Shown: positions 1 through 28,006 of the stretch, in pieces
How positions within the stretch are numbered: position 1 is the first letter of the stretch
Layout of the letters: each line of letters begins with the position of its first letter
Virus genome (UHGV): UHGV-0119633
Length of the DNA stretch: 28,006 nucleotides
Direction: 5' to 3' (one strand)
DNA from: a virus
The notes under the pieces: generated by a model
What the model was told of the DNA's origin: nothing
Database searches by the model: none
The model's input: only the letters and a program-made list of their open reading frames with translations
Translations under genes and position numbers: made by a program

Positions 1-143
1 GATAATGTTACAGTTTTATAACCTTTGCTGTCAGTTCCTTGTTTTAGAATTCTTCTAGTATCGATATTCCTAACCTTGCCAGTATTACTAACTTCATATT
101 GCGAACCAAAATCATGCACCGCCTCCCATTCTTCAACTTTCAT
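1..143 (-). CDS. HNH/NUMOD4-type homing endonuclease, N-terminal fragment (runs off window start)
   Basis: ATG at 141-143 on minus strand; translation MKVEEWEAVHDFGSQYEVSNTGKVRNIDTRRILKQGTDSKGYKTVTL matches the W..I.G...YEVSN.G.VR N-terminal signature of phage HNH endonucleases; truncated by window edge. Confidence 0.55.
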   Translation of the reverse strand, partial: MKVEEWEAVHDFGSQYEVSNTGKVRNIDTRRILKQGTDSKGYKTVTL

Positions 144-182
144 ATAGCCGTTCTCTTCTAACCATTGACAATAATCATAAAA

Positions 183-266
183 TCATCCTTCTTTCTTATA
201 CTCTTTCCATTGCTCCAATGGACTCTTTTCTTCGAAATCATCAAACTCGTCGTACTCGTCATACAT
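183..266 (-). CDS. small acidic ORF (27 aa, MYDEYDEFDDFEEKSPLEQWKEYKKEG)
   Basis: ATG 264-266 preceded by AAAGGAGAA RBS at 7 nt; very short, not in ORF track. Confidence 0.2.
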   Translation of the reverse strand: MYDEYDEFDDFEEKSPLEQWKEYKKEG

Positions 267-345
267 AAACGCATTCTCCTTTCTAAATTTGTTTTAATAT
301 AAGTTCGAAAACAAAAGAAGAGGTTGAAAATATCAATCTCATCTT

Positions 346-379
346 TCTTTCTATAATAGGGCGTGTAATTTTCGCGAGC
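346..379 (-). promoter_or_regulatory. conserved intergenic motif, copy C (candidate phage promoter)
   Basis: Minus-strand CTCGCGAAAATTACACGCCCTATTATAGAAAG; lies between terminator and next RBS. Confidence 0.35.
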
Positions 380-405
380 CGACTTATCTTATATCAAGAT
401 TCGTA

Positions 406-444
406 GACAAAAAGAAGAGGCCGGGAATCAATCCCGAAACCTCC
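406..444 (-). terminator. rho-independent terminator
   Basis: Minus RNA: GAGG..CGGGA-UUGAU-UCCCG..CCUC hairpin followed by UUCUUUUUGU; just after stop of 453-836. Confidence 0.5.
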
Positions 445-452
445 TCATTCTG

Positions 453-836
453 TTAAACTTCTTCGTTTACTCCGATAGATACTACTCCTCCGATCAACTG
501 ATCTGGCTTCCAATCGTAAGCATCACATAATTCTTTTCCAAAGTTACCGAGTTCTGATAATGGAACTCCGTCTGTCCAAATATCAAACCATTTATCTGGA
601 TTGTGACTCGATACTTCTGTTACCCCTTTCTGTAATAAAGTTTCTGGTACTTCCAGTTTCTTTAGTTTTGGATCAGGAATACTCGGAAGTTTATCCCAGT
701 CAAAATCCTCAAATTTAGGTTTCTTTTTGGTTACAACGAATATAACTCCACCAGCTATCACTAGCCCGGTTCCAATAAGAATTTCCTTCTTGTGTTCCTT
801 TACAAATATTTTTGCTTTCTCAAGTTTTTCTTTCAT
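453..836 (-). CDS. membrane-anchored protein (N-terminal TM helix), paralog family KEK..KAK..KEHK
   Basis: ORF track 127 aa; RBS AAAGGAGAA 7 nt upstream of ATG; hydrophobic segment ILIGTGLVIAGGVIFVV; N-terminus similar to ORF 15181-15537. Confidence 0.6.
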   Translation of the reverse strand: MKEKLEKAKIFVKEHKKEILIGTGLVIAGGVIFVVTKKKPKFEDFDWDKLPSIPDPKLKKLEVPETLLQKGVTEVSSHNPDKWFDIWTDGVPLSELGNFGKELCDAYDWKPDQLIGGVVSIGVNEEV

Positions 837-873
837 AGTTTTGTTCTCCTTTCGACTTAAACAATTTTGTTTA

Positions 874-903
874 TTTGCATAATAGGAGTTGTTTATTTAG
901 CGT
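874..903 (-). promoter_or_regulatory. conserved intergenic motif, copy A (variant CGCT)
   Basis: Minus-strand ACGCTAAATAAACAACTCCTATTATGCAAA; immediately after terminator 904-938 and before RBS of 453-836. Confidence 0.3.
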
Positions 904-938
904 AAAAAAAAGGAAAGCCCAAGTCGTTTTGACCTGGG
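904..938 (-). terminator. rho-independent terminator
   Basis: Minus RNA: CCCAGGUC-AAAAC-GACUUGGG (8 bp, one G-U) then CUUUCCUUUUUUUU; after stop of 960-1457. Confidence 0.65.
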
Positions 939-959
939 TCTTTGCCTTTAGATAATAGT

Positions 960-1457
960 TTAAATGATATCTTTATGTTCACCTTTAAACCATAAAGAAC
1001 CATCCTCGAAACCTTCAATCAGTACACAAGTTCCGACAATATCGGTTTCGTGCTTATTATGTTCCACAACCAAACGATTACCTACTGTTTTCCATGACGA
1101 TAAAGCTCGTTCGTATTTTACTTTTGTATTATACGCAGACACATATCTCTTTTCGTAACCGTCCAATCTCTGTTTTAATTTCTTTACCTCATCACCATCC
1201 GGTTTCTCTTTTTCAGTTTGCTCTTTCAATCTGTCAAGAGTTTCCGTGATATTGTAAGGTAATTCCTTCAATCTGTTCTTGGAAGTACTCAAGTTTTTTG
1301 CTGCTTGCTTATGTAAATAATTCTCAAGCTTATCGATCTTGTCGATAATGTTCTTTGCGGTATCAATCACGATCCAATTAGAACCAAGTTTTGTACCTAA
1401 ATAAATAATTTCGTTTTCTTCCTGTTTCTTTAAAAAGTTGATAAATGTTGTTTTCAT
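960..1457 (-). CDS. hypothetical protein (165 aa)
   Basis: ORF track; RBS AAAGGGG upstream; followed by strong terminator. Confidence 0.6.
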   Translation of the reverse strand: MKTTFINFLKKQEENEIIYLGTKLGSNWIVIDTAKNIIDKIDKLENYLHKQAAKNLSTSKNRLKELPYNITETLDRLKEQTEKEKPDGDEVKKLKQRLDGYEKRYVSAYNTKVKYERALSSWKTVGNRLVVEHNKHETDIVGTCVLIEGFEDGSLWFKGEHKDII

Positions 1458-1486
1458 AAATATACCCCTTTCTTTAAATAAACTAT

Positions 1487-1518
1487 TTTTCTATAAAGGG
1501 AGATGTTTATTTAGCGAG
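1487..1518 (-). promoter_or_regulatory. conserved intergenic motif, copy B
   Basis: Minus-strand CTCGCTAAATAAACATCTCCCTTTATAGAAAA; ~30 nt upstream of start of 960-1457. Confidence 0.3.
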
Positions 1519-1944
1519 TTAATCCATGTTCACTAATTCGTGAATTGAACATTTCAATGCTCTCGCCATTTTTATCAGATTACGAGAATTCGGAGTGGCT
1601 AGACCGTTTGTGTATTTACTTATCGTAACCTGAGTGACACCTATCTTTTCAGCTAATCGATCTTGTGTCATAGCTACGTTTCTCATTTTCCGATTTAGAT
1701 TACGAGCAAATATCTTTCTCCATTCTTCTTCTGAAATGTCAATTGAATCTTCGTTGCCTGGATCATGAATCAGATAGGCTTGTCTATTAAGAAAATCATA
1801 AGCATACTTTTTACCGCCTTTGATCTTTACCGTGATCTCTAATTGTGCACTAGGATACCAATCTAACATTTCTTCCGCTAGATTAGGATAATCCTGACAA
1901 AATGCTTCATATACGGGTTTCCAATATTTTTTACCGTCATTCAT
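1519..1944 (-). CDS. XRE-family helix-turn-helix DNA-binding protein
   Basis: C-terminal RNVAMTQDRLAEKIGVTQVTISKYTNG...LIKMARALKCSIHEL is a classic Cro/C1-type HTH; start moved to internal ATG (1942-1944, MNDGKK) which has GGAGGGA RBS at 6 nt; track ORF extends to 1959. Confidence 0.7.
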   Translation of the reverse strand: MNDGKKYWKPVYEAFCQDYPNLAEEMLDWYPSAQLEITVKIKGGKKYAYDFLNRQAYLIHDPGNEDSIDISEEEWRKIFARNLNRKMRNVAMTQDRLAEKIGVTQVTISKYTNGLATPNSRNLIKMARALKCSIHELVNMD

Positions 1945-2060
1945 CTTAAGTCCCTCCATTTCTTAAAGATTGAATTATGTGCAGACCGAAATTCATTTTT
2001 ACCGTTTTTAGGGCCAAAATGACCGAAAATAGCCAATTTAGCCCCATTTTTGACGAAAAG

Positions 2061-2112
2061 TGCCGAATTATTAGCAGACCAAAAATAATTATTAGCAGAC
2101 CAAAATTCGGCA
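2061..2112. repeat. operator-like element: tandem 21-bp direct repeats flanked by 9-bp inverted repeat
   Basis: AATTATTAGCAGACCAAAA at 2066-2084 and 2087-2105 (period 21) bracketed by TGCCGAATT / AATTCGGCA; related GCAGACCGAAA and TGACCGAAAA copies at 1982-2035. Confidence 0.5.
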
Positions 2113-2116
2113 TATC

Positions 2117-2401
2117 TTACACATAATCGTCCTCATCTATGTCGTCTTCATACTCAAATTCATCATTATAATCGTCACTACCAGATCCATATAACTCTTT
2201 TAAAGCTTCTTGACGTTTGTTAATACTATCGATAGATGCTTTATATGTACTGATTCTGATAAACTCCGACATAGACATTCCGCTAAGTCTAGCTGCCCTC
2301 TCTATAGACGAATACTCCTCGTCATTGCATTTAGAGAAAATAGGTTTTCTTCTCGCTCCAAACTTCAACGGCCTCCCACGTTTCTTTTTAACTTCTTCCA
2401 T
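2117..2401 (-). CDS. small basic/AT-hook (KKRGRP) protein with RHH-like core and acidic tail
   Basis: ORF track 94 aa; RBS GAGGAGGA; motif GMSMSEFIRIS resembles ribbon-helix-helix family; paralogous to 3643-3813 and 6290-6493. Confidence 0.55.
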   Translation of the reverse strand: MEEVKKKRGRPLKFGARRKPIFSKCNDEEYSSIERAARLSGMSMSEFIRISTYKASIDSINKRQEALKELYGSGSDDYNDEFEYEDDIDEDDYV

Positions 2402-2407
2402 AAAATA

Positions 2408-2569
2408 TCAATCCTCCTCGCGAGCACTAGACGAACCATAACGATCTAATTCAATATCTACACCCTGCAAATTATCATAATTATGTATGGTAAGATCTGT
2501 CGATACCGTACCACCAAGCAATAAATCACCGATATCCTCAATACTAAGTTTTACAATAATTCTACTCAT
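2408..2569 (-). CDS. hypothetical small protein (53 aa, MSRIIVKLSIEDIGDLLGG...)
   Basis: Hand-translated; ATG 2567-2569 preceded by AAGGAGGA; stop TGA lies inside RBS of next gene. Confidence 0.4.
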   Translation of the reverse strand: MSRIIVKLSIEDIGDLLLGGTVSTDLTIHNYDNLQGVDIELDRYGSSSAREED

Positions 2570-2584
2570 AAATATCAATCCTCC

Positions 2585-2959
2585 TTACCACTCATCAAAC
2601 TCATGATAATCTTCGTCCTTGCAGCCACCCTTAGCCCACAACAACACCTGTATCAGACGGTCAATATCATACTCTTCAAATATCAAGAATTGTTTGTAAC
2701 CAAGGTAGTCATTAGTATCGCCATCATAAATCTCAAATGTCGCCTTAACAGATTCCTCATCGAACACGCTATCCAGATTCCACGGTTCCAACGGCATAAC
2801 CCCATTAAAAACCCAATCGAAAATATAAAACATAGGATTTAATTCTCTACCATGATCGACCTTAATCGCTAATCTCTCTTCCAAAACACACGGAGTATAC
2901 GGAGCAAATATAGTACCAGCTGGCATACGATTAAATGTTTTAAAATCTACTATCTTCAT
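2585..2959 (-). CDS. hypothetical protein (124 aa)
   Basis: ORF track; RBS AAGGAGGAA upstream. Confidence 0.6.
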   Translation of the reverse strand: MKIVDFKTFNRMPAGTIFAPYTPCVLEERLAIKVDHGRELNPMFYIFDWVFNGVMPLEPWNLDSVFDEESVKATFEIYDGDTNDYLGYKQFLIFEEYDIDRLIQVLLWAKGGCKDEDYHEFDEW

Positions 2960-2962
2960 AAT

Positions 2963-3346
2963 TTATTCCTCCTTATCTTTTTCACACCACATTCCAACAA
3001 GATCACTATACACTTCTAGCATTTTTACATCTGGTTTATCGTGGGTTTTATTATATTCATCAAAATATTCATTGAATGCACAAATACACTTCCAAATATA
3101 CATTTGTTTAGAATCATTTGTTTCATCCATTTCAGGTCTTTTTGCTTCCTCCTTGACATTCACTTTAGCCCAAGCGAAATAATGCTCCATATGCTCTCCA
3201 GGACCAAAGCCAACACAACGCGTGCTAACTGATAACGTAACATCATCGGGTTTTACTTTGTAACCGTTTCGACAACAATAGTCTGCTATAATCTCACAGA
3301 CATCATCTTCTGATAAATTAATAGTAATGTTCTTATTAATATTCAT
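2963..3346 (-). CDS. hypothetical protein (127 aa)
   Basis: ORF track; RBS AAGGAGGA overlapping stop of upstream gene. Confidence 0.6.
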   Translation of the reverse strand: MNINKNITINLSEDDVCEIIADYCCRNGYKVKPDDVTLSVSTRCVGFGPGEHMEHYFAWAKVNVKEEAKRPEMDETNDSKQMYIWKCICAFNEYFDEYNKTHDKPDVKMLEVYSDLVGMWCEKDKEE

Positions 3347-3360
3347 AACTCTAATCCTCC

Positions 3361-3621
3361 TTATCTCACATCAACGTTGCATCCAAAATTAATCAGATAA
3401 TCGGTAGTACAACCCAACACATGAGACATTCTAGCGATAACATCTATTCTAGGGGTACGTTTACATCTCATATAATTAGACATAGCCGACTCAGATATAC
3501 CGATTAATTTAGCCAATTCTTTTTGATTAATGCCGCATAAGTCCATACGGTAATTAAGCTTTTCAACGAAGCGTTTTCGCCATTCAATTTCACTAATAGA
3601 TTTTATAGGAGTCATTTCCAT
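3361..3621 (-). CDS. XRE-family helix-turn-helix DNA-binding protein
   Basis: INQKELAKLIGISESAMSNYMRCKRTPRIDVIARMSHVLGCTTDYL = Cro/C1-type HTH; RBS AAGGAGGA. Confidence 0.7.
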   Translation of the reverse strand: MEMTPIKSISEIEWRKRFVEKLNYRMDLCGINQKELAKLIGISESAMSNYMRCKRTPRIDVIARMSHVLGCTTDYLINFGCNVDVR

Positions 3622-3642
3622 AAAAATATCAATCCTCCTTAC

Positions 3643-3813
3643 TTACTTCTCTTCTTGGTACATTCTCTCTAAAGCAGTTCTAAATACATCAGCAGCACTC
3701 ATACCTGTTGACTTACGAACCTTCTCTAAAATATCTAATTCTTTCCTATTAACACGAACTAGATATCTTGTATCTCTAGGATCTGCTATCGGTTTTCTAC
3801 CTCTCTTCGCCAT
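3643..3813 (-). CDS. small basic/AT-hook RHH-like protein (56 aa, MAKRGRKPIADPRDTRYLVRVNRKELDILEKVRKSTGMSAADVFRTALERMYQEEK)
   Basis: Hand-translated; below ORF-track size cutoff; RBS AAGGGAGG 8 nt upstream; clear paralog of 6290-6493 (RGRP..DPR..Y..R.N..E...LE...K.TGM..ADVFR.ALE..Y). Confidence 0.55.
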   Translation of the reverse strand: MAKRGRKPIADPRDTRYLVRVNRKELDILEKVRKSTGMSAADVFRTALERMYQEEK

Positions 3814-3910
3814 ACATATCGCCTCCCTTCTATGACAGATACCATTAATACGAAAAACAAAAGAAGAGCCTCAACTAAATATCAATCTAGTCAAAGCTCT
3901 CCCACATCAA

Positions 3911-3982
3911 TTAATCTTTAAGATAACCAACTTTATATAAGAATCTTCCTACAACTGCCCAAAACTTCTGTCTGAGTGTCAT
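3911..3982 (-). CDS. possible 23-aa peptide (MTLRQKFWAVVGRFLYKVGYLKD)
   Basis: Strong RBS AAAGGAGGGA 6 nt upstream of ATG, ~30 nt downstream of promoter-like motif D; very short. Confidence 0.2.
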   Translation of the reverse strand: MTLRQKFWAVVGRFLYKVGYLKD

Positions 3983-4007
3983 ATAGATCCCTCCTTTCTA
4001 TTTGGTT

Positions 4008-4040
4008 TCTTTTCATAATAGGCGTTGTTAATATCACGAA
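4008..4040 (-). promoter_or_regulatory. conserved intergenic motif, copy D
   Basis: Minus-strand TTCGTGATATTAACAACGCCTATTATGAAAAG. Confidence 0.3.
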
Positions 4041-4063
4041 AGAAAAAGAGAGAAGAAGTATAT

Positions 4064-4205
4064 CTCAGCTACACGTTTCTCTGCATCCATTTAAAGACAC
4101 ATTCACTGGTCAGTTCCAGTCCCACTAATATACTTTGATGCTACACGTTTCTCCATACATAAGTATGTTCACTGGTCAGTTCCAGTCCCACATCAACTTT
4201 TATTC
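4064..4205. repeat. tandem ~70-bp direct repeat (2 copies) with internal hairpin
   Basis: Both copies share CTACACGTTTCTC and TTCACTGGTCAGTTCCAGTCCCAC (ACTGG/CCAGT stem); located between promoter-like motifs E and D. Confidence 0.55.
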
Positions 4206-4238
4206 TTCTCTCATAATATAAAATGTATTTTTCGCGAA
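4206..4238 (-). promoter_or_regulatory. conserved intergenic motif, copy E
   Basis: Minus-strand TTCGCGAAAAATACATTTTATATTATGAGAGA; directly after terminator 4237-4264. Confidence 0.35.
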
Positions 4239-4264
4239 TAAAAAGAAGAGGCTGTAAAAGCCCC
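4237..4264 (-). terminator. rho-independent terminator (short stem)
   Basis: GGGGC-UUUUACA-GCCUC then UUCUUUUUAUU on minus RNA; after stop of 4274-4657. Confidence 0.4.
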
Positions 4265-4273
4265 TTACTTGTT

Positions 4274-4657
4274 TTACTTAATTTTAATTGAGTCGTATTC
4301 CTCCTTAAATTTATTAAGCTTTTCCGTAAGTTCTTTTAACTCCTCTTCATATCTTTGTTTTACTATTAATGACACTTCGGAATTGTGTTTGTCACATCCT
4401 TCGATTTTAGAGACTCGATAAGCTATCTTTCTGTTCAGTGTTCCTATAGCTTCTTCAAGAGCACCTTCTTTTACCACATCTCTCACGAACTCTATAGTTT
4501 CAGTGTTATTCTTTATCTGTATATGATTCTTACATATAAAGAACGTTACCAATCCTATAGAAACACATGAGACACCGGCAATTATTTTGCCATTGTTGTC
4601 CATAACCACTTCTTTGAAAGACCTCTTTCCTTTCTCTTTAACATCGTGCTTCTTCAT
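4274..4657 (-). CDS. membrane-anchored coiled-coil protein (127 aa)
   Basis: ORF track; RBS AAGGAGG; hydrophobic segment IIAGVSCVSIGLVTFFI; followed by terminator. Confidence 0.6.
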   Translation of the reverse strand: MKKHDVKEKGKRSFKEVVMDNNGKIIAGVSCVSIGLVTFFICKNHIQIKNNTETIEFVRDVVKEGALEEAIGTLNRKIAYRVSKIEGCDKHNSEVSLIVKQRYEEELKELTEKLNKFKEEYDSIKIK

Positions 4658-4684
4658 ATCAAATACCTCCTTTAGAAATTAATA

Positions 4685-4717
4685 GTTTTTCATAAAGGGG
4701 TATGTAATTTACGCGAT
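4685..4717 (-). promoter_or_regulatory. conserved intergenic motif, copy F
   Basis: Minus-strand ATCGCGTAAATTACATACCCCTTTATGAAAAA; ~35 nt upstream of start of 4274-4657. Confidence 0.35.
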
Positions 4718-4734
4718 CACAAAAACCTCAAATA

Positions 4735-4995
4735 TCAATCCTCACTCTCTTTTTCTTCAAACATATCTGGTCTAGCGTATAAAGCTGCTTCAACCTCTTC
4801 TTCAGTCATTAGTGGTTTAATAGAACATCTGTCAAAATCCTGGTCATTAAATCTTACAACCATACCTTTTATCCCTTCATTCTGAGCGTGGATTGCTACA
4901 AGATCCATACAGGTTCTGAAAGTCCTCTTATCCACCGACAATCCAGCTTTTACTTCTACGTTAACTTCTCCGATAATATTCTTTTTACTTTCCAT
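4735..4995 (-). CDS. hypothetical protein (86 aa)
   Basis: ORF track; RBS AAGGAGGATTGAATT-ATG. Confidence 0.6.
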   Translation of the reverse strand: MESKKNIIGEVNVEVKAGLSVDKRTFRTCMDLVAIHAQNEGIKGMVVRFNDQDFDRCSIKPLMTEEEVEAALYARPDMFEEKESED

Positions 4996-4998
4996 AAT

Positions 4999-5289
4999 TC
5001 AATCCTCCTTCGTTTTATCTGCCATATCTCGAATAAGCACAATCTCATTGATATCATCCTCAATACGACGATAAATGCTATCAAATTTTTCCTGATAACG
5101 ATACATGTCTTGCAAATAGAAACTATGTATACGACTGTCTCGCTTACCGAAATTGACGATAACAGTTATGTATAAACCATCAAATTGGATATTAATTGGT
5201 ATATCATTCGCGCACCCAAGATCTCGTAACATCATTAATGCGGTAGTTACGTTAGTTATCATGTTGGTTTCATCGTTATAAAACTTCAT
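4999..5289 (-). CDS. hypothetical protein (96 aa)
   Basis: ORF track; stereotyped junction GGAGGATTGATATTTT-ATG. Confidence 0.6.
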   Translation of the reverse strand: MKFYNDETNMITNVTTALMMLRDLGCANDIPINIQFDGLYITVIVNFGKRDSRIHSFYLQDMYRYQEKFDSIYRRIEDDINEIVLIRDMADKTKED

Positions 5290-5295
5290 AAAATA

Positions 5296-5538
5296 TCAAT
5301 CCTCCAATGGCTTACCAGAACAATCCACCTCGATCATCTCTGGATTAGTATGTAACGTTTTCCCAAACTCCATTAATTCGGTAAGTAATTTGTTAAACTT
5401 AATAATAAATTCTTTAAGTGCCTCCTCACGAGTTTCGCCATACCCTTCGATAGTATAAATAGTATAGTCATCAAAATCTGCGCTTACGGTATGAGACTGC
5501 CACCTACCTTTTCCATCGTCATTATGTGTTAACTTCAT
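5296..5538 (-). CDS. hypothetical protein (80 aa)
   Basis: Start set to ATG 5536-5538 (MKLTHND) which carries GGAGGATTGAGTTT spacing; track ORF extends to 5556. Confidence 0.55.
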   Translation of the reverse strand: MKLTHNDDGKGRWQSHTVSADFDDYTIYTIEGYGETREEALKEFIIKFNKLLTELMEFGKTLHTNPEMIEVDCSGKPLED

Positions 5539-5552
5539 AAACTCAATCCTCC

Positions 5553-5834
5553 TCACAACATTTCATCAGCTAATTCCAAACAAATCTCTCTGGCCTGATC
5601 CCAAATATCAATCTCAAATGACACTCTCTTATATTCTTCCGAAAGAGATGTGTATCGGTCACTAAGCTCCATGTATTCACGGTAGCTTAATGATTCTTCA
5701 CCATCTTTTAGTTTTCTATCAATCTCAATCATCTCTCTCGATACAGCACATTTCTTTTTAATACACTCTACGTACTTATCGCTCATGGCCTGCCTTACTG
5801 CGGTGTTGTATTTGGTGATACTTTCTTTACTCAT
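5553..5834 (-). CDS. hypothetical protein (93 aa)
   Basis: ORF track; junction GGAGGATTGATATTTT-ATG. Confidence 0.6.
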   Translation of the reverse strand: MSKESITKYNTAVRQAMSDKYVECIKKKCAVSREMIEIDRKLKDGEESLSYREYMELSDRYTSLSEEYKRVSFEIDIWDQAREICLELADEML

Positions 5835-5840
5835 AAAATA

Positions 5841-6098
5841 TCAATCCTCCTTCTTGATGACGTCTATGCTAGCCTGAGCTAAAACAAAACCATCCATGTA
5901 ATCAGTATCGATATCAACTGTAATTTGTTGTTTCAACTGATCGGTAAATAACCCTGCGATATCTTCTGAAATACTGTCGGCCGGTGTGTCTGATCTGTAA
6001 ATTTTATTAACACGATACTTTATAATATCTTTTGTTGGTTCTTTAAGTCTTTTTAACTCTCTTTTTAACTTTTTATTCTTGATTTTAAGATTACTCAT
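5841..6098 (-). CDS. hypothetical protein (85 aa)
   Basis: ORF track; RBS GGAGGAATGATGTTTTT-ATG. Confidence 0.6.
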   Translation of the reverse strand: MSNLKIKNKKLKRELKRLKEPTKDIIKYRVNKIYRSDTPADSISEDIAGLFTDQLKQQITVDIDTDYMDGFVLAQASIDVIKKED

Positions 6099-6105
6099 AA
6101 AAACA

Positions 6106-6306
6106 TCATTCCTCCTTACTTCTTCTAACTTCCATTTCTAACCCAGATTGTATCCAACATCTTCTACATTTACTCTCATCATAGCCAGTAACACCACAGT
6201 TACAGCGCTCAGATGATTGTAAATCATAATCGTATGGACAATTAAACTCGACTAATAAATCGAGCATCGTTTCTTTCTGATTTTCATTATCAAATATCAT
6301 TTTCAT
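6106..6306 (-). CDS. small Cys-rich protein (66 aa)
   Basis: ORF track; RBS GAGGTG; CPYDYD...CNCG...CRRC cysteine pattern. Confidence 0.5.
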   Translation of the reverse strand: MKMIFDNENQKETMLDLLVEFNCPYDYDLQSSERCNCGVTGYDESKCRRCWIQSGLEMEVRRSKEE

Positions 6307-6493
6307 CGTTTAACACACCTCGCTCCGATTCCTTCTCATATAACTTCTCCAAAGCCACTCTAAAAACATCGGCCTGTCCCATACCAGTCATCTTGCAGCA
6401 ATCCTCTAGCATTTTATTTTCTTTATCATTTATACGTATCATGTAATGTTTCTTCCTCGGGTCTTTACTATAAGGTCTCCCTCGTCTGCCCAT
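6290..6493 (-). CDS. small basic/AT-hook RHH-like protein (paralog of 3643-3813)
   Basis: ORF track 67 aa; RBS GGAGGTGA 6 nt upstream; MGRRGRPYSKDPRKKHYMIRIN...TGMGQADVFRVALEKLY. Confidence 0.55.
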   Translation of the reverse strand: MGRRGRPYSKDPRKKHYMIRINDKENKMLEDCCKMTGMGQADVFRVALEKLYEKESERGVLNDENDI

Positions 6494-6532
6494 CGGTAAT
6501 CACCTCCAATCAAATATGCTTAACTTTAAATG

Positions 6533-6564
6533 CAAAAAGAGAAGACCCACATCCGAGCCTTCTC
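6533..6564 (-). terminator. possible terminator (long loop)
   Basis: GAGAAG/CUUCUC stem with 14-nt loop, then UUUUUG; after stop of 6573-6782. Confidence 0.3.
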
Positions 6565-6572
6565 CCATCAAT

Positions 6573-6782
6573 TTAACTATTATGTATTTTACCAGCGATA
6601 GCGTGTAGCAGATCCCTCTCATACTGTGTACGAAGCAGCACGATTTTCTCGATAGCTAAATCACGAACTGCCTTTCTAGTACCAGGACTTTCAACCAAAG
6701 ATTCGATAAATAAATCGTCTAAAATCTCTTCAAGGCCTTTCTTGAAATTCTCATTTCTTTCGGTAACACTGTAATCACTCAT
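6573..6782 (-). CDS. hypothetical protein (69 aa)
   Basis: ORF track; no good SD at normal spacing, so lower confidence. Confidence 0.45.
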   Translation of the reverse strand: MSDYSVTERNENFKKGLEEILDDLFIESLVESPGTRKAVRDLAIEKIVLLRTQYERDLLHAIAGKIHNS

Positions 6783-6837
6783 TTTATTATACTAACCTCT
6801 TTTCTTGTAACCTACATACGGCTTAATATATGATGCA

Positions 6838-7173
6838 TCAAATATCGCCTTCTTTTCTATGCTGACTCTTCTCACTGTCAAACCCATCAGGATACCTCTC
6901 CATAAGTTTGCATAAGTTAGTCTCCATAATAGTCTGAAGATCATAACCGATAGCTTTAGCACTGATTGCCAAATACCAAGCAACATCTCCAAGCTCTTTT
7001 GCGATATGCTTTCTATCGAGTTCATGACCCTGAAACAAATGCTTCTTGAGAATATCGATACACTCTCCGGCCTCTCCATTAAGACCCATAAGACCATTTT
7101 GAAGCTGCTCCATGTCTGTTAACTCCTGGTTTGCTGATCTCCATGCTCCATCCTGATATGCGTTAATTTCCAT
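6838..7173 (-). CDS. mazG: MazG-like nucleoside triphosphate pyrophosphohydrolase
   Basis: NGEAGECIDILKKHLF...ELGDVAWYLAISAKAIGYDLQTIMETNLCKLMERYP matches the dimeric MazG-like fold signature; RBS AAAGGAGAAAG; overlapping 6792-7097 frame rejected. Confidence 0.75.
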   Translation of the reverse strand: MEINAYQDGAWRSANQELTDMEQLQNGLMGLNGEAGECIDILKKHLFQGHELDRKHIAKELGDVAWYLAISAKAIGYDLQTIMETNLCKLMERYPDGFDSEKSQHRKEGDI

Positions 7174-7218
7174 TTCTTTCTTTCTCCTTTTCTTATGCTA
7201 TAATTATTTCGGATAAAT

Positions 7219-7260
7219 AGACAAAACCCCTAGAAACGCCGTATAAAGCGTCACAGGGGC
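7219..7260 (-). terminator. rho-independent terminator after nrdG
   Basis: GCCCCU...AGGGG stem with inner GACGC/GCGU pairing, followed by UUUUGU on minus RNA. Confidence 0.5.
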
Positions 7261-7272
7261 ATTCTTAGAGGG

Positions 7273-7764
7273 TTAATCGCACCACAACACAATCTGTCCA
7301 AGTTCTCTAGTTCTCTTTACATCTATAACTCTTTGATTTGAGCTTCCTCTCCATTTCAACTGTACATCTCTGAGTTTCTCGACATACGGTCCGTCTACCA
7401 AAACATCAATGTACTCCATAACCGGTAGATCTTTAACCGCTTCATATGTATATCCGGTGTAAAGCCAGATCGTTTTGTTTGGGAAAGATGCTTTTACTAT
7501 TTCGCATAGTGTCAAAATATCCCATCGGTTTCCTTCAAACAACGGATCTCCACCCGATAAAGTCAAACCGGAAATATAATCTTCATCGAGTAGATCTTCG
7601 AGTTCCTCCCAAGCATTTCCATCAAACAACAATCCATCATCAGGGTTCCAAGTAACAGGATTCTGACATCCAGGGCATTCATGATCGCAGCCGGCAACCC
7701 ATAGGACTACACGAAGACCGTCTCCGTTTTTCATATCGTCTTTCGTAATATCATGGTATCTCAT
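7273..7764 (-). CDS. nrdG: anaerobic ribonucleotide reductase activating protein (radical SAM)
   Basis: GCDHECPGC (CxxxCxxC) radical-SAM cluster plus SLSGGDP, IWLYTGY, VLVDGPYV, WRGSSNQ motifs typical of NrdG; RBS GGAGGTGA. Confidence 0.9.
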   Translation of the reverse strand: MRYHDITKDDMKNGDGLRVVLWVAGCDHECPGCQNPVTWNPDDGLLFDGNAWEELEDLLDEDYISGLTLSGGDPLFEGNRWDILTLCEIVKASFPNKTIWLYTGYTYEAVKDLPVMEYIDVLVDGPYVEKLRDVQLKWRGSSNQRVIDVKRTRELGQIVLWCD

Positions 7765-7799
7765 TTACTATCACCTCCATCATTCAGTTTCACATTTGT

Positions 7800-8039
7800 T
7801 TATATATTCCATTCGTCAAGATCATCCTCGTTATTATCAATAGCTTTCTTTGCCTCAGCAGTTGATGCCTTGATATGACGATAAATAACTTTGCTAATAA
7901 CCGCAACGACTAAAACTGGCCATATAGCTATGAGAATCAATGATTTAGGCTCTTCTGGATCTTTCTTAGCGACCTCATCAATAAGAGAACCCATACAAAA
8001 ATATAACAATGCAGCACAAAACCATTCAAAACCTGTCAT
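7800..8039 (-). CDS. small 2-TM membrane protein (79 aa)
   Basis: ORF track; RBS AAAGGAGA; two hydrophobic segments. Confidence 0.55.
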   Translation of the reverse strand: MTGFEWFCAALLYFCMGSLIDEVAKKDPEEPKSLILIAIWPVLVVAVISKVIYRHIKASTAEAKKAIDNNEDDLDEWNI

Positions 8040-8052
8040 AATATCTCCTTTC

Positions 8053-8376
8053 TTAATCTACACATTTAACTTCGATGCCTGTCTCTTCTTCAAGTTCGCG
8101 GAAATAATCTTCCATTGTTTTACTTCCGTCTTCGATAGCGCCCATAAGCTCGTCAACGTACTCTAATGTCTTAGCGATACGCTTACTTCCGAATTTATGA
8201 ATCCTATGTTCAGCCAGTGCGAAACAAGACATCAGGGCCTCCGTACTAAATGTGGAAGCCCTATCTGAAATATCTTTCTTGATCTTAGCAAGTTCATACT
8301 TGTCGATCACGACCTGATTTTTCTTGTTCTCAATCCTTTCTAATCGTTCGCGCATTCTCCTTTCAGCACGTCCCAT
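8053..8376 (-). CDS. hypothetical protein (107 aa)
   Basis: ORF track; RBS AAAGGAGGA. Confidence 0.6.
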   Translation of the reverse strand: MGRAERRMRERLERIENKKNQVVIDKYELAKIKKDISDRASTFSTEALMSCFALAEHRIHKFGSKRIAKTLEYVDELMGAIEDGSKTMEDYFRELEEETGIEVKCVD

Positions 8377-8380
8377 ACTT

Positions 8381-8650
8381 TTAATCCTCCTTTAAAAACG
8401 TATCTTCAAACTCCAAATCAGGCATAAAATTAGCGCATATACTATCGTAGCGATAATCATAAAACTCGATCTCACTAACGAATATGAATATGCGCCCATC
8501 TTTTAAATAAATTATTCGTTCGGATACGTGTAACTCAGCAATGTCTTGTGCAATGTCACTCTTAGTCATAAACCGTTCAAATATATTTTGTGCCATCCGG
8601 TTGGTTCTTGATATTATTATGTATAAATTAGTATTTGGTTTTTCTGACAT
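8381..8650 (-). CDS. hypothetical protein (89 aa)
   Basis: ORF track; weak RBS AAAGGA. Confidence 0.5.
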   Translation of the reverse strand: MSEKPNTNLYIIISRTNRMAQNIFERFMTKSDIAQDIAELHVSERIIYLKDGRIFIFVSEIEFYDYRYDSICANFMPDLEFEDTFLKED

Positions 8651-8813
8651 TATTTGATCCTTTCAATGCGTAGGGAGTACGATCAAACCATTTTCTAGCT
8701 TTCGAATAGTTTTCCTTTTCTCGCCCTAAACTTTCACATCTAGAATATTCAGCGTGTTTATTGAAACCTATCACTTTCTTAGAATGGCTTTTGTCCACAT
8801 CCACATATCTCAT
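8628..8813 (-). CDS. small basic protein (61 aa)
   Basis: ORF track; RBS AAGGAGAAAAAG; ATG overlaps upstream stop (ATGA). Confidence 0.5.
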   Translation of the reverse strand: MRYVDVDKSHSKKVIGFNKHAEYSRCESLGREKENYSKARKWFDRTPYALKGSNNVRKTKY

Positions 8814-8968
8814 TTCTTTTTCTCCTTGTAATATACAGGTTTATGAGAGTTAAGATTTGTCGGTTCATCGAGACAATCAAAACACGGATCTTCCCATTCT
8901 TCTTTATCCTCATGTCGGCACGATTTACAATACTCAAAATAAACCTCTTTTTCATCATTTGGCCGCAT
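8810..8968 (-). CDS. small Cys-rich zinc-ribbon-like protein (52 aa, MRPNDEKEVYFEYCKSCRHEDKEEWEDPCFDCLDEP...)
   Basis: Hand-translated; RBS GAAAGGAGGAAACCGAG-ATG; CxxC...CxxC. Confidence 0.45.
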   Translation of the reverse strand: MRPNDEKEVYFEYCKSCRHEDKEEWEDPCFDCLDEPTNLNSHKPVYYKEKKK

Positions 8969-9000
8969 CTCGGTTTCCTCCTTTCTAAAAAAGAGAAGCC

Positions 9001-9162
9001 CTAATTGGACTCCTTTTGAGTTACTTCATTCTTTTCGGTGCTATTCTTTTCTTCGTTTTTGTTACGTTTCCCGCTCGCCATATTCAACGCAAATATAACA
9101 GTGGAAACAATACCTGCAATGTAGCTCAGTACGATAATCGCTAAAATCTCTGTGAATGCCAT
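9001..9162 (-). CDS. small membrane peptide (53 aa, MAFTEILAIIVLSYIAGIVSTVIFALNMASGKRNKNEEK...)
   Basis: Hand-translated; RBS GGAGGATTAAATT-ATG; one TM segment plus charged tail. Confidence 0.45.
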   Translation of the reverse strand: MAFTEILAIIVLSYIAGIVSTVIFALNMASGKRNKNEEKNSTEKNEVTQKESN

Positions 9163-9165
9163 AAT

Positions 9166-9846
9166 TTAATCCTCCTTTTTAGATCCGGTGATAAGTTCTG
9201 AATATGGAAGAGTTTCGATCCATCTACAGAATTCTCTCCACTCATCGAGCTTGTGGTTTTTTCTCTGGTGATACATGGCTGCCAGGACTTCATAATTGAG
9301 CATAACAGTACGTTTCTGGTTATAGCTGCTCGGAAGAAGCTGAATCATCTGCCACCAACAGCCTTTGTCTTTAGATTTTAAATAAGATTCACGGCACCAG
9401 TTTAACTGCTCTATTGTGGTATTAAGAACGGATAATGATGCTTTGCATAAATGTTCACAACTAAAATCCTCCAGCGTAAATTCCTTCGCATGAATCTTGT
9501 GCATAGTTGAGCAAGAGTTAGCAACAGTACCGATTTTATAAGTATCGAACTCCTTCCACCAATACAAAGGCGCTGTAATATCCACATACACAGTAATCAT
9601 CCGCATAAATTTACGATGCTCTGTACCAGCGTTCCGAAGTCTTTTCATAAGGTCGAGGTCGTTTGGCCCGATTATAAAACGGCATGTATTACCGCACCAA
9701 TCCGGTTTGAAACCACACGATTTACAAAGACCAGTATCGCATCCGTTACTACTATCACTCTTCTCCCAACTATTCATCGGATTCCGCATACCTCTAATGG
9801 CAGCTTCCCATCCCATAACTTCTACATTCTCAATTTTAATACTCAT
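9166..9846 (-). CDS. ThyX-like (flavin-dependent thymidylate synthase fold) protein, divergent, with Cys-rich insert
   Basis: By-eye alignment to ThyX: VEVMGWEAAIRGMR / TEHRKFMRMITVYVDITAPLYWW / TVMLNYEVLAAMYHQR resemble ThyX core blocks, but canonical RHR motif appears replaced (DTYK) and a CDTGLCKSCG...CGNTC insert is present; RBS AGGAGGA. Confidence 0.4.
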   Translation of the reverse strand: MSIKIENVEVMGWEAAIRGMRNPMNSWEKSDSSNGCDTGLCKSCGFKPDWCGNTCRFIIGPNDLDLMKRLRNAGTEHRKFMRMITVYVDITAPLYWWKEFDTYKIGTVANSCSTMHKIHAKEFTLEDFSCEHLCKASLSVLNTTIEQLNWCRESYLKSKDKGCWWQMIQLLPSSYNQKRTVMLNYEVLAAMYHQRKNHKLDEWREFCRWIETLPYSELITGSKKED

Positions 9847-9858
9847 AATTTAATCCTC

Positions 9859-10602
9859 CTATTCAAGCCAATTGTTATCTAAATAATAAAATCCAATTAC
9901 ACAAGCGATAATTAACACAATCCATACTACCCAAAAGAATATAAGCCACCCGTTTCCGTATTTTAATGTCTCGTACGTTTCATCAATGCTCATATTGTTA
10001 TAGAAATTAGTGTTATCAGGTATGGTTCCGTCTTTTAACCTGGCAAATATAGTTCCTTTGAATTTGGTTGGTGTACCATAATACTTATATCGAACGTCAC
10101 TAGATTCCTTAAGGGTATCGATATAATCCGGTGATGGAATATTGATTTTACTAGACGGAAAAGTAACACCACAAAATATCAATTCTTTGCAGGTCTTATC
10201 CTCGCTTCCAACCCTATCCCATGTCCAGTAGTACTCTGTTCTTGTATGTGTGGTTCTATTTTTGCCAGAACCGGTAGTATAAGTGACAATTCGAGTATGC
10301 ATTGTATATCGCTCTTTCACTTTTTCGACATACATATATTTTCCGTCTATTTCCGGATAAGTAACCGTGTCAACAGCTTTTAGATTTCCATTCACAAAAG
10401 CGTTTCCGACATTGGTCCTCATACCATACTCGAATATATCGGACTCTTTGATTTTTACTGCTTTGTTGTAGATCTCATTCTTATCCATTTGGTGCTCCGA
10501 AATCTTACTAGAAATCAGAACACCAATAAGTAATAGAATGGCTATAATAGAAATACTGGCTAACACTTCCCTTTTAGTTATTTCAATATCATAGTCTCCC
10601 AT
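9859..10602 (-). CDS. membrane protein with N- and C-terminal TM helices (247 aa), LemA-associated
   Basis: ORF track; RBS AAGGAGTAA; hydrophobic VLASISIIAILLLIGVLISS and GWLIFFWVVWIVLIIACVIGFYYL. Confidence 0.6.
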   Translation of the reverse strand: MGDYDIEITKREVLASISIIAILLLIGVLISSKISEHQMDKNEIYNKAVKIKESDIFEYGMRTNVGNAFVNGNLKAVDTVTYPEIDGKYMYVEKVKERYTMHTRIVTYTTGSGKNRTTHTRTEYYWTWDRVGSEDKTCKELIFCGVTFPSSKINIPSPDYIDTLKESSDVRYKYYGTPTKFKGTIFARLKDGTIPDNTNFYNNMSIDETYETLKYGNGWLIFFWVVWIVLIIACVIGFYYLDNNWLE

Positions 10603-10607
10603 ATTAT

Positions 10608-11162
10608 TTACTCCTTGAATAAATCCTGCGGTGCGTCAACTGGAGCATCATAATCCAAATATGTATAATCTTGTGTCTCGTATCCTAATAAACTTAAAAA
10701 TGTTCTTGTCGGGAATTTACGTACATAGCGATTGTATTCTTTTATCTGCTTATTATAGTTACTACGATATTCCGCGATAAGATTCTCTGTAATAGATAAT
10801 TCATTCATTAGTTCTTTATAGTTTGAATCTGACTTCAACTCAGGATATGCTTCAGATACTGCGGTAATAGCTGTCGTCACATTCTCAATGTCTCCTGTTT
10901 TACCTCGGCCTTCCACAATTGACTTAAGAGTCTCTGCTTCGTGTTTATCGTACTGCTTCACACAATCTGCCAGATTCATAACGAGATCTACTCTTCGTTT
11001 TTCCTGAACCTTGATATCAGAATCAGCACTGTTTACTTGTTCTTCTAGAGCAATTGCTTTGTTCTGAGAACTCTGGACTACAAATACACCTAATAAAATA
11101 ACTGCCAGAATACCAGCAGCTACGATTAACATTACCTTCCAATTTTTATTATTTCCTTTCAT
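10608..11162 (-). CDS. lemA: LemA-family protein
   Basis: N-terminal TM then VQEKRRVDLVMNLADCVKQYDKHEAETL...VSEAYPELKSDSNYKELMNELSITENLIAEYRSNYNKQIKEYNRYVRKFP matches LemA family; start moved to ATG 11160-11162 (MKGNNKNW) with AAGGAGA RBS. Confidence 0.75.
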   Translation of the reverse strand: MKGNNKNWKVMLIVAAGILAVILLGVFVVQSSQNKAIALEEQVNSADSDIKVQEKRRVDLVMNLADCVKQYDKHEAETLKSIVEGRGKTGDIENVTTAITAVSEAYPELKSDSNYKELMNELSITENLIAEYRSNYNKQIKEYNRYVRKFPTRTFLSLLGYETQDYTYLDYDAPVDAPQDLFKE

Positions 11163-11338
11163 TTTTTGATCTCCTTTTCTAAATATTTTTTGATTTCTTC
11201 GCAACGTTCTGCATGTTTACAAGTAATGTCTGTATTAGTGCAATATCTACCCATATCGCATTCCAATTCAGCTTTACTAACATACGGATCGAAGTCAGGA
11301 CAATTATGACAATAATCCTCCACGAATAATTTGATCAT
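11159..11338 (-). CDS. small Cys-rich protein (59 aa, MIKLFVEDYCHNCPDF...CTNTDITCKHAERC)
   Basis: Hand-translated; RBS AAAGGAGGAA 6 nt upstream; stop overlaps lemA start (ATGA). Confidence 0.45.
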   Translation of the reverse strand: MIKLFVEDYCHNCPDFDPYVSKAELECDMGRYCTNTDITCKHAERCEEIKKYLEKEIKK

Positions 11339-11407
11339 GTAATTCCTCCTTTCTTTAGTTTACTTATACAAAAAGAAAAAGAGCCCCACAATTGAGACTT
11401 TAATTCT

Positions 11408-11533
11408 CTAAAATATAAGTTCCAAAATTACATTGATGATGCTCACACTGGTCCAAGCAATTGCTCCACCCGCATATAATGCTAATGCAAGTTTTCCTGC
11501 CTCAACCAAGTCTTTCTTAATATTTCTCAACAT
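11408..11533 (-). CDS. hydrophobic peptide (41 aa, MLRNIKKDLVEAGKLALALYAGGAIAWTSVSIINVILELIF)
   Basis: Hand-translated; RBS GGAGGATAAAAGT-ATG; promoter-like motif G 20 nt upstream. Confidence 0.4.
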   Translation of the reverse strand: MLRNIKKDLVEAGKLALALYAGGAIAWTSVSIINVILELIF

Positions 11534-11553
11534 ACTTTTATCCTCCTTAATAT

Positions 11554-11586
11554 CTTTCTATAAAGAAGAATGTTTACTTCGCGAAT
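11554..11586 (-). promoter_or_regulatory. conserved intergenic motif, copy G
   Basis: Minus-strand TTCGCGAAGTAAACATTCTTCTTTATAGAAAG; 20 nt upstream of RBS of 41-aa peptide ORF. Confidence 0.3.
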
Positions 11587-11712
11587 ACGGTCTTCTATAG
11601 AAACGTTCTTTCACTTTTTCTTCATGATCTTCATTTGCAAATTTGCTATATCGTATCGATTTGTTTTTAGATATATCTTCTCTCATGAAACGCTTATCTT
11701 TATATTCTTTTG

Positions 11713-11982
11713 TCACTGTTGACTATCCCCTTTCATCGCCGAACATATACGGCAATCATTGTTAGCTGCTCCGAAACAACCCTCACATTTATCGGTGTTT
11801 GTGCAGTCGAGTAATCCTAAGAAAATATAAAGTTTCTTCATACAATCATTGCATAGATCAAGTTCGTCTATTACACTGCGGTTTTCTCTCAATATAGCCA
11901 CCTTTGATGGAACTTCTCCATTTTTTATACTCACATTCTTGTCGTAATAGTTTCCGCATCTATCACATTTCTTAGCTTTCAT
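11713..11982 (-). CDS. Cys-rich zinc-ribbon-like protein (89 aa)
   Basis: ORF track; RBS GGAGGTTTAA; CDRCG...CNDC...CEGC...CRIC. Confidence 0.55.
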   Translation of the reverse strand: MKAKKCDRCGNYYDKNVSIKNGEVPSKVAILRENRSVIDELDLCNDCMKKLYIFLGLLDCTNTDKCEGCFGAANNDCRICSAMKGDSQQ

Positions 11983-12010
11983 TTAAACCTCCATTTCACT
12001 ATAAATAATG

Positions 12011-12050
12011 AAAAACGAAAAGAGTAGCACCCGATTATTGAGTGCCACCC
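12011..12050 (-). terminator. rho-independent terminator
   Basis: Minus RNA GGUGGCACUC-AAUAAUC-GGGUGCUACU (10 bp with G-U pairs) then CUUUUCGUUUUUC; overlaps stop codon of 12035-12310. Confidence 0.55.
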
Positions 12051-12310
12051 TTGTCAATAAAGTACCTGTTAAATATAAATTTACGATACTTGGCTAATAC
12101 TTCATAAGCTTCATAATCTGTAGAATATCCATGCAGTATCCTGTCTGAGAAATTCTCAATAACAACTTTGAATGTCAAATCTTCGCTTTTTCTAACGATT
12201 AAGATCTCCAATTTATCATCATTAGTACTTCTCACAAATACACCAGCATGAACTTTTTCCTTCAGTTTTTCATGTAAAGCTTTGCTGAAAATATAACCAT
12301 AATCTGTCAT
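12035..12310 (-). CDS. hypothetical protein (91 aa)
   Basis: ORF track; RBS AAAGGAGAA; stop sits in terminator hairpin. Confidence 0.6.
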   Translation of the reverse strand: MTDYGYIFSKALHEKLKEKVHAGVFVRSTNDDKLEILIVRKSEDLTFKVVIENFSDRILHGYSTDYEAYEVLAKYRKFIFNRYFIDKGGTQ

Positions 12311-12334
12311 AAATTTGTTCTCCTTTTTACTGTA

Positions 12335-12366
12335 TTTTCTATAAAGGAGTTTGTTTTATCCGCGAA
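12335..12366 (-). promoter_or_regulatory. conserved intergenic motif, copy H
   Basis: Minus-strand TTCGCGGATAAAACAAACTCCTTTATAGAAAA; ~25 nt upstream of start of 12035-12310. Confidence 0.35.
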
Positions 12367-12393
12367 TATAACGCGAGCCGTGGAGAATGTTTC

Positions 12394-12561
12394 TTACGCG
12401 TACCATCTACTAACAGATTCATACACATCTACAAGTTCCTCGTAACCTAGTAGTCTAAGAAAATCACAAAGAATATCATCGGCATTCTCATGATCTTCTT
12501 CCGGATTCCCGGTAAAACAGTTGCATTTAATTCGCTCAATTACTTCTGCTTCGTCAATCAC
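12394..12561 (-). CDS. hypothetical small protein (55 aa), GTG start
   Basis: Hand-translated; GGAGGA 7 nt upstream of GTG 12559-12561; no in-frame ATG. Confidence 0.3.
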   Translation of the reverse strand: MIDEAEVIERIKCNCFTGNPEEDHENADDILCDFLRLLGYEELVDVYESVSRWYA

Positions 12562-12576
12562 AGTAAGTCCTCCTTT

Positions 12577-12720
12577 CTATTCATCCAATTCAAAATCGTC
12601 ACATGCAGACTGATCAGGTGATACGTCAGTATAAGATCTACGGCAATAATGTTCGCCAGTAGCCATATTGTATCGACAGTGCTTGCAATCTAAGCATTCA
12701 TAGTATTTTTCATCATTCAT
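12577..12720 (-). CDS. small Cys-rich protein (47 aa, MNDEKYYECLDCKHCRYNM...)
   Basis: Hand-translated; ATG overlaps stop of 12717-13361 gene (ATGA), GAGG 8 nt upstream. Confidence 0.4.
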   Translation of the reverse strand: MNDEKYYECLDCKHCRYNMATGEHYCRRSYTDVSPDQSACDDFELDE

Positions 12721-13361
12721 AACTCAACCTCAATAATTCTTTCTGGTTCAATGTCACTATCATCATCGATAAACACAGGCATAATCATACAAATACCAAT
12801 ACTTGTCTGAATAGTAATTGGTCTGCGTTTACCGTCAGGATGATAAACCATAGCTTCTTTACCGTCATCGATAATTCCATAAGTCGCTTCCAACAATCCA
12901 ATTTTGTAATAAGTACCGTCATAAAGCATTAGGTACTCAAACCCAGCTCCAACTTCTTTCTTAGTAAGTTTATAACCTCGACTCCTAGCCTCTGCAAATA
13001 TCTTACTGAAATCTACTTTCCGTTTAATCCCCTCGAAACTAATCAATCTAGTAACGTCAGGGTATTTCAAATTCTCCTTATCAAACAATTCGATTTCACC
13101 AATATCTTCGGTAGTTAATACCAAAGACCAAGAGTTAGTGAAAGAAATATAAGGTTTTCCTTCAAACTCAATTTCACAAGGCTTCTGGCAGCATTCTCTG
13201 GCATTGTTAGTATATGAGAAATACTTTTTCATAGCTGTGTAACGTTTCTTAGCATTCGGTTTAGACTTTAATGAATCTGCATAAATCTCGTCTTGTAATT
13301 TAGTCTTTAATTCATCAATCTTACCTTCATTAAGCATTTCCAATACTTTTACGCTTCTCAT
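12717..13361 (-). CDS. hypothetical protein (214 aa)
   Basis: ORF track; first ATG at 13359-13361 (track start at 13370 is a GTG). Confidence 0.6.
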   Translation of the reverse strand: MRSVKVLEMLNEGKIDELKTKLQDEIYADSLKSKPNAKKRYTAMKKYFSYTNNARECCQKPCEIEFEGKPYISFTNSWSLVLTTEDIGEIELFDKENLKYPDVTRLISFEGIKRKVDFSKIFAEARSRGYKLTKKEVGAGFEYLMLYDGTYYKIGLLEATYGIIDDGKEAMVYHPDGKRRPITIQTSIGICMIMPVFIDDDSDIEPERIIEVEL

Positions 13362-13413
13362 GGAAGTCACGTCCTTTAGTTATTTTGTCTCGGTCGTGCT
13401 AATAACTTATCGT

Positions 13414-13632
13414 TTATTGTTCTTTTCCTAATAAAATACGCAATTCGCTAATTATCTGATCGCTCGTAACATCTCGATATGACCATGTACCAACCTCTTC
13501 TGGTAAAAATATAGTGGCCATAGTTGGACTTTTAATAACGCCAAATAAGACGAGGATTTTATGGAGTTTACTGTTCATGCAGTTCTTTCTCCATAGATTC
13601 CATCGCCTTATATGCTTTATCAATTTATTCAT
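13414..13632 (-). CDS. hypothetical protein (72 aa)
   Basis: Start moved to internal ATG 13630-13632 (MNKLIK) with AGGAGGTGA RBS; avoids 61-nt overlap with upstream gene. Confidence 0.5.
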   Translation of the reverse strand: MNKLIKHIRRWNLWRKNCMNSKLHKILVLFGVIKSPTMATIFLPEEVGTWSYRDVTSDQIISELRILLGKEQ

Positions 13633-13646
13633 TAATCTCACCTCCT

Positions 13647-13907
13647 TTATTTCGGAACCACAATCTTGTGTTTGCCTAACGAGTTCCTTAACACTTTCAA
13701 TCCACAACTTTTAATTTGATCGAGTCCTTTGTTATACTCGACCAACTGAGCAGGATTTCCTCTCATATAAATAGCCCACATATCATCCAGGTTCTTCTCA
13801 AATTCCTGACGTCGAAACATGATTTCCATCATAAGGGTATCCTTATATTCAGATGTGTTTTTATAAGCATCAAATACACCTCCAAAAATATCCTCAAACT
13901 GTCCCAT
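13647..13907 (-). CDS. hypothetical protein (86 aa)
   Basis: ORF track; RBS AAGGAGGA 7 nt upstream. Confidence 0.6.
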   Translation of the reverse strand: MGQFEDIFGGVFDAYKNTSEYKDTLMMEIMFRRQEFEKNLDDMWAIYMRGNPAQLVEYNKGLDQIKSCGLKVLRNSLGKHKIVVPK

Positions 13908-13920
13908 TCACAGATCCTCC

Positions 13921-14121
13921 TTACACTCCATTAACAATCATCGTATTAGGTCGTAAATACAAATCCCCATCCTCGGTTTCATCGAAGACAGGTTCACAAC
14001 CGTTTTCAAAATGTGCTAGATTCAAATGTGATGGTAATACCCAGTTACCGTTTTTCTCGTATACGATAACTCTGCCAGTCATACCGTCATAAATAACATT
14101 GGTGTGATCTTTGTCACTCAT
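13921..14121 (-). CDS. hypothetical protein (66 aa)
   Basis: Start moved to ATG 14119-14121 (MSDKDH) with GAGGAGAG RBS. Confidence 0.5.
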   Translation of the reverse strand: MSDKDHTNVIYDGMTGRVIVYEKNGNWVLPSHLNLAHFENGCEPVFDETEDGDLYLRPNTMIVNGV

Positions 14122-14518
14122 TTTTGCTCTCCTCACTAACGAGTTTGATTTTGTAACCGAGCTTCTTTTCGATTTCTGCTATAGTCATCTCTTGAGGCTT
14201 TTCTTTTAGAGTATTAATGACATAAGCTGCTTTTTCGCATTTGAGAGTCACACCATTTTTTCTAACAGCTACATCATCTCGCAATAAGTCAAAAGTATCA
14301 GAATCACGATTGATATAATAATCTAAAATAGCCATAGGACCTACATGAAAGTCATGTTTAATAATCGGTAAATAGTCTGTTCGAATCTCTAAATCTAATT
14401 TAGGAATAATAAGCTCATATACACCACGTTCAGTTTCGTACTCGTACACCAGTTTTAAATATAAACGATTATCCTCTTCAAACACTTTACGTTCCTTTAA
14501 AACTACATTTTTATTCAT
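14114..14518 (-). CDS. hypothetical protein (134 aa)
   Basis: ORF track; RBS AAAGGAGAAA. Confidence 0.6.
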   Translation of the reverse strand: MNKNVVLKERKVFEEDNRLYLKLVYEYETERGVYELIIPKLDLEIRTDYLPIIKHDFHVGPMAILDYYINRDSDTFDLLRDDVAVRKNGVTLKCEKAAYVINTLKEKPQEMTIAEIEKKLGYKIKLVSEESKNE

Positions 14519-14731
14519 TTATTTCTCCTTTCTAGTCAGCACCTTTTCAAATATCAATCTGCCTTTAAATTGTTGTTTTGTCATACAACTTCCGTCATCG
14601 TTATCTATTGGATTCTCTATAGTTTCTTCACACTCTTTTCGGAATGCACAATAAAGACATTCTCGAAGTCTATCTTTATCTTCATCACTAAGAGCACGGA
14701 TTGCTTTAATGACACTTATCACTTCACTCAT
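14519..14731 (-). CDS. small Cys-containing protein (70 aa)
   Basis: ORF track; RBS AGGAGGTAGAG. Confidence 0.55.
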   Translation of the reverse strand: MSEVISVIKAIRALSDEDKDRLRECLYCAFRKECEETIENPIDNDDGSCMTKQQFKGRLIFEKVLTRKEK

Positions 14732-14733
14732 CT

Positions 14734-14901
14734 CTACCTCCTATTTTTCATCATCCGTTCGAAGTCGTTAATAACTTCTTGCTGATGATTGATGATTCCG
14801 ATCAACTCATTTACTTTTTGAACCAGAATCTTATCGGTATGTCCGTATTCGTCTGATACATACCAAGGTTTATTAAGTCTGTTGATTTTCTTTTTAGGCA
14901 T
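14734..14901 (-). CDS. hypothetical small protein (55 aa, MPKKKINRLNKPWYVSDEYGH...)
   Basis: Hand-translated; RBS AAAGGAGGGTTGATATT-ATG; first gene after long structured leader. Confidence 0.45.
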   Translation of the reverse strand: MPKKKINRLNKPWYVSDEYGHTDKILVQKVNELIGIINHQQEVINDFERMMKNRR

Positions 14902-14937
14902 AATATCAACCCTCCTTTTTAAATCAGTCTCAGTTCC

Positions 14938-14982
14938 TTCAAACAGAAAACAAAAAGAGTCCTAATCATTTCTGATTAAGAC
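14938..14982 (-). terminator. terminator-like hairpin inside 5' leader (attenuator or sRNA 3' end)
   Basis: Plus GTCCTAATCA-TTTC-TGATTAAGAC (10-bp stem, 1 mismatch) with A-run 14940-14957 (U-run on minus RNA); sits between promoter-like motif I and RBS of 14734-14901. Confidence 0.5.
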
Positions 14983-15110
14983 CCTTTCCAAGAATAAGAA
15001 TAGAGTTGCGCAAATCTAATGCCTTCGCGAGGGGGCGGCTTTTACACCGAGGACAGTCGCAACATTAGATATCTCTATCCTAAGCATAACTAATCCCTAT
15101 CCATTTAATT
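14938..15110 (-). ncRNA. candidate small RNA / regulatory leader (promoter-like motif to terminator)
   Basis: Contains unusually GC-rich block CCTTCGCGAGGGGGCGGC (15019-15036) bracketed by 8-bp inverted repeat ATCTAATG (15011-15018) / CATTAGAT (15064-15071), followed by terminator hairpin; no ORF with RBS inside. Confidence 0.25.
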
Positions 15111-15115
15111 ATGCA

Positions 15116-15147
15116 GTTTCTCATAATAGGAATTGTATTTATCGCGA
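15116..15147 (-). promoter_or_regulatory. conserved intergenic motif, copy I
   Basis: Minus-strand TTCGCGATAAATACAATTCCTATTATGAGAAA; directly after terminator 15146-15176, heads a ~210-nt structured leader. Confidence 0.35.
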
Positions 15148-15176
15148 ATAAAGAAAAGCCCCGGATAGAGGGCTTA
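15146..15176 (-). terminator. rho-independent terminator
   Basis: AAGCCC-CGGAUAGA-GGGCUU hairpin then UUUCUUUAUU on minus RNA; 5 nt after stop of 15181-15537. Confidence 0.65.
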
Positions 15177-15180
15177 TCTA

Positions 15181-15537
15181 TTAAATCTTGTTTTTCTCTA
15201 AATAGAGTTCTTCAAGTTGTATAGTTAGTTCTTCTATCCGTGCTTGCCTTTCTGGAATTCTACTAAATTTATTAATGTTTATAGTATCATCCAATCTGCT
15301 TATAGATTCCTTTAACTCGTCAATTTCAAATATCACGCGCTTTATCTCTCTGTCGATACTTCTTTTTGCTACCGATGTAACCTTTCCTAGTCTAATGTCG
15401 ATACTGTTCAGAATCTTAGTCTTATGATTCAACTTGCATCCCATTATAACTAATCCAGTTCCGGCGACAGCTAATGATATCTCGATTTTATGCTCCTTGA
15501 TATAGTCTTTAGCTTTGTTAAATTTTTCTTTCAGCAT
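15181..15537 (-). CDS. membrane-anchored coiled-coil protein, paralog of 453-836 N-terminus
   Basis: ORF track 118 aa; RBS AAAGGAGG; MLKEKFNKAKDYIKEHKIEIS...GLVI parallels MKEKLEKAKIFVKEHKKEILIGTGLVI. Confidence 0.6.
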   Translation of the reverse strand: MLKEKFNKAKDYIKEHKIEISLAVAGTGLVIMGCKLNHKTKILNSIDIRLGKVTSVAKRSIDREIKRVIFEIDELKESISRLDDTININKFSRIPERQARIEELTIQLEELYLEKNKI

Positions 15538-15567
15538 AATAAATACCTCCTTTAAATAACTTTAATG

Positions 15568-15599
15568 ATTTCCATTAAAGGAGATGTTTACGACGCGAG
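15568..15599 (-). promoter_or_regulatory. conserved intergenic motif, copy J
   Basis: Minus-strand CTCGCGTCGTAAACATCTCCTTTAATGGAAA; between terminator 15612-15656 and RBS of 15181-15537. Confidence 0.35.
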
Positions 15600-15611
15600 A
15601 TTAACACTTTT

Positions 15612-15656
15612 AGAAAAAGAAACAAAAAGAAAGACCCCAGCATTTCTGCCAGAGTC
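15612..15656 (-). terminator. rho-independent terminator
   Basis: GACUCUGGC-AGAAAU-GCUGGGGUC (9 bp, 3 G-U) then UUUCUUUUUGUUUC; after stop of 15664-16110. Confidence 0.5.
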
Positions 15657-15663
15657 TATCTCT

Positions 15664-16110
15664 TTAAATATAGTCCAATATGTTTCCATCCACATTGAAG
15701 TCTAATAATGCCGTATTCTTATAACCATTGATAAAATCGAAATTACATTCATTCATTAAACCAAAATCTACGAAATTGTCTCCAATAGGATTCTCCTCGT
15801 CATAAACCCAGCCAACAACTGCTCCTGCTTTTGTTCTCGGAATGCCTAACGTATCGTAGACATCATTCAGAAATAAATGTCCTCTTGATCTCAGCAAAAC
15901 ATTACAATATTTCTGCTGATCTTTCAAAAAGTTCATATTATACTCTGGATCTTTAATCCACCCAATACAGCTATCATCGAAAAACCTAGCATATTGACTA
16001 AAGTTTTCGGTTTTGTCAACCCTGTTTCCTGGATACTCTTCTTCTGATTTCAGATTGAATAATTTCTTTAATTCCTCATCATCAATTTCAATAGTTACAT
16101 TAATCTTCAT
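15664..16110 (-). CDS. hypothetical protein (148 aa)
   Basis: Start moved to ATG 16108-16110 (MKINVT) with AGGAGAA RBS. Confidence 0.55.
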   Translation of the reverse strand: MKINVTIEIDDEELKKLFNLKSEEEYPGNRVDKTENFSQYARFFDDSCIGWIKDPEYNMNFLKDQQKYCNVLLRSRGHLFLNDVYDTLGIPRTKAGAVVGWVYDEENPIGDNFVDFGLMNECNFDFINGYKNTALLDFNVDGNILDYI

Positions 16111-16140
16111 AATTATTCTCCTTTCAAATATAAACATATT

Positions 16141-16172
16141 GTTTCATTAAAGGAGATGTTTACGACGCGAGT
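16141..16172 (-). promoter_or_regulatory. conserved intergenic motif, copy K (near-identical to J)
   Basis: Minus-strand CTCGCGTCGTAAACATCTCCTTTAATGAAAC; ~30 nt upstream of start of 15664-16110. Confidence 0.35.
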
Positions 16173-16288
16173 TATTTATGAAAGCCGATATCGCCGGCAA
16201 TAGCAAATAAACCAGCAGCTATAATTAATGCAGGTTCACTTGTCGCAAGATACAAAAATATTAATATTCCAGAAATTACCCATCCCAT
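16172..16288 (-). CDS. possible hydrophobic peptide (38 aa, MGWVISGILIFLYLATSEPALIIAAGLFAIAGDIGFHK)
   Basis: Hand-translated; overlaps helicase stop; weak RBS. Confidence 0.25.
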   Translation of the reverse strand: MGWVISGILIFLYLATSEPALIIAAGLFAIAGDIGFHK

Positions 16289-17562
16289 TTACACCACCGC
16301 CTTTCATTAAATTTTCGCTTTTCATGCAGAGCTCTGGATATTGCTAGGTCAATACCACTCCTACTTTTTAGATGATAGTAATATAAATCTATGAATGGAG
16401 AATTAAGTCTATCGATCCTACCCTTTGCCTGGAGTAATGTCTTGTATGAATATGTTTGCGAATAAAATACGATACAGTTTGTTTTAATGCAATTGAAACC
16501 CTCGGCTCCTGCTGAATAATTTACCAGATAAATCCACTTCTCGCTTTCTGGTATAGCATCATGCTGGTGTCCGTTATATTCTGCAATAACCACATCTTCT
16601 CCATAATATAGATTCTTCAAGATATCCAGTTCGTAGTCGAATGAATAGAACACAATCATTCTTGGATGTTGTTCAAATATCTCTAATAGTTTTATCTGGC
16701 GTGATTCATCTGAATTAACGATTCTACGTAGAACATAGCAAAGCCCAGAAGCTTGTTGGATAGGTTCTTGTTTAAAAGGATCAAAACGAGTTCTAATAGC
16801 TTGCTTGTATTTATGGATGTCGTAAGTAGCCGAAATATCAATGTCATGAGGTACCGTATGTCTCTCGAAATCCATATCAATAAGAATCCGATCTCTTAAA
16901 CGAATCAATCTCGTCTCATTACGATAACCTTCAACACTAGGATACTTTGTCCAACGAGAATATATAATGTGCTCTTGCCTGAATTCCGTTCTATTACGAA
17001 AGAATCCATTAGCCACAAATACCGTTTCGTAATCTGACCAATTATCACCTGGACTAGCTGATAGTATGATCCATTCGTTAAATTTAGCTATCTTTAAAAA
17101 AGCTTTACACCATGCGCCTTTACCAGTTAGCTTATCTTCGTCAAATATAAATACAGCATCTCGAACATCTGCATATTTCTTTATGCATTGCCAACTATCG
17201 ATAAATATTTTGTTCCCATATCTAGTCTTTTTAGTATCTGGATCAGGATATAAAAGAAACGGCATCAATTCTTCTTCCCATTCAAGATCATTTTTTTTCT
17301 TTGCTGTGCTGATAATGTATAAATCTGGTGGATTAGGTTTCATTGGTTTGTACTCTTTATTACCTATGTATCCTCCGTTTTTAGAGAAATACCAATACAA
17401 AGCAGTTCTAGATTTCCCAGAACCTGTGCCACCGTTAAGAATGCAACCGCTGAACATACGATCTATAGCCTGCTGTTGATGTGGATAGAGAAAATCCGTT
17501 TTGGTTTGAGTTTTGTTGTAAGAAATAGTATGTCGATCTTTATAGCTCACTTCCAAAATCAC
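16276..17562 (-). CDS. superfamily-2 helicase (DEAD/DEAH-like ATPase)
   Basis: Walker A GTGSGKS, Walker B FIFDEDK, motif III SASPG, motif VI QAKGRIDR; upstream YPHQQQAI; no in-frame ATG near RBS so start is GTG (17562) or TTG (17556). Confidence 0.75.
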   Translation of the reverse strand: MILEVSYKDRHTISYNKTQTKTDFLYPHQQQAIDRMFSGCILNGGTGSGKSRTALYWYFSKNGGYIGNKEYKPMKPNPPDLYIISTAKKKNDLEWEEELMPFLLYPDPDTKKTRYGNKIFIDSWQCIKKYADVRDAVFIFDEDKLTGKGAWCKAFLKIAKFNEWIILSASPGDNWSDYETVFVANGFFRNRTEFRQEHIIYSRWTKYPSVEGYRNETRLIRLRDRILIDMDFERHTVPHDIDISATYDIHKYKQAIRTRFDPFKQEPIQQASGLCYVLRRIVNSDESRQIKLLEIFEQHPRMIVFYSFDYELDILKNLYYGEDVVIAEYNGHQHDAIPESEKWIYLVNYSAGAEGFNCIKTNCIVFYSQTYSYKTLLQAKGRIDRLNSPFIDLYYYHLKSRSGIDLAISRALHEKRKFNERRWCKWDG

Positions 17563-17744
17563 TCATCCTCCTTACCACTACCGGTCAACTTCCTATACAA
17601 CTCCATGGCCTCTTCTCCCTGAAAAGCATTCAAAATATCGATAGTCTCGCCTTTCTTTTTCTTACCAACGACTAAAATAGCTGTATCAGGTCCGCCTTTC
17701 ATATCAAAATCAACTGATACTAAAATAGAATCTGTTATTCTCAT
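17559..17744 (-). CDS. hypothetical small protein (61 aa)
   Basis: ORF track; RBS GGAGGA 6 nt upstream; coupled to helicase by GTGA overlap. Confidence 0.55.
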   Translation of the reverse strand: MRITDSILVSVDFDMKGGPDTAILVVGKKKKGETIDILNAFQGEEAMELYRKLTGSGKEDE

Positions 17745-18004
17745 AATTCGTCCTCCAAATTTAATCTCGGAAAATGTTTATCTAATAGCTCCAAAAGTTT
17801 TTCTGCACATTCTGGACACATGTCTAGCCGTAAATGTTTGTGTCTATTATTTCTATCCTTGATAGTGAGCGATAACCAAGATTCATCATAAATAGGATCT
17901 AACGCAATTTTTTCGTCAATGACATGGTCAGCCTCAAACCGTATCTTACACATATCGCAAGTATGTTTGATTTTTTTAAATTTTCTTCCTAAATCTGTCG
18001 CCAT
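17741..18004 (-). CDS. zinc-ribbon protein (CDMC...CPEC), 87 aa
   Basis: ORF track; RBS GAAGGGAG. Confidence 0.55.
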   Translation of the reverse strand: MATDLGRKFKKIKHTCDMCKIRFEADHVIDEKIALDPIYDESWLSLTIKDRNNRHKHLRLDMCPECAEKLLELLDKHFPRLNLEDEL

Positions 18005-18076
18005 TTAAGTTACTCCCTTCTAAAATATAAACAAAAAGAAAGAGAGTCCAAATTAATGAACCCTCTCCTCCTGAAA

Positions 18077-18238
18077 CTATTCTTCAGTTTTGTTCTTCAC
18101 GTTATGTCTCGTTTTCGTCACAGATCTCACTGTCTTGCAAACGTATCGTCCGATGCTCTCAACCACTACTCCCATTGCGAACATACCCCACACTGGAATA
18201 TCAATTGTTTTGTCACCTTTCTTAATATGCATGTTCAT
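18077..18238 (-). CDS. hypothetical small protein (53 aa, MNMHIKKGDKTIDIPVWGMFAMGVVVESIG...)
   Basis: Hand-translated; RBS GAAAGGAGAAA 6 nt upstream. Confidence 0.4.
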   Translation of the reverse strand: MNMHIKKGDKTIDIPVWGMFAMGVVVESIGRYVCKTVRSVTKTRHNVKNKTEE

Positions 18239-18282
18239 AATCTGTTTCTCCTTTCATTGTTTGAATTTAACTTTTATGTATA

Positions 18283-18312
18283 GTTTCATAATAGCAAGTG
18301 CGAATATCGCGA
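18283..18312 (-). promoter_or_regulatory. conserved intergenic motif, copy M (variant)
   Basis: Minus-strand TTCGCGATATTCGCACTTGCTATTATGAAAC; upstream of 53-aa ORF 18077-18238. Confidence 0.3.
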
Positions 18313-18354
18313 ATTTTTATGAGCGTGTATTTGATATGTATTTTGCGCGAAATA

Positions 18355-18987
18355 TCAATATGGAATCTTCCACTTGCCTCCTACTTTCACAGCTCCTGGA
18401 TGCAACCCCTGTCTACACTGTTTCTGAATTGTAGCTTTTGTACAACCTAATTTTTCAGCGAGTTCTTCTGCGGTAAGCATGATTACTTTTCTTTCTTCTG
18501 TATTGTCCTTGTTAACCGCGATCGAAAGTTTTGGTATAGTTAAATTATTAAGTGCTTGTTTTAATTCATCCAAAGCCGATAATTCTTCCTCCTCTTTTTC
18601 TTCCGGTAACCATTTCTTAAATACTTCATAATAGTTACCCTTATTTCCAAGAGCCTTCTTAGCAATTGCCATAGCCAGACCTTTCTCCGGATCGTAAATA
18701 TCATCTTCTCCTGATTTTACGATAGTCTTAGTTCCATCTTCCCACAGAACTACAGTTACCGGATCATTGAAATATACTTTCTTAATTGTAATAGTGTTTT
18801 CTCTCCTCTCTGAACTTTCAACTCCAAACATTTTATTCAGAGCATGTTTAGCTAACATTTTCATTTCTTTATCAATATCCATAGCAAGTACCGGATTTAT
18901 TAAAGTATTAGACTCGTAATGACTCCATCCGACACACCCCCTACATGCATAGGTGTTTTTATTTTTACATCCATAACAACTCAACAT
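18355..18987 (-). CDS. DNA-binding protein: N-terminal Cys cluster plus C-terminal excisionase/MerR-like HTH (HTH_17-type)
   Basis: C-terminus IMLTAEELAEKLGCTKATIQKQCRQGLHPGAVKVGGKWKIP matches Xis-type HTH; N-terminus CYGC...CRGC. Confidence 0.6.
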   Translation of the reverse strand: MLSCYGCKNKNTYACRGCVGWSHYESNTLINPVLAMDIDKEMKMLAKHALNKMFGVESSERRENTITIKKVYFNDPVTVVLWEDGTKTIVKSGEDDIYDPEKGLAMAIAKKALGNKGNYYEVFKKWLPEEKEEEELSALDELKQALNNLTIPKLSIAVNKDNTEERKVIMLTAEELAEKLGCTKATIQKQCRQGLHPGAVKVGGKWKIPY

Positions 18988-19125
18988 AATTTTATTTTCC
19001 TTTCTTAAATATCAATCTTTTACATAATGAAGACCCTCCCAAACTACGAGAGAGCCAAGTTACTCAAACGGATTATCTACCTTTGGCATTGTAAATCCCA
19101 CTACGCATCACCTCACTTTGTTTTT

Positions 19126-19308
19126 TTATTCGTAAGCAGACATTTTTACAAAAGATTCGTCATGTTTGTTAAACTGTATGCTAGCATGACAATATGGTCC
19201 GTAAACTTCGATATATACATGTTTCGGATCAATACATTCATAATAGCTATTTTCGTATTTGACACCCCATTTATTTAACCATTCTTTCCATTGTTCTAGA
19301 TCTGTCAT
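19126..19308 (-). CDS. hypothetical small protein (60 aa)
   Basis: ORF track; modest RBS. Confidence 0.45.
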   Translation of the reverse strand: MTDLEQWKEWLNKWGVKYENSYYECIDPKHVYIEVYGPYCHASIQFNKHDESFVKMSAYE

Positions 19309-19343
19309 AATATTATTCTCACTTTCTAAATATCAACTCTAAC

Positions 19344-19877
19344 TTAAAACTCAAACGGAATTTGTTCTACATCCCCGCCCTGAACAGTAACGCTCTGCAT
19401 TAGCTGTCCAGTCTCTTCGTCGTAAAATAAATCATCCAAGAAATGATCAATGTCATCTTGAACGTCCTGGTCTGCCATTCTCATAACTTCATAGCCTTCA
19501 AGACCGATATGACGACGGAGTTTCTTCAAAACAGTAGCAGTCCATCTTCTGAATTTACGAGCTTCAAGTTTCTTACTAGAATATAAAGCTTCATATATAC
19601 CGATCTCATTTACCGCCAACATCCAACGGTATCTATTTTCCCCTTTTGATCTATCCACCTTTGAAAGGTGATCAGATGATTCGTTATACCTTAAAGGTAT
19701 ATCAGATACGTCTACTCTAACTCTCATCATCATATCCGGATCTAATCTCTGAGATACTTTGAATGTTTTAAGTTCCAAAGCATTACAAATATCTTTCAGG
19801 ATAGCCCACCATTCACCATCCTGCTCGATAAATCTAATATCATATCCCATCCAATTCTCTGTTCTCATTTCGCTCAT
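19344..19877 (-). CDS. Bro-N-like domain protein (anti-repressor-type N-terminal domain)
   Basis: MGYDIRFIEQDGEWWAILKDICNALEL resembles Bro-N/KilA-N pattern; start moved to ATG 19875-19877 with AAAGGAGAA RBS. Confidence 0.5.
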   Translation of the reverse strand: MSEMRTENWMGYDIRFIEQDGEWWAILKDICNALELKTFKVSQRLDPDMMMRVRVDVSDIPLRYNESSDHLSKVDRSKGENRYRWMLAVNEIGIYEALYSSKKLEARKFRRWTATVLKKLRRHIGLEGYEVMRMADQDVQDDIDHFLDDLFYDEETGQLMQSVTVQGGDVEQIPFEF

Positions 19878-19891
19878 ATTATTCTCCTTTC

Positions 19892-20029
19892 CTACCAAAA
19901 CTTCACGTTACGAATCTTTCCACAGATCTTACACCGACATCTAAATATGCCTACTTTAAAACCGCAGTAGTCGTAATAAATATCATGCGGTTTGTCTTCG
20001 AGTTTTTCCCATTCGTGAATATGAAACAT
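19892..20029 (-). CDS. small Cys-rich protein (45 aa, MFHIHEWEKLEDKPHDIYYDYCGFKVGIFRCRCKICGK...)
   Basis: Hand-translated; RBS AAAGGAGAGG 6 nt upstream. Confidence 0.4.
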   Translation of the reverse strand: MFHIHEWEKLEDKPHDIYYDYCGFKVGIFRCRCKICGKIRNVKFW

Positions 20030-20074
20030 ACTATACCTCTCCTTTCTTATCAAAAATCCCACACTGATAAAATT

Positions 20075-20103
20075 TTAGTTAAAATAAAAAAAAAGAGGCC
20101 AGA
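20075..20103 (-). terminator. U9 tract after vWA gene (weak hairpin)
   Basis: Run of nine T on minus strand immediately after stop; stem not convincing. Confidence 0.25.
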
Positions 20104-21672
20104 CTATTTAGCCAAGCCCCTTTCGTTTAGTGCATCCTCAACTGCGGAATATCGATCTGAGTTAAGTTGCTCTAATAAGCACTCTAGCGGATCGGTGTTA
20201 TTACTAAGCACCATATTGGTAATAATCGGACTAAATCCACTTACTAAAGCAACTCCTAGATCGTTCTCTTTTACTGGGATGGTTCCTGTTCTGCTACAAA
20301 TGTTCCAGAATATCAATCTAGGAAGTTTATAGCCGTACTGAGAGTAACGATCTGATATCGTATTAAACAGTGTTTTACTCGGTCTGATATTGCTCCATCT
20401 TGAACCTCCTTCGCAACTAGCACAGCTATCAAATTCCATATCTGATAAGATAAGTATGTTTTTAGGAATGTCGTTCTGTGACATGTTATTGTTGATTGCT
20501 GTTTTGAGAATAAGTTCAAATACAGCTTCGATGTTTGTGTTAGCCACCTCGTTGTATCTCCTGGCAATTTCGATCTTTTCTCTCAAAGATTCTCCGTTAC
20601 TAAGATCTACTAAACGAGGATTCATGCTGAATGTAATATATTTGTCTCTGAATTCACCAGAACTTCTTTCAGAAAAATATATTGCAAGAGCATTGGCTAC
20701 CTCTAAAGCTGTTACACTTGTTCCGCCGACAGGACAGTCCATACTACCCGATCCGTCCGCAACGCAAATTGTGTTACCGTCTCCGTTTACATAATCGGGA
20801 AGTGCTTTCCACAATTCTTCAAGTGTAATGTCATCTTTACCTTTGAGTTTATTCCCGTACCAAAATTCACCCCGATCAAAGTATTTATGTACAATATCAT
20901 GCGGGAATAGTACACCAGCATTGATTTTCGTCTCGCCTTTCTGCAAACTCGCTAAGTAACTACTTCTCCTTTCCTCATCGTTCTTCATAAACGCATTACC
21001 ATATATAATATTGGCTCTTGATGGAACCGCAGAATAATCAATCTTTGACCATTCTTTCTTACACATACTAACTTCCACAACTTTTAAATATGCACGAAGA
21101 TCCGAAAGCATTTTACGATAGGATTTCTCGTTAATAAATAACTTCTGAATCATAAGACGTGCTAGTCGTTTTGTCTCTTTAGACGAAGTGTTTGCAGACG
21201 GCATCCATTTAGCTAATAAAGAAATAGGCTCTCCTAGAGATCTCTTCCTTATATCACTTGTCAACTGTGTAGATACAATTGATACAACGTAGTCTGAAAC
21301 GTCAGTGTCTAATAAACACCATAAATCATCCCATCTACCGTATTCCGGAACCAACGGAATGATTGCCTTTGATATATCGGCATGTTTTTCGGATAGATAC
21401 TTAAGACAATATCTGAATAATCTTCTTTCTCCGAGACCTTCTCGTACATCTCTGGCATAGAACAACCACTTGATAGCAAGCTGTTTGTTTTCGTAGAATG
21501 TCTTTACAAACTTGTCTACGATTTCTCCCTCGTCCATATTTCGCATGGATGTTACTGAAAAGTTGATGTCAAGAAGTTCTTTACCAGTAGTACGGTAACC
21601 AACTGCTCCATTTTCAGTAAGGCTTGTGTTGAATTCATCATTGATTGTTTCTTTCAGATTGTTCATAAACAT
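20104..21672 (-). CDS. vWA-domain protein with MIDAS motif and TROVE/Ro60-like N-terminal region (DUF2828-like)
   Basis: 522 aa; DGSGSM (DxSxS MIDAS) followed by vWA-like layout; N-terminal GYRTTGKELLD and LAIKWLFYARDVREGLGERR resemble TROVE module; RBS AAAGGAGAAAAACT. Confidence 0.6.
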   Translation of the reverse strand: MFMNNLKETINDEFNTSLTENGAVGYRTTGKELLDINFSVTSMRNMDEGEIVDKFVKTFYENKQLAIKWLFYARDVREGLGERRLFRYCLKYLSEKHADISKAIIPLVPEYGRWDDLWCLLDTDVSDYVVSIVSTQLTSDIRKRSLGEPISLLAKWMPSANTSSKETKRLARLMIQKLFINEKSYRKMLSDLRAYLKVVEVSMCKKEWSKIDYSAVPSRANIIYGNAFMKNDEERRSSYLASLQKGETKINAGVLFPHDIVHKYFDRGEFWYGNKLKGKDDITLEELWKALPDYVNGDGNTICVADGSGSMDCPVGGTSVTALEVANALAIYFSERSSGEFRDKYITFSMNPRLVDLSNGESLREKIEIARRYNEVANTNIEAVFELILKTAINNNMSQNDIPKNILILSDMEFDSCASCEGGSRWSNIRPSKTLFNTISDRYSQYGYKLPRLIFWNICSRTGTIPVKENDLGVALVSGFSPIITNMVLSNNTDPLECLLEQLNSDRYSAVEDALNERGLAK

Positions 21673-21716
21673 AGTTTTTCTCCTTTCTTACGGTTTTTAA
21701 TCCCTTTGTTTTAAAT

Positions 21717-21870
21717 TTGCTGTTACCGCCTTAGGTCAAGATGCTTCATTCTTCTTAATTGCCAACATTAAAAATTGCTGTTAGCATCTTAAAAAAGAAA
21801 AGAGAGTAGCTGTTACAAGATACTATAATTCGCTCATCCAATTGTTTTAATTAGTTGCTGTTAGTATCTT
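21717..21870. repeat. four dispersed copies of TTGCTGTTA(G/C) in leader of vWA gene
   Basis: TTGCTGTTACC 21717, TTGCTGTTAGCATCTT 21775-21790, TAGCTGTTACAAGATACT 21806-21824, TTGCTGTTAGTATCTT 21855-21870. Confidence 0.5.
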
Positions 21871-21885
21871 TATTTAACTACTACT

Positions 21886-21917
21886 CTCTCTCATAATAGG
21901 TGTTGTAAATTTCGCGT
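21886..21917 (-). promoter_or_regulatory. conserved intergenic motif, copy L
   Basis: Minus-strand GACGCGAAATTTACAACACCTATTATGAGAGAG; heads the repeat-containing leader of the vWA gene. Confidence 0.35.
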
Positions 21918-21919
21918 CT

Positions 21920-22099
21920 CTAGACAAGTACATACAACTGTCTTCCGTTCACAACACCACAAGCCTCAAGTTTTCCATAAGCCTTCAAAGTGTCTAAACC
22001 GTACTTACCAACCAGACTCACAATATAATCCTCGTAAATTGAATCCAGTCCTTCGCAGTCTTTCTTTATGATCTCGTAAACAGATTCTTCGTATGTCAT
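21920..22099 (-). CDS. hypothetical small protein (59 aa)
   Basis: Hand-translated (MTYEESVYEIIKKDCEGLDSIYEDY...); weak RBS AAAGGGG. Confidence 0.35.
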   Translation of the reverse strand: MTYEESVYEIIKKDCEGLDSIYEDYIVSLVGKYGLDTLKAYGKLEACGVVNGRQLYVLV

Positions 22100-22118
22100 T
22101 TTAAGCAGCCCCTTTTAG

Positions 22119-22358
22119 TTAATAATCGCCAAGACCTCTAAATGAAGACGGGGAATACAAAACACTTCCGTCATCTGGGTTATTCCACCAATGTCCTCCG
22201 CCCGAAGTCGTGTAATCATCAGTTCCTATCATTCCGTATTTATTTTTAATAACATAATTTCCGCTTTTATCCGGCTTCCCCTTTATAAAATCATTGAATA
22301 ACGTTTTCCACATTTTATCGTTTCTATAATATTTTTTCTTTAAGTCATCAATACTCAT
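22119..22358 (-). CDS. hypothetical protein (79 aa)
   Basis: ORF track; RBS AAAGGAGAA. Confidence 0.55.
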   Translation of the reverse strand: MSIDDLKKKYYRNDKMWKTLFNDFIKGKPDKSGNYVIKNKYGMIGTDDYTTSGGGHWWNNPDDGSVLYSPSSFRGLGDY

Positions 22359-22359
22359 T

Positions 22360-22545
22360 TCATTCTCCTTTCAACTTCTTTCCACACATAGGACAGTAAT
22401 TGATTCTACTAATTAAACCGTTACTTCCAGATCCATGAATATCATAGCCGTAAGCATTCAATCTATTAGGATAGTGAATGGCAATACCCTGATCATTTGT
22501 TTTACCAGTTACTAAAGGTTTTCCTCCTTCGCAGTATTCACACAT
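22360..22545 (-). CDS. zinc-ribbon protein (61 aa, CEYCEGG...CPMCG)
   Basis: Start set to third codon ATG (22543-22545) for proper SD spacing. Confidence 0.5.
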   Translation of the reverse strand: MCEYCEGGKPLVTGKTNDQGIAIHYPNRLNAYGYDIHGSGSNGLISRINYCPMCGKKLKGE

Positions 22546-22566
22546 ATTCATTCTCCTTTCTTTTAG

Positions 22567-22851
22567 TTAAAATAAATAGACCAGAGCCACAATATAATGT
22601 AGCACCTGGTCGGTAACGTAATTTATTTTGTTGTATCGGGCTTTCAATGGATCAATAATCATATGAGCTACAAATATCAATCCAAGCTGCCACGTTAACC
22701 CGAATGCTATATAGAACGGTAAAACATATAATCCACAATGAACAAATAGATGATACCAGTTTGATCCTTTTGATTTGGCGATAAAGTCAGATTGTAAAAC
22801 GTAGTCGCCTACTAAGTGACAAAATATAATTAGTAATATTGTTTCAAACAT
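22567..22851 (-). CDS. DUF3307-like membrane protein
   Basis: HLVGDYVLQS...H...IDPLK...DQVLH pattern and 3 hydrophobic segments; start at ATG 22849-22851 with AAGGAGAA RBS. Confidence 0.5.
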   Translation of the reverse strand: MFETILLIIFCHLVGDYVLQSDFIAKSKGSNWYHLFVHCGLYVLPFYIAFGLTWQLGLIFVAHMIIDPLKARYNKINYVTDQVLHYIVALVYLF

Positions 22852-22852
22852 A

Positions 22853-23077
22853 TCATTCTCCTTTCTTATTAAACACACTCAACATCTCATTCTCCTCATC
22901 GCAGAATTTGATACATGGTGGTTCTACTCGCTTAACACCATCCTCAAATTCAACTAGTCCATATACTCCACTTTGCCCAGACGAATTAGTATAATGCTCC
23001 CAGGTATGAAAATATCCATAACTTCCTCTAACTGTACAGAGTCGTCGTTCTTGTTTAACTACCATTTCCCAAGCCAT
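22853..23077 (-). CDS. hypothetical protein (74 aa)
   Basis: Start at ATG 23075-23077 (MAWEMVV) with AAGGAGAATAAC RBS. Confidence 0.5.
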   Translation of the reverse strand: MAWEMVVKQERRLCTVRGSYGYFHTWEHYTNSSGQSGVYGLVEFEDGVKRVEPPCIKFCDEENEMLSVFNKKGE

Positions 23078-23078
23078 G

Positions 23079-23504
23079 TTATTCTCCTTTCTTATTACAT
23101 TTGCTACTCTCACAATCGAAATAATTTACAAAGTTATCTTCCTTGCACTCCTCACACGGATAAATATAAGGATCATGGTTTCGAAAACTTGCTCTATGAT
23201 ATACAGGCCTGCCATAACATTCGCAGCGATGATCTTTCTTATAAGAGTTTGCTCCATAAGCTTGCTGCTCTTCTTCTGTAAAGTTCAAATATCCACAATC
23301 ATTACAGTCTGGCACACGGATATTCATACACTTTGTTAAGAATTCTGGTGGATTCGACTGCTTTATTTTTTCAGTTATATCCCGCAATTCAGACCAAAGA
23401 TTATCAATAGCATCTTTCTTCCCGTCTCGATAACCTTTATCGTATCCTTCCATAGCAGAAGTAGCGATAAGTTCGTTATACTCTTTGTCCGACAAAACGA
23501 TCAT
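23079..23504 (-). CDS. Cys-rich protein (141 aa)
   Basis: ORF track; RBS AAAGGAGAG; multiple CxxC pairs. Confidence 0.55.
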   Translation of the reverse strand: MIVLSDKEYNELIATSAMEGYDKGYRDGKKDAIDNLWSELRDITEKIKQSNPPEFLTKCMNIRVPDCNDCGYLNFTEEEQQAYGANSYKKDHRCECYGRPVYHRASFRNHDPYIYPCEECKEDNFVNYFDCESSKCNKKGE

Positions 23505-23518
23505 TGCTACTCTCCTTT

Positions 23519-23845
23519 CTATAATACTTCCGTAAGAATCCTGAAATCTTTAAATGTGTTGTTTTCCATAGTTACCTCAACTGGTTTATTCAGAAGTTCT
23601 GATACATAATTTACTTTTGCATCTTTTAATATCCGGTCAACTTCTTCAATAGATTTTGTGACTGTCGCCTCTCGGTTTAAATCTTTCCATTTGCATTCTG
23701 GACTAATATTGACGGTATATTTTCCGCCATCCATAACACTACTTCCGCCCATACGAAAGCCGAGCTGCAAACCGATTAGAAACGGATAATCTCTAATAGT
23801 TCCAAACTCGGCAAAAGTAATTTTCCCTAATTCTTTAGTTGTCAT
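23519..23845 (-). CDS. hypothetical protein (108 aa)
   Basis: Start at ATG 23843-23845 (MTTKELG) with AAAGGAGAACAAA RBS. Confidence 0.55.
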   Translation of the reverse strand: MTTKELGKITFAEFGTIRDYPFLIGLQLGFRMGGSSVMDGGKYTVNISPECKWKDLNREATVTKSIEEVDRILKDAKVNYVSELLNKPVEVTMENNTFKDFRILTEVL

Positions 23846-23859
23846 TTTGTTCTCCTTTC

Positions 23860-24444
23860 TCAAAAATTGTCAAGGAAATGTTTATCATATCTCCATTTAT
23901 AAGGTCCGTGTTTCATCTGGTATTTCTTCTTATCTTCCTTACTCCAAAACACTGGTCTCATCTCGATTCCAGCATCTCGCAGCTTCTCCCAAATATCACG
24001 GTATTCGCCTCTAATTATAGCGGATCTATGAGAAGGTGCTGGCCTAGTAAAATCAATCGGTTCTTCATTTACAGAAAGAAGCTGATGAAGCATCTCGGCG
24101 GTAGTCTTTCCTGTTCTACGACCAGCATAAGCACAACCACTAAGAATATAATCCTTCTGCCAACCGAACAGTCGGAAACCTAGAGCCTTTTCTACAGCAT
24201 CGAAATTTACAGTGCAACAGTACTCTTTAGGTGCATGATATATCCATTCCGGTGGTTCTTCCTCAATCTTAATACTCATAAAATCCTTCTTACTCGCCTC
24301 TTTAAGTCCGTCCGCAATATATGGAAATTCATGAGTAAATAAAGGTCTTCCCATGATCTCTTCAGCATAAGCCTGGAAATCACTAAACTCTCCAATCAAA
24401 TATCCCGTGTAAGCACTTATAATAGCAGCCTCTCTTTTAGTCAT
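23860..24444 (-). CDS. hypothetical protein with internal Walker-A-like motif (AGRRTGKTT)
   Basis: ORF track 194 aa; RBS AAAGGAGAACAG; P-loop-like motif near residue 118, no other NTPase motifs recognised. Confidence 0.55.
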   Translation of the reverse strand: MTKREAAIISAYTGYLIGEFSDFQAYAEEIMGRPLFTHEFPYIADGLKEASKKDFMSIKIEEEPPEWIYHAPKEYCCTVNFDAVEKALGFRLFGWQKDYILSGCAYAGRRTGKTTAEMLHQLLSVNEEPIDFTRPAPSHRSAIIRGEYRDIWEKLRDAGIEMRPVFWSKEDKKKYQMKHGPYKWRYDKHFLDNF

Positions 24445-24820
24445 ACTGTTCTCCTTTCTCAGAAACTATCTCAATACTACAGGAAGCAGGGGTCGCGTCC
24501 TTATAAATAGAAGAAGCACAGAATACAATACCGAATATTAGATCCTCGTCTGCGCCAGTTAACCTTCCTATCGTGACACCGTTCTCATCTTTGATAGGTT
24601 TGTTTTCTACTTGTTCCGTCGTTAAGTGGTCGGTATTATTCATAGCGACATTAACAAACTCTTCAGTACACCAAATATCATCGACAATCATTTTATTCTC
24701 CTTTCTAGCTGCATCTAGAAATATCTCATACCTATAGCAATCCTCACATTCACCCGGATATGGCGAATGCTCATCACATTTCTCTTCATTAAAATATCCA
24801 CAATCAGGGTATATTTTCAT
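24437..24820 (-). CDS. Cys-rich protein (127 aa)
   Basis: ORF track; RBS AAAGGAGAAAG. Confidence 0.55.
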   Translation of the reverse strand: MKIYPDCGYFNEEKCDEHSPYPGECEDCYRYEIFLDAARKENKMIVDDIWCTEEFVNVAMNNTDHLTTEQVENKPIKDENGVTIGRLTGADEDLIFGIVFCASSIYKDATPASCSIEIVSEKGEQYD

Positions 24821-25048
24821 TCACTTTCTCCTTTCATAACTCTCCTTTACATGATCAATCCTCTTACCATTACCATCCAGAATCATCGGACCTTTTCTAC
24901 CCATTACGATAGTAGATCCTTCCGGTAAATCGGCAAATATCTCAAGCATTTTCTTTTGATACACAGTAAGTTTTATGCCGGATACTTTTTCGACGAAATC
25001 GACAATATTTAATTCCGGCAATTGTTCAATTAAAGCTTTTTCTTCCAT
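24821..25048 (-). CDS. hypothetical protein (75 aa)
   Basis: ORF track; SD AAAGGAGAAAC at long spacing (TGATATTT-type spacer). Confidence 0.5.
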   Translation of the reverse strand: MEEKALIEQLPELNIVDFVEKVSGIKLTVYQKKMLEIFADLPEGSTIVMGRKGPMILDGNGKRIDHVKESYERRK

Positions 25049-25072
25049 TAAATATCACTTGTTTCTCCTTTT

Positions 25073-25408
25073 CTACTTATCAAAATTCCTAACTTCATTA
25101 ATACTAAAACCGGCAATATCACAGGCTCCAGTATCAGTTGGCGTATACCTTGCACCTTCGATTGACGGATACATGAATTCGATCATTGCAAAGTTAGCCA
25201 CATCAGCTAGGAACTCTGTATTTCCGGTTTCTTTGTACTTTTGAATGCGCTTCTCAATATTTCCTAACGCATCCATACACTTGAACTTATCGTAGTTTTC
25301 TTTCATAGGTCCGTACTTATAATAAGACATAACCATCATATCTTTACGAATCTTATCAAACCTTTCAGAATATTCAGTCTTTAAAATATCTTCTATCGCT
25401 TTACTCAT
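25073..25408 (-). CDS. hypothetical protein (111 aa)
   Basis: ORF track; RBS GAGGAGGATTAA. Confidence 0.55.
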   Translation of the reverse strand: MSKAIEDILKTEYSERFDKIRKDMMVMSYYKYGPMKENYDKFKCMDALGNIEKRIQKYKETGNTEFLADVANFAMIEFMYPSIEGARYTPTDTGACDIAGFSINEVRNFDK

Positions 25409-25699
25409 TTAATCCTCCTCGCTATAATCCTCAATTTTAATTCCTAATAAGATTTTCCACATTTTCTTTTGTAACCAGTTAAAGTGTTGGTTCACTTTAA
25501 TAATAGTAGCAAAACAATTTTTACCTATAGTCAGTTTCGAACCATTTTTGATTTTAGGAATATAAATAGTCCCGATTCCTTGTTCTAAAGTTGGTTCTTC
25601 TTTCTCGTCTTTAATAGGTCGATTCGCAAAATAAACCAATAAGACTATACCGACTATAGCGAAACCAAATAAACCCAAAGCTATTAAAATATCAATCAT
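25409..25699 (-). CDS. membrane-anchored protein (N-terminal TM, MIDILIALGLFGFAIVGIVLLV)
   Basis: ORF track; RBS GGAGGTAA; shares MIDILIA N-terminus with 26466-26822. Confidence 0.55.
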   Translation of the reverse strand: MIDILIALGLFGFAIVGIVLLVYFANRPIKDEKEEPTLEQGIGTIYIPKIKNGSKLTIGKNCFATIIKVNQHFNWLQKKMWKILLGIKIEDYSEED

Positions 25700-25899
25700 T
25701 TATTACCTCCAAACGGTGTTCTCACAGTAACATCTTCTCTGAACTCTTTACATCGAACAGAGGCCTCAAAAATATCACTAATAGTTTCTCCAAGTTTTTC
25801 GATTCCTCTTTTTGCATCCAAGAAATCCTGCTGATAATCCATTTTGCATACGCTTTTATGAATACATTTTTCACAACTTGTTTCTCCTTTAAATATCAT
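25696..25899 (-). CDS. small Cys-containing protein (67 aa)
   Basis: Start at ATG 25897-25899 with AAAGGAGAAAACT RBS. Confidence 0.5.
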   Translation of the reverse strand: MIFKGETSCEKCIHKSVCKMDYQQDFLDAKRGIEKLGETISDIFEASVRCKEFREDVTVRTPFGGNK

Positions 25900-25912
25900 A
25901 GTTTTCTCCTTT

Positions 25913-26239
25913 CTAATAAACACCCATCTTCCTAGCAAACTCTAGTATTTCCTCCATAGTTAACCACTCAGGTTTATCATTCTCGTCGAAAGAATTCCAA
26001 ATATCTTTCATGTTCTGGATATGCTGCTTTTCATCTTTAGCCCAGAGAACGTTAGCACTTCCTCCAATCCTCAAGTAATACTCACAATCCTGTCTCATTC
26101 TGTCTAACATCATATATCTGAAACGCTTTTCTGATTTCAAAATATCTTTCATGGTTAACAGCCCCTTCATTTTTTGTAATAAATCTTTCTTTACCGGAAG
26201 AGCAGGTTTTTCTTTAGTTAAATAAAAATAAGTTACCAT
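25913..26239 (-). CDS. hypothetical protein (108 aa)
   Basis: Start at ATG 26237-26239 with AAAGGAA RBS. Confidence 0.5.
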   Translation of the reverse strand: MVTYFYLTKEKPALPVKKDLLQKMKGLLTMKDILKSEKRFRYMMLDRMRQDCEYYLRIGGSANVLWAKDEKQHIQNMKDIWNSFDENDKPEWLTMEEILEFARKMGVY

Positions 26240-26256
26240 AGACATTCCTTTCATTT

Positions 26257-26454
26257 CTAATCCGTATATTCATGAACTGTATTTAGAACTTTACTAGCAC
26301 CAGAACAACCGCCTATTTCGATAGATAACGTGGCTAAATGTTCTGTTAAATACGTCGCAGCTTCAATATCGTTAACGTATTTGTTACATATGATCTGACA
26401 GGCTGCGATTCGTTTAAGCAATTCGTCCTGTTTATTTTTAGTTAATAGTTTCAT
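26257..26454 (-). CDS. hypothetical small protein (65 aa)
   Basis: Start at ATG 26452-26454 with AAAGGAGAGG RBS. Confidence 0.5.
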   Translation of the reverse strand: MKLLTKNKQDELLKRIAACQIICNKYVNDIEAATYLTEHLATLSIEIGGCSGASKVLNTVHEYTD

Positions 26455-26465
26455 AACCTCTCCTT

Positions 26466-26822
26466 TCATTTGTATTCAAATAGCACTTGCGTATCTGGAC
26501 TGCATTCTTTTCGTTCTTCTTTTTCGCAATATGGGCAACCAAACTTGTCGTAGTTTAGATGCTTACAAAATTCACAAGTTCTTAAAAACGGAACTGGAAA
26601 ATTACCAAAATCCCAGAAAGATATCTCCCCGCACTTAGAACATTTATACTTAATGATTCCGTCATTATCCTCTATAAATTGTCCATTTTTAATAAGTTCG
26701 TTGATGCACTTAGGACAATATATGAAGGTATGTTGTTTGTTCTTATTTCCATGTTTGATAATGAAGTCTAACATTATAGACCACACCATAATGATTATCA
26801 CTGCTATTAAAATATCAATCAT
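26466..26822 (-). CDS. membrane-anchored multi-CxxC zinc-ribbon protein
   Basis: Start at ATG 26820-26822 (MIDILIAVIIIMVW); four CxxC pairs. Confidence 0.55.
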   Translation of the reverse strand: MIDILIAVIIIMVWSIMLDFIIKHGNKNKQHTFIYCPKCINELIKNGQFIEDNDGIIKYKCSKCGEISFWDFGNFPVPFLRTCEFCKHLNYDKFGCPYCEKEERKECSPDTQVLFEYK

Positions 26823-26833
26823 ACTTACTCCTT

Positions 26834-27286
26834 TCATCTATGCTGATCGCAGCACCCATTATCGTAATCGAATTCTTCTCGATCTAATGCGCAGTAATAG
26901 CCAGATATGTTATCGCAAGTCTCTTCATCATAATAGTCTTCAAAATCACAATGAACACACTCCCCGCAGCAATGTTTTTCTCTAATATCTTCAACATTCG
27001 CATACTCATCATCTCCGGTTAAACGTAATAATTCTTTAATCTCATCGTCTGTTAAATCGAGTTCACCAGAGTTAAGTCTACTTCTCAAATATTCTGAAAA
27101 TACAACATCCGAATTACTTGTATAATCAGAAATGATATCACCTAACTTGTCATAAGCATCCGGTCCTTCTCCATATTCCTCAGCACATTTCTTACTATTC
27201 GGAATATAGTACATACACTGATCTCCGGAAACATCACAATAGTATCTTCCTTCATCCGGATCAAATTTTGCAGCTTTACAAGACAT
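26834..27286 (-). CDS. Cys-rich acidic protein (150 aa)
   Basis: Start at ATG 27284-27286 (MSCKAAKF) with AAAGGAGAAAACT RBS. Confidence 0.5.
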   Translation of the reverse strand: MSCKAAKFDPDEGRYYCDVSGDQCMYYIPNSKKCAEEYGEGPDAYDKLGDIISDYTSNSDVVFSEYLRSRLNSGELDLTDDEIKELLRLTGDDEYANVEDIREKHCCGECVHCDFEDYYDEETCDNISGYYCALDREEFDYDNGCCDQHR

Positions 27287-27305
27287 AGTTTTCTCCTTTC
27301 TACAA

Positions 27306-27590
27306 TTAACAAAATTCAAGTCCATACCAAGTATCATTGATTTTAGTTACTTTTAATTTGTCTTCATAATACTCGTTTTTATAATTATCAATCAGCTTCT
27401 TTTTAGCTTTTGATAAATTTGTAAACCATTCCTTATCATACATATCGTAATCCCATTCCCAACTGTCTGGTTCAGTCGCTGTACCGAAGCTATCAATAAT
27501 AAAGCTATCCTTGCCTAAGAACCCGACAGTATCGACTAAGATACCATCGTCGTAAATACAATATACTTTTCTACCGATTTTAGGTTTCAT
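27306..27590 (-). CDS. hypothetical protein (94 aa)
   Basis: ORF track; RBS AAAGGAGATATAA. Confidence 0.55.
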   Translation of the reverse strand: MKPKIGRKVYCIYDDGILVDTVGFLGKDSFIIDSFGTATEPDSWEWDYDMYDKEWFTNLSKAKKKLIDNYKNEYYEDKLKVTKINDTWYGLEFC

Positions 27591-27960
27591 TTATATCTCC
27601 TTTTAAAACATAATTTGAAATCCAGTTTTCATTTGATAACTTATCTTTATCTTTCCTTTCCTCATATGCCTGTTTTGCTTTTGTAAAAAGGTCTATTTTG
27701 TCTTGTAGATATGAATCATAAAAACAACCATATTTGTTGTAGTCTTCAATAACTGCTTTGCAATATTCAATGAAATTTTTATCTTCTTCATGACCGCCAA
27801 TATTTATAGAACCAGCAAGATAATTACCGCATTCACATTTGTAATGTTTTATAGGTCTACCATAACCACCTCGCATATTATTGATTGTATATTCATCTCT
27901 GTAAATATCGTTACTGCTAATTTCCTCTTTGCTGCATTTTGGACAGTAAAATAGTCTCAT
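27580..27960 (-). CDS. zinc-ribbon protein (126 aa, CPKC...CECG)
   Basis: ORF track; RBS GAGGTGGA. Confidence 0.55.
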   Translation of the reverse strand: MRLFYCPKCSKEEISSNDIYRDEYTINNMRGGYGRPIKHYKCECGNYLAGSINIGGHEEDKNFIEYCKAVIEDYNKYGCFYDSYLQDKIDLFTKAKQAYEERKDKDKLSNENWISNYVLKGDINET

Positions 27961-28006
27961 TGATCCACCTCATTTCAAACTTAAATAATTTATTCATCGT
28001 TTTATT

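Follow-up and report, generated by a model that had tools for sequence, protein, structure and literature searches.

A short sequence recurs between the genes of this phage, always in the same orientation, and raises the question of what it does and which polymerase reads it. In the window (the whole stretch of phage DNA analysed, 28,006 nucleotides), 13 intergenic copies had been put forward as phage-specific promoters, served by the host polymerase together with an activator or phage sigma factor. A phage-specific promoter, distinct from those of host sigma-A, has good support from where the copies lie, how they are oriented and how they compare between phages, and judged from sequence the 13 sites are almost certainly promoters. 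As for their reader, we posit that the motif probably serves as promoter for a single-chain, two-barrel RNA polymerase encoded by the phage itself, and not as a host promoter dependent on sigma or an activator.

The motif is a co-oriented element confined to non-coding DNA

The window was searched with the degenerate pattern CGCKAAANWWACANNNNCNWTTATR, allowing up to three mismatches, which gave 11 matches, each of them minus-strand, where shuffled sequence would give 0.23. From these 11 sites we derived a position weight matrix; scanned across the window, it retrieved exactly the 13 predicted sites (22-43 bits), beyond which nothing scored above 8 bits. We also built a non-circular matrix from sites of the published phages Mudcat, FP_oengus and P092 only; this independent matrix found 13/13 window sites, at 18.9-34.6 bits and all on the minus strand, with frames starting no more than 2 nt from where the original prediction had placed them, as compared to 0.19 matches at ≥16 bits in shuffled sequence. 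One weak additional site scored by this matrix, at 12049-12085 (14.7 bits), is no more than chance would give. Coding sequence makes up 88% of the window and non-coding sequence 12%, and all 13 cores lie wholly in non-coding DNA, on the strand that carries the genes.

The copies share the consensus CGCG-N5-wACA-N4-CT-n-TTAT-G/A followed by a purine run, forming a contiguous element of ~30 bp. It has no TTGACA-like -35 at 17 bp and is absent from the 22-28 kb block, both as originally described. For eight of the 13 sites a start codon follows after 26-49 nt, and for a ninth after ~78 nt; the other four lead into a very short ORF, a long leader or non-coding RNA. A terminator scan placed a hairpin-plus-T-run within 60 nt upstream of 5/13 sites, and the region before 4014-4038 has a fold resembling the terminator hairpin of other sites; sites without an upstream terminator adjoin the stop codon of the preceding gene. 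The earlier statement that copies usually stand just after a terminator therefore holds for some of them, but is somewhat overstated. Copy 1 is near-identical to the Mudcat site TCGCGAAAATTACACGCCCTATAATAGAAGA, and 3' of it lie a short hairpin with a U-run, the ribosome-binding site of a small ORF, and HNH genes. We found no published description of the motif or promoter.

Table 1. Motif copies, predicted structured RNAs and terminator-like hairpins, in window coordinates.
Feature	Position	Strand	Context	Evidence
Copy 1, CGCGAAAATTACACGCCCTATTATA	352-376	-	predicted start base 352	pattern, matrices
Copy 2, CGCT variant	878-902	-	42 nt upstream of ATG, 127-aa gene 453-836	pattern, matrices
Copy 3, CGCT variant	1492-1516	-	35 nt upstream of 165-aa gene 960-1457; adjoins stop codon of helix-turn-helix gene 1519-1959	pattern, matrices
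Copy 4, CGTG variant	4014-4038	-	~33 nt upstream of very short ORF, then terminator 3862-3903	pattern, matrices
Copy 5	4212-4236	-	heads non-coding unit of ~170 nt (4040-4212)	pattern, matrices
Copy 6	4691-4715	-	34 nt upstream of 127-aa gene 4274-4657	pattern, matrices
Copy 7	11559-11583	-	26 nt upstream of 41-aa ORF 11408-11533	pattern, matrices
Copy 8	12340-12364	-	30 nt upstream of 91-aa gene 12035-12310	pattern, matrices
Copy 9, top score of the 13	15122-15146	-	followed by structured unit of ~180 nt	pattern, matrices
Copy 10, TTTAATG variant	15573-15597	-	36 nt upstream of 118-aa gene 15181-15537	matrices
Copy 11, TTTAATG variant	16145-16169	-	35 nt upstream of DUF6353 gene 15664-16110	matrices
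Copy 12, GCA replacing ACA	18287-18311	-	49 nt upstream of 53-aa gene 18077-18238	pattern, matrices
Copy 13	21892-21916	-	220 nt upstream of DUF2828/TROVE-like gene 20104-21672	pattern, matrices
Predicted hairpin RNA, ~100 nt	21791-21892	-		folding versus shuffles
Non-coding unit, two-fold internal repeat GUGGGACUGGAACUGACCAGUGAA	4040-4212	-		folding, z = -2.4
Predicted structured transcript	14945-15122	-	3' of copy 9	folding, z = -3.5
Intrinsic-terminator-like hairpin	421-437	-	upstream of copy 1	terminator scan
Intrinsic-terminator-like hairpin	918-938	-	directly upstream of copy 2	terminator scan
Intrinsic-terminator-like hairpin	4246-4266	-	directly upstream of copy 5	terminator scan
Intrinsic-terminator-like hairpin	15156-15175	-	directly upstream of copy 9	terminator scan
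Intrinsic-terminator-like hairpin	15632-15657	-	upstream of copy 10	terminator scan

The predicted start base lies directly after TTAT

Conservation was assessed over 219 unique related sites. TTAT and the following purine are 81-99% conserved (T27, A29 and T30 at 98-99%, G31 at 88%), and positions 32-37 are purine-only, whereas TAnnnT, which would supply the equivalent of A(-11), occurs in only 36% of sites even in the best register. The motif is thus without sigma-70 geometry, having no -35 element and TAnnnT in a minority of sites, and sigma-70-like sites were not enriched (57 found versus 77 expected; 32 versus 36). A good -10 hexamer (TATAAT or TATTAT) lies inside the motif in Mudcat, P092 and the window's phage; in FP_oengus and in most copies at polymerase operons the sequence is CTTTATG or TTTTATG. 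The Shine-Dalgarno sequence begins within 5 nt after TTAT/purine in 41/212 sites (~19%), with the ATG 16-18 nt after the purine, and a start 6-8 nt past a -10 would delete it in those 41 sites, which conflicts with a -10 reading.

Three predicted transcripts in the window, those of copies 5, 9 and 13, have closing stems that begin exactly at the purine after TTAT, and they end in U-runs. Behind copy 5, the 5' GAGAGAAGA pairs with UCUUCUCUC immediately ahead of the U-run, and the unit behind copy 9 closes in a strong terminator hairpin (14951-14990). In the hairpin RNA behind copy 13, the 5' arm GAGAGAGAGUAGUAG begins at the predicted start base and the 3' arm is followed by UUUUCUUUUUU; the entire 220-nt leader of the DUF2828 gene has z = -4.87, with 0/200 shuffles folding as well. 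This hairpin may represent a small RNA or else serve the DUF2828 leader as an attenuator.

Given the conserved TTAT and purine, the low frequency of A(-11), the proximity of Shine-Dalgarno sequences and the stems at the purine, TTAT most likely occupies -4 to -1, like TATA in T7-type promoters, with transcription most likely starting at the purine that follows. The TATTAT/TTTATA previously proposed as a -10 element is therefore probably not one.

The motif and a putative polymerase gene occur together across phages

The same phage genome encodes, ~2.1-5.3 kb beyond window coordinate 1, a 1056-aa protein in an operon ordered tRNA-Met, endonuclease, exonuclease, putative polymerase and 86-aa ORF. 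This protein carries an invariant SGADFDGD loop (catalytic ADFDGD) and two helix-turn-helix (HTH) domains, N-terminal and C-terminal, the latter sigma region 4-like, and is predicted to adopt a QDE-1-like two-barrel RNA polymerase fold, with moderate model confidence and global TM-scores of 0.28-0.31. We infer that it is an active single-chain DNA-dependent RNA polymerase; it could instead be a DNA-binding regulator of the host polymerase. Blautia genomes contain close relatives of it. A 2021 preprint termed the family only a putative polymerase, and many database records label the large protein an HTH protein.

The motif is conserved together with the polymerase gene in phages of Actinobacteria and Firmicutes. 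There are 7 copies in Mudcat (host Arthrobacter), 14 in FP_oengus (Faecalibacterium), 10 in P092 (Lactococcus; without the CGCG box), 3 variants in Scap1 (Streptomyces) and 2 in MT835495; Mudcat has a G+C content of 45% against 63% for its Arthrobacter host, and Scap1 one of 61%, in keeping with host independence. Across 80 IMG/VR polymerase-encoding loci, 183 matches of ≥20 bits lay on the gene strand versus 1 on the opposite strand. A match was present in 73 of these loci, the remaining 7 having <1 kb upstream of the polymerase gene, and control loci comprising 1.29 Mb of other gut-phage DNA gave zero matches at ≥20 bits. Where sequence was available on both sides of the polymerase gene (26 loci), 55 matches were upstream and 2 downstream. 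Since phages whose hosts differ widely carry this signal along with the enzyme, the phage's own RNA polymerase probably reads the motif.

In complete relatives, the motif is restricted to a small-gene cluster and the polymerase operon and is absent ahead of structural and replication genes; the temporal classes suggested earlier, or promoter classes, are plausible. Some copies precede a tRNA. A copy also stands upstream of the polymerase operon itself in nearly every genome, in degenerate form in the window's phage, which poses a bootstrapping problem for the first polymerase molecules; possible sources are virion delivery, read-through from host promoters or weak host recognition.

Proposed mechanism and alternative readings

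With the purine after TTAT as +1, the CGCG box would occupy roughly -24 to -21, with A-rich sequence from -20 to -16, ACA at -14 to -12, C-T at -7/-6 and TTAT at -4 to -1, followed by an initiating G (sometimes A) and 5-6 purines. The two HTH domains of the polymerase would contact CGCG and ACA, the upstream boxes, in double-stranded form; the AT-rich TTAT would melt, and RNA synthesis would begin at the adjoining purine. Hairpin-plus-U-run terminators would insulate many short units, whose products would be small proteins, one tRNA or more, and probably small RNAs. We infer the exact start base, the roles of the HTH domains, and this polymerase as reader in place of the host polymerase with a phage factor.

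That other reader, in essence the one originally proposed, is unlikely but deserves weighing: sigma-A would recognise a TATTAT/TATAAT -10, and a phage DNA-binding protein on CGCG/ACA, whether the large HTH protein as activator, a different conserved HTH protein or a sigma factor, would replace the -35 contact. Such an arrangement would solve the bootstrapping of the polymerase operon and agrees with the -10-like hexamer in the window's phage, Mudcat and P092, with the sigma region 4-like domain among the two HTH domains of the large protein, with several further HTH proteins encoded in the window, and with transcription units bounded by bacterial-type intrinsic terminators. However, A(-11), the base that matters most in a -10, is found in only 36% of sites, FP_oengus and most polymerase-operon copies have CTTTATG/TTTTATG in its place, the early Shine-Dalgarno sequences are incompatible with a start 6-8 nt past a -10, and both the purine-only stretch and the stems point to initiation at the base after TTAT. 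Nor would one 30-bp element be expected to serve the polymerases of Actinobacteria and Firmicutes alike. An activator or phage sigma is a less likely reader than a phage two-barrel polymerase with its own HTH domains, and the motif co-occurs with the gene of that polymerase across phyla. Through the -10 hexamer, host sigma-A could use some copies; this applies above all to Actinobacteria, in which a promoter may need no more than a -10 element.

We consider it very improbable that the copies are operators and not promoters, occupied by a repressor or regulator of the phage that blocks or modulates transcription, as at the 'stoperators' of cluster A mycobacteriophages. The numerous asymmetric copies, placed in short gaps between genes and all facing one way relative to transcription, would suit such a role, TTCGCGAA is palindromic in several copies, and some relatives are temperate, as the integrase of FP_oengus and the existence of prophages in Blautia show. 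Copies directly after terminators would nevertheless have nothing left to stop, others precede tRNA and non-coding units, conservation across phyla is unlike fast-evolving immunity specificities, the annotation of the relative Mudcat contains no integrase, and the conserved purine start region would have no role. An ordinary host promoter, used by a housekeeping or alternative sigma of the host without a phage factor, is more improbable still. A shared host could explain the contig L011, which has the motif yet, in the sequence available, almost no detectable genes in common with the window's phage; L011 does, however, have the family layout (tail and endolysin genes, then the motif cluster) and one gene in common with MT835495. 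The motif lacks a -35 element, its geometry fits no sigma consensus known to us, and the same element occurs in phages of Arthrobacter, Streptomyces, Lactococcus and Faecalibacterium and is missing from the 1.29 Mb of other gut-phage DNA. We give least credence to an RNA-level signal for translation or processing, for instance an RNase site or a counterpart of the start-associated sequences in cluster K mycobacteriophages: the motif is often near ribosome-binding sites, and a second conserved element, GGATTGATATTT, is located between Shine-Dalgarno and ATG, but the distance to the start codon varies from 26 to >200 nt, some copies have no following ORF or are followed by a tRNA, others lie downstream of terminators, and an Rfam search gave no match.

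Comparison with known systems

Promoters of the T7/T3/SP6 class are likewise contiguous over 25-30 bp up to the start, with an initiating G, purine-rich first bases, an AT-rich -4 to -1 (TATA in the T7 class, TTAT here) and many co-oriented copies read by a phage-encoded enzyme, as we propose for the motif. The Scap1 variant TATAGTGAGA resembles the T7 TATAGGGAGA and SP6 TATAGAAGAG sequences. Unlike in that class, the putative enzyme here is not of the Pol-A (T7-like) type but two-barrel with an ADFDGD loop, the motif reaches further upstream to a CGCG box at ~-24, and recognition probably falls to fused HTH domains rather than a specificity loop. T4 middle promoters combine a MotA box with a sigma-70 -10, under sigma appropriation by AsiA. 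They similarly replace the -35 with an upstream box at fixed spacing from a -10-like element; in the motif, by contrast, this hexamer is not conserved as a -10 (36% TAnnnT) and the start appears to lie immediately after it, and the Pfam and PHROGs protein scans turned up no MotA or AsiA homologue.

The two-barrel polymerases of Thermus phages P23-45/P74-26 show no detectable sequence similarity to the 1056-aa protein. They comprise non-virion gp64/gp62 and a tape-measure-fused virion enzyme, gp96, have no fused HTH domains, and use promoters whose two elements, one AT-rich and the other GC-rich, do not resemble this motif; their start sites were mapped experimentally and their structures solved (PMC10770324). 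YonO of the Bacillus prophage SPbeta is also a single-polypeptide polymerase of a Firmicutes phage, related to multisubunit enzymes, whose promoter sequence was explicitly left undetermined (PMC5467207). It transcribes one long late operon, as opposed to the many short units here; a profile comparison of the 1056-aa protein with YonO showed no similarity, and the motif was absent from the yonO-yonK region. QDE-1/RDR cellular RNA-dependent RNA polymerases differ in being eukaryotic silencing enzymes without duplex promoters, at 10-12% identity. Mycobacteriophage stoperators and start-associated sequences are, like the motif, multi-copy, oriented, intergenic repeats in siphophage genomes, but they are 13-17 bp long, specific to a cluster or immunity group, and lie within operons or adjoin start codons, whereas the motif spans ~30 bp, follows terminators and is kept across host phyla.

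Distribution of the motif in the window

A degenerate pattern of the motif gave 11 matches in the window, all on the minus strand, against 0.23 expected, and a scan with a matrix built from those 11 returned exactly the 13 minus-strand sites of the original prediction (22-43 bits), with nothing else above 8 bits. A second matrix recovered 13 of 13 window sites as well (18.9-34.6 bits; shuffles gave 0.19 matches), and this recovery is non-circular because the matrix was built only from three published phages. The intergenic position and gene orientation proposed for the copies apply throughout, all 13 cores being fully non-coding and on the gene strand. Most copies are followed by a start codon 26-49 nt downstream, and what lies behind them is a ribosome-binding site with its ATG, a structured RNA or, in L005, a longer contig of the same phage, tRNA-Met. 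The suggestion that copies usually follow a terminator stands for several of them, which have hairpins directly upstream, and is not extended to all; on the gene strand of the window, terminator-like hairpins number 26 against 7.6 expected.

The scan bore out the absence of the motif from the 22-28 kb block. On L012, a sister contig, the nearest copy upstream of this block stands before a 71-aa gene, which is followed by a terminator-like hairpin. Because the block holds no copy and this hairpin closes the 71-aa gene, read-through or another polymerase may account for transcription of the block. A partial extra copy with the CGCG and ACA boxes, lacking the TTAT start region, is present just upstream of copy 12.

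The window is an entire metagenomic contig (ENA ERZ1755778, NODE_478) with 35% G+C, a coding share of 88% and all plausible genes on the minus strand. Megablast against known phages gave no match, leaving the window without a close relative among deposited phages, and distant blastn returned scattered gene fragments only; neither Rfam nor a tRNA scan gave a match in it. L005 is 100% identical to window positions 1-10545 and extends 5.6 kb further, and L012 (IMG/VR, 96.6 kb) and L009 match positions 10109-27590 at 99.93% identity; all derive from the same phage. Its genome, represented by IMGVR_UViG_3300045988_045688, is at least 96 kb, that of cultured members of the polymerase-bearing group typically 43-60 kb. 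Short tandem repeats lie inside or after a 55-aa ORF of the window, where an extra repeat block in L005 constitutes the sole difference between the two contigs. Accessory genes are listed in the table.

Motif architecture and predicted start site

We pooled 219 unique sites from the phage and its relatives. In this alignment the CGCG box is conserved at 82-93% per position, the A-C-A box at 89%, 100% and 95%, C-T at 82% and 86%, and T-T-A-T at 98%, 81%, 99% and 99%; the base after TTAT is G in 88% of sites and otherwise A, and the next five or six positions are purines in at least 90% of sites. As originally predicted, there is no TTGACA-like -35, the position 17 bp before TATTAT being taken by nnnnnC, just ahead of CGCG, and a consensus scan found no enrichment of sigma-70-like sites (57 against 76.9 expected, and 32 against 36.3). 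The -10-like TATTAT is unlikely to be a true -10: TAnnnT occurs in 36% of the 219 sites in the best register and in 0-4% in other registers. A Shine-Dalgarno in 41 of 212 sites begins at most 5 nt after the G following TTAT (regular form TTATGAAAGGAG-N7-9-ATG), so that a start 6-8 nt past a -10 would delete the ribosome-binding site. At three window copies, the closing stem of the following RNA begins exactly at the purine after TTAT, and a U-run lies at its end. From the Shine-Dalgarno spacing and the stems starting there, we infer that +1 is the purine after TTAT, so that, as in T7-type promoters, the element would form one unbroken stretch, here from about -24 to +6.

A predicted two-barrel polymerase encoded beyond the window

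After the motif region, L005 carries in order tRNA-Met, genes for a small endonuclease and an exonuclease, and two ORFs of 1056 aa and 86 aa. The 1056-aa protein aligns along its entire length with phrog_4291, 'RNA-dependent RNA polymerase' (E = 0), and contains SGADFDGD, the catalytic loop (DxDGD, NADFDGD-like) of two-barrel polymerases, which is invariant in five divergent members and 30 further sequences. Its two HTH domains are N-terminal and C-terminal, the latter scoring as sigma-70 region 4; Pfam RdRP gives a weak match in 3 of the 5 divergent members, and sequence searches against the PDB returned HTH domains only. An AlphaFold2 model built on a 30-sequence alignment reached a pLDDT of 72.8 (a shallow alignment gave 53, which was unusable), and Foldseek matched it to QDE-1 (E = 5.7e-6) and RDR2; the predicted fold is a two-DPBB one like that of QDE-1 or the beta'/beta subunits. 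No T7-like (Pol-A-family) polymerase was found in ~44 kb of this phage or in annotated Mudcat, P092, FP_oengus and Scap1, and the two-barrel protein is the sole polymerase candidate found.

The enzyme is represented in more than 8000 protein clusters and over 500 IMG/VR contigs; its usual annotation is 'HTH DNA-binding protein' or the misleading 'RNA-dependent RNA polymerase'. A 2021 preprint called it a 'putative polymerase' from HHpred and noted two HTH domains, with nothing on promoters; our literature search returned no biochemical data on the family. A YonO-like (SPbeta) identity was rejected: hhalign of the family profile with YonO gave a probability of 0.1%, and the motif is absent from the yonO-yonK region. 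The polymerase is a separate branch of two-barrel enzymes. The YonO study gives no promoter sequence for that enzyme (PMC5467207).

An N-terminal peptide, L-HYG-pR-SGRYP-GSG---Q (residues ~53-76), is invariant in all aligned members and falls in a low-confidence part of the model; it might act as a signal for packaging, ejection or processing. Homologues of the polymerase are called 'structural protein' in some JGI records. An ORF of ~80-90 aa (phrog_4303) always lies 3' of the polymerase gene (Mudcat gp95, FP_oengus gp56, P092 gp76, Scap1 gp56), and its product is a candidate polymerase cofactor.

Features of the motif, the polymerase region and neighbouring elements
Feature	Location	Strand	Sequence	Remark
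Motif-bearing duplex sequence			CGCGAAAATTACACGCCCTATTATAGAAAG	
Motif, Mudcat (Arthrobacter)			tCGCGtAAATTACAcGGGCTATAATGaGA	7 copies
Motif, FP_oengus (Faecalibacterium)			gACGCGAAAAATaCAgccTCCTTTATGGAAG	14 copies
Motif, P092 (Lactococcus)			TTTTACATACCCTATAATGAAAG	10 copies, without CGCG box
Motif, Scap1 (Streptomyces)			CGCAAnnTTTACAnnnnnTATAGTGAGAC	3 copies
Motif, MT835495				2 copies of the same motif, just upstream of polymerase operon; polymerase 79% identical
Partial extra copy	window ~18325-18355	minus	TTCGCGCAAAATACATATCAAATACACG	
Motif copy before 71-aa gene	L012:3555			
P092 (L081) copies with tRNA-like sequence	13606-13641, 13994-14029		GACTTTAGCTCAGAGGTAGAGCG	9 nt after the copy
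Stem-closed RNA	21892 down to ~21791	minus		whole leader z = -4.87
Stem-closed RNA	4212 down to 4040	minus		fold
Stem-closed RNA	15122 down to 14945	minus		fold
Candidate small RNA	4040-4212	minus	GUGGGACUGGAACUGACCAGUGAA	two-fold repeat
Candidate small RNA	14945-15122	minus		
DUF2828/TROVE-like leader	window 21673-21892	minus		220 nt; z = -4.87
Second element, examples	2403-2414, 2570-2581, 3624-3635, 4730-4741, 5291-5302, 5836-5847, 22672-22683	minus	GGATTGATATTT	
Second element, no adjoining start codon	328-339, 3877-3888, 4730-4741			
Short tandem repeats	window 1972-2108		ggtctgctaataatt...	
Radical SAM protein, anaerobic ribonucleotide reductase activase-like	window 7273-7764			accessory gene
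MazG-like protein	window 6838-7173			accessory gene
LemA-family protein	window 10608-11204			accessory gene
Bro-N anti-repressor-like protein	window 19344-19898			accessory gene
Duplicated ~130-bp unit	L005:11660-11870			~0.8-1.0 kb beyond window coordinate 1
tRNA-Met	L005:11896-11969			
1056-aa polymerase	L005:12932-16102			2.1-5.3 kb beyond window coordinate 1
phrog_4303 ORF	L005:16105-16365			
Sigma-70-like protein (181 aa)	L001:17344-17889			other scaffold

Co-occurrence of the motif and the polymerase gene

In phages of Arthrobacter, Gordonia, Streptomyces, Rhodococcus, Lactococcus and Faecalibacterium, full-length homologues of the polymerase (36-42% identity) occupy the right end, preceded there too by the endonuclease-exonuclease pair; the polymerase is gp94 in Mudcat and gp75 in P092. 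Phages with both gene and motif are included in the table; one Mudcat copy is identical to window copy 1 except at a few bases. When the complete genomes of Mudcat, P092 and FP_oengus were scanned with the pooled matrix, every copy was on the gene strand, and copies occurred only in the small-gene cluster and, in Mudcat and FP_oengus, also before the polymerase operon. The three Scap1 variants follow the same pattern, and none of these four phages has a copy before structural or replication genes.

Across 80 polymerase-encoding IMG/VR loci (1.19 Mb), a cut-off of >= 20 bits gave 183 matches on the gene strand against 1 on the other. The motif is present in 73 of the 80, the remaining 7 having <1 kb of upstream sequence; the typical copy lies ~0.94 kb before the polymerase start, and the 26 loci with both flanks hold 55 matches upstream of the polymerase gene and 2 downstream. 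Control gut-phage loci totalling 1.29 Mb gave zero matches at >= 20 bits, a comparison that covers these loci rather than the whole genomes, in which a polymerase gene may lie elsewhere. A co-occurrence argument of the same kind preceded the biochemistry of the P23-45 authors (PMC10770324).

The motif also stands in nine terminator-promoter-gene cassettes on L011, another scaffold, which has the family's layout (tail and endolysin genes, then the motif cluster) and one gene in common with MT835495; only these two features appear to tie it to the family. In P092, two copies are followed by a sequence resembling the 5' part of a tRNA, and ARAGORN called no tRNA at either site.

What reads the motif

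On balance, we think it probable that the phage's own polymerase reads the motif, which would then be the first promoter consensus for the large single-chain two-barrel family, read as duplex by the fused HTH domains and belonging to a conserved, self-transcribing pair. The fused domains would recognise duplex promoters, amounting to a polymerase with a built-in sigma-like module, and enzyme and promoter would have been conserved almost unchanged from Actinobacteria to Firmicutes phages. Should the host polymerase read the motif instead, with the help of a phage activator, constancy of the signal would be unexpected, because the hosts belong to two phyla and range over 33-63% G+C (Mudcat, at 45% G+C, infects a host of 63% G+C), a range over which the signal for a conserved phage enzyme is expected to stay constant. 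Close relatives of the window's polymerase also reside in Blautia genomes.

We consider the activator explanation unlikely; it keeps some weight because the first polymerase must arise elsewhere. The polymerase operon itself lies behind the motif, in the window's phage behind two degenerate copies (CACG..TTCTTG..CCCTTTTATGAGAGA), so the first enzyme molecules must have another source, which could be the virion, host-promoter read-through or weak host use of the -10-like part. For a polymerase that reads the motif, transcription of its own gene would imply virion delivery or a self-amplifying switch. The motif would represent a new class of promoter, belonging to a polymerase family that is still uncharacterised.

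Upstream of the operon, a ~130-bp unit is tandemly duplicated, each unit holding a degenerate promoter copy whose start region, CACGAAAAT, is the next copy's upstream box; the second unit is followed by tRNA-Met and then by the endonuclease-exonuclease-polymerase operon.

A phage sigma factor was looked for as reader and set aside: the only sigma-like protein found is on another scaffold, L001, which has no motif copy, and has no homologue in the other loci. L001 shares a 126-aa gene with the window's upstream end (protein identical, ~90% DNA identity), which suggests that two unrelated gut phages have exchanged DNA or that a contig end is chimeric; L001 also carries genes for NAD salvage and for an RNA ligase of T4 type.

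Predicted RNAs and a second element

Two motif-driven units, structured, ending in U-runs and without a convincing ORF, are candidates for small RNAs of the phage. Upstream of the DUF2828/TROVE-like (Ro60-like) coding sequence, the leader folds unusually well, has three repeats of (U)AACAGCAAnUUnAAAAC in loops and has no match in Rfam; it could be an RNA partner or autoregulatory site of the RNA-binding protein.

A second over-represented element matches the window 16 times, always on the gene strand, with 0.9 matches expected. In most cases it spans the gap from Shine-Dalgarno to ATG (AGGAGGATTGATATTTTATG), with the upstream gene's TGA stop inside, and a GGAG-TGATATTT-ATG junction recurs in the distant family members L093, L127, L086 and FP_oengus. 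This element may serve as a conserved junction at which small-gene cassettes are coupled or recombine.

Significance and relation to known systems

No description of the motif was found in the full-text literature covered, which included Forrest 2017, an Erill-lab preprint, surveys of Arthrobacter and Rhodococcus phages and the P23-45 paper, Summer et al. 2011 (ReqiPepy6) being outside this scope. With an element of ~30 bp conserved in two phyla and always paired with the gene, the 'putative polymerase' becomes testable. If the phage polymerase does read the motif, the system would reveal how promoters can be located by a minimal two-barrel polymerase that has no separate sigma, which bears on YonO, and would account for gene expression in very common gut, oral, dairy and soil siphophages. 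Further benefits would be better-annotated transcription units and small RNAs in such genomes and, for use in Gram-positive hosts, a compact system of orthogonal transcription.

The orientation and multiplicity of the motif fit stoperator-type operators, but its position right after terminators and its conservation across phyla do not. Phage-specific promoters read by phage polymerases are a known kind, represented by T7, N4, phiKZ/AR9, crAss-like phages and P23-45. The motif would work as T7-like promoters do; its probable reader, however, is not of the Pol-A family, and the motif is not a member of that class.

Follow-up and report, generated by a model that had tools for sequence, protein, structure and literature searches.

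A conserved repeat array between RHH and XRE genes of gut phages: a probable replication origin or gene switch rather than a toxin-antitoxin pair

The virus genome UHGV-0119633 carries direct repeats in the non-coding DNA between a gene for a ribbon-helix-helix (RHH) protein and a gene for an XRE-family helix-turn-helix (HTH) protein. We read this region as a probable origin of replication or gene switch, and not as a toxin-antitoxin pair. From sequence comparison, we tentatively prefer to regard the repeats as part of a conserved iteron-type control region, in the first place a replication origin or a site of replication control; a switch that acts on transcription alone is nearly as likely. 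The window, which is the whole 28,006-nucleotide stretch analyzed here, is a contig of 3x coverage, and labels such as L013 and L028 denote the other contigs and lineages that were compared with it.

Genes and repeats in the window

A first-pass annotation had described two RHH-XRE gene pairs, a third RHH-like gene, and a repeat array inside the first pair, and its gene and repeat coordinates all hold. The features of the region are as follows.

1519..1944, minus strand: XRE1, 141 aa, with a C-terminal Cro/C1 HTH (Pfam HTH_3, E 4.6e-14)
1945..2116, minus strand: non-coding region between RHH1 and XRE1, 172 bp, a collapsed form of a 463-bp element
1972..1994, minus strand: promoter-proximal repeat, coding strand GAATTTCGGTCTGCACATAATTC, 27 nt before the XRE1 start codon
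1995..2060, minus strand: phased T-tract block, coding strand GGCTATTTTCGGTCATTTTGGCCC (plus strand 2011-2034)
2066..2105, minus strand: two tandem array repeats with a 21-bp period, coding-strand sequence TTTTGGTCTGCTAATAAT
2117..2401, minus strand: RHH1, 94 aa (Pfam NikA-like, 35.3 bits against a cut-off of 27)
3361..3621, minus strand: XRE2, an 86-aa Cro/C1 HTH protein (Pfam HTH_3, E 1.7e-10)
3643..3813, minus strand: RHH2, a 56-aa RGRP/RHH paralogue matching phrog_876
6290..6493, minus strand: RHH3, a 67-aa RGRP/RHH paralogue matching phrog_876

The tandem repeats had been reported as two exact 21-bp copies. They are tandem direct repeats with that period, but the exact repeated string is 19 nt long (AATTATTAGCAGACCAAAA, at 2066-2084 and 2087-2105). 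No other tandem repeat in the window scores as high with TRF (80), and the 9-bp inverted repeat said to flank them is exact (TGCCGAATT/AATTCGGCA, at 2061-2069 and 2104-2112). Where several extra half-sites had been noted nearby, we found a single further exact copy of GCAGACCGAAA at 1981-1991, the remaining look-alikes being degenerate. The motif GCAGACCRAAA occurs three times in 28 kb against an expectation of 0.63, all within 125 bp, and the absence of the array motif from the rest of the window was counted in favor of an origin. In L027, GGTCTGC also matches downstream of the RNA polymerase gene, which was dismissed as a coincidence, as relatives have no such match. Two scans of IMG/VR with the repeat motif gave single chance occurrences among the matches listed. 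The description of the repeats as an array of the protein-binding type between an RHH and an XRE gene stands as a candidate assignment. Within the region, the sole sigma-70-like match, TTTTCA-16-CATAAT (9/12), overlaps the promoter-proximal repeat, and the T-tract block has columns that are invariant in eight relatives of differing repeat types. No terminator was found between RHH1 and XRE1, and no DnaA boxes were found. The cumulative GC skew of the window is monotonic and, because all genes lie on one strand, says nothing about the position of an origin. Across the entire window, Rfam and tRNA scans returned nothing, and the sole Rfam match in the full RHH1-XRE1 intergenic region was a sub-threshold miRNA, by chance.

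The full-length element

In four further assemblies of the window phage (L013, L009, L015, and L016), the element is 463 bp long (6286-6748 in L013) and contains 7+2 repeats of 18-21 bp with spacings of 21/32/24/32/42/21/93/140 bp, whereas the window holds only 2+1. The full form has a core of about 100 bp that is 85% AT and includes a 36-bp near-palindrome, and beyond this core lies an identical second copy of the promoter-proximal repeat. Folding of the core returned only the inverted repeat (-6 kcal/mol), which makes a structured RNA improbable. The window differs from the full form by two clean deletions, between internal duplications of 40 bp and 23 bp, and lacks the AT-rich core. Should the window contig represent a viable phage, that phage would do without the core, which counts against an origin. 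The locus collapses or breaks in low-coverage assemblies, and single contigs therefore under-report the array. The larger array, the AT-rich inverted-repeat core, and the co-variation of the repeats with the RHH but not the XRE protein (see below) go beyond what the first-pass annotation had described.

Conservation across phage lineages

The related human-gut phages have genomes or contigs of 82-97 kb, and in at least 14 of their lineages an RHH gene, a repeat region of 260-640 bp, and XRE1 (39-96% identity) have the same layout. In the direction of transcription, 2-12 direct repeats of 18-21 bp on one helix face are followed by the phased T-tract block, one repeat, about 100 bp of AT-rich DNA (80-90% AT) with a conserved inverted repeat, a last repeat, and XRE1. 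Relatives contain 3-13 repeat copies. A 100-bp stretch of 77-90% AT is present in every lineage, the richest stretch lying 113-182 bp before XRE1 except in L305, and every lineage examined has a repeat at the promoter-proximal position, 20-45 nt ahead of the XRE1 ribosome-binding site. The core is conserved across repeat types; its inverted repeat shows one compensatory double change and a spacing that varies from 18 to 26 nt. Copy number differs even between near-identical genomes (8 copies in seven samples and 6 in one), and L024 and L025 are two copies apart. The array region is single-copy, conserved, and non-coding. A 2.6-kb nucleotide search against cultured and deposited phages and a tblastn search with RHH1 gave zero matches. 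Since an analogous element is present in a cultured relative, the Faecalibacterium phage FP_oengus (NC_047916, about 26,895-27,100), experiments are feasible.

The RHH and XRE proteins

In RHH1, a ribbon-helix-helix domain lies between a basic RGRP (AT-hook-like) arm and an acidic/aromatic tail. The K/R-RGRP N-terminal arm is nearly invariant among 22 family members; hypervariability is seen in the beta-strand segment, which co-varies with the repeats. Against solved structures, the RHH1-family profile matched TacA/KacA best (E 7e-6) and also ParD, ParG, CopG, and Arc; the match to solved NikA was very weak (E 0.24). A Pfam scan of the window proteins also gave weak matches to TacA1 and YdaS. 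RHH2 and RHH3 fall below the Pfam cut-offs on their own and align with the RHH1 family by hhalign (97.6%, E 3.9e-12), so that the third RHH-like paralogue proposed at 6290-6493 is upheld by this alignment and by phrog_876. Judging by their strand-helix-helix signature, all three can be placed in the ribbon-helix-helix DNA-binding family. RHH2 is the first gene of a block of which RHH1 is the last. Terminator-like hairpins lie just upstream of RHH2 (3903-3862) and RHH3 (6566-6537), and a motif upstream of both genes, TTGATGTGGGA, showed no enrichment.

XRE1 and XRE2 both have the five-helix HTH_3 domain of Cro/C1 (XRE) proteins, and XRE2 is paralogous to the C-terminal half of XRE1. The N-terminus of XRE1 is a family-specific alpha2-beta4 domain, for which fold searches returned no match, toxin-like or otherwise. 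In its fold XRE1 is nearest to controller proteins and phage repressors (C.AhdI and P22 c2). Unlike these, it has the extra N-terminal domain, and the repeats beside it are direct rather than palindromic and do not co-vary with it.

Repeat sequence follows the RHH protein

Repeat sequences are specific to lineages and shift in concert with the RHH protein. L307 and L308 have near-identical XRE1 proteins but RHH proteins of 65 and 71 aa, and their repeats are TTTTTGTGTTAC and TTTATTGTACG, respectively; as an exception, the promoter-proximal repeat of L308 is of the other type. L303 and L317, again with near-identical XRE1, differ in the RHH strand (RQLNVRV versus RRIDIRV) and in the repeats (TGTATAGCA versus TGTACGGCA). 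Between L028 and the window phage, the RHH strand changes from IVFSC to IFSKC and the repeats from GGTATGC to GGTCTGC. L024 and L029, which both have a 72-aa RHH protein, share GGGCTGGAC repeats despite differing XRE1 recognition helices, while the repeats of L026 and L028 differ despite nearly the same recognition helix. Because the repeats follow the RHH variant and not XRE1 across lineages, RHH1 is the likely, predicted repeat binder. Part of the co-variation could stem from the RHH gene and the array being physically linked. These lineages provide a natural specificity-swap series, with the same XRE1 and different RHH proteins and repeats, on which to test how RHH/AT-hook proteins read DNA.

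A promoter-like motif

As a separate observation, a 36-nt promoter-like motif, TTCGCGAAA-N11-TATTATGAGA, was found 12 times, on the coding strand only. The YonO-like RNA polymerase of the phage may use it as its promoter. The 12 sites score 17-41 bits with a position weight matrix (PWM), and the copies around the region are as follows.

1483..1518, minus strand: promoter-like motif, the first after XRE1, starting directly past its stop codon (PWM 28 bits)
4005..4238, minus strand: two promoter-like motifs, at 4238-4203 and 4040-4005 (PWM 35.7 and 34.8 bits)

The latter two head the block from RHH2 to RHH1 and lie around a tandem duplication of 66-72 bp (copies at 4068-4191), which corresponds to repeat families D4 and D10.

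Candidate functions of the array

The full assemblies and the relatives have at least three direct repeats, each about 17-22 bp long and set in helical-turn phase, the hallmark of iterons, and a candidate AT-rich unwinding element adjoins them across lineages, although it is missing from the window contig. The array resembles the iterons of lambda ori/O, P1, R6K, and F in its several direct repeats of 18-22 bp, whole-turn phasing, and bent T/A tracts, in the adjoining AT-rich tract and the extra repeat at the downstream gene's promoter, and in that copy number varies and repeats and putative specificity protein co-vary among relatives. It differs from them in that the element is intergenic instead of lying within the gene for an initiator, an RHH protein is the candidate binder where those systems have a winged-helix Rep or lambda O, DnaA boxes and a nearby helicase loader are absent, and the replication role is putative. 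In the lambda origin, iterons that are intrinsically bent precede an AT-rich tract, and lambda and Stx phages have four and six iterons, respectively (PMC7466680). The RHH protein PrpA binds origin iterons and regulates replication (PMC7848731). As proposed here for RHH1, PrpA sits on iterons beside an AT-rich element (89% AT there), and by doing so it controls replication and also represses a promoter; it pairs with a ParE-type toxin and competes with a known Rep (PMC7848731), neither of which was identified in the present phage.

We propose that RHH1 dimers would occupy each repeat to build a phased nucleoprotein array, with the beta-sheet on the GC core GGTCTGC and the RGRP arm on the flanking AT tract. 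The AT-rich core would act as the unwinding element, and conserved machinery would read the T-tract block and the inverted repeat. RHH1 and its array would supply the accessory or regulatory component that differs between types, and through the last repeat RHH1 occupancy would be coupled to XRE1 expression. The lack of the stereotyped promoter motif in the region, where the best PWM score is -0.6 bits, was also counted for an origin. Against an origin, no initiator, primase, or polymerase gene is recognizable next to the region, and the sole helicase seen lies 14 kb upstream. We also know of no iteron initiator with an RHH fold, RHH proteins being mostly repressors or accessory factors. It is possible, though less likely than not, that an RHH gene and its cognate array form a swappable cassette that confers origin specificity on the conserved AT-rich inverted-repeat core; to our knowledge, there is no description of a phage origin whose specificity is of the RHH type and is swapped among lineages in the manner of an immunity region.

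A transcriptional switch is a serious possibility, to which we give somewhat less than even weight. RHH1 would coat the array and the two sites flanking the AT-rich core and thereby set XRE1 levels, either by blocking read-through or by repressing or activating a promoter in the core, and XRE1, whose HTH is conserved, would regulate itself by way of the conserved inverted repeat. The great majority of RHH proteins are repressors, and the profile matches to CopG, Arc, ParD, and TacA fit this role, as does the resemblance of XRE1 to controller proteins and phage repressors. The constant repeat just ahead of the XRE1 ribosome-binding site, which covers the sole sigma-70-like match, and the terminator-free gap after RHH1 point the same way. 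XRE1 also looks specially controlled, because the promoter-like motif of the family is absent between the upstream block and the XRE1 start and its next copy lies right at the XRE1 stop codon. A switch would not, however, call for 7-13 sites of variable copy number over 200-350 bp, far more than known operators need, nor does repression give an obvious role to a 100-bp tract of 85% AT, an inverted repeat, and T-tracts; moreover, neither the sigma-70 scan nor the motif PWM found a convincing core promoter.

The array could also be thought of as a centromere-like site for ParR/ParG/omega-type segregation of a plasmid-like prophage, or as a packaging site in which the palindrome is an end, nick site, or telomere, but both are improbable. 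Direct-repeat arrays bound by RHH dimers define type Ib/II centromeres, and ParG and ParD are among the RHH1 profile matches. As with omega of pSM19035, ParR/parC of R1 and pSK41, and ParG, a small RHH dimer would cooperatively coat many direct repeats that adjoin or overlap a promoter, as an operator does; on those plasmids, the array is also the centromere. In contrast to these systems, the repeats here are 18-21 bp long and spaced 21-42 bp apart instead of being head-to-tail units of 7-11 bp, RHH1 has the RGRP arm and acidic tail, and no partner NTPase (ParA, ParM, TubZ, or delta-type) was seen in the annotated part of about 40 kb. The element also appears to belong to a cos-type phage, kin of virulent phages. 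In favor of a terminus, four low-coverage contigs (L016, L017, L010, and L283) end at most 9 nt from the palindrome center. Two samples, however, leave about 20-70 nt unassembled between the contigs flanking the break, as fits a loss of coverage over AT-rich DNA. The site is crossed by eight well-covered contigs of one relative (seven identical) and by the 82-97 kb contigs, contigs of about 94 kb start at differing positions, and reproducible contig ends recur at a GC-rich site past the RNA polymerase gene, where the right end of cultured relatives lies. The other essential cis site, the probable cos end of the genome, lies about 7.5 kb from the array, which well-covered contigs cross, and we therefore ruled out a telomere, cos, or nick site at the palindrome. 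A transfer origin was considered as well, since the best Pfam family of RHH1 is NikA-like and, as with NikA/MobC/TraY at oriT, there is a basic N-terminal arm and the repeats lie next to an AT-rich inverted repeat; here, though, the element is a phage, and no relaxase or HUH nuclease domain was found among the scanned proteins (the window and annotated downstream loci, part of the genome of about 94 kb).

The suggestion in the first-pass annotation of duplicated toxin-antitoxin or repressor/antirepressor modules now has very little probability. The best solved-structure matches of the RHH1 profile are the TacA/KacA antitoxins, and the weak TacA1 and YdaS matches lean the same way, but there is no toxin domain in or beside either pair, XRE1 offers no toxin-like N-terminal domain, and RHH1 and XRE1 are separated by 172-640 bp of non-coding DNA and are not translationally coupled. 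Synteny is retained for the RHH1/array/XRE1 unit, whereas the adjacency of RHH2 and XRE2 occurs in the window phage only, the RHH2 orthologue preceding non-HTH genes in L028, L024, and L029, so two duplicated regulator pairs are not supported. With no toxin and no conserved second pair, the toxin-antitoxin and antirepressor readings fail; for the latter pairing, the sole Ant-like gene lies 17 kb away. An attachment site (attP), with the repeats as arm-type sites around the core inverted repeat, has an equally slender chance. The region is AT-rich with direct repeats on either side of an inverted-repeat core, and two records, L015 and MT835495.1, join phage to bacterial DNA. Yet neither the window nor about 12 kb of annotated downstream loci yielded an integrase, and 2-12 copies are unlike arm sites. 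The L015 junction cuts an apparently essential ribosomal protein gene, which we take to be S3 (annotated as a 62-aa ORF without function beside L22 and S19), and lies on a short shared stretch (about 14 nt, counted by eye), which marks L015 as a microhomology chimera; the scaffold MT835495.1 is unverified and carries bacterial genes at the far end. An integration site was accordingly ruled out.

Implications for gut phages

In the parts of the genomes examined, the array is the one conserved single-copy cis region besides the probable genome end, and the phages that carry it form an abundant, uncultured group of 82-97 kb gut phages. If it is a true origin, as we tentatively prefer, it would provide a handle on replication, incompatibility, and engineering in this group.

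Regulator genes of the window

All genes of the window lie on the minus strand, and every gene named in the first-pass annotation was found at the position reported for it. The Cro/C1 helix-turn-helix (XRE) genes and the small RGRP-armed ribbon-helix-helix (RHH) genes are as follows:

1519-1944, minus strand: XRE1, 141 aa, Cro/C1 HTH at the C-terminus
2117-2401, minus strand: RHH1, 94 aa, Pfam NikA-like ribbon-helix-helix (35.3 bits, cut-off 27)
3361-3621, minus strand: XRE2, 86-aa HTH protein
3643-3813, minus strand: RHH2, phrog_876 match, below every Pfam cut-off
6290-6493, minus strand: RHH3, phrog_876 match, below every Pfam cut-off

Profile-profile comparison showed that RHH2 and RHH3 are homologous to the RHH1 family (97.6%, E 3.9e-12). 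The N-terminal K/R-RGRP arm is near-invariant across 22 family members, and the most variable part of the alignment is the segment after this arm, the site of the RHH DNA-reading strand. Among solved structures, the RHH1 family profile matched the TacA/KacA antitoxins (E 7e-6), ParD, ParG, CopG and Arc, and NikA weakly.

RHH1-XRE1 and RHH2-XRE2 had been described as duplicated pairs resembling toxin-antitoxin-like or repressor/antirepressor modules. When relatives were compared, the RHH1/array/XRE1 order was kept but the RHH2-XRE2 adjacency was not: in L028, L024 and L029 the genes after the RHH2 orthologue are not HTH genes, and in L027 several other genes intervene before an XRE2-like gene. 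RHH2-XRE2 is not a conserved unit and no toxin domain is present at the RHH/XRE pairs; therefore, both module readings are unsupported.

The repeat array and its long form

The array occupies the non-coding gap between RHH1 and XRE1. The first-pass annotation had reported two exact 21-bp repeats here; the two copies, the 21-bp period and the flanking exact 9-bp inverted repeat stood, while the exact identity extends over 19 nt (2066-2084 and 2087-2105). A diverged third copy lies at 1972-1994. The 2066-2105 pair is the top tandem repeat of the whole window, and the 28 kb contain three occurrences of the repeat core, all inside a 125-bp stretch, where 0.63 would be expected.

The window corresponds to ENA contig NODE_478 (coverage 2.96x), and the same phage is also represented by a 96,655-bp IMG/VR contig and an 81,861-bp ENA contig. 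The RHH1-XRE1 distance is 463 bp in these two and in two shorter contigs, versus 172 bp in the window. In the direction of transcription the long form consists of:

Part 1: seven copies of TTTYGGTCTGCTAATAAW
Part 2: a conserved T-tract block
Part 3: one copy of TTTCGGTCTGCACATAAT
Part 4: about 115 bp, 85% AT, with a 36-bp near-palindrome, ACTTTATACTTTAGTTATATAACCAAAGTATAAAGT
Part 5: a second TTTCGGTCTGCACATAAT directly ahead of XRE1

All nine copies are direct, with start-to-start distances of 21, 32, 24, 32, 42, 21, 93 and 140 bp. The window differs from the long form by two clean deletions, between internal duplications of 40 bp and 23 bp, and its 172-bp form is most simply explained by assembly collapse at 3x coverage, natural deletion being the alternative. 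Copy-number variation is real in relatives: seven samples share an identical 439-bp region with 8 copies, one 93-kb contig has 6 copies, and L024 and L025 differ by two copies.

Conservation of the layout and co-variation of the repeats

There are 25 orthologue clusters for XRE1, all metagenomic, and only 10 for RHH1. Loci were fetched from about 14 distinct lineages with XRE1 identities of 39-96%. At 16 of 18 further IMG/VR loci a small gene with the N-terminal RGRP arm and RHH pattern comes first, and 258-638 bp of AT-rich non-coding DNA separate it from XRE1; the RHH/non-coding/XRE1 order recurred in all metagenome relatives whose contig extends upstream of XRE1. Within this non-coding DNA the order of the parts is likewise constant. 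An array of 2-12 repeats in direct orientation is followed by the T-tract block, a single repeat and an AT-rich stretch that contains an inverted repeat; a final repeat stands 20-45 nt ahead of the XRE1 ribosome-binding site. The AT-rich stretch reaches 77-90% AT per 100 bp, its richest 100 bp lying 113-182 bp before XRE1 in all lineages but one. All seven lineages aligned retain the inverted-repeat arms ACTTTNAAC ... GTTNAAAGT, separated by 18-26 nt, with a single compensatory double change in the window phage.

The repeat sequence differs between lineages, and its type goes with the RHH variant. XRE1 is near-identical in L307 and L308, recognition helix included, but the RHH proteins have 65 aa versus 71 aa and the repeats read TTTTTGTGTTAC versus TTTATTGTACG. 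Likewise, L303 and L317 have a common XRE1, with RHH strands RQLNVRV versus RRIDIRV and repeats TGTATAGCA versus TGTACGGCA, and L026 and L028 differ in their repeats although their XRE1 helices are almost identical. In L306 and L308, quite different XRE1 proteins go with RHH proteins and repeats that are related (TGTAC in both repeats), and L024 and L029 share a 72-aa RHH and GGGCTGGAC repeats despite different XRE1 helices. The RHH strand IVFSC goes with GGTATGC repeats in L028, and IFSKC with GGTCTGC in the window phage. Strong circumstantial evidence of this kind leads us to infer that RHH1 binds the array repeats; its beta-sheet would contact the GC core of the repeat and the RGRP arm the AT flank. 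Because the RHH gene is a direct neighbor of the array, co-inheritance contributes to the co-variation.

Genome context and contig ends

Downstream of XRE1 lie small genes, HNH endonucleases, a 96-aa endonuclease and a DUF2800/Cas4-type exonuclease. The next gene encodes a protein of about 1050 aa with a full-length phrog_4291 match (1144 bits) and a C-terminal sigma-region-4-like HTH, which we take, from the annotation of its family, to be a YonO-type two-barrel single-chain RNA polymerase. It lies beyond the window, about 6 kb downstream of XRE1 (L027, 12759-15917), has orthologues in L009, L013, L022, L024, L028 and L031, and is followed by an 85-aa gene. The endonuclease/Cas4-type exonuclease/polymerase module is also found in Lactococcus phage 1706, the cultured Faecalibacterium phage FP_oengus and many actinophages. 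In cultured relatives (Lactococcus phage 1706, P092, P118 and many actinophages), no large gene follows the polymerase gene at the right genome end, and at most one small gene does. Contigs of the present family end reproducibly just past the 85-aa gene. The GC-rich sequence there is conserved, lies about 7.5 kb from the array and is probably the cos end, or right genome end; two contigs, L285 and L297, stop in it:

L285, 2756-2799: GC-rich end site, ...CCCCCTCCTGCA
L297, about 2820-2893: GC-rich end site, ...CCCCCCTTGCAT
L027, 16176-16459: the corresponding GC-rich site

Between this site and the first late gene, several lineages have a long inverted repeat (about 22-27 bp) of lineage-specific sequence, its two arms separated by some 100 bp or more.

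Several low-coverage contigs break in the array or the AT-rich core, and in two samples roughly 20-70 nt are unassembled between the contigs flanking the break. Since well-covered contigs span the region and sequence is missing at the breaks, the array was rejected as a terminus. L015 (3795-5059) fuses the core to bacterial ribosomal protein genes at a short shared stretch of about 14 nt (manual count), through which this assembly chimera formed; on our reading, the ORF cut by the junction would encode ribosomal protein S3. MT835495.1 (L273, 66000-69826), a 69.8-kb 'Bacteriophage sp.' scaffold, begins inside XRE1 and finishes in bacterial ABC-transporter-like genes.

Several other genes were noted. 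A 522-aa protein (20104-21672) matches phrog_850 (RNA-binding protein) and is presumably TROVE/Ro-like; scans of the window gave no hit to any Rfam family, Y-RNA-like ones included, and no tRNA. An RtcB RNA ligase gene lies just upstream of the RHH2 block in relatives (L024 533-1726, L028 390-1586, L029 905-2098). In FP_oengus an unannotated 124-codon ORF (MNYMDALAKNWREHDY...) with CxxC...CxxC motifs lies in an 870-bp 'gap' that separates gp52 from gp53 (L272 7609-7983; NC_047916, about 27,217-27,591). Auxiliary genes unlinked to the array are:

6838-7173, minus strand: MazG
7273-7764, minus strand: radical-SAM/Fer4_12 protein, probably an NrdG-type activase
9166-9846, minus strand: ThyX-like (by inspection only)
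19344-19898, minus strand: Ant/Bro-type protein

A promoter-like motif and the transcription units

A 36-nt motif, (T/C)TCGCGAAA-N3-ACA-N5-CTATTATGAGA, occurs 12 times in the window at 17-41 bits, on the coding strand only; the other strand of the window has none (best 7 bits). The motif recurs in relatives.

Window, minus strand: starts at 378, 904, 1518, 4040, 4238, 4717, 11585, 12366, 15148, 16171, 18313 and 21918
L027: 3912-11652
FP_oengus (L272): 2930 and 8074

Those copies that were inspected are intergenic and stand just before gene blocks, several directly after a terminator, and one of the two in FP_oengus is just ahead of its endonuclease-exonuclease-polymerase genes. The motif is not sigma-70-like. 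Because it is common to FP_oengus, which encodes the same YonO-like RNA polymerase, it may be the promoter of that enzyme. The motif is possibly of greater interest than the array, because the 2017 study of YonO did not determine a promoter for polymerases of this type (PMC5467207).

In the resulting unit map, the motifs at 4238 and 4040 are followed by a small ORF and a terminator-like hairpin (3903-3862), then by RHH2, XRE2, three small genes, RHH1, the array and XRE1, with the motif from 1518 directly past the XRE1 stop. The array region has neither the 36-nt motif (best -0.6 bits) nor a terminator, and thus XRE1 is transcribed either by read-through over the array or from another promoter.

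The 460-bp RHH2 leader (3814-4273) contains, besides both motif copies, a 66-72 bp tandem duplication (exact 24-nt and 14-nt copies, 4068-4191) and a 23-aa ORF that has a strong ribosome-binding site (3911-3982, minus strand); its hairpin has 19 pairs. L015 has a leader 66 bp shorter than that of L016, and the motif-leader-hairpin order also precedes RHH2-type genes in relatives.

Function of the array

Two readings of the RHH1-XRE1 region, a replication origin and a transcriptional switch, fit almost equally well and are not mutually exclusive. We tentatively put first an iteron-type replication origin or replication-control region. The many phased direct repeats of variable copy number, the bent T-tract block, the conserved AT-rich tract with its inverted repeat, the additional repeat at the gene downstream and a specificity protein co-varying with the repeats all favor an origin, as do its single copy within the genome parts examined and the location elsewhere of the other required cis site (cos). 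The lambda origin and iteron plasmids have the same plan (PMC7466680), and PrpA is an RHH protein that binds origin iterons (PMC7848731). Because the core and the T-tract block are conserved while the repeats swap, the RHH protein and array would form a type-specific accessory or regulatory part of the origin, the RHH protein not necessarily being the initiator. Against an origin, there is no recognizable initiator nearby, and a search of the region for DnaA boxes found none.

A transcriptional switch at the array that sets XRE1 is possible and comes second in our ranking. RHH proteins are mostly repressors, the XRE1 promoter-proximal position always holds a repeat, and XRE1, which resembles a controller/repressor protein, is alone here in having no standard promoter-like motif; however, the number and spread of the sites are hard to square with a switch, which also hardly explains the conserved AT-rich core. 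Centromere, terminus, attP and toxin-antitoxin functions are improbable even when taken jointly.

Similar elements of TGGCCA repeats with an AT-rich stretch in the middle occur at the same relative position, without an RGRP/RHH gene, in two relatives:

FP_oengus (L272), 7287-7470: TTTGGCCAAAAACCCACTT twice
L316, 1140-1460: seven TGGCCA and the palindrome AGTTTAGTTATATAACTAAAGT

These elements fit a history in which the core is older and the RHH cassette joined it later. A TGGCC-like remnant is found in the T-tract block of several RHH-bearing lineages. Known kinds include RHH-coated arrays, iteron-like origins and DNA-binding proteins paired with cognate repeats. New, and with no described counterpart, is the combination in this uncultured family of gut phages, whose lineages exchange an RGRP-armed RHH cassette that lies next to a conserved AT-rich core.

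What the first reader, a model, noticed from the sequence alone, without database searches (positions are those of the whole stretch)
2404..5852. Stereotyped gene junction AAGGAGGATTGATATTT(T)ATG with upstream stop inside the SD
At least six gene boundaries (2404, 2571, 3624, 5290, 5838, and a variant at 4981) use the same ~20-nt junction. The upstream stop TGA is the TGA of GGAGGATTGA, so upstream proteins end in KED, EED or KEE as a by-product. The 11-mer ATTGATATTTT also occurs in two UTRs (348, 3880) and encodes the MIDIL N-terminus of two paralogs (25699, 26822). This points to serial duplication of gene starts or a conserved translation-initiation cassette, with tight translational coupling.
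Basis: seen in the sequence. Interest (0 to 1): 0.45.

Follow-up and report, generated by a model that had tools for sequence, protein, structure and literature searches.

The report
Gene junction hides a strand-polar DNA motif
The repeated 20-base gene junction is real, but its conserved spacer is one copy of a short DNA motif that a widespread family of human-gut phages keeps on one DNA strand whatever the gene direction, and related phages have swapped genes exactly at these junctions.

Summary
The junction AAGGAGGATTGATATTT(T)ATG is real. It lies on the minus strand, with five near-exact copies and four variants. It is a compact start site for small, unrelated accessory genes inside operons. 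It is not a duplicated gene start: the flanking proteins are not paralogs. The TGA in it is the upstream stop at only 3 of the 5 core copies.

The spacer ATTGATATTT is the long form of a motif (KATATTY; GATATTT 49:0 between strands in the window). This motif is enriched in all reading frames, in 5'UTRs and in terminator loops. Reverse-oriented integrase and repressor genes carry it on their antisense strand (family-wide 177 vs 22; GATATTT 29 vs 0). It therefore follows the DNA strand, not the transcript.

In the ~97-kb temperate phage, density rises toward the right genome end and is at background in the head module, about 40% above chance in the tail module. The cultured Faecalibacterium phage FP_oengus shows the same pattern. 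The closest precedent is the one-orientation, right-end-clustered Chi sites of lambdoid phages LLS and MD8. A Chi-like role is my leading inference at about 35-40%, and it is untested.

The exact 14-mer GGAGGATTGATATT occurs only in local accessory-gene arrays. Four of four homology breakpoints with a related phage fall inside junctions, so the junctions mark cassette-exchange joints, as PeSLs do in T4-type phages.

The parts
2399..2419 (-). Junction GAGGAGGATTGATATTTTATG. Its TGA is the stop of the 53-aa gene 2569..2408 (protein ends REED). The ATG at 2401 starts a 94-aa gene.
2567..2586 (-). Junction AAGGAGGATTGATATTTATG. The upstream stop is the TAA just before the SD, so the junction TGA is not used. 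Homology with phage L025 breaks here.
3619..3640 (-). Junction AAGGAGGATTGATATTTTTATG. The upstream stop is a TAA before the SD. It starts an 86-aa HTH regulator. Homology with L025 breaks inside it.
5287..5307 (-). Junction TTGGAGGATTGATATTTTATG. Its TGA is the upstream stop (protein ends LED).
5832..5852 (-). Junction AAGGAGGATTGATATTTTATG. Its TGA is the upstream stop (protein ends KKED).
4993..5010 (-). Variant junction AAGGAGGATTGAATTATG. Its TGA is the upstream stop (protein ends KED).
5536..5556 (-). Variant junction GAGGAGGATTGAGTTTATG.
6096..6117 (-). Variant junction AAGGAGGAATGATGTTTTTATG. The N-terminus of its gene is found downstream of a different gene in L025.
14899..14917 (-). 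Variant AAGGAGGGTTGATATTATG at the first gene after a 279-nt gap. No upstream ORF uses the TGA.
4730..4746 (-). Orphan junction AGTGAGGATTGATATTT. Its TGA stops gene 4995..4735. It is followed not by a start codon but by a promoter-like 24-mer and a new transcription unit, so it looks like a scar of cassette insertion or loss.
320..340 (-). Terminator-like hairpin carrying GATTGATATTTT in its stem and loop. The scan calls this hairpin only on the + strand; the gene-strand reading (stem with two mismatches, followed by a T-run) is mine from the sequence.
3862..3903 (-). Terminator-like hairpin with GATTGATATTT at its apex. A different hairpin in L025 carries the same motif at its tip.
19006..19016 (-). 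ATTGATATTTA immediately 5' of the SD of gene 18987. This is the second arrangement: box, then SD, then ATG.
14548..14558 (-). ATTGATATTTG inside the 3' end of an ORF, about 30 nt upstream of the next start at 14518.
25686..25699 (-). ATGATTGATATTTT encoding the N-terminus MIDIL.
26809..26822 (-). ATGATTGATATTTT encoding the N-terminus MIDIL.
1..28006 (-). Window-wide strand-polar motif. Counts are gene strand vs other strand: KATATTY 90:16, GATATTT 49:0, TTGATATT 23:1, ATTGATATTT 17:0. ATTGATATTT is the second most frequent 10-mer after the SD GAAAGGAGAA.

Best explanation
The junction is a composite of three parts.

(1) A strong Shine-Dalgarno sequence, AAGGAGG, lies in the last codons of the upstream ORF.

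(2) An 11-nt box, (G)ATTGATATTT, follows. Its TGA often, but not always, terminates the upstream ORF.

(3) The ATG comes 10-12 nt after the start of the box.

It serves as a compact, unstructured start site for small unrelated accessory genes inside operons. It is placed for termination-reinitiation coupling; that step is inferred.

The box is not a translation-specific element. It is the long form of a DNA-strand-specific motif, KATATTY. This ~97-kb temperate human-gut phage and its relatives (distant relatives of Oengus phages) keep the motif on one DNA strand of the right-hand ~60 kb of the genome. It occurs in every reading frame, in 5'UTRs and in terminator loops. Critically, it also lies on the antisense strand of the reverse-oriented integrase and repressor genes. 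All of this is shown. The SD-to-ATG spacer is therefore one of the slots where the phage places a genome-polar DNA signal.

Because SD, box and ATG together give the same 17-21-mer at many boundaries within an accessory-gene array, these junctions coincide with the points where related phages have exchanged gene cassettes. The coincidence is shown; that the junction actually promotes the exchange is inferred.

What the polar motif does is inferred. The most likely role, at about 35-40%, is a Chi-like signal: an orientation-dependent sequence read by a helicase-nuclease or translocase entering from the right genome end, which attenuates degradation and stimulates recombination. The model is the abundant one-orientation, right-end-clustered Chi sites of lambdoid phages LLS and MD8.
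For: Junction and coupling geometry:
- The junction regions are not more structured than shuffled sequence, with z from -0.6 to +0.9.

Not duplication:
- All-against-all BLASTP finds no similarity between junction-flanked genes.
- PHROG families of these genes are unrelated.
- The sequence logo shows no conservation beyond -8..+10.

The motif is general:
- In the window, GATATTT is 49:0 between strands and ATTGATATTT 17:0.
- Inside ORFs, GATATTT is seen 32 times against 5.3 expected from codon-order shuffles and 9.5 from synonymous resampling.
- It is the top 7-mer of all, z = 11.6, and is enriched in all three frames.
- In 80 loci (1.71 Mb) chosen only by primase-polymerase homology, GATATTT is 1273:222 and ATTGATATT 188:11.
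- In ORF interiors of 18 diverse relatives it is about 3-fold enriched in every frame and at every gene length, with z about 16.
- ORF-internal copies are not next to SD-like sequences: 9.6% against 9.2% for random positions.

Polarity follows the DNA strand:
- The lysogeny module, L166 ~3340-6300 (serine integrase 4039-5625 and HTH repressor 5702-6298, both Pfam-supported, plus small minus-strand ORFs I read from the sequence at ~3340-3890), carries 9 copies on the genome + strand and none on its own sense strand.
- Family-wide, 69 deduplicated reverse ORFs carry 177 copies on the genome + strand and 22 on the other. The shuffle expectation is 74.5 +/- 7.8 against 175 observed.
- In 41 reverse ORFs of at least 300 aa, GATATTT is 29 antisense (14.1 expected) and 0 sense (8.0 expected).
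- GC skew flips in the bin covering that module, while the motif does not.

Gradient along the genome:
- Over 81.9 kb of merged genome, GATATTT is 73:3 and TTGATATT 32:3. Median relative positions are 0.63-0.71, with KS p of 1e-6 to 1e-7 against a uniform spread.
- Successive ~10-kb segments going leftward through the left arm give 14:5, 8:5 and 7:6.
- These segments encode tail, tape-measure, and terminase, portal and protease genes.

Cultured relative: FP_oengus has KATATTY 76 times against 19.7 expected, 68:8 between strands. TTGATATT is 12:0. Copies are confined to the integrase-to-RNAP region.

Precedent: LLS has 23 Chi sites, 20 in one orientation, concentrated near the right end. [quoted passage not shown]

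Recombination joints:
- Four of four homology breakpoints between the window and L025 fall inside junctions.
- There is an orphan junction.
- The exact 14-mer occurs only in local arrays.
Against: - All Chi sequences I know of are G+C-rich 5-8-mers. This motif contains only one G and is degenerate, or longer (10-11 nt) in its strong form. This rests on my own knowledge.
- No host chromosome could be examined, so over-representation and replichore skew of the motif in the host are untested.
- The motif is shared by phages of 28-50% G+C. It is also shared by a Faecalibacterium phage and by contigs binned with Lachnospiraceae. That is broad for a species-specific Chi and could instead point to a phage-encoded reader.
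- A clade with equally diverged primase uses a different box, GATCAAAAT.
- The left boundary of the motif-rich domain also coincides with the start of the late structural genes. An explanation based on transcription class is therefore not excluded.
- Copies show position-specific peaks flanking the SD, at -25 and at -8. The UGAU of the box can add about -2 kcal/mol of pairing to the 16S 3' tail. An additional translational role for the junction copies therefore remains possible.
- Breakpoints at gene boundaries are also what selection for viable recombinants alone would leave.
- The physical genome ends are inferred only from two assemblies that end at the same place.
- Gene calls are my own, based on SD sequences.
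Confidence: 0.55

Rival explanations
1. Purely translational cassette. The whole 20-mer would be an optimised ribosome-binding region that is selected convergently. It would act as a split, extended SD (GGAGG, a 2-nt bulge, then UGAU pairing with 16S AUCA) followed by an A/U-rich spacer. The ORF-internal copies would be unrelated noise.
For: - RNAduplex gives -14.4 kcal/mol for the junction against -12.2 for the GGAGGATTAAATT type. UGAU is paired to AUCA.
- The sister clade uses GGAGGTGATCAAAATG, a perfect extended anti-SD complement.
- The motif peaks at -8 and -25 relative to start codons.
- The start regions are unstructured.
Against: - The same motif is about 3-6-fold enriched inside ORFs in all frames and is not next to SD-like sequences.
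- It sits on the antisense strand of reverse-oriented genes, where it can have no role in translation.
- The TATATTT variant has no UGAU.
- Only 31 stretches across 596 Gb of bacterial genomes hold the exact 19-mer, and only two of them are motif-rich.
- The 16S tail used in the pairing calculation was a generic sequence, not the host's.
Confidence: 0.12
2. RNA-level operator or cleavage site. A phage RNA-binding repressor or endoribonuclease would recognise GAUUGAUAUUU in early mRNAs, as T4 RegA and RegB act on early start regions. Loop-displayed copies in small terminated transcripts would act as decoys.
For: - The motif lies in start regions, 5'UTRs and terminator hairpins.
- Two classes of ribosome-binding site in the window resemble the stage-specific SD variants of T4 (the T4 comparison is my own knowledge).
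Against: An RNA element must lie on the transcript's sense strand. In 41 reverse-oriented ORFs of at least 300 aa, GATATTT is 0 sense (8 expected) and 29 antisense (14 expected). Family-wide the count is 177 against 22.
Confidence: 0.05
3. Signal read by an RNA polymerase on the non-template strand. Examples would be a -10-like promoter element (compare SPO1 late GATATT and T4 late TATAAATA) or a sequence-specific pause or termination signal (compare the T7 class II signal ATCTGTT). The polymerase would traverse the whole right arm rightward, including antisense through the lysogeny genes.
For: - The motif-rich domain ends where the late structural genes begin, just after a YonO-like RNA polymerase gene.
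- TATAAT is depleted on the same strand.
- TATATTT often follows terminators directly.
- The motif is shared by phages whose G+C ranges from 28 to 50% and that are assigned to different bacterial families, which fits a phage-encoded reader.
Against: - There is no -35 partner and no fixed upstream element.
- The phage already has its own 24-28-nt promoter class after terminators, and the box lies downstream of those.
- A promoter between the SD and the ATG would yield transcripts without an SD.
- A density of 2-3 per kb inside ORFs is very high for promoters or terminators.
Confidence: 0.12
4. Priming sites for the family's giant primase-polymerase on the lagging-strand template, analogous to the T7 sites 5'-(G/T)2GTC-3'.
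For: - The motif has single-strand polarity that is independent of gene direction.
- Density is about one per 0.4-1 kb.
- The motif-carrying data set was defined by homology to this primase-polymerase.
- Flanking sequence contributes to T7 primase site choice (PMC12839067).
Against: - The motif is at background, with no strand bias, in the left ~25 kb of the genome, which must also be replicated.
- A clade with the same primase divergence as FP_oengus lacks the motif, while FP_oengus has it.
- Known primase sites are 3-5 nt long (own knowledge).
Confidence: 0.1
5. Serial duplication of gene starts, meaning paralogous genes that keep a common 5' region.
For: - Five near-identical 17-21-mers lie within 3.5 kb.
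- Two genes share the start ATGATTGATATTTTAATAGC.
Against: - There is no protein similarity among junction-flanked genes.
- Conservation stops at the edges of the motif.
- The same junction precedes unrelated genes in other phages.
Confidence: 0.03

Closest known systems
Abundant one-orientation Chi sites in lambdoid phages LLS and MD8 (PMC12315714)
   Same: Both are short asymmetric motifs among the most frequent oligomers of the genome. Nearly all copies lie on one strand of a genome drawn with terminase at the left, and copies are concentrated toward the right end. LLS has 20 of 23 sites in one orientation and MD8 has 32:0. Here TTGATATT is 32:3 and GATATTT 73:3, with a rightward gradient.
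   Different: The LLS and MD8 motifs are the known G+C-rich 8-mer Chi of the host's RecBCD, and their function was tested. Here the motif is A+T-rich, degenerate and 2-5 times denser. Its reader is unknown, the host genome was not examined, and the motif spans phages assigned to different bacterial families.
PeSL cassettes (promoter-early stem-loops) of T4-type phages (PMC2839356, PMC4122927)
   Same: Both are short, repeated regulatory sequences that flank small non-essential ORFan genes in hyperplastic regions. Both coincide with insertion, deletion and replacement boundaries between close relatives.
   Different: A PeSL is a sigma-70 promoter plus a terminator stem-loop. This junction is an SD-spacer-ATG unit with neither. 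The window separately has repeated terminator-plus-promoter units. Mini-circle formation was not tested.
Translationally coupled gene junctions, where the SD lies in the upstream ORF and the stop overlaps or abuts the start
   Same: The SD lies inside the last three codons of the upstream gene and the stop is 6 nt before the ATG.
   Different: Ordinary coupled junctions conserve only the SD and the stop-start geometry, not an exact 10-11-nt spacer. Here the spacer is kept even where its TGA is not the stop (2569, 3621, 14901).
Faecalibacterium phage FP_oengus (Oengusvirus, NC_047916; PMC5883640)
   Same: - Its primase-polymerase is 53% identical and its YonO-like RNA polymerase candidate 43% identical.
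- It has the same gene order.
- It has the same KATATTY polarity (68:8) and the same restriction to the non-structural region.
- It has junctions of the type GGAGAATGATATTTATG.
   Different: Its genome is 58 kb against about 97 kb here. It has a tyrosine rather than a serine integrase. It has few long-form junction arrays. The describing paper does not contain the word 'motif'.
T7 primase recognition sites 5'-(G/T)2GTC-3' (PMC12839067)
   Same: Both are short, strand-specific DNA sequences read on one template strand.
   Different: The T7 sites are needed genome-wide. Here the motif is absent from the structural arm.

Membership tests
Translational-coupling junction | The SD of the downstream gene lies within the end of the upstream ORF | tested here: met
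   AAG GAG GAT TGA encodes K-E-D-stop at 5834, 4995 and 2401, and a similar ending at 5289.
Translational-coupling junction | The upstream stop overlaps or lies within a few nt of the downstream start | tested here: met
   Gaps are 3-21 nt at all operon-internal junctions. The stop is the junction TGA at 3 of the 5 core copies and a TAA before the SD at the other 2.
Translational-coupling junction | Downstream translation depends on upstream translation | not testable with these tools
   This needs reporter fusions or ribosome profiling. No masking hairpin is predicted, so independent initiation is also possible.
Chi-like polar recombination/nuclease-attenuation site | A short asymmetric motif, strongly over-represented | tested here: met
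   - GATATTT is seen 49 times against about 5.5 expected from base composition.
- Inside ORFs it is 32 against 5.3 expected.
- It is the top 7-mer.
Chi-like polar recombination/nuclease-attenuation site | One orientation relative to the genome, independent of gene direction | tested here: met
   Reverse-oriented genes carry it antisense: 177 vs 22 overall, and GATATTT 29 vs 0.
Chi-like polar recombination/nuclease-attenuation site | Clustering toward the genome end that a nuclease would enter, with the motif's 3' side facing that end | tested here: inconclusive
   There is a rightward gradient on the top strand with terminase at the left. The physical ends are inferred only from two assemblies that stop at the same place.
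Chi-like polar recombination/nuclease-attenuation site | Recognised by the host RecBCD/AddAB, and over-represented and skewed in the host chromosome | not testable with these tools
   No host chromosome was available. The bacterial loci retrieved are prophage-like.
Chi-like polar recombination/nuclease-attenuation site | Stimulates recombination nearby | tested here: inconclusive
   Four of four breakpoints lie in junctions. Selection for intact genes would give a similar picture.
PeSL-type mobile regulatory cassette | The repeated unit contains a promoter and a terminator stem-loop | tested here: not met
   The junction has neither. Separate terminator-plus-promoter repeats do exist in the window.
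PeSL-type mobile regulatory cassette | Indel and replacement boundaries between relatives coincide with the repeats | tested here: met
   Window against L025: four breakpoints.
RNA-level operator (T4 RegA/RegB-like) | The motif lies on the sense strand of the regulated transcripts | tested here: not met
   In reverse-oriented genes it is depleted on the sense strand and enriched on the antisense strand.
Promoter -10 element of a phage sigma factor (SPO1 gp34 GATATT, T4 late TATAAATA) | Lies upstream of transcription units, oriented with the genes it drives | tested here: not met
   - It lies between the SD and the ATG, inside ORFs, and downstream of the phage's own promoter-like 24-mers.
- It does not flip with gene direction.
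Primase recognition site | Distributed over the whole lagging-strand template | tested here: not met
   It is at background, with no strand bias, in the left ~20-25 kb.
Paralogous gene family / duplicated gene starts | Flanking coding sequences are homologous | tested here: not met
   BLASTP all-against-all and the sequence logo.

The most novel reading that the evidence does not exclude
KATATTY/ATTGATATTT would be a previously undescribed genome-polar DNA signal of a very prevalent family of human-gut temperate phages (Oengus-like). One possibility is that it is the first Chi sequence identified for Clostridia, and the first A+T-rich one. The other is that it is read by a phage-encoded machine, such as the 1,400-aa primase-polymerase, the Cas4-like nuclease or the YonO-like RNA polymerase. 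Sister clades would have evolved their own box (GATCAAAAT). The phages would place the signal in SD-to-ATG spacers and terminator loops, and so create ready-made crossover points for gene-cassette exchange.
Probability: 0.3. Interest if true: 0.8.

Novelty: new variant of a known kind. Interest (0 to 1): 0.6.

Why it matters
A 'stereotyped ribosome-binding site' can be a DNA-level signal in disguise, so annotators and synthetic biologists should not read every conserved spacer as a translational element.

If the motif is Chi-like, it would identify the recombination-hotspot sequence for a major group of gut Firmicutes or their phages. It would also explain how these abundant phages survive host helicase-nucleases.

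It would give a mechanism for the rapid turnover of small accessory genes: identical 20-mers at gene boundaries act as crossover points.

The cultured phage FP_oengus in F. prausnitzii carries the same motif, so these ideas can be tested directly.

Tried and rejected
- Paralogy of the flanking genes: BLASTP all-against-all found none.
- A -35 or other partner element: a logo of 217 sites shows nothing outside -8..+10.
- Masking RNA structure at the junctions: none.
- Known RNA families: no Rfam hit at E <= 0.1.
- Sigma-70-type promoters: not enriched, 21 found against 30.6 expected.
- Literature search for the sequence string: only primers and unrelated hits.
- Close cultured relative by DNA: no megablast match.
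- RNA-level operator, cleavage site or translational enhancer as the general explanation: rejected by the antisense-strand test.
- ORF-internal copies as cryptic start sites: no excess of SD-like sequence next to them.
- Codon usage or dipeptide bias as the cause: the enrichment survives codon-order and synonymous shuffles in all frames.
- Primase sites: disfavoured by the absence from the structural arm.
- Split-SD pairing: only about -2 kcal/mol extra, and it cannot explain the TATATTT variant or the ORF copies.
- Host identification: only MAG assignments (Lachnospiraceae, Clostridia, one Mediterraneibacter) and the Faecalibacterium host of FP_oengus. No host chromosome could be read.
- PDB sequence search with the RNA polymerase candidate: no hit.

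Full report
**1. The observation**

All genes in the 28-kb window are on the minus strand.

- The 17-mer AAGGAGGATTGATATTT with up to 3 mismatches matches 11 times, against 0.40 expected. All matches are on the minus strand.
- Five near-exact junctions precede the starts at 2401, 2569, 3621, 5289 and 5834.
- Variants precede 4995, 5538, 6098 and 14901.
- An orphan copy at 4746-4730 ends a gene but is followed by no start codon.
- The TGA inside the junction is the upstream stop at 2401, 5289, 5834, 4995 and the orphan. At 2569 and 3621 the stop is a TAA in front of the SD, and at 14901 there is no upstream ORF.
- Across related contigs the TGA was the stop in 40 of 61 junction-type sites. The need for a stop codon therefore does not explain why the spacer is conserved.

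**2. It is not a duplicated gene start**

- Proteins on either side of the junctions are unrelated by all-against-all BLASTP. They fall in different PHROG families or in none.
- A logo of 217 non-identical sites shows information only from about -8 to +10 around TTGATATT. There is no upstream partner.
- Single-position scans show that all ten positions of ATTGATATTT are tightly constrained, with G preferred just upstream.
- The junction regions are no more structured than shuffled sequence.

**3. The spacer is part of a much more general motif**

In the window, counts on the gene strand vs the other strand are:

| Sequence | Gene strand | Other strand |
|---|---|---|
| TTGATATT | 23 | 1 |
| TGATATTT | 29 | 0 |
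| GATATTT | 49 | 0 |
| ATTGATATTT | 17 | 0 |

- ATTGATATTT is the second most frequent 10-mer after the SD GAAAGGAGAA.
- Copies occur in ORFs in all frames, immediately 5' of SD sequences, and in terminator-like hairpins around 336 and 3885. The tool calls the 3885 hairpin on the gene strand. It calls the 336 hairpin only on the opposite strand, so its gene-strand reading is mine from the sequence.
- In ORF interiors GATATTT occurs 32 times. Codon-order shuffles predict 5.3 and synonymous resampling 9.5.
- It is the most over-represented of all 7-mers, z = 11.6, and is enriched in each frame.

**4. Relatives**

- The exact 19-mer occurs in 36 stretches of IMG/VR contigs of 40-160 kb, mostly from one human-gut data set. 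In these, ATTGATATTT is 142:0 between strands. This set was chosen by the motif and is therefore biased.
- In bacterial genomes the 19-mer occurs in 31 stretches, mostly Lachnospiraceae or Clostridia MAGs. Only two are motif-rich.
- The window is a whole ENA contig, 100% identical over the aligned loci to part of 96.5-96.7-kb phage contigs.
- For an unbiased set, I fetched 80 loci (1.71 Mb) chosen only by homology to the 1,404-aa primase-polymerase. There GATATTT is 1273:222 and ATTGATATT 188:11, but GGAGGATTGA is only 8:0.
- In ORF interiors of 18 diverse members, TTATATT, GATATTT and TATATTT are the top 7-mers, z about 16. They are about 3-fold enriched in all frames and at all gene lengths, while TATAAT is depleted.
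- Relative to start codons, the box peaks at -10..-6 (in the spacer) and at -30..-21 (abutting the SD, often TATATTT(T)GAAAGGAG). The latter copies lie in 5'UTRs downstream of the phage's own promoter-like 24-mers, or directly after terminators.
- ORF-internal copies are not next to SD-like sequences.
- A sister clade lacks KATATTY. It has its own box, (T)GATCAAAAT(G), at 51:2 between strands and in the same contexts, for example GGAGGTGATCAAAATG.

**5. The decisive test: reverse-oriented genes**

I walked along the 96.7-kb genome. This showed a temperate phage with a lambda-like order:

- terminase, portal and protease;
- tape-measure and tail-fibre genes;
- a reverse-oriented lysogeny module, consisting of a 528-aa serine integrase and an HTH repressor;
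- early and replication genes;
- the window;
- HNH, a DUF2800 nuclease and a 1,056-aa RNA polymerase candidate at the right end.

In the lysogeny module, L166 ~3340-6300, the motif has 9 copies on the genome + strand, which is antisense to those genes. It has none on their sense strand. That span is the Pfam-supported integrase and repressor plus small minus-strand ORFs I read from the sequence at ~3340-3890.

- Family-wide, 69 deduplicated reverse ORFs of at least 150 aa carry 177 copies on the genome + strand and 22 on the other. Codon shuffles predict 74.5 +/- 7.8 where 175 were observed. The genes' own sense strand is depleted, 21 against 39 expected.
- In 41 reverse ORFs of at least 300 aa, GATATTT alone is 29 antisense (14.1 expected) and 0 sense (8.0 expected).
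- GC skew flips in the bin covering that module, but the motif does not.

The motif therefore follows the DNA strand, not the transcript. This rules out general explanations based on RNA, translation or sense-strand promoters.

**6. Distribution along the genome**

- Over 81.9 kb of merged sequence, GATATTT is 73:3 and TTGATATT 32:3.
- Copies are shifted rightward, with median relative positions of 0.63-0.71 and KS p of 1e-6 to 1e-7.
- Successive ~10-kb stretches of the left arm give, going leftward, 14:5, 8:5 and 7:6. The last is background with no strand bias.
- The cultured Faecalibacterium phage FP_oengus has a primase-polymerase 53% identical and the same gene order. It shows KATATTY 76 times against 19.7 expected, 68:8 between strands, and TTGATATT 12:0.
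- In FP_oengus the copies are confined to the integrase-to-RNAP region. It also has junctions such as GGAGAATGATATTTATG.
- The paper describing that phage does not contain the word 'motif'.

**7. What the junction is**

The junction is a strong SD, plus the long form of the polar box, plus the ATG. Together they give a compact operon-internal start site.

- The first genes after promoters in the junction array (window 1-4,700) use other sequences.
- The exact 14-mer GGAGGATTGATATT is restricted to the array at 2.4-5.9 kb of the window. Elsewhere it occurs only in similar arrays in relatives.
- Comparison with the related phage L025, whose flanks are 88-92% identical, shows four homology breakpoints. 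Each lies inside a junction or its GGAGGATTAGAG-type sibling. Unrelated genes are swapped between them, and one L025 gene start matches the window's gene 6098.
- The orphan junction abuts an inserted promoter-bearing unit.

The junctions thus mark cassette-exchange joints. Whether the shared 17-25 nt promote the crossovers, or selection merely preserves boundary crossovers, is not resolved.

**8. Likely mechanism of the polar motif (inference)**

The nearest documented phenomenon is the abundant Chi of lambdoid phages LLS and MD8. [quoted passage not shown] That orientation serves RecBCD entering from the right end (PMC12315714). The anatomy here matches.

Points against:
- the motif is A+T-rich and degenerate;
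- its density is very high;
- it is shared by phages of 28-50% G+C that are assigned to different bacterial families;
- no host chromosome has been examined.

I put a Chi-like role, with either a host or a phage reader, at about 35-40%. A signal for a rightward-moving RNA polymerase is at about 12% and primase sites at about 10%. An extra translational contribution at the junction copies is possible, since UGAU can add about -2 kcal/mol of pairing to the 16S tail.

**9. Caveats**

- Gene calls are my own, based on SD sequences.
- Many family loci are related to each other. I deduplicated them only crudely.
- One overlap check failed when merging sequence from two assemblies.
- The genome ends are inferred.
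- About 14 kb of the 97-kb genome was never retrieved, including roughly the leftmost 4.5 kb.

Noticed in passing
window minus strand at ~21916, 18300, 16170, 15590, 15146, 12360, 11570, 4715, 4236, 4040, 1516, 902, 376: A phage-specific promoter-like 24-28-mer, TTCGCG-N3-5-AAACA-N2-3-TCC(T)TTAT(A)G, follows most terminators. Sigma-70-type promoters are not enriched (21 found against 30.6 expected). These may be promoters for a phage-encoded or phage-modified polymerase.
   Followed up: partly
L071 12932-16102, 5.5 kb right of the window's low-coordinate end: A 1,056-aa protein has a GADFDGDTVM motif and a C-terminal sigma-region-4-like HTH. It is 43% identical to FP_oengus gp55, which is annotated 'RNA-dependent RNA polymerase'. 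It is a candidate YonO/QDE-1-like two-barrel RNA polymerase. On a circular map it would sit immediately upstream of the structural genes.
   Followed up: partly
window 21690-21895, minus strand: The 206-nt region between a promoter-like site and the Ro-like DUF2828 gene folds much better than shuffled sequence (-49.8 kcal/mol, z = -4.56). It carries three TAACAGCAA repeats. It could be a Y-RNA-like partner of the Ro-like protein. There is no Rfam match.
   Followed up: partly
window 4102-4125 and 4168-4191: Two exact 24-nt direct repeats, 66 nt apart, lie in an ORF-free stretch that begins at a promoter-like site. A second promoter-like site follows at about 4040. This is a possible small RNA or binding-site pair.
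   Followed up: no
window 1973-2105: A 19-nt repeat, AATTATTAGCAGACCAAAA, occurs in three copies. The copy number differs between this contig and the 96.7-kb assembly.
   Followed up: no
whole window: There are two classes of ribosome-binding site. (T)AGAAAGGAGAA-N4-6-ATG dominates at 18-27 kb, and AAGGAGGATT(G/A)A...ATG dominates at 2.4-9.9 kb. In both, the stop codon of the upstream gene is often built into the site.
   Followed up: partly
whole window and ORF interiors of family loci: The canonical -10 hexamer TATAAT is depleted on the gene strand. In the window it is 10 against 29 on the other strand. In family ORFs it is 0.5-0.9 times the shuffle expectation.
   Followed up: no
L146, L149, L150: A sister clade lacks KATATTY. 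It has its own strand-specific box, (T)GATCAAAAT(G), at 51:2. The box sits in SD-to-ATG spacers (GGAGGTGATCAAAATG, GGAGGATTGATCAAAATG), after terminators and inside ORFs.
   Followed up: partly
L071 16365-16407 and L331 (FP_oengus) 31668-31745: A conserved GC-rich hairpin, GGGGGAGGGGCTC...GCACCCCCTCC, lies at the extreme right end of both independent ~96.6-kb assemblies. In FP_oengus it is followed within 50 nt by two TTGATATTT copies. It may lie near the packaging site.
   Followed up: no
L166 4039-6298: The phage is temperate. It has a 528-aa large serine recombinase and a two-HTH repressor on the opposite strand, between the tail-fibre genes and the early genes.
   Followed up: yes
L068 1263-5356: A mosaic relative carries an NAD-salvage cluster (isochorismatase, phosphoribosyltransferase, NAMPT-like, NAD synthase). 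It also has an Rnl1-type RNA ligase and a kinase-like gene. It shows no motif enrichment.
   Followed up: no

Follow-up and report, generated by a model that had tools for sequence, protein, structure and literature searches.

A predicted tandem three-way-junction small RNA in gut phages related to Faecalibacterium phage FP_oengus

Introduction

What does a phage make from two tandem repeats that lie between two promoter-like motifs and outside any gene? The question is raised by positions 3814-4273 of the window, which is the whole stretch of viral DNA analysed here (UHGV-0119633, 28,006 nt). A sequence-only reading had described the repeats, the motifs and a small open reading frame (ORF) at this place, and had offered three interpretations: a repeat-containing small RNA, a decoy or binding array, or a leader peptide with an attenuator. 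Here we compared the locus with its relatives in viral contigs. The window is a part of the 96.7-kb viral contig IMGVR_UViG_3300045988_045688, whose locus L004 is identical to it.

Results

Layout of the locus

Positions 3814-4273 were non-coding as had been claimed, with no coding-strand ORF of 40 aa or more. Every gene in the window is on the minus strand, so the repeats, the motifs and the small ORF must be read there as well, and their order becomes motif, repeats, motif, ORF. The features of the locus are as follows.

4274..4657, minus strand: TMCC gene (127 aa, membrane and coiled-coil), an ORF with its own promoter at about 4715
4239..4266, minus strand: intrinsic terminator of the TMCC gene, AAGGGGCTTTTACAGCCTCTT and T-run, from the terminator scan; the T-run merges into the next promoter
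4210..4238, minus strand: putative RNA promoter TTCGCG-N17-TATGAG, with the core AAATACA-N7-TATTAT followed by GAGA; a lineage-wide phage motif
4203..4212, minus strand: 5' arm of the closing stem P0, GAGAGAAGAA, from a 10-nt perfect inverted repeat; predicted RNA 5' end
4135..4196, minus strand: module 1, covariance model 89.3 bits, E 1e-24 (a rough value from a shortened calibration)
4058..4133, minus strand: module 2, covariance model 48.5 bits, E 1e-11 (rough for the same reason)
4039..4057, minus strand: 3' arm of P0, TTCTTCTCTC (4057-4048), and T-run (4047-4039); putative terminator
4012..4040, minus strand: second putative promoter TTCGTG-N17-TATGAA, a hybrid of promoters 3 and 4 of the relative L108
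3911..3997, minus strand: Shine-Dalgarno (SD) sequence (3997-3989) and 23-codon ORF (3982-3911), a unit separate from the RNA
3852..3903, minus strand: intrinsic terminator after the small ORF, from the terminator scan; its stem differences in L116 are compensatory
3813..3643, minus strand: RHH gene, after the terminator at 3903-3852, with no recognisable promoter of this type ahead
3621..3361, minus strand: XRE-HTH gene, downstream of the RHH gene

The two tandem units of about 70 bp were real, since 4064-4133 and 4136-4205 match at 57 of 77 alignment columns. They share a 24-nt block (TTCACTGGTCAGTTCCAGTCCCAC, exact copies at 4102-4125 and 4168-4191) and a 14-nt block (GCTACACGTTTCTC, exact copies at 4068-4081 and 4140-4153). 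No further copy of either block was found in the window, where shuffles gave an expectation of 0 to 0.07. Tandem Repeats Finder did not call the repeats in the window, because they are imperfect with a period of 66-72 nt. The two promoter-like motifs do flank them (4238-4210 and 4040-4012), and the SD-preceded small ORF is also present, with the peptide MTLRQKFWAVVGRFLYKVGYLKD and the SD AAAGGAGGG. The junction in which the TMCC terminator (4266-4239) is followed at once by a promoter (4238-4210) was seen in relatives too.

Promoter motif and phage polymerase

The strict form of the promoter pattern occurs 4 times in the window against 0.14 expected. Its relaxed form, CG(C/T)G-N15-19-T(A/T)ATGA, occurs 7 times on the minus strand of the window and 0 times on the plus strand. 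The relaxed motif is abundant in all relatives, and it is also found in the early region of FP_oengus, which is the nearest cultured relative by helicase similarity (56% amino-acid identity). Several copies lead directly into an SD and start codon (...TTTTATGAGGAGAGAAAAGATG), which places the probable transcription start at about the G after TAT. For the RNA, the start would be at about 4212, the G after TATTAT, and the 5' arm of the closing stem would then form the extreme 5' end of the transcript.

The gp55 of FP_oengus, annotated as 'RNA-dependent RNA polymerase', is a member of PHROG_4291 that matches the Pfam RdRP family weakly and ends in an HTH resembling sigma70 region 4. Homologues of gp55 with 42-50% identity were located by local tblastn within a few kb of the RNA in at least 10 RNA-bearing lineages, including L116. 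By analogy with the related polymerase YonO, the motif may be the promoter of a gp55-type polymerase. The promoter of YonO itself is still undetermined (PMC5467207). The module itself was absent from the entire 58 kb of FP_oengus, despite the presence of the promoter type and the polymerase.

Architecture of the RNA

On the minus strand, the closing stem P0 encloses two tandem three-way-junction modules. The first 10 nt, GAGAGAAGAA, which start right after TATTAT, pair with the last 10 nt before the U-run, UUCUUCUCUC. The arms GAGAGAAGAA and TTCTTCTCTC are perfectly complementary, and the 3' arm runs into TTTTTCTTT. Each module follows the plan P1, UGGG, P2 topped by GGAACUGACC, a variable hairpin P3, GAGAAACGUGUAG and P1'. 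In the window, P2 consists of ACUGG, the loop AACUGA and CCAGU, followed by GAA (J2/3). The hairpin-forming block pointed out in the sequence-only reading corresponds to P2 and is real, but it is merely one of three helices in each module. The elements of the two modules are listed below.

Module 1, minus strand:
4196-4191 with 4140-4135: P1
4190-4187: J1/2, UGGG
4186-4182 with 4175-4171: P2, with the loop AACUGA at 4181-4176
4170-4168: J2/3, GAA
4167-4154: P3
4153-4141: J3/1, GAGAAACGUGUAG

Module 2, minus strand:
4133-4125 with 4068-4058: P1, with an AG bulge at 4065-4064
4124-4121: J1/2
4120-4116 with 4109-4105: P2, with the loop at 4115-4110
4104-4102: J2/3
4101-4082: P3
4081-4069: J3/1

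The 3' end was compared with an intrinsic terminator. A U-run is present; the 10-bp P0 stem encloses about 145 nt and is purine/pyrimidine-rich, not GC-rich, and the terminator scan made no call. When relatives were compared, P0 and its U-run sat where ordinary gene terminators sit, before the next promoter. The promoter motif and the closing stem with U-run are present and conserved, and there is no conserved ORF; some relatives are without the U-run or without a following promoter.

Evidence for a conserved structure

Covariation was scored on 12 full-length elements. Their pair cells (298 in total) were paired in 95.6% of cases, versus 83% in shuffles and 30-44% in slid registers, and 13 of the 25 pairs were altered on both sides. 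None of 500 shuffles reached the observed pairing score. Across 24 modules, 100% of P2 cells were paired, and covariation was seen at 3 of the 5 P2 pairs, with the variants ACUGG/CCAGU, UACGG/CCGUA, CCUGG/CCAGG, UGCGG/CCGUA and CUUGG/CCAAG. P3 was represented by at least 9 unrelated sequences, yet a hairpin is formed at the same position in every module. Between the window and its closest relative, P3 of module 2 carries only changes that preserve pairing (C-G to U·G, A-U to G·U), and in L001 the two module copies differ through compensatory changes. RNAalifold independently recovered P1, P2 and P3.

The closing stem was found in nearly all elements, and both of its arms covary between lineages (GAGAGAAGAA/UUCUUCUCUC, GAGAAAAGA/UCUUUUCUC, AAGAGAGUAU/AUACUCUCUU and UGAGAAGA/UCUUCUCA). 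There were 36 G·U cells, and the pairing of 95.6% on the minus-strand transcript fell to 83.9% on its complement. Since these cells pair on this strand only, the structure belongs to the minus-strand transcript.

The unpaired parts behave differently from the stems. The P2 top GGAACUGACC is invariant, and the junctions (U/C)GG(G/A/U) and G(A/G)AA(C/U/G)GUNYAG are near-invariant, while J2/3 is not conserved across modules. Even phages with helicases of only about 58% identity and TMCC proteins of only about 35% identity agree at 100% of the loop and junction positions.

Two possible tertiary contacts were noticed. A pseudoknot between L2 and J3/1 (CUG with YAG) is compatible with the variation in most sequences, but the variation is not compensatory. 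Kissing of the two J3/1 strands via ACGU is likewise mostly compatible and not compensatory, and the AAGGUG variant of L012b and L009b breaks the ACGU idea.

These results indicate that the repeats specify a structured non-coding RNA. This conclusion is well supported, because the compensatory pair changes exceed both the shuffled and the slid controls. The repeat-containing small RNA suggested earlier is strongly backed by covariation, strand-specific G·U pairs, an own putative promoter and the closing stem with its U-run. Positions 4212-4039 on the minus strand are probably a small-RNA gene of about 170 nt, with both transcript ends predicted from the motif and the stem.

Distribution of the module family

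The sequence-only reading had called for a homology search with the 70-bp unit; the module search yielded about 20 distinct elements in about 40 gut-phage contigs related to FP_oengus. The carriers are 60-97-kb siphovirus-like phages. When scanned for with exact and with gapped patterns, the module turned up in 11 to 16 contigs of viral and 19 of metagenome origin. The closer relatives L034, L040, L108 and L116 were obtained by retrieving the sequence that surrounds homologues of TMCC. With a covariance model built from the module, true matches scored 40-89 bits and extra loci inside the same phages were revealed; GC-rich coding matches were rejected. Among these were the pattern matches of L016, L023, L026, L031, L112, L113 and L115, which are GC-rich coding sequence and scored about 20 bits or nothing with the model. 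In 185,579 representative bacterial and archaeal genomes, the composite module pattern had one match, which was spurious and coding.

Copy number varies in the family. There are single-module variants as well as two two-module elements in a row (2+2), and the modules within one element are usually homogenised.

Searches of known RNA families gave nothing for this locus. The whole window had 0 matches in Rfam 15 at the gathering threshold; positions 3800-4300, searched at E up to 10, gave only noise, all below half of the respective gathering score. In 12 relatives, Rfam found two tRNAs elsewhere and nothing else, and the L108 array had no Rfam matches. Neither the window nor any of 7 relatives contained a tRNA- or tmRNA-like gene according to ARAGORN. 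Near and distant blastn of the window against annotated phages had no hits, and the L010 element had chance matches only. A literature search with the conserved strings returned unrelated primer matches, and a keyword search for tandem or three-way-junction phage RNAs returned nothing relevant. No complement of the junction strand, as a possible trans target, was found in the window with up to 2 mismatches.

By our own classification, the RNA is a new class within a known kind, the phage-encoded structured small RNA, as it has no Rfam 15 match and no description was found in the literature searched. The 8,495 unnamed IMG/VR candidates of Fremin et al. 2023 (PMC10690425) could include the module motif.

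Cassette arrays and neighbouring genes

L108 and L116 are the two nearest relatives of the window, L108 being the closest. L108 has the same locus, with a TMCC protein 95% identical to that of the window, and shows a longer array. Its promoter 1 is followed by a two-module RNA 98% identical to that of the window, promoter 2 by a different RNA of about 110 nt, promoter 3 by a second two-module RNA and promoter 4 by the 23-codon ORF. Each of the three L108 RNAs has its own promoter, closing stem and T-run. In the alignment, the second promoter of the window is a hybrid, its 5' half resembling promoter 3 and its 3' half promoter 4 of L108. This hybrid marks the window locus as a deletion derivative of such an array that arose by recombination between promoters. 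In L040, two two-module elements stand in succession. Other module families on the same scaffold were found in L005, L007/L009, L012 and L021, none with an Rfam match.

What follows the 3' arm was compared at about 19 distinct loci.

Another promoter: 11 of about 19 loci
U-run leading to an SD and a gene without a further promoter: 5 of about 19 loci
No U-run, directly the TMCC gene: 3 of about 19 loci (L005a, L009b and L019)

The genes directly downstream are mutually unrelated and encode a dNMP kinase, a 95-aa protein, an HNH endonuclease or TMCC. A TMCC paralogue adjoins the RNA on one side or the other in every lineage examined (20 loci by tblastn), and the TMCC protein matched no Pfam, PHROG or PADLOC family. 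Among the neighbours, PADLOC and Pfam were also searched for a defence or toxin partner and gave generic HTH only.

The 23-codon ORF

In L116, the small ORF encodes an identical peptide, with one synonymous change and TAA replaced by TGA. The L108 peptide carries R4K and A9T. Neither L034 nor any of the more distant RNA-bearing relatives has the ORF. It forms a unit of its own outside the RNA, between a promoter and a terminator that belong to it, and may encode a genuine micro-protein in this sub-lineage.

Discussion

Mode of action of the RNA

The proposed working of the RNA is as follows. Transcription would begin at about the G after TATTAT and end at the closing stem and U-run. That start and end fall at paired arms points to a stand-alone transcript whose ends would be protected by the terminal stem, and which would act in trans. 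Each module would bind like an aptamer, with the invariant nucleotides of its loop and junctions touching a single conserved partner; a host protein, a phage protein or a small ligand is the candidate. Two modules per scaffold would give bivalent, high-avidity binding, and the RNA made from a strong phage promoter would serve as a decoy, sponge or scaffold. A decoy or binding array, as in the sequence-only reading, fits the data and is the mechanism that we propose.

A trans-acting, stand-alone RNA is favoured because RNA units follow each other without genes and most are insulated by a following promoter, and because the downstream genes are incoherent and the terminal stem seals both ends. 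The invariant loop and junctions, the variable P3 and the two homogenised modules suggest two equivalent sites for one partner. We hold this two-site binding platform for a conserved partner with middling confidence. Some observations do not fit it. At 5 of 19 loci the U-run leads into a gene with no new promoter between them, and 3 of 19 loci have no U-run; in those lineages the RNA serves as a 5' leader too, whatever else it does. The constant adjacency of TMCC hints at a cis or functional link, which the trans model leaves unexplained. DUF2828 (PHROG_850), the sole protein of an RNA-binding type that the window encodes, is not found together with the RNA in other contigs. Invariant junctions around a variable stem are, besides, equally typical of riboswitch aptamers and ribozymes.

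A cis-acting leader is the next best explanation, although we consider it rather unlikely. Here the modules would be tandem riboswitch-like aptamers, or a processive-antitermination element of the put/EAR type, deciding between stop and read-through at the closing stem and U-run, and the regulated next gene would most often be a TMCC paralogue. Tandem aptamers ahead of a terminator are a known design, as in the glycine riboswitch. The 61-kb phages, L034, L012 and the second L040 element fit such a leader, since their U-run leads to SD and gene with no promoter, and so do the three loci that lack a U-run ahead of the TMCC gene, as well as the TMCC gene adjacent in all lineages. RNAalifold also offered another pairing, in which the second junction strand joins the region of the 3' arm. 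However, this alternative pairing lacks covariation, and both alternative pairings put a helix beside the U-run, so no on/off logic is evident. At most loci a fresh promoter comes right after the U-run, the RNA units of L108 have no gene between them, and the genes that come next share no common function. At the three loci that lack a U-run, a promoter-like string, ATACA-N7-TTATGA, overlaps the 3' arm, and the downstream gene may thus have its own start.

It is improbable that the modules represent a new ribozyme class, self-cleaving or otherwise processed, whose tandem pair would free unit-length RNAs. Hammerhead-type ribozymes are built in a similar way, as three-way junctions with invariant junction strands and one variable stem that can be dispensed with. 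Weinberg et al. reportedly found in 2015 that several self-cleaving ribozyme classes cluster in phage-like DNA, often in tandem, and at our loci different structured module types do stand side by side. Against this, the hammerhead, twister, pistol, hatchet, hairpin and HDV models gave no match at E up to 10, the junctions UGGG, GAA and GAGAAACGUGUAG do not contain the hammerhead core CUGANGA, and no known ribozyme is nearby. Processing would also be unneeded for release, because each unit has its own promoter and terminator.

Two likenesses to known RNAs were considered and rejected. AGAAAC ... GUAUAUUA has what we take to be a likeness to the hairpin ribozyme. Relatives carry GUAUGUCGU or GCAUUAUAAG in place of its GUAUAUUAG, and the opposite strand changes in compensation, which identifies GUAUAUUAG as one side of a helix (P1 of module 2) instead of a conserved loop; the hairpin ribozyme model of Rfam had no match. 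A second stretch, ACUGGAACUGA, presumably resembles 16S rRNA, in which it pairs differently, and only GGAACUGACC is conserved family-wide.

DNA-level operator or iteron sites for a DNA-binding protein, such as the product of the downstream RHH or HTH gene, are very improbable. Direct repeats between two promoters, with RHH and XRE-HTH genes following, are what such sites would look like, and invariant blocks alone cannot separate DNA from RNA recognition. But the stems compensate while their sequence identity is lost, P3 retains hairpin potential only, and the 36 G·U cells would become A·C mismatches on the other strand. The orientation to the promoter is fixed at all loci, and in most relatives the RNA does not adjoin the RHH and HTH genes.

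For a leader peptide with attenuator, ribosomes translating the 23-codon ORF would govern a terminator, and the repeats would belong to the leader. This reading draws on a strong SD, a terminator stem 8 nt after the ORF, a peptide kept in L116 and nearly so in L108, and an RHH operon behind the terminator without a recognisable promoter of this type. It is hardly credible, as the ORF comes after the repeats and has a promoter of its own between it and them, which leaves the repeats outside the ORF transcript except in the case of read-through. We also saw no alternative hairpin across the ORF, and the ORF is restricted to this sub-lineage (L108 and L116) while the far more widespread RNA is retained without it in L034 and distant relatives.

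Comparison with known systems

The proposed decoy RNA has partial counterparts among known systems. CsrB/RsmZ sponge RNAs are similar in being stand-alone, with own promoter and terminator (here predicted) and repeated units that have an invariant loop and a variable copy number. Unlike them, the phage RNA has one or two 65-75-nt three-way junctions in place of simple GGA hairpins. It contains no conserved CsrA-type motif, because GGA is partly buried in a stem and the junction strand is usually GAGAAAC.

The glycine riboswitch shares two homologous tandem three-way-junction domains with invariant junctions, covarying stems and a helix beside a U-run after them. The phage RNA differs from it by the lack of a sequence or Rfam match, the incoherent downstream genes and the new promoter after most loci. 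Where a tandem riboswitch would have its regulated gene, we found TMCC, dNMP kinase, HNH endonuclease, other proteins or a further RNA unit. No mutually exclusive expression platform was found in the phage RNA; the RNAalifold alternative pairing did not covary.

Y RNA and YrlA are alike in their paired 5' and 3' ends, a terminal stem around structured modules and a 3' U-run, and some phages carry Y RNAs alongside a Ro-like protein. The phage RNA matches no Y_RNA or YrlA model and has no tRNA-like module. A Ro/Y-RNA partnership was rejected: DUF2828 homologues occur in 67 viral contigs, and the window's own contig is the sole RNA-bearer among them.

ToxI, CptI and TenpI are promoter-driven tandem direct repeats that end in a terminator, and phages can carry mimics of such antitoxins. 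ToxI-type units are 34-45 nt, near-identical and pseudoknotted, and lie directly upstream of a ToxN-family endoribonuclease gene; the phage RNA has 65-75-nt units with covarying stems and no adjacent toxin-like gene. Pfam and PADLOC showed no ToxN/AbiQ-family match beside the repeats, where the downstream genes vary among relatives.

The phi29 pRNA, ROOL and GOLLD are phage-borne structured non-coding RNAs with three-way junctions. The pRNA also has a helix between its 5' and 3' ends, and the function of ROOL and GOLLD is likewise unknown. None of them is matched in Rfam; genome type and locus differ from phi29, and the 170 nt found here are far smaller than ROOL or GOLLD.

A CRISPR mini-array or RNA anti-CRISPR mimic, which would need identical 28-37-nt repeats with unique spacers or a solitary host CRISPR repeat, was rejected, for the unit is a 65-75-nt three-way junction and copies differ in a compensatory way (L001).

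Significance

Phage structured RNAs with a conservation of riboswitch or ribozyme grade are rare, and most of those found, including ROOL, GOLLD and orphan motifs, have no known function. The module described here is a compact, defined three-way junction, usually duplicated per scaffold, and is a strong candidate for experiments. The conserved motif is a candidate promoter for an unusual RdRP-fold phage polymerase. The module is shuffled as a cassette with at least 3 other structured-RNA types by recombination between promoters. Tentatively, and with clearly less confidence than the binding platform itself, we suggest a new RNA class, either a high-affinity aptamer for a host factor or signalling molecule or a ribozyme, that would be one of several interchangeable cassettes in an array of small RNAs, transcribed by the phages' own single-subunit RdRP-fold polymerase and serving as a toolkit for host takeover or anti-defence. 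Its carriers are relatives of Faecalibacterium phages, a widespread and poorly understood group in the human and animal gut.

A lineage-wide promoter-like motif and its candidate polymerase

The coding strand of the window carries seven copies of a promoter-like motif, CG(C/T)G-N15-19-T(A/T)ATGA, with the core AAATACA-N7-TATTAT|GAGA, while the opposite strand carries none. The copies lie at about 21916, 18311, 16169, 15146, 4715, 4236 and 4038 (minus strand). The motif is lineage-wide, being present in all relatives and in the related Faecalibacterium phage FP_oengus (L198, L032). The T-run of a terminator often immediately precedes it, and sometimes a Shine-Dalgarno (SD) sequence and start codon are directly continuous with it.

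Every lineage bearing the two-module RNA with enough flanking DNA encodes a PHROG_4291 protein ('RNA-dependent RNA polymerase', ~920-1015 aa) resembling gp55 of FP_oengus. Its genes include L116:6469-9513, L009:7585-10347, L001:5962-8757 and L019:11488-14211, among others in related phages; in the window's phage it would be past the left edge of the window. In Pfam, gp55 of FP_oengus gave a weak RdRP match together with a C-terminal HTH like sigma70 region 4. The PHROG_4291 polymerase is a candidate for the enzyme reading the lineage-wide motif. YonO is an analogous enzyme, whose promoter is still unknown (PMC5467207).

Short units behind the promoter-like motif, and small proteins

The window also has short units behind this motif, and genes for several small proteins:

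15148-14945, minus strand: second sRNA-like unit, with promoter motif, ~170 nt without an ORF, and strong terminator
18313-18030, minus strand: third short unit, with promoter motif, 53-aa ORF (18237..18078) and terminator, then the next gene
3982..3911, minus strand: 23-aa ORF MTLRQKFWAVVGRFLYKVGYLKD; also at L116:330-401 and L108:2507-2578
4657..4274, 15537..15181 and 836..453, minus strand: paralogues of the small membrane and coiled-coil protein (TMCC)

The ~170 nt of the second unit fold well (z = -3.5) and showed no match in Rfam; the unit lies directly 3' of the TMCC paralogue at 15537..15181. The third unit is the third case of the layout in which a promoter is followed by a short unit, a terminator and then an operon.

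A strong SD sequence precedes the 23-aa ORF, which lies behind a promoter of its own and ahead of a terminator. In L116 the peptide is identical, with one synonymous change and the stop codon kept, and in L108, the closest relative of the window, it has two substitutions (R4K and A9T). This ORF may be a real micro-protein.

The TMCC paralogues are small proteins whose N-terminus is basic and whose tail is a coiled coil, with a single transmembrane helix; the family had no match in Pfam, PHROG or PADLOC. A TMCC member was adjacent to the RNA element in every case among the relatives.

Other proteins and repeats in the window

21672..20104, minus strand: DUF2828/DUF7788 protein, 522 aa, carrying a vWA-like domain; its PHROG_850 label is 'RNA-binding protein'
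3813..3643, 6493..6290 and 2401..2117, minus strand: three small proteins with an N-terminal (K/R)RGR(K)P

The 522-aa protein is widespread among other large phages; among the RNA-bearing contigs, it was found in none other than that of the window. The three small proteins are apparently related to each other (the latter two were compared by eye), and the (K/R)RGR(K)P segment that they share resembles an AT-hook. The 3813..3643 protein weakly matched MobC_2 and DUF6290 in Pfam, and matched PHROG_876 'transcriptional repressor'. Separately, Tandem Repeats Finder reported a 21-nt exact tandem repeat (AATTATTAGCAGACCAAAAAT, 1.9 copies) at 2066-2105, within a doubtful 55-aa ORF.

Other structured-RNA modules and apparent cassette gain and loss

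At least three other types of structured-RNA module sit on the same scaffold of promoter and closing stem as the two-module RNA, at three groups of loci in related phages:

L108:2100-2260, L116:1-80 and L012:~11380-11500
L009:~6250-6430
L005:~5100-4990 and L021:~1110-1200

Type B includes GGAGGTWGATTCGG, type C includes GCCAGTATTGACCTGG...CATGAAACGTGGGGAC, and type D includes GGTGWGGTTG...TGTAATTACGAYGAT; none of the three is catalogued in Rfam. Some of these other types are also tandemly duplicated.

The window's second promoter, at 4012-4040 (minus strand) directly past the U-run of the two-module RNA, combines parts of two separate promoters of the closest relative, as seen against L108:2255-2300 and L108:2440-2512. 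This chimera suggests that RNA cassettes come and go through recombination between the repeated promoters.

What the first reader, a model, noticed from the sequence alone, without database searches (positions are those of the whole stretch)
6838..9846. Nucleotide-metabolism cluster with orphan nrdG, MazG-like and a ThyX-like protein lacking the RHR motif
NrdG is clear-cut, but no nrdD (the ~600-aa catalytic subunit) is adjacent or anywhere in these 28 kb, so it must be encoded elsewhere or the phage relies on the host. Nearby, a 226-aa protein (9166-9846) aligns by eye to ThyX core blocks but appears to lack the catalytic RHR motif and carries a multi-Cys insertion. That could be a neofunctionalised ThyX fold, perhaps for nucleotide or DNA modification. 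A MazG-like pyrophosphohydrolase lies between them.
Basis: partly seen in the sequence, partly recalled or inferred. Interest (0 to 1): 0.5.

Follow-up and report, generated by a model that had tools for sequence, protein, structure and literature searches.

The report
Motif-less ThyX-fold thymidylate synthase candidate
A gut-phage gene folds like the flavin-dependent thymidylate synthase ThyX but lacks its flavin-binding motif, and in bacteria its close relatives sit next to dihydrofolate reductase, which suggests an undescribed kind of enzyme for making the DNA base thymine.

Summary
All three genes are real, on the minus strand: MazG-like 6838-7173, NrdG 7273-7764, and a 226-aa protein at 9166-9846. 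One detail is wrong. MazG lies downstream of nrdG, not between nrdG and the 226-aa gene. The window holds no nrdD. In syntenic relatives nrdD sits between nrdG and mazG; here only a 99-bp spacer is there.

The family is very large (4,864 clusters at 50% identity) and is not confined to phages. In Lachnospiraceae chromosomes it lies directly beside dihydrofolate reductase, the classic thyA-folA arrangement. In Oscillospiraceae it follows gyrB. In phages it travels with NrdD/NrdG, MazG, dUTPase or a dNMP kinase, and no canonical ThyA or ThyX was found nearby.

Best reading: an undescribed ThyX-derived thymidylate synthase, possibly one that produces dihydrofolate. This is more likely than a DNA-hypermodification enzyme. 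No activity has been tested.

The parts
9166..9846 (-). 226-aa ThyX-fold protein (called THYXL here), a member of PHROG 6721
9676..9750 (-). Cys-rich insertion, residues 33-57 (C36, C41, C44, C51, C55); probably a small metal-binding knuckle; specific to part of the family
   Evidence: Sequence. pLDDT 55-74. At least 3 Cys in 107 of 199 relatives and none in 44. Absent from chromosomal and distant phage members.
9535..9555 (-). K98-E-F-D-T-Y-K104, the segment that occupies the place of the ThyX R78-H79-R80 flavin-binding motif
   Evidence: hhalign mappings. 'RHR' occurs in 1 of 270 family sequences.
9499..9516 (-). S111-C-S113-T-M115-H116 loop, equivalent to the ThyX active-site loop E86-L-S88-G-R90-Y91. 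Ser88 is kept; Arg90/Tyr91 are replaced by Met/His
   Evidence: hhalign. S-x-S-x-M-H is present in all six distant phage members aligned and in 257 of 270 sequences. The model has low confidence at 107-112.
9253..9264 (-). R195-K-N-H198, equivalent to ThyX R174...H178 (Arg174 activates uracil)
   Evidence: hhalign. Invariant in distant members. R-x-x-H-[KR] in 258 of 270 sequences. Role of R174 taken from PMC8316439.
7800..9162 (-). Six small ORFs (53, 52, 61, 89, 107 and 79 aa) between the ThyX-like gene and nrdG; function unknown
   Evidence: Only weak or unknown-function PHROG hits.
7273..7764 (-). nrdG, the radical-SAM activase of anaerobic ribonucleotide reductase (163 aa)
   Evidence: TIGR02491 179.9 bits against cutoff 126.1. 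PF13353 E 8e-44. phrog_626. 50.7% identity to T4 NrdG.
7666..7689 (-). C26-x3-C30-x2-C33, the radical-SAM [4Fe-4S] cluster motif of NrdG
   Evidence: Read from the translation.
7174..7272 (.). 99-bp nrdG-mazG spacer, the position that nrdD occupies in syntenic relatives. It contains the inverted repeat CCCCT..AGGGG followed by TTTT
   Evidence: Gene order in L042, L050, L053 and L055 is NrdG-NrdD-MazG. Spacer sequence. The consensus terminator scan did not pick it up.
6838..7173 (-). MazG-like all-alpha nucleoside triphosphate pyrophosphohydrolase (111 aa)
   Evidence: PF03819 34.3 bits against cutoff 22. phrog_229 E 5e-42.

Best explanation
Gene 9166-9846 most likely encodes the phage's own thymidylate synthase. 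It belongs to a very large, unnamed sister family of ThyX.

Proposed mechanism: the protein keeps the ThyX scaffold. It also keeps the residues that position and activate the uracil ring and hold the folate-stacking histidine. These are R195 = Arg174, S113 = Ser88, H77 = His53 and N110 = Asn85. It would therefore still transfer the methylene of CH2-tetrahydrofolate to C5 of dUMP.

It has lost the RHR motif, which binds FAD and stabilises FADH-, and the Arg90/Tyr91 pair. The reducing step therefore probably differs from that of ThyX. Cellular copies are tightly linked to dihydrofolate reductase. This suggests that folate itself is the reductant, as in ThyA: dTMP and dihydrofolate are produced, and DHFR recycles the dihydrofolate.

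In the phage the gene sits in an early nucleotide-supply and replication block with nrdG and mazG. At this locus nrdD is absent, so NrdG is either a remnant or acts on a reductase encoded elsewhere.

What is shown: the fold, the motif losses and retentions, the family's size, and the gene neighbourhoods. What is inferred: thymidylate synthase activity, the cofactor use, and the fate of nrdD.
For: Fold:
- Foldseek probability is 1.0 to ThyX.
- There is a sub-threshold sequence signal. Seven of 73 members hit Pfam Thy1, best 23.8 bits against a cutoff of 24.8.

Residues:
- Colinear hhalign to T. maritima ThyX keeps H53, N85, S88, N163, R174 and H178, and loses R78/H79/R80, R90, Y91 and R165.
- The S-x-S-x-M-H and R-x-x-H motifs are invariant down to members 29-36% identical to the window protein.
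- The roles of these ThyX residues are taken from PMC8316439 and PMC11940539.

Cellular context:
- DHFR (PF00186, E 1e-42 to 1e-46) lies immediately downstream in L084, L100, L102, L107 and L109. It is one gene away in L081 and L101, and 3 kb away in L094.
- All six sampled DHFR homologues (62-77% identical to the L107 DHFR) have a THYXL gene beside them while the outer flanks differ. One is the DHFR that NCBI names Lacrimispora indolis.
- Five loci show dnaN-recF-gyrB-THYXL.

Phage context:
- NrdD, NrdG and MazG recur near THYXL in Clostridia siphovirus relatives.
- The same genes recur in the unrelated T7-like Desulfovibrio phage ProddE.
- dUTPase lies nearby in a temperate prophage, and a dNMP kinase in phage PMBT24.

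No canonical enzyme nearby:
- No ThyA or ThyX was found by tblastn in the 1.42 Mb of loci held. That set includes the 80 genome loci with up to 10 kb of flank on each side.
- None was found in 57.8 of 59.2 kb of phage phiCTP1, which has NrdD.

Conservation:
- The family has 4,864 clusters at 50% identity, yet members are 50-88% identical to the window protein.
- Homing HNH endonucleases are inserted in frame in several members, as is typical for conserved DNA-precursor genes.
Against: - No activity has been measured.
- Arg90 and Tyr91 are important in T. maritima ThyX. The Y91A mutant slows the dUMP-triggered step by more than 100-fold (PMC8316439). Both are replaced here.
- The R147 and R165 equivalents are also lost, so dUMP binding is not assured.
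- The hhalign scores are weak (E 0.04-0.06). The loop at 107-112 is poorly modelled, so residue equivalences there are provisional.
- I could not test whether genomes carrying THYXL lack thyA and thyX.
- DHFR adjacency fits dihydrofolate production but also fits general folate co-regulation.
- Several conserved Lys/Arg residues (R78, K79, R82, K98, K104) could still bind a flavin nucleotide.
- The phage loci hold no DHFR.
Confidence: 0.58

Rival explanations
1. One reading: a ThyX fold neofunctionalised to make a non-canonical pyrimidine nucleotide, such as a hydroxymethyl or other C5 derivative, for phage DNA modification. MazG would clear the canonical dNTP.
For: The flavin motif and the Arg90/Tyr91 pair are lost while the uracil-activating Arg is kept. 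THYXL recurs near MazG-type pyrophosphohydrolases in two unrelated phage lineages. There is precedent: thymidylate-synthase homologues make 5-hydroxymethyl or 5-hydroxy pyrimidines in phages (bioRxiv 10.1101/2025.06.16.659550; those are ThyA-fold enzymes).
Against: Orthologues 57-63% identical to the window protein are single chromosomal genes of Clostridia, next to folA or gyrB, with the same invariant motifs. No glycosyltransferase, DNA-kinase or other hypermodification genes accompany THYXL in the phage loci. MazG is common in phages in any case.
Confidence: 0.12
2. A catalytically dead or non-enzymatic ThyX-fold protein. It might be a nucleotide or folate binder, a regulator, an anti-defence sponge, or a poison subunit that mixes into host ThyX tetramers.
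For: Several residues that are critical in ThyX are missing. The window region and its relatives carry counter-defence genes, namely Tad3 and NAD-salvage genes.
Against: Conservation of many polar residues is very strong across thousands of clusters, including the loop equivalent to the ThyX active-site loop. The chromosomal housekeeping contexts and the DHFR operon are not expected for an anti-defence or poison protein. Homing-endonuclease insertions typically target conserved enzyme genes.
Confidence: 0.12
3. An enzyme of one-carbon or pyrimidine metabolism that acts on a substrate other than dUMP. Examples are UMP or an RNA uridine, as with the ThyX paralogue PolB, or a folate-only reaction coupled to DHFR.
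Against: The phage neighbours are deoxynucleotide-supply genes: NrdD/G, dUTPase and a dNMP kinase. The DHFR linkage is the hallmark of thymidylate synthase operons. No antibiotic-biosynthesis context was seen.
Confidence: 0.12

Closest known systems
ThyX / Thy1 flavin-dependent thymidylate synthase (Pfam PF02511, TIGR02170; e.g. T. maritima TM0449, H. pylori 3ah5)
   Different: There is no RHR motif. Arg90/Tyr91 become Met/His. The R147 and R165 equivalents are lost. The protein scores below the Pfam and TIGRFAM cutoffs. Cellular copies are operon-linked to DHFR, which canonical ThyX chemistry does not need because it yields tetrahydrofolate.
PolB, the Streptomyces ThyX paralogue (UMP/dUMP C5-methylase, 4p5a)
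   Different: PolB is described as a thyX paralogue that still methylates dUMP as well as UMP (PMC5954106). That it remains a flavoenzyme with the ThyX motifs is my recollection, not a tested result. It sits in an antibiotic biosynthesis cluster.
ThyA with FolA (the classical thymidylate synthase and dihydrofolate reductase pair; thyA-folA operons, T4 td/frd)
   Same: The gene-neighbourhood logic is the same: a small dUMP-related enzyme gene directly beside DHFR. ThyA chemistry yields dihydrofolate, which DHFR recycles (PMC5954106).
   Different: The fold is unrelated. No ThyA-like protein is present in any of the loci searched (1.42 Mb).
PHROG 6721 (phage protein family of unknown function)
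   Same: The window protein is a full-length member (E 7e-86).
   Different: The PHROG entry carries no function, no link to ThyX, and no note of cellular members.
T4-type NrdD/NrdG anaerobic ribonucleotide reductase system, and phage MazG
   Same: NrdG is an equivalog-level match, 50.7% identical to T4 NrdG. MazG scores above the Pfam cutoff.
   Different: The catalytic subunit NrdD lies between nrdG and mazG in syntenic relatives but is missing here.

Membership tests
ThyX / Thy1 flavin-dependent thymidylate synthase | Scores above the curated cutoff of Pfam PF02511 (24.8 bits) or TIGR02170 (87.9 bits) | tested here: not met
   The window protein has no hit even at E<=1. The best relatives reach 23.8 bits on Thy1 and 15.9 bits on TIGR02170.
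ThyX / Thy1 flavin-dependent thymidylate synthase | ThyX motif R-H-R followed by S-x-R-Y (T. maritima R78-H79-R80 ... S88-G-R90-Y91) | tested here: not met
   RHR aligns to KEF or TYK. S88 is kept as S113, but R90-Y91 become M115-H116. 'RHR' occurs in 1 of 270 family sequences.
ThyX / Thy1 flavin-dependent thymidylate synthase | ThyX three-dimensional fold | tested here: met
ThyX / Thy1 flavin-dependent thymidylate synthase | Uracil-activating arginine (Arg174) and the C-terminal His (His178) | tested here: met
   R195 and H198 are aligned to them and are invariant across distant members. The alignment E-value is weak.
ThyX / Thy1 flavin-dependent thymidylate synthase | Bound FAD; NADPH- and CH2-THF-dependent conversion of dUMP to dTMP | not testable with these tools
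   Needs purified protein. The model's coordinates are not exposed, so the binding pocket could not be analysed.
Functional class 'thymidylate synthase' (any fold) | Sole thymidylate synthase candidate in the genomes that carry it | tested here: inconclusive
   No ThyA or ThyX in the 1.42 Mb of flanking loci held, nor in nearly all of phage phiCTP1.
Functional class 'thymidylate synthase' (any fold) | Operon linkage with dihydrofolate reductase | tested here: met
   DHFR is near THYXL in 8 of 80 genome loci. All six sampled DHFR homologues have THYXL adjacent, with varying outer flanks.
NrdG (class III RNR activase) | TIGR02491 above cutoff and the CxxxCxxC radical-SAM motif | tested here: met
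   179.9 bits against 126.1. C26, C30 and C33 in the translation.
NrdG (class III RNR activase) | Partner nrdD encoded with it | tested here: not met
   There is none in the 28-kb window. A pattern-based IMG/VR scan did not return the near-identical 96.6-kb contig, but that is not proof of absence.
MazG nucleotide pyrophosphohydrolase | PF03819 above the gathering score | tested here: met
   34.3 bits against 22. phrog_229 E 5e-42.
PHROG 6721 | Full-length profile match | tested here: met
   E 6.9e-86, residues 2-221 on profile positions 7-216 of 218.

The most novel reading that the evidence does not exclude
This family is a third mechanistic class of thymidylate synthase. It has a ThyX scaffold that has dispensed with the RHR-bound flavin. 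It uses methylene-tetrahydrofolate both as carbon donor and as reductant, so it releases dihydrofolate and depends on DHFR. It would be the housekeeping thymidylate synthase of many gut Lachnospiraceae and Oscillospiraceae, including cultured Lacrimispora indolis, and would have been repeatedly captured by phages of anaerobes.
Probability: 0.25. Interest if true: 0.9.

Novelty: new variant of a known kind. Interest (0 to 1): 0.72.

Why it matters
Two thymidylate synthase families are recognised, ThyA and ThyX (PMC6514825, listed). ThyX is pursued as an antibiotic target because its flavin chemistry is absent from humans.

This ThyX-related family breaks the defining ThyX motif. It is invisible to the Pfam and NCBIfam models. 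It is abundant in gut Clostridia and their phages, and it is wired to DHFR the way ThyA is.

If it is a thymidylate synthase, three things follow:
- Genomes and phages in which this is the only thymidylate-synthase-like gene will be annotated as lacking one, because current models miss it.
- The link between 'ThyX-type' synthesis and independence from DHFR would have an exception. That matters for predicting the effects of trimethoprim or antifolates on gut commensals.
- It offers a natural experiment on how the flavin relay of ThyX can be replaced.

The question is directly testable. Cultured hosts exist (Lacrimispora indolis, Ruminococcus albus KH2T6), as do isolated phages (phiCTP1, PMBT24, ProddE, Fnu1, phiCD211).

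Tried and rejected
- Direct sequence searches of the 226-aa protein found nothing useful. Pfam and NCBIfam gave no hits. PDB searches with the single sequence and with the family profile gave only one chance-level hit.
- Megablast of the region against isolated phages found nothing.
- The afdb50 fold library was unavailable.
- hhalign of the family against T. maritima ThyX, alone or with 9 viral ThyX sequences, gave only weak scores (E 0.04-0.27). I use it for residue mapping only, alongside the structural match.
- I could not read the whole genome for nrdD. The window is the entire ENA contig. The IMG/VR copy of the 96.6-kb relative came back only as a 5.6-kb locus. A pattern-based NrdD scan of IMG/VR did not list that contig, which is inconclusive.
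- MT835485.1 (70.6 kb; NrdG 73% identical to the window's) also has no NrdD by motif search or tblastn, but it is an unverified scaffold.
- DNA-level alignment of the nrdG-mazG junction to relatives is too diverged (67-72% identity) to define deletion breakpoints.
- Fused domains gave no functional clue. The C-terminal extensions have no Pfam hit, and the only inserted domains are HNH/NUMOD4/HTH homing-endonuclease modules.
- A catalytic Cys as in ThyA was considered and rejected. C112 is replaced by Q, T or E in distant members.
- An Fe-S or Zn role for the Cys insertion as a family feature was rejected because the insertion is not conserved.
- Five literature searches for a described ThyX-like family lacking RHR, or for a third thymidylate synthase, found none. 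PMC3465422 was not held.
- PDB sequence searches for MazG and NrdG found no solved relatives at the thresholds used.


Full report
**Setting.** The window has about 35% G+C and nearly all of its genes are on the minus strand. It is identical to a complete 28,006-bp human-gut metagenome contig, ENA ERZ1755778 NODE_478. A 96,655-bp JGI/IMG-VR contig encodes an identical 226-aa protein and the same neighbouring genes. The gene content is that of a phage early and replication region: Cro/CI-type regulators, a Bro-N antirepressor, an SNF2-type helicase, and many small ORFs.

**Checking the observation.**
- 6838-7173 is a MazG-type pyrophosphohydrolase: PF03819 34.3 bits against a cutoff of 22, and phrog_229 E 5e-42.
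- 7273-7764 is NrdG at equivalog level. TIGR02491 scores 179.9 bits against 126.1. It is 50.7% identical to T4 NrdG and has the CxxxCxxC motif.
- One detail is wrong. MazG lies downstream of nrdG, not between nrdG and the ThyX-like gene. Six small ORFs (7800-9162) fill that interval.
- No nrdD is in the window. The longest ORF is 522 aa and is a DUF2828/DUF7788 protein. tblastn with a relative's NrdD finds nothing.

**The nrdD question.**
- I clustered the neighbours of the ThyX-like gene in 80 related genome loci.
- The closest syntenic relatives (L042, L050, L053, L055) share the order LemA, two-TM protein, ThyX-like, small ORFs, NrdG, NrdD, MazG. The NrdD is a bona fide 725-aa class III reductase (PF13597 E 1e-181).
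- In the window only a 99-bp spacer (7174-7272) separates nrdG from mazG.
- So nrdD is missing from its usual slot. Two other relatives (L048, L052) also have nrdG without nrdD within 10 kb, and L053's nrdD looks frameshifted.
- Whether the full genome carries nrdD elsewhere could not be settled.

**What the 226-aa protein is.**
- It matches no Pfam or NCBIfam model but is a full-length member of PHROG 6721, of unknown function.
- An AlphaFold2 model built on 43 homologues is confident (pLDDT 84, pTM 0.80).
- Foldseek against the PDB returns ThyX structures only.
- At the sequence level 7 of 73 diverse members hit Pfam Thy1 weakly. The best score is 23.8 bits, just under the 24.8 cutoff.
- The ThyX relationship is therefore real, and the family lies just outside what current models recognise.

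**Motifs.** Profile alignment to T. maritima ThyX is weak in score (E 0.04-0.06) but colinear over the whole protein.
- Kept: His53 (H77), Ala68-Pro69 (A92-P93), Asn85 (N110), Ser88 (S113), Pro151 (P172), Asn163 (N184), Arg174 (R195), His178 (H198) and Glu182 (E202).
- Lost: R78-H79-R80 (KEF or TYK, depending on register), Glu86 (S111), Arg90 (M115), Tyr91 (H116) and Arg165 (E186). R147 has no clear equivalent.
- Distant phage members, 29-36% identical to the window protein, come from Desulfovibrio, Clostridioides, Fusobacterium, Clostridium and Enterocloster phages. In them the invariant core shrinks to S-x-S-x-M-H, P172, N184 and R-x-x-H.
- Among 270 family sequences, 257 carry S-x-S-x-M-H, 258 carry R-x-x-H-[KR], and one contains 'RHR'.
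- The literature assigns these roles in ThyX. Arg174 activates dUMP. Ser88, Arg90 and Tyr91 assist transfer from the flavin carbinolamine. Arg78 stabilises FADH-. His53 stacks on folate or flavin and is held by Asn85 and Tyr91 (PMC8316439 and PMC11940539).
- In short, the uracil- and folate-facing residues survive and the flavin-facing ones do not.
- The Cys-rich insertion (residues 33-57) is poorly modelled. At least 3 Cys occur there in 107 of 199 relatives and none in 44. It is absent from all chromosomal and distant members. It is a clade-specific decoration and not the key to function.

**Size and spread of the family.**
- A word-indexed search returned the maximum of 8,000 hits, and the 120 best-scoring ones listed are 63-100% identical to the window protein.
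- An exhaustive profile search found 4,864 clusters at 50% identity with E<=1e-3, and 1,506 with E<=1e-30.
- At least 588 loci occur in species-representative genomes, mostly Lachnospiraceae, Oscillospiraceae and Ruminococcus. They include cultured strains.
- Isolated phages with a member infect only anaerobes: Clostridium, Clostridioides, Enterocloster, Fusobacterium and Desulfovibrio.
- Several members carry an in-frame NUMOD4/HNH/HTH homing-endonuclease module in the variable loop after residue about 133.

**The decisive context.** The family is not restricted to phages. I sorted the 80 genome loci by marker gene clusters: 37 hold phage replication-module clusters, 10 hold chromosomal markers, and 34 stay unclassified. 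The chromosomal ones have no phage genes nearby.
- Five loci show dnaN-recF-remB-gyrB-THYXL.
- In eight loci a dihydrofolate reductase (PF00186, E 1e-42 to 1e-46) lies beside THYXL. It overlaps by 4 bp or is within 12 bp in five of them.
- As an independent check I searched with the DHFR of L107 and sampled six of its homologues, 62-77% identical to it. All six have a 207-209-aa gene beside them that is 57-60% identical to the window protein and carries both motifs. The outer flanks differ: a CLC channel, CbiC, an M50 peptidase, or AddA.
- One of these DHFRs is the one NCBI names Lacrimispora indolis. It occurs on a 6.38-Mb contig.
- A small dUMP-enzyme-like gene fused into an operon with folA is the signature of thyA. 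ThyA produces dihydrofolate, which DHFR must recycle (PMC5954106).

**Phage contexts agree.**
- THYXL sits near NrdD/NrdG and MazG in the Clostridia siphovirus group.
- It does so again in ProddE, a T7-like Desulfovibrio podovirus with the order THYXL, exonuclease, hypothetical gene, MazG-like, kinase, NrdD, NrdG.
- It is near a dNMP kinase in PMBT24 and near dUTPase in a temperate prophage.
- It lies within replication modules in phiCTP1, phiCD211 and Fnu1.
- tblastn found no ThyA or canonical ThyX in the 1.42 Mb of loci held. It found none in 57.8 of 59.2 kb of phiCTP1, which does encode NrdD.

**Interpretation.**
- The most economical reading is that this is a thymidylate synthase of a ThyX-derived family, carried by the phage as a DNA-precursor gene (confidence about 0.6).
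- The flavin-binding RHR and the R90/Y91 pair are lost, and cellular copies are tied to DHFR. I think it is plausible (about 0.25 overall) that the enzyme no longer uses a tightly bound flavin and instead oxidises the folate, as ThyA does.
- This is inference. Conserved basic residues (R78, K79, R82, K98, K104) could still hold a flavin nucleotide.
It is hard to reconcile with orthologues 57-63% identical to the window protein that serve as ordinary chromosomal genes.
- NrdG without NrdD at this locus is best seen as a recent loss or relocation of nrdD. NrdG may act on a host or distant nrdD, or it may be a remnant. The data do not decide.

**Novelty.**
- Five full-text literature searches found no description of this family or of a third thymidylate synthase type.
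- Databases label its members 'hypothetical' or 'uncharacterized'.
- I class it as a new variant of a known kind: the ThyX superfamily, failing the ThyX membership tests on motif and model score.

Noticed in passing
Proteins P0134, P0206, P0207, P0218, P0252, P0259 (family members); insertion point corresponds to window about 9445-9450 (after residue about 133): In-frame NUMOD4 + HNH_3 + HTH homing-endonuclease modules are inserted into the variable surface loop of the ThyX-like protein. No intein (Hint) domain was detected. Both halves of the host protein are retained.
   Followed up: partly
L007:1263-5356 and L007:18807-20381: A related phage contig shares the window's last gene. It carries a run of NAD salvage or reconstitution genes (isochorismatase/nicotinamidase, phosphoribosyltransferase, NAMPT/NAPRTase, Macro, NAD synthase). 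Further on it has a T4-type RNA ligase with an AAA_33 kinase. These are probably counter-defence functions.
   Followed up: no
window 9859-10602 (-) and 10608-11204 (-): A LemA-family membrane protein and a 247-aa protein with N- and C-terminal transmembrane segments (phrog_3886) lie directly upstream of the ThyX-like gene. The pair is conserved in 7 related loci. Its function is unknown.
   Followed up: partly
window 20104-21672 (-): A 522-aa DUF2828 + DUF7788 protein (phrog_850, 'RNA-binding protein'). A product with the same annotation ('RNA-binding protein', gp112) lies near the ThyX-like gene of Fusobacterium phage Fnu1; homology was not tested.
   Followed up: no
L073:1834-2853 and cluster c9 in L041, L042, L050, L053, L055: A 339-aa protein with a Tad3 (type I Thoeris inhibitor) domain is common 1-2 kb upstream of the ThyX-like gene in syntenic relatives. 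It is absent from the window.
   Followed up: no
L053:13229-15317: The NrdD of this relative aligns in two overlapping pieces (residues 1-597 and 623-725). This suggests a frameshifted or decaying nrdD in the same phage group that also contains nrdG-only genomes.
   Followed up: no
L014-L025 (IMG/VR viral contigs): Viral ThyX homologues 39-40% identical to T. maritima ThyX carry W-Y-K-H-V-V-G in place of W-F-R-H-R-I-A, plus a 12-residue insertion before N-E-I-S-G-R-Y. The RHR motif is therefore not universal even among viral homologues 39-40% identical to T. maritima ThyX.
   Followed up: no
L199:4251-6529, L203:3097-5386, L204:3252-5492: In Lacrimispora-type chromosomes the THYXL-DHFR pair is followed by a DHODB_Fe-S_bind gene and a Fer4_20/Pyr_redox_2 gene. 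These resemble NfnAB-type NADPH-generating oxidoreductases and might supply DHFR with NADPH.
   Followed up: no
window 7222-7259 (-): The inverted repeat CCCCT...AGGGG followed by TTTT lies in the 99-bp nrdG-mazG spacer. It looks like a terminator, but the consensus scan did not report it.
   Followed up: partly
window 8810-8968 (-): A 52-aa Cys-rich ORF (C-x2-C ... C-x2-C; phrog_19852, E 3e-15) lies between the ThyX-like gene and nrdG. It is probably a small zinc-ribbon protein of unknown role.
   Followed up: no
L011/L012 (MT835485.1): This 70.6-kb human faecal 'Bacteriophage sp.' scaffold has an NrdG 73% identical to the window's and a distant ThyX-like gene (29% identical to the window protein), but no NrdD. 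Its far end looks bacterial, so it may be a prophage junction or a chimeric scaffold.
   Followed up: partly

Follow-up and report, generated by a model that had tools for sequence, protein, structure and literature searches.

What does a phage gain from a gene of the LemA family, and why should this gene be coupled to one for a membrane protein? To our knowledge, LemA proteins, which are widespread in bacteria and whose structure was solved years ago (PDB 2ETD), have no assigned biochemical activity, and the role of MamQ in the formation of the magnetosome membrane is the only clear genetic phenotype of any LemA and the only one that ties such a protein to membrane remodelling. The stretch of DNA analysed here, the 28,006-nucleotide virus sequence UHGV-0119633 (henceforth the window), carries a lemA gene followed at once by a gene for a protein with a transmembrane (TM) helix at each end, referred to below as the partner. 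The window is identical to the IMG/VR contig UViG_3300045988_045688 (96.7 kb), and this identity together with the phage genes in the neighborhood bears out the initial annotation, which had taken the pair to be phage-borne. The source is probably a Lachnospiraceae phage; no near-identical DNA was found among GenBank phages. The features of the locus are as follows:

11382–11399, minus strand: terminator-like hairpin 5' of the Cys-rich ORF (consensus scan only)
11159–11338, minus strand: Cys-rich ORF of 59 aa with 7 Cys, whose TGA stop overlaps the lemA ATG as ATGA (11162–11159)
11171–11176, minus strand: Shine-Dalgarno sequence AAGGAG of lemA, 8 nt 5' of the ATG at 11162 (read from the sequence)
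10608–11162, minus strand: lemA, 184 aa; a TM anchor at the N-terminus precedes the helical LemA domain (aa 48–169)
10611–10616, minus strand: Shine-Dalgarno sequence AAGGAG of the partner, within the last lemA codons (read from the sequence)
9859–10602, minus strand: partner gene, PHROG 3886, 247 aa, a single TM helix at either end
8994–9014, minus strand: terminator-like hairpin after a 53-aa TM ORF (consensus scan only)

The open reading frame of lemA extends from 10608 to 11204 (minus strand) and would encode 198 aa if read from a TTG, and 184 aa from the ATG at 11162; the start positions of the homologues in the alignment agree with the latter. The embedding of the partner's Shine-Dalgarno sequence in the last lemA codons, proposed in the initial annotation, is directly readable (AAGGAG, 10616–10611), and it is followed by the lemA stop codon TAA (10610–10608), a gap of 5 nt and the partner ATG at 10602. 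Both are real genes and not chance ORFs, because the partner matches the phrog_3886 HMM over its full length (E-value 3.8e-85, aa 5–247 against positions 5–263 of 263) and has 3018 homologues. The hairpin at 11382–11399 may delimit the local transcription unit on its 5' side, and that at 8994–9014 may mark the end of the unit cys59-lemA-partner-p226-p53. Concerning the Cys-rich ORF, which has no match in Pfam or PHROG, its previously noticed overlap with the lemA start is real, but it does not belong to the cassette, because it lies 5' of lemA only in the source contig, while in one other locus its homologue is found 3' of the partner.

The assignment of the first gene to the LemA family is firm: its product matches Pfam PF04011 with an E-value of 1.6e-30 (106.3 bits, cut-off 26.2, profile positions 3–137 of 149) and phrog_1383 with an E-value of 1.6e-49, and a phmmer search retrieves the 'lemA protein' of T. 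maritima (2ETD) for aa 33–167 (E-value 1.7e-24). The C-terminal tail beyond the LemA domain is conserved and subfamily-specific, with Y161, L169 and F182 invariant in the alignment. Since phrog_1383 bears the label 'virion structural protein', and the same name is used in the RefSeq records NC_029009 and NC_048087, the phage LemA might be taken for a component of the virion. This reading is extremely improbable, given the N-terminal TM anchor, the clear homology to bacterial LemA and the location of the gene outside the structural modules; moreover, the GenBank versions of the same two genomes call the product 'LemA family protein'. The anchor maps as follows:

11070–11135, minus strand: TM anchor of LemA, about aa 10–31 (hydropathy)

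Hydropathy analysis places this single TM segment within aa 6–34, and an N-terminal TM segment is present in all 96 cassette LemAs. In the same 96 proteins the mean number of Lys and Arg residues is 3.03 on the N-terminal flank of the helix vs 1.08 after it, and the predicted orientation is that with the N-terminus in the cytoplasm and the LemA domain outside. Some LemA homologues are lipoproteins: the LemA of Ralstonia carries a lipoprotein signal (LSGC), which also places the LemA domain outside. A published prediction for MamQ and LemA likewise has the C-terminal domain outside (PMC3905215).

How stable is the association of the two genes? Loci were located by single-protein scans and by scans with the LemA alignment. 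LemA directly precedes the partner in 17/17 informative loci found via the partner, and the partner directly follows LemA in 79 of the 80 best genome loci found via LemA alone, the single exception being a contig whose end lies 173 nt beyond lemA. According to independent gene calls, the pairing is kept in distant members (33–36% identity), and it occurs also in C. difficile phage-plasmids and in one Latilactobacillus phage. The two genes are usually separated by 1–12 nt, with values from -4 to +15 nt in 76 of 97 pairs. The two proteins diverge together, their distance matrices being correlated (r = 0.887, Mantel p about 0.001, n = 90); the flanks are not conserved: 551 flanking ORFs fall into 400 clusters, the largest of which is represented in only 18 loci. 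In one locus the cassette is duplicated in tandem. The pairing is apparently obligate, and the comparison shows lemA and the partner to be a mobile and translationally coupled two-gene cassette, inherited as a unit; both products are membrane-anchored. The pair pointed out in the initial annotation is thus kept in about 100 loci, and the partner does not correspond to any known lysis or structural protein. Our literature searches on LemA yielded incidental mentions only, and no experiment or paper on the phage pair was found.

The carriers comprise about 100 phages, prophages and phage-plasmids of Bacillota, ranging from temperate siphophages of about 38 kb to lytic Enterococcus phages of about 150 kb. 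In the window, the cassette is surrounded by nucleotide-metabolism, anti-repressor and helicase genes, with an nrdG-like gene nearby; in other loci it is often found just upstream of genes for a late activator (RinA-like), an HNH protein and terminase, and in the Enterococcus phage EA1 it resides amid metabolic auxiliary genes (NrdD, PnuC, NadR-like and phosphoheptose isomerase). The best 80 genome loci have phage-gene and not core chromosomal contexts. The cassette is placed among early or accessory genes, and not in the lysis or virion modules.

This setting bears on two further explanations. The first is the control of lysis timing, put forward in the initial annotation; the proteins would then act as holin, antiholin or spanin-like regulators. 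Both are small and membrane-bound, and LemA gives a weak match to an Rz-like spanin PHROG (E-value 0.0055). Such a role is disfavoured, and we regard it as highly improbable, because the cassette is never located beside lysis genes in the annotated loci inspected: no endolysin or holin adjoins it there, and its neighbours are early, metabolic or packaging genes, as exemplified by the loci upstream of terminase. Besides, Gram-positive hosts need no spanin, and the Rz-like match spans only the TM helix and the coiled region. The second is a defence or toxin-immunity module of prophages, e.g. an abortive-infection system made up of a toxic membrane protein and a second one that keeps it in check. 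The presence of two linked membrane-protein genes in variable parts of prophages and phage-plasmids would fit this idea, as would the match of LemA to the PADLOC candidate PDC-S35, but the latter is marginal (E-value 5.7e-4, 17.6 bits) and the partner has no match in PADLOC-DB v2. The cassette is, furthermore, present in 22 records of EFDG1-type Enterococcus phages (about 145–153 kb), which we take to be strictly lytic, and it lies outside the lysogeny module; no lysogeny genes were found near it in the 3 Enterococcus phage records examined. A defence module of prophages is therefore unlikely.

The partner contributes the more unusual of the two sequences. Its mapped elements are as follows:

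10507–10563, minus strand: TM1, about aa 14–32 (hydropathy, alignment)
10224–10308, minus strand: core motifs on the long hairpin, Y99-x-x-H102-T-R104 and then Y125-x-x-W128-D129
9883–9951, minus strand: TM2, about aa 218–240 (hydropathy, alignment)
9862–9882, minus strand: C-terminal tail, which carries [DE]-N-x-W-L-[ED] (alignment)

Hydropathy analysis puts the helices within aa 8–37 and 213–246, and exactly two TM helices are present in all 113 aligned family members, in agreement with the topology initially assigned to the 247-aa protein. In the AF2 model (pLDDT 95.1, pTM 0.80), TM1 with a helical stalk (aa 10–46) is followed by a β-rich domain (aa 49–202) containing a long β-hairpin (aa 91–110 and 117–137), a short helix and TM2 (aa 218–240). 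W128 on this hairpin is invariant in 113 sequences; a conserved E-I-T-x-R-E motif precedes TM1 (R11 conserved in 86% and E12 in 87%), F223, W224 and W227 are conserved in TM2, and the C-terminal tail is the most conserved stretch of the whole protein (2.81 bits per column). The conservation of the two short tails (R11/E12 and [DE]NxWL[ED]) suggests that they may form a functional site on the opposite face of the membrane. The mean numbers of Lys and Arg residues in the four TM flanks (2.4, 2.25, 1.69 and 0.82) indicate the orientation only weakly.

The central domain, which the initial annotation had left unplaced, found no place in our searches of Pfam, NCBIfam, PADLOC and PDB either. Among the Pfam matches listed for the partner and 54 family members there was only TM-driven noise (DUF4064, Sigma_reg_N); NCBIfam yielded no match, the PDB yielded no sequence match with either the family profile or the single sequence as query, and a Foldseek search of the PDB with the model yielded none at E-value ≤ 1e-3. 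The top, weak Foldseek matches were β-pore toxins, presumably because of the long hairpin. Since the family has neither a Pfam entry nor a solved structural relative, it is a candidate new domain family. It is common in gut Lachnospiraceae prophages; a homologue search seeded with the partner of an Enterococcus phage gave 3 matches only. Natural fusions of LemA with the partner were sought among the long members of the family and none was found, the long ones being chimeric or truncated assemblies. The name TMEM43 (Pfam PF07787), used in some GenBank records, was considered and rejected, as 1 of 54 members matched, below the threshold (E-value 0.035). The comparison with the 6-TM partner of Streptomyces LemA was negative (hhalign, <1%), and that with a Thermus protein, which is named DUF3137 by PGAP and adjoins LemA, gave an hhalign probability of 0.33%.

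Or perhaps the partner could be a very divergent relative of the GIDE-type domain, the intermembrane domain of MUL1, a mitochondrial E3 ligase of eukaryotes, and the cassette a viral or prokaryotic LemA-GIDE module? This would be a claim about the family only. The two proteins have the architecture of a TM helix, a β-rich domain of about 190 aa and another TM helix in common, one GenBank record calls the Enterococcus phage homologue a 'RING-type E3 ubiquitin transferase', and Foldseek retrieves similar 2-TM ORFans from giant viruses of eukaryotes (E-values 6e-11 to 2e-5). The models of the partner and of MUL1 (the latter with pLDDT 55) agree in the order of their first three secondary-structure elements, and hhalign gives a single local match, in which equivalent elements just after TM1 are aligned (aa 31–78 of the partner and 25–76 of MUL1). 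However, the hhalign probability against 22 vertebrate MUL1 sequences is 0.24%, with a shallow MUL1 profile (Neff about 2), hmmsearch gives less than 10 bits in both directions, and PF12483 is absent among the Pfam matches listed for the window protein and the 54 members (the best 25 of 69 families at E-value ≤ 1), with at most one weak match among the members. A reconstructed human MUL1 sequence, which served as the positive control, matches Pfam GIDE with an E-value of 3.8e-24 and is 94% identical to real orthologues. On balance, kinship with GIDE is rather doubtful.

What, then, might the cassette do? Our preferred reading, offered tentatively and as a possibility that falls short of an even chance, is that an outward-facing complex of LemA and the partner serves as an accessory envelope module in lytic growth, whose likeliest effect would be to make the membrane refractory to attack. 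LemA would keep its N-terminus inside the cell and expose its helical bundle on the outside of the cytoplasmic membrane, and the partner would be inserted as a helical hairpin with the short conserved N- and C-terminal tails in the cytoplasm and the β-rich domain facing outward. Made in fixed proportion, the two proteins could assemble at the membrane-wall interface into a putative complex, which their linkage suggests; both ectodomains are acidic, so that there is no charge complementarity between them, which counts against a complex. As a dispensable accessory module expressed together with the early or middle genes, the cassette would alter the state of the host envelope. The membrane of the infected cell might thereby be made refractory to further attack, by blocking either the entry of DNA from competing phages, as T4 Imm/Sp and lactococcal Sie do, or premature collapse of the membrane. 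Membrane remodelling and superinfection exclusion, two possibilities raised in the initial annotation, are conjectures of this kind. The cassette would in this sense be a phage-adapted version of the bacterial envelope modules that combine LemA with a membrane partner.

In temperate Gram-positive phages, the classical Sie genes are part of the lysogeny module; the cassette lies outside it, an observation that counts against exclusion.

The same bacterial modules suggest another function, namely that the phage supplies its own auxiliary version of the host LemA pair, which sustains membrane-protein quality control or stress tolerance during host shut-off and plays no part in conflict. Bacterial LemA has an M48 (HtpX-like) peptidase and TPM/YgcG proteins among its partners, and the metabolic neighbours in EA1 and the nrdG-like gene near the cassette in the window would suit such a purpose. 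In F. columnare, LemA is induced under envelope stress, being up together with membrane-homeostasis genes in the sppA mutant (PMC13236525). On the other hand, the partner is not homologous to the DUF3137, 6-TM and MUL1-GIDE proteins tested (hhalign <1% each), the contexts of the best 80 loci are those of phage genes, and the rapid divergence, the scattered occurrence and the duplication in tandem are more reminiscent of conflict genes. A purely homeostatic role is thus conceivable but somewhat doubtful. A broader conjecture, which at present must be called improbable, is that LemA-PHROG 3886 represents an unrecognised and widespread envelope system of Gram-positive phages, in which the partner, with a fold that has no solved relative and is possibly a viral or prokaryotic counterpart of MUL1/GIDE, would form with LemA a trans-membrane complex that excludes phages or shields the cell from membrane-directed abortive-infection effectors.

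Whichever role applies, the phage pair is a compact and apparently dispensable LemA system in culturable phages of tractable hosts, among them the EFDG1-type Enterococcus phages, Lactococcus garvieae phage PLg-TB25, Latilactobacillus sakei phage TMW 1.46 P1 and the C. difficile phage-plasmids, and for this reason the phenotypes of deletion and ectopic expression should be easy to score. If the reading as an envelope system is true, it would open the LemA family to functional study for the first time; should the cassette control superinfection or membrane integrity, this would matter for the competition of phages in the gut and for how enterococcal phage therapy is designed. In addition, the partner family, with at least 842 clusters at 50% identity, offers a candidate new domain family.

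Among the known systems, MUL1/GIDE (PF12483) resembles the partner in the succession of TM helix, β-rich domain and TM helix, with both termini facing one side of the membrane and the domain facing the opposite side, but the phage protein shows no sequence or profile similarity to it and has no RING domain. T4 Imm and Sp, lactococcal Sie2009 and S. thermophilus Ltp are small, dispensable and fast-evolving membrane proteins or lipoproteins that act on the outer side of the cytoplasmic membrane. The cassette is like these superinfection-exclusion proteins in being phage-encoded, small, membrane-bound and fast-evolving; it differs in the absence of homology and in being a pair, whereas they are single proteins. 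MamQ (NCBIfam NF040966), which is required for the formation of the magnetosome membrane (PMC3905215), has the LemA domain in common with the window protein (E-value 1.7e-20), but the latter is not a MamQ equivalog, because it scores 73.4 bits against a cut-off of 250 bits; MamQ has no partner of the PHROG 3886 type, and the window has no magnetosome context. A close parallel is provided by the bacterial LemA (PF04011/COG1704) operons, in which the first gene likewise encodes a LemA domain behind an N-terminal anchor and the next gene, separated by a few nucleotides or overlapping, a membrane protein whose domain is extracytoplasmic. The earlier supposition that LemA is coupled to membrane partners in bacteria held in six plasmid records, where LemA resides beside YgcG/TPM, M48 peptidase, DUF3137 and a 6-TM protein. 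In contrast to these operons, the phage cassette has a partner without detectable homology to the YgcG/TPM, M48 and DUF3137 partners, the phage LemA subfamily is paired only with PHROG 3886 in every locus checked, and the cassette travels on phages, prophages and phage-plasmids and not in core chromosomal contexts.

All genes of the window lie on the minus strand according to the ORF calls, and the features around lemA are arranged as follows.

Features in and around the cassette (lemA and its downstream partner gene)
11408-11533, minus strand: 41-aa small ORF flanking the cassette region, C-terminal half hydrophobic
11399-11382, minus strand: terminator-like hairpin (consensus scan only)
11159-11338, minus strand: Cys-rich ORF (cys59), 59 aa with seven cysteines; its TGA overlaps the lemA ATG as ATGA
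10608-11162, minus strand: lemA, 184 aa from ATG; AAGGAG 8 nt before the ATG
10616-10611, minus strand: Shine-Dalgarno AAGGAG of the partner, inside the last lemA codons (sequence reading)
9859-10602, minus strand: partner gene, 247 aa; 5 nt between it and lemA
9166-9846, minus strand: p226, 226-aa Cys-rich protein (phrog_6721, function unknown, E 6.9e-86)
9001-9162, minus strand: p53, 53-aa small ORF flanking the cassette region, predicted TM helix
9014-8994, minus strand: terminator-like hairpin (consensus scan only)

This layout agrees in every respect with the initial annotation of the gene pair (both ORFs, the Shine-Dalgarno sequence in the last lemA codons and the Cys-rich ORF overlapping the lemA start), and hydropathy analysis places one TM helix at either end of the 247-aa protein, as had been described. 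According to the consensus scan, the two hairpins may bracket a five-gene unit, cys59-lemA-partner-p226-p53.

The first gene of the pair encodes a bona fide LemA protein, judging by its matches to Pfam PF04011 (E 1.6e-30, 106 bits against a cut-off of 26 bits), to PHROG 1383 (E 1.6e-49) and to the solved structure of T. maritima LemA (2ETD in the PDB, E 1.7e-24). It is not the magnetosome protein MamQ, as its score of 73 bits with the NCBIfam MamQ model falls far short of the 250-bit cut-off. Hydropathy reveals a single N-terminal TM helix, and across 96 LemAs from cassettes the flank on the N-terminal side contains a mean of 3.0 Lys+Arg vs 1.1 in the flank past the TM helix, on which basis the N-terminus is predicted to be cytoplasmic and the helical domain extracytoplasmic. 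The lipoprotein signal LSGC of a Ralstonia LemA and the published topology prediction for MamQ/LemA (PMC3905215) are both consistent with the LemA domain lying outside.

The full length of the partner aligns with PHROG 3886, a family of unknown function (E 3.8e-85). This family is large, with 3018 homologues in a collection clustered at 90%, and has 842 clusters at 50% identity. No Pfam family matched the window protein or 54 diverse members beyond TM-driven noise, one of the 54 matching TMEM43 (E 0.035), and neither NCBIfam, PADLOC nor sequence searches of the PDB yielded a match; the central domain that the initial annotation could not place is thus indeed without a known relative in these resources. 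Exactly two TM helices are present in 113/113 aligned members. Conserved positions include R11/E12 directly ahead of TM1, G66, G72 and V80, the motifs Y99-x-x-H102-T-R104 and Y125-x-x-W128-D129 (with W128 invariant), R171, and F223, W224 and W227 in TM2, and conservation peaks in the terminal motif [DE]-N-x-W-L-[ED] (2.81 bits per column). The AlphaFold2 model built from the family alignment is confident (pLDDT 95.1, pTM 0.80) and predicts a long helix comprising TM1 plus a stalk (aa 10–46), a beta-rich domain (aa 49–202) with a two-stranded hairpin of ~20 residues (91–110 and 117–137) that bears the core motifs, and a short helix followed by TM2 (aa 218–240). Foldseek comparison of this model with the PDB returned no match at E <= 1e-3. 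Among viral models, it matched a 269-aa phage protein (A0A1X9IGF6, E 7e-21), equal in length to the partner homologue of Lactococcus phage PLg-TB25, and ORFans that lack annotation, have two TM helices and come from Klosneuvirus-like giant viruses (E 6e-11 to 2e-5, TM-score 0.36–0.47). Four of the latter in BFVD (210–270 aa; A0A3G5ACS0, A0A6N1NH03, A0A1V0SLC3 and A0A3G5AD21, from Satyrvirus, Tupanvirus, Klosneuvirus and Hyperionvirus) match the partner model with E 6e-11 to 7e-7 and TM-score 0.42–0.47 at only 8–12% identity.

The same two genes are named inconsistently across GenBank/RefSeq phage records: LemA appears as 'virion structural protein', 'putative repressor', 'LemA protein' or 'hypothetical protein', and the partner as 'RING-type E3 ubiquitin transferase' (one GenBank record, for the Enterococcus homologue), 'transmembrane protein 43' (others) or 'putative transmembrane protein'. 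The GIDE domain (PF12483) of the mitochondrial E3 ligase MUL1 has the same TM-domain-TM architecture as the partner, and a relationship was therefore tested. The human MUL1 query was checked by its match to Pfam GIDE (E 3.8e-24) and by 94% identity to real orthologues. Since the partner alignment reached hhalign probabilities below 1% whether compared with MUL1 by itself or with 22 vertebrate orthologues, and hmmsearch in both directions scored below 10 bits, GIDE membership is not supported by sequence. As weak hints, the best local hhalign match aligns equivalent post-TM1 elements, and the first three secondary-structure elements are ordered alike in the partner and MUL1 models (the latter with pLDDT 55).

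The pairing of lemA with the partner is conserved essentially without exception, as three independent lines agree. Starting from the partner, a Pfam-confirmed LemA gene adjoins it upstream in Enterococcus phage EA1 and Lactococcus phage PLg-TB25, lies 255 nt upstream in Lysinibacillus phage LC76P1 (with a small ORF in between) and is upstream in 14 IMG/VR contigs, i.e. in 17/17 informative loci including the three GenBank phages. Starting from LemA, a genome-collection scan seeded with its alignment gave 538 relatives, and in 79 of the best 80 loci the next gene matches the partner HMM; the contig of the remaining locus stops 173 nt past lemA. Finally, Pfam labels precomputed on independent gene calls place PF04011 directly upstream of two of the most divergent partners (33–36% identity), and the pair is present in C. 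difficile 46–48-kb plasmids and in Latilactobacillus phage TMW 1.46 P1. The intergenic distance is -4 to +15 nt in 76/97 pairs and exceeds 100 nt in only 3, and LemA and partner pairwise distances are correlated (r = 0.887, Mantel p ~0.001, n = 90). The association put forward in the initial annotation is thereby confirmed, and the interpretation given there is supported in part; the partner belongs to a family of unknown function, not to one of known structural or lysis proteins.

The neighbours of the cassette are not conserved (551 flanking ORFs form 400 clusters, the largest found in 18 loci). The Cys-rich ORF is not part of the unit, as it precedes lemA only in the source contig (96.7-kb IMG/VR contig UViG_3300045988_045688, identical to the window); a related 89-kb viral contig has a homologue on the downstream side of the partner (L005, 4754–4930), so this small ORF has moved relative to the cassette. 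The p226 gene starts 12 nt past the partner stop and has no Pfam or PDB match; its association with the cassette is loose, with homologues at most three genes away in 8 other loci. The 53-aa and 41-aa ORFs were not found in loci other than the source contig. One contig binned as Fibrobacter sp. (L075) bears two tandem cassettes (416–1716 and 2959–4425).

Genes near the cassette in the window are early or metabolic.

Annotated genes near the cassette
7273-7764, minus strand: anaerobic ribonucleotide reductase activase-like (nrdG-like), phrog_626
16276-17562, minus strand: DNA helicase, phrog_62
19344-19898, minus strand: Ant-like anti-repressor
20104-21672, minus strand: 522-aa 'RNA-binding protein', phrog_850, E 2e-139

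The closest relatives occur in genomes of Lachnospiraceae and other Clostridia (e.g. Blautia, Roseburia, Dorea, Hungatella), more distant ones in Listeria, Enterococcus, Lactococcus, Latilactobacillus, Lysinibacillus and Clostridioides. The bacterial loci are prophages or phage contigs, because the genes downstream are those of phages (terminase large subunit, transcription regulators, anti-repressors, a MazG-like protein, occasionally integrase). Cassettes closely resembling the Lachnospiraceae type in L021, L023, L033, L044, L066, L075, L078 and L079, loci binned in Bacteroides, Phocaeicola, Treponema, Prevotella, Fibrobacter or Alistipes MAGs, probably lie on mis-binned phage contigs, and these names are therefore unfit for host assignment. 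Where temperate phages and phage-plasmids are annotated, the cassette closes the early region, directly before late activator, HNH and terminase genes, and in Enterococcus phage EA1 (~150 kb) it lies amid NrdD, PnuC and NadR-like genes. On a 36.8-kb contig (L108), a Tad2-like anti-defence gene (1719–2207; PF11195, anti-Thoeris) and a ParB-like gene precede a divergent cassette by ~1.2–3 kb, with the Tad2-like gene at ~1.2 kb.

Taken together, the cassette is a translationally coupled, co-inherited and mobile unit of two genes whose products are both anchored in the membrane, and phages of Bacillota carry it in their early or accessory regions. Lysis timing, proposed in the initial annotation, is unlikely, as no cassette among the loci inspected adjoins lysis genes; none lies within a structural module either, and position and distribution likewise make a role in the virion or a module of the defence or toxin type less likely. 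In the mechanism we propose, the LemA helical domain and the partner beta domain would both lie outside the cytoplasmic membrane, with the two short conserved tails of the partner on the cytoplasmic side; the proteins would assemble into a complex, and during lytic growth the module would condition the infected cell's envelope. Its patchy distribution, rapid divergence, tandem duplication, presumed dispensability and accessory-gene location lead us to favour, tentatively, a role in exclusion of competing phages or in protection against premature membrane failure. Somewhat less probable, but the main rival, is a plain auxiliary function in envelope homeostasis that copies host LemA modules. The cassette is directly testable, as it is carried by several culturable phage-host pairs.

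Both families were already known as PHROGs, and LemA has been annotated in several phage genomes. The literature search found no paper on the pair, and where a LemA gene of a phage came up the mention was incidental; in one report phage LemA was equated with the Pseudomonas LemA/GacS sensor kinase, which is in fact unrelated (PMC9865981). As far as we could find, the obligate cassette, its breadth and a partner without a solved structural relative are previously undescribed.

The surroundings of LemA in six plasmid or chromid records include different membrane proteins. Directly 3' of LemA lie YgcG and a TPM-domain protein in Ralstonia, an M48 metallopeptidase in Bacteroides, DUF3137 in Thermus, a 524-aa 6-TM protein in Streptomyces and the PHROG 3886 family in C. 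difficile, whereas L. gasseri has a small 1-TM ORF ~150–230 nt downstream and a TPM-domain gene ~650 nt upstream. According to hhalign, the partner shows no similarity to DUF3137 or to the Streptomyces 6-TM protein. Phage LemA cassettes, too, can have a partner other than PHROG 3886, as LemA is followed by other proteins in an uncultured 635-kb phage (LR745206; L106, 2992–5135) and in locus L107 (2932–4425), one of 538 aa with an N-terminus that is TPM-like by eye, the other of 304 aa with hydrophobic segments at both ends. Since bacterial and other phage LemA genes thus have differing partners, the cassette of the window represents a general 'LemA + membrane partner' arrangement in a variant specific to phages.

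Follow-up and report, generated by a model that had tools for sequence, protein, structure and literature searches.

The element described here is an orphan, narrowly distributed and optional cassette cargo of a gut phage and would count as a phage-borne small RNA (sRNA) or a moron-like cassette. Circumstantial evidence makes it most likely that its 128-nt core gives rise to an sRNA of ~170 nt rather than to a riboswitch. The complete account, in which an accessory cassette yields a structured, terminated RNA of ~173 nt and read-through feeds the operon behind it, stands at about an even chance. The window, i.e. the whole stretch of 28,006 nt that was analyzed, is contained in the IMG/VR contig 3300045988_045688 (96.7 kb) and derives from an uncultured phage found in human-gut assemblies. 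It has a GC content of ~35%, practically all genes are encoded on the minus strand, and nearly every gene of the phage is preceded by a strong AGGAGG-type RBS, which is of the Firmicutes type. Searches of GenBank phages with megablast and blastn returned no nucleotide match to the window. The nearest helicases, 57% identical, belong to a 'Bacteriophage sp.' from human faeces and to Faecalibacterium phage FP_oengus. The element sits in a hypervariable early region, among small ORFan genes 3′ of the helicase gene.

On the minus strand, the unit is composed of terminator 1, promoter motif I, the 128-nt core, terminator 2, an RBS and a 55-aa gene, in this order. The first-pass annotation had proposed such a promoter-to-terminator architecture, and every element of it is present on this strand after small coordinate corrections. 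The upstream 118-aa gene (15537..15181) is closed by the terminator that had been placed at 15146-15176 (here 15147..15175), which consists of a hairpin (AAGCCCTCTATCCGGGGCTT, 15175-15156) with seven pairs, four of them GC, followed by TTCTTTATTC, the T-tract reaching to about 15147. The same terminator module also occurs in phage L169. The second strong terminator, previously assigned to 14958-14981 and here termed type A (14941..14990), turned out to comprise a hairpin at 14990-14951 with 18 pairs and the core GGGTCTTAATCA-GAAA-TGATTAGGACTC, followed by TTTTCTGTTT with its U-tract. Both elements have a GC-containing hairpin directly before a U-tract, as is typical of intrinsic (Rho-independent) terminators. 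The predicted 3′ end of the ~173-nt RNA coincides with the type A terminator. Behind it, the RBS GGAGGG (14915-14910) precedes by 15 nt the start codon (ATG, 14901) of the 55-aa gene (14901..14734; 14734..14916 including the RBS), which is backed by independent gene calls. This gene is the first of a promoter-less run, and the next downstream copy of motif I is located at 12364. As no promoter follows terminator 2 up to this position, the downstream genes need read-through in any case, and judging from this layout polymerases reach the 55-aa gene only by passing the terminator.

Motif I (CGCGATAAATACAATTCCTATTATG, 15122..15146) has the form CGCG-N7-CA-N5-TATTAT at 15146-15123, with a -10-like TATTAT at 15128-15123. 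Seven exact copies of the scan pattern CGCG-N7-CA-N5/6-TWTWAT were counted in the window as compared to 0.03 expected from shuffles. All seven are intergenic and on the minus strand, and additional near-copies were seen. A scan with the sigma-70 consensus did not call motif I, which is consistent with a non-canonical promoter. Thus, position, orientation and enrichment point to a putative promoter, and transcription would start at approx. position 15117. The features of the unit are real and jointly beyond chance.

To widen the sample of related phages, homologues of the 55-aa protein were collected, which form 35 clusters with 67–96% identity, and their contigs were then retrieved. The core is present in the phage of the window (seven contigs with an identical element), in L001-type phages (L162–L166 and L168–L171) and in L172. 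It is absent from L005, L151–L161, L167, L173–L182 and L250–L252. Taken together, it was recovered from at least 15 independent samples in the form of five variants that are at least 96.9% identical. Samples whose DNA contains the phage include ERZ1755516, ERR1293630-33, ERZ27237130 and SRR27381227. In IMG/VR, three words of 19–26 nt matched only the contig of the window and one relative, contig 061906, which equals L001 and represents the same phage as ENA ORMO01000199 (L120). An 18-mer of the core had one true match and 35 chance matches in JGI/ENA metagenomes. The 24 matches of a 19-mer to GTDB genomes all came from high-GC bacteria and none of them extended, leaving a host-derived or attP-type origin of the core unsupported. 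Finally, neither further nor diverged copies were detected by nhmmer and a covariance model (R1) in ~2.4 Mb of related phage loci. Homologues of the core beyond a narrow clade were found in none of these collections (IMG/VR, JGI metagenomes, GTDB genomes and the 2.4 Mb of related loci).

Comparison of the relatives suggests that the core is an exchangeable module. In L005, whose helicase is 93% identical, CTATTATGAGAGAC is directly followed by a hairpin with U-tract and then by an RBS and a gene, without the core. L001 corresponds to this frame with 128 nt inserted between promoter and hairpin. Terminator, promoter, hairpin with U-tract, RBS and the 55-aa gene are also found in L154 and L156, again without the core. 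Relative to L005 and L154, the core reads as a clean insertion or deletion. In other relatives, the slot is occupied by the terminator alone or by one of three unrelated small ORFs (L152, L153 and L252). Where the core is present, three upstream contexts occur: the 118-aa gene and the terminator belonging to it, the helicase gene with its 3′ end, or a GIY-YIG homing endonuclease. Of the two downstream contexts, one consists of terminator A and the 55-aa gene and the other of a 103-aa gene behind terminator B, which is unrelated to A. The first two upstream contexts combine with both downstream contexts in all four ways, and the endonuclease context was seen solely with terminator B. In the L001-type phages, the unrelated type B terminator replaces type A and the core is unchanged. 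A comparison of segment identities revealed that the core alone is common to all core-bearing phages (96.9–99.2%), its flanks being either the same module (90–100%) or unrelated (~50%). The junctions fall into the promoter spacer, between the -35-side and the -10-side, and onto the first base of the terminator hairpin, and the core is intact with zero insertions or deletions in all five observed flank combinations. Repeated promoter and terminator motifs as bounds, insertion or deletion between relatives and junctions inside the motifs, the hallmarks of a cassette, are all found here. Apparently, the core behaves as cassette cargo between recombination-prone regulatory repeats.

Cassettes of this kind, called PeSL (promoter-early stem-loop), have been described in T4-type phages (Arbiol et al. 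2010, PMC2839356; Comeau et al. 2014, PMC4122927), and they appear to be the closest described analogue. In both cases, repeated promoter and terminator motifs in a hyperplastic region flank small non-essential cargos (PMC2839356, PMC4122927). Among relatives, the cargo has been inserted, deleted or replaced, and one regulatory motif stays behind; the recombination junctions lie inside the motifs, which in our case are the promoter spacer and the terminator. In contrast, the host group is different and so is the promoter consensus, which here is CGCG-N-ACA-N-TATTATG and not sigma-70-like. Moreover, the order found here includes a promoter and then a terminator, and the cargo appears to be non-coding and not an ORFan. 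Here, exchange is deduced from sequence comparison, whereas mini-circles and recombination set the PeSL system apart. With its different promoter consensus, the unit falls outside the T4 PeSL sequence family. Similarities exist also to the morons of lambdoid phages, which are independent promoter-gene-terminator units inserted between genes (PMC2839356). Like a moron, the unit is autonomous, has its own promoter and terminator, is located between genes, is dispensable and has a patchy distribution. Unlike a moron, it apparently carries an RNA and not a protein gene as cargo, and the conserved flanking repeats probably mediate its exchange.

What the cassette carries is the core (14991..15118, 128 nt), which is backed by single-sequence and consensus folds and by its insertion or deletion in relatives. 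It contains the 8-bp inverted repeat noticed before (ATCTAATG, 15070-15063; CATTAGAT, 15021-15014), which is evident from the sequence and extends into a bulged helix of 14 bp. The block of unusually high GC content was likewise borne out: 15 of the 18 bases of GCCGCCCCCTCGCGAAGG (15022..15039) are G or C, making it the maximum of the window, and the core holds both the most GC-rich 18-mer and the most GC-rich 40-mer of these 28 kb. A GC maximum within an AT-rich genome is as expected of a structured RNA. The predicted helices are P1 (15114-15105/15093-15084), P2 (15081-15073/15005-14997), P3 (15070-15062/15022-15014), which is the inverted repeat, P4 (15061-15057/15030-15026) and P5 (15049-15046/15039-15036). 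An 8-nt bulge (UUGCGCAA, 15013-15006) and a C/U-rich internal loop (CUGUCCU / CCCCC) complete the predicted fold, in which the GC-rich block provides the 3′ strands of P5 and P4 and the C5 loop. An alternative pairing of GUUGCG with CGCAAC was dismissed, since a U-to-C change in L170 would break it yet keep P4.

Single-sequence and consensus folds of the core agree with each other. The minus strand reaches −34.2 kcal/mol (z −1.87), a value matched by 10 of 200 shuffles, as compared to −25.6 kcal/mol (z −0.37) for the plus strand. Five positions in the core helices are G-U pairs and the fold is therefore strand-specific. The z-score of the core fold by itself is moderate only; core and terminator together give a z of −2.9. 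Known RNA families were not recognized: Rfam produced zero matches in the whole window at the gathering threshold and only two chance microRNA matches of 13–15 bits between 14800 and 15300 at E≤10, and a tRNA/tmRNA scan with ARAGORN returned nothing.

The sole ORF of the core comprises 23 codons (MLRIEISNVATVLGVKAAPSRRH, 15016..15087 on the minus strand). A micro-protein encoded by this ORF as the actual cargo would be in line with the small ORFs in the slot of L152, L153 and L252 and with the tiny ORFs carried by neighboring cassettes, for instance a 23-codon ORF at 3982..3911 with a strong SD sequence. However, the SD duplex of the core ORF amounts to −6.0 kcal/mol as compared to a median of −12.5 kcal/mol in 72 genes. 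Only one of these genes has an SD as poor, the other 71 being stronger, and 23% of random ATGs reach this value too. Moreover, the ATG falls into the 3′ strand of the predicted helix P1 and would thus be buried. The ORF has no family match in PHROG and was annotated by gene callers in none of the seven contigs, and a six-frame protein comparison of the core with related loci revealed no similarity. Six of the seven variable core sites are outside the ORF and the one substitution inside it is synonymous (GTT to GTC), but a single synonymous change carries no statistical weight. With its weak SD, buried ATG, lack of gene calls and lack of a family match, the ORF is unlikely to be translated, and we consider a micro-protein as cargo very unlikely. 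Strand-specific fold, GC maximum, promoter/terminator frame and the lack of a credible ORF lend circumstantial support to an RNA product. With its own putative promoter, its own terminator and no ORF that seems to be translated, the unit has the composition of an independent sRNA gene.

The first-pass annotation had left a choice between a ~170-nt sRNA and a conditional terminator. The former is favored by the enrichment of the promoter motif, by the terminator and by a core that is modular, folds in a strand-specific manner and has no credible ORF. The latter, envisaged as a riboswitch or antitermination-type element, is not supported. As in the riboswitches and attenuators of Rfam, a promoter is followed by a structured leader, a terminator and genes, and a GC-rich, conserved center would suit a ligand- or factor-sensing aptamer that decides on terminator formation. 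However, the core has no match to an aptamer or any other Rfam family at E≤10, and competition between terminator and antiterminator is not seen in thermodynamic predictions. These assigned pair probabilities of 0.93–1.0 (nearly all >0.98) to both terminator types and an identical core fold to nascent and full-length RNA, without any helix between core and terminator. An antiterminator pairing was predicted neither in the two terminator contexts nor in the nascent transcript, so the mutually exclusive pairings that characterize an attenuator are missing from the predicted structures. A riboswitch would also be expected upstream of one consistent gene or pathway. Here, the 55-aa and 103-aa genes are unrelated small ORFans that also occur in siblings without the core, behind promoter-hairpin scaffolds. 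Terminators swapped wholesale next to an unchanged core, the absence of a competing helix and the unrelated downstream genes argue against a riboswitch or classical attenuator with an integrated expression platform, which is highly improbable in our view.

The same evidence, i.e. terminator swap, unrelated genes and core-less scaffolds, argues against a gene-specific leader. A cis-acting leader might nevertheless work without alternative pairing, either as a modifier of the polymerase or as a 5′ stabilizer or processing site of the operon mRNA. The put RNA of phage HK022 is a cis-acting antiterminator RNA that suppresses downstream terminators via RNA polymerase. In position and predicted fold, the core matches put as a structured RNA of two domains, here a hairpin and a rod, between a promoter and the first terminator. 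It is placed exactly between the promoter and the promoter-proximal terminator, the genes downstream are promoter-less, and relatives share the promoter-terminator-gene scaffold so that read-through matters to the phage group. In contrast to put, the core is a part that siblings manage without. As the downstream genes of these siblings are the same and a promoter-proximal terminator of the same kind precedes them, the core is not needed for read-through. Furthermore, one and the same core stands before two mutually unrelated terminators and, behind them, two mutually unrelated genes, and an Rfam match to the core is lacking. We therefore regard a cis leader, whether put-like or stabilizing, as rather improbable. 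A short phage transcript that stops before an operon, at a terminator close to the promoter, is also known from lambda, namely the 6S RNA (pR′-tR′ leader). The two systems share a promoter, a non-coding transcript of ~170–190 nt, a strong terminator and downstream genes that depend on read-through. They differ in that neither a Q-like antiterminator nor a qut site was recognized here, the core is optional and the sequences are unrelated.

The five core variants differ at seven of 128 positions, and all changes are transitions. Four of the variable sites lie in predicted helices, where two changes from U-G to C-G and one from U-A to U-G keep the pairing and one breaks the loop-closing A-U pair of P1. 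The covariation test on these five near-identical variants gave zero compensatory pairs, the observed value being equaled by shuffles. Between L170 and L163, the flanks are 99.7% identical and the core 98.4%; between L169 and L163, the values are ~99% and 97.7%, respectively. In this comparison of segment identities, no extra purifying selection on the core was seen relative to homologous flanks. Since the conservation of these flanks equals or exceeds that of the core, the high identity of the core is put down to recent common descent and is no evidence of purifying selection. Taken by itself, this pattern would suit a non-functional filler, for example a relic of a cassette gene or of captured foreign DNA that hitch-hikes between the recombination-prone promoter and terminator, and so would the narrow distribution of the core, its dispensability in siblings and the hypervariable slot. 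On the other hand, the fold is strand-specific and the GC maximum of the genome lies at the center of a long helix, the core has remained free of indels in five flank combinations and at least 15 samples, and residual protein similarity in six frames and matches to host-like genomes are both lacking. Hence, a filler is conceivable but unlikely.

If the core is an sRNA, a trans-acting function, through base-pairing of the C-rich loop or sequestration of a protein, would be its likeliest role. Trans-acting sRNAs encoded by phages and prophages are exemplified by the anti-sRNAs AgvB and AsxR, which are enterobacterial, Hfq-dependent and have known targets (PMC4104026). Like these, the unit is small, apparently non-coding, accessory and patchily distributed and has its own intrinsic terminator and, putatively, its own promoter. 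It is not homologous to them, and no target was found among the translation-initiation regions of the phage: in a scan for RNA-RNA duplexes with all of these regions, the best hit was no better than 6 of 60 shuffles. That the core represents a new family of phage non-coding RNAs, acting either in cis as a put-like override of terminators or in trans as a decoy or anti-defence RNA, seems quite improbable.

A second cassette in the window, better conserved than the first, has its promoter at 4236-4213 and a predicted RNA of ~165 nt with a U-tract (~4212-4050). The 5′-terminal GAGAGAAGAA of this RNA pairs with UUCUUCUCUC at the 3′ end, and the fold has a z-score of −2.61. Homologues with 77–82% identity are located just 3′ of the helicase gene in five more distant phages (L070, L071, L075, L076 and L082) and show compensatory changes. 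Together with the core, this element indicates that structured-RNA cargos recur in promoter/terminator cassettes and that the slot behind the helicase gene is one home of them. By analogy, the second cassette strengthens the interpretation of the core as a non-coding RNA cassette.

The phage further encodes a protein of 522 aa (21672..20104) that combines DUF2828 with DUF7788 and matches phrog_850, annotated as 'RNA-binding protein'. The five best PDB matches to its AlphaFold model (pLDDT 79, pTM 0.70) are all Ro60/TROVE proteins aligned over the full length, and 28 of 45 homologues have a weak match to the vWA domain of Ro60. The 245-nt leader of the gene harbors three stem-loop modules around UAACAGCAA, and in the 450 nt upstream of Ro60-like homologues (62 IMG/VR loci) the motif ACAGCAA shows a 14-fold enrichment. 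In L185, the anticodon loop of a tRNA-like gene contains an insertion of 47 nt that includes ACAGCAA. From these models and motifs, the 522-aa protein and its upstream modules resemble a divergent Ro60 that has a Y-RNA-like partner (compare PMC4201824 and PMC7824862).

The presence of a Ro60-like protein raises the question of whether the core itself is a partner of the Y RNA type. It is located 5 kb from the Ro60-like gene and lacks the ACAGCAA modules that accompany such genes, and the core-bearing contig 061906 is not among the loci of Ro60-like homologues found in IMG/VR, a lack of co-occurrence in this set. A Y RNA and a link between core and Ro60 were rejected on these grounds. Similarly, the inverted repeat and the proximity of the core to the helicase gene in several phages would allow for a site acting at the DNA level, such as an origin, operator or packaging signal. 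The five G-U pairs, however, make the helices strand-specific, unlike a DNA palindrome, and siblings dispense with the core, which speaks against both ideas. A DNA site or a Y-RNA-type partner is extremely improbable.

In the mechanism that we favor, a phage-specific promoter motif would direct transcription of the 128-nt core from a start near 15117. During transcription, P1 would form as a hairpin at the 5′ side of the RNA, and P2–P5 as a long rod with bulges and a GC-rich, C-rich center. The strong intrinsic terminator would stop most polymerases and release a stable sRNA of ~173 nt; we infer that this short RNA accumulates and that its 5′ and 3′ ends are those given above. The fraction of polymerases that reads through would supply the promoter-less 55-aa gene and the subsequent genes, with the core as 5′ leader of the transcript. 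Expression of the neighboring genes would not need the core. Phages would swap the core in a PeSL- or moron-like fashion, recombination taking place in the conserved sequences of promoter and terminator on its flanks.

If the RNA is real, an orphan sRNA would be added to a phage group without a cultured member, which is a modest addition. It would also mean that gut phages shuffle non-coding RNAs as autonomous cassette cargo in the same way as small ORFan genes. The wider RNA context of the phage group matters more than the core alone. Several promoter-RNA-terminator cassettes next to a Ro60-like protein with Y-RNA-like modules suggest that RNA-based functions recur among the accessory traits of these phages.

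A phage-specific promoter-like motif with the consensus (T)TCGCG(A)-N5-ACA-N5/6-T(A/T)TTATGA(G/A)A recurs on the minus strand of the window. Seven exact matches (at 376, 4236, 15146, 15597, 16169, 18311 and 21916) were observed where 0.03 were expected, and near-copies are located at 902, 1516, 4038, 11583 and 12364. The TTCGCGAA portion is palindromic and is placed where a −35 element would not be, suggesting that host sigma-A alone does not account for recognition of the motif and that a phage sigma factor or activator is involved. Repetition is also seen at the level of translation initiation. Many genes of the window share a near-verbatim initiation region, GGAGG(A/G)TTGATATT(T/A)(T)ATG, in which the spacer is conserved and not the SD sequence alone (for instance 2398-2417, 3612-3643, 5286-5305, 5831-5850 and 14899-14935).

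A second ncRNA-like cassette (4045-4236, minus strand) leads from a motif-I promoter through an RNA of about 165 nt to a U-tract. The 5′ terminus of this RNA, GAGAGAAGAA, pairs with its 3′ terminus, UUCUUCUCUC, and the interior holds two repeats of about 70 nt, each with one GGGNCUGGAACUGACCAG hairpin, another that is variable, and a conserved GAAACGUGUAG. Its fold scored z = −2.61, and no match was found in Rfam at the gathering score. Homologues with 77-82% identity lie directly 3′ of the helicase gene in five more distant phages (L070:7856-8016; L071/L082:7799-7959; L075:7795-7953; L076:7796-7954). Compensatory changes occur among them, e.g. CAUAC/GUAUG versus CUACG/CGUAG versus CAACU/AGUUG.

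The neighborhood of the helicase gene is also subject to homing-endonuclease traffic (L001:1415-2062, L162/L165, L163/L166/L170 and L151/L157/L174). In L001-type phages, which carry the GC-rich core element, a free-standing GIY-YIG/NUMOD gene is inserted with the helicase on one side and the core on the other, and the final ~30 nt of the helicase gene are duplicated 3′ of the insert. In other relatives, HNH/NUMOD4 inserts enlarge the helicase ORFs, which reach 644-646 aa or more in L163/L166/L170.

The cargo of a cassette can be very small. A further mini-cassette (3862-4050, minus strand) consists of the promoter-like copy at 4038, a 23-codon ORF (MTLRQKFWAVVGRFLYKVGYLKD; ATG 3982, stop 3911) with a strong SD sequence, and a 19-pair terminator (3903-3862), followed by the RBS of the gene at 3813..3643. 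Sibling phages harbor 'empty' cassettes (L005:7470-7566; L154/L156:3890-3990), in which a terminator-like hairpin and U-tract begin no more than about 10 nt after the motif-I promoter, and the RBS of the next gene comes directly 3′ of them. With transcription running into a terminator immediately after initiation, this arrangement implies that termination is leaky, that there is a 5′ stabilizer role, or that phage antitermination operates.

A leader at 21916-21673 (minus strand) contains three stem-loop modules of the form AAGAYRC-UAACAGCAA...GYRUCUUG. Downstream lies the gene for a 522-aa DUF2828/DUF7788 protein (21672..20104, minus strand; phrog_850, 'RNA-binding protein'), whose family has at least 8000 metagenome members. 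Its AlphaFold model (pLDDT 79) predicts a Ro60/TROVE+vWA fold, and all top five PDB matches retrieved with Foldseek were Ro60/TROVE structures. In the upstream regions of 62 phage loci with Ro60-like homologues (L184-L245), ACAGCAA was enriched 14-fold; in one of these, L185 (9801-9914), a tRNA-like gene carries a 47-nt insertion in its anticodon loop, within which ACAGCAA is located. Together, the 522-aa protein and its upstream modules have the appearance of a divergent Ro60 accompanied by a Y-RNA-like partner.
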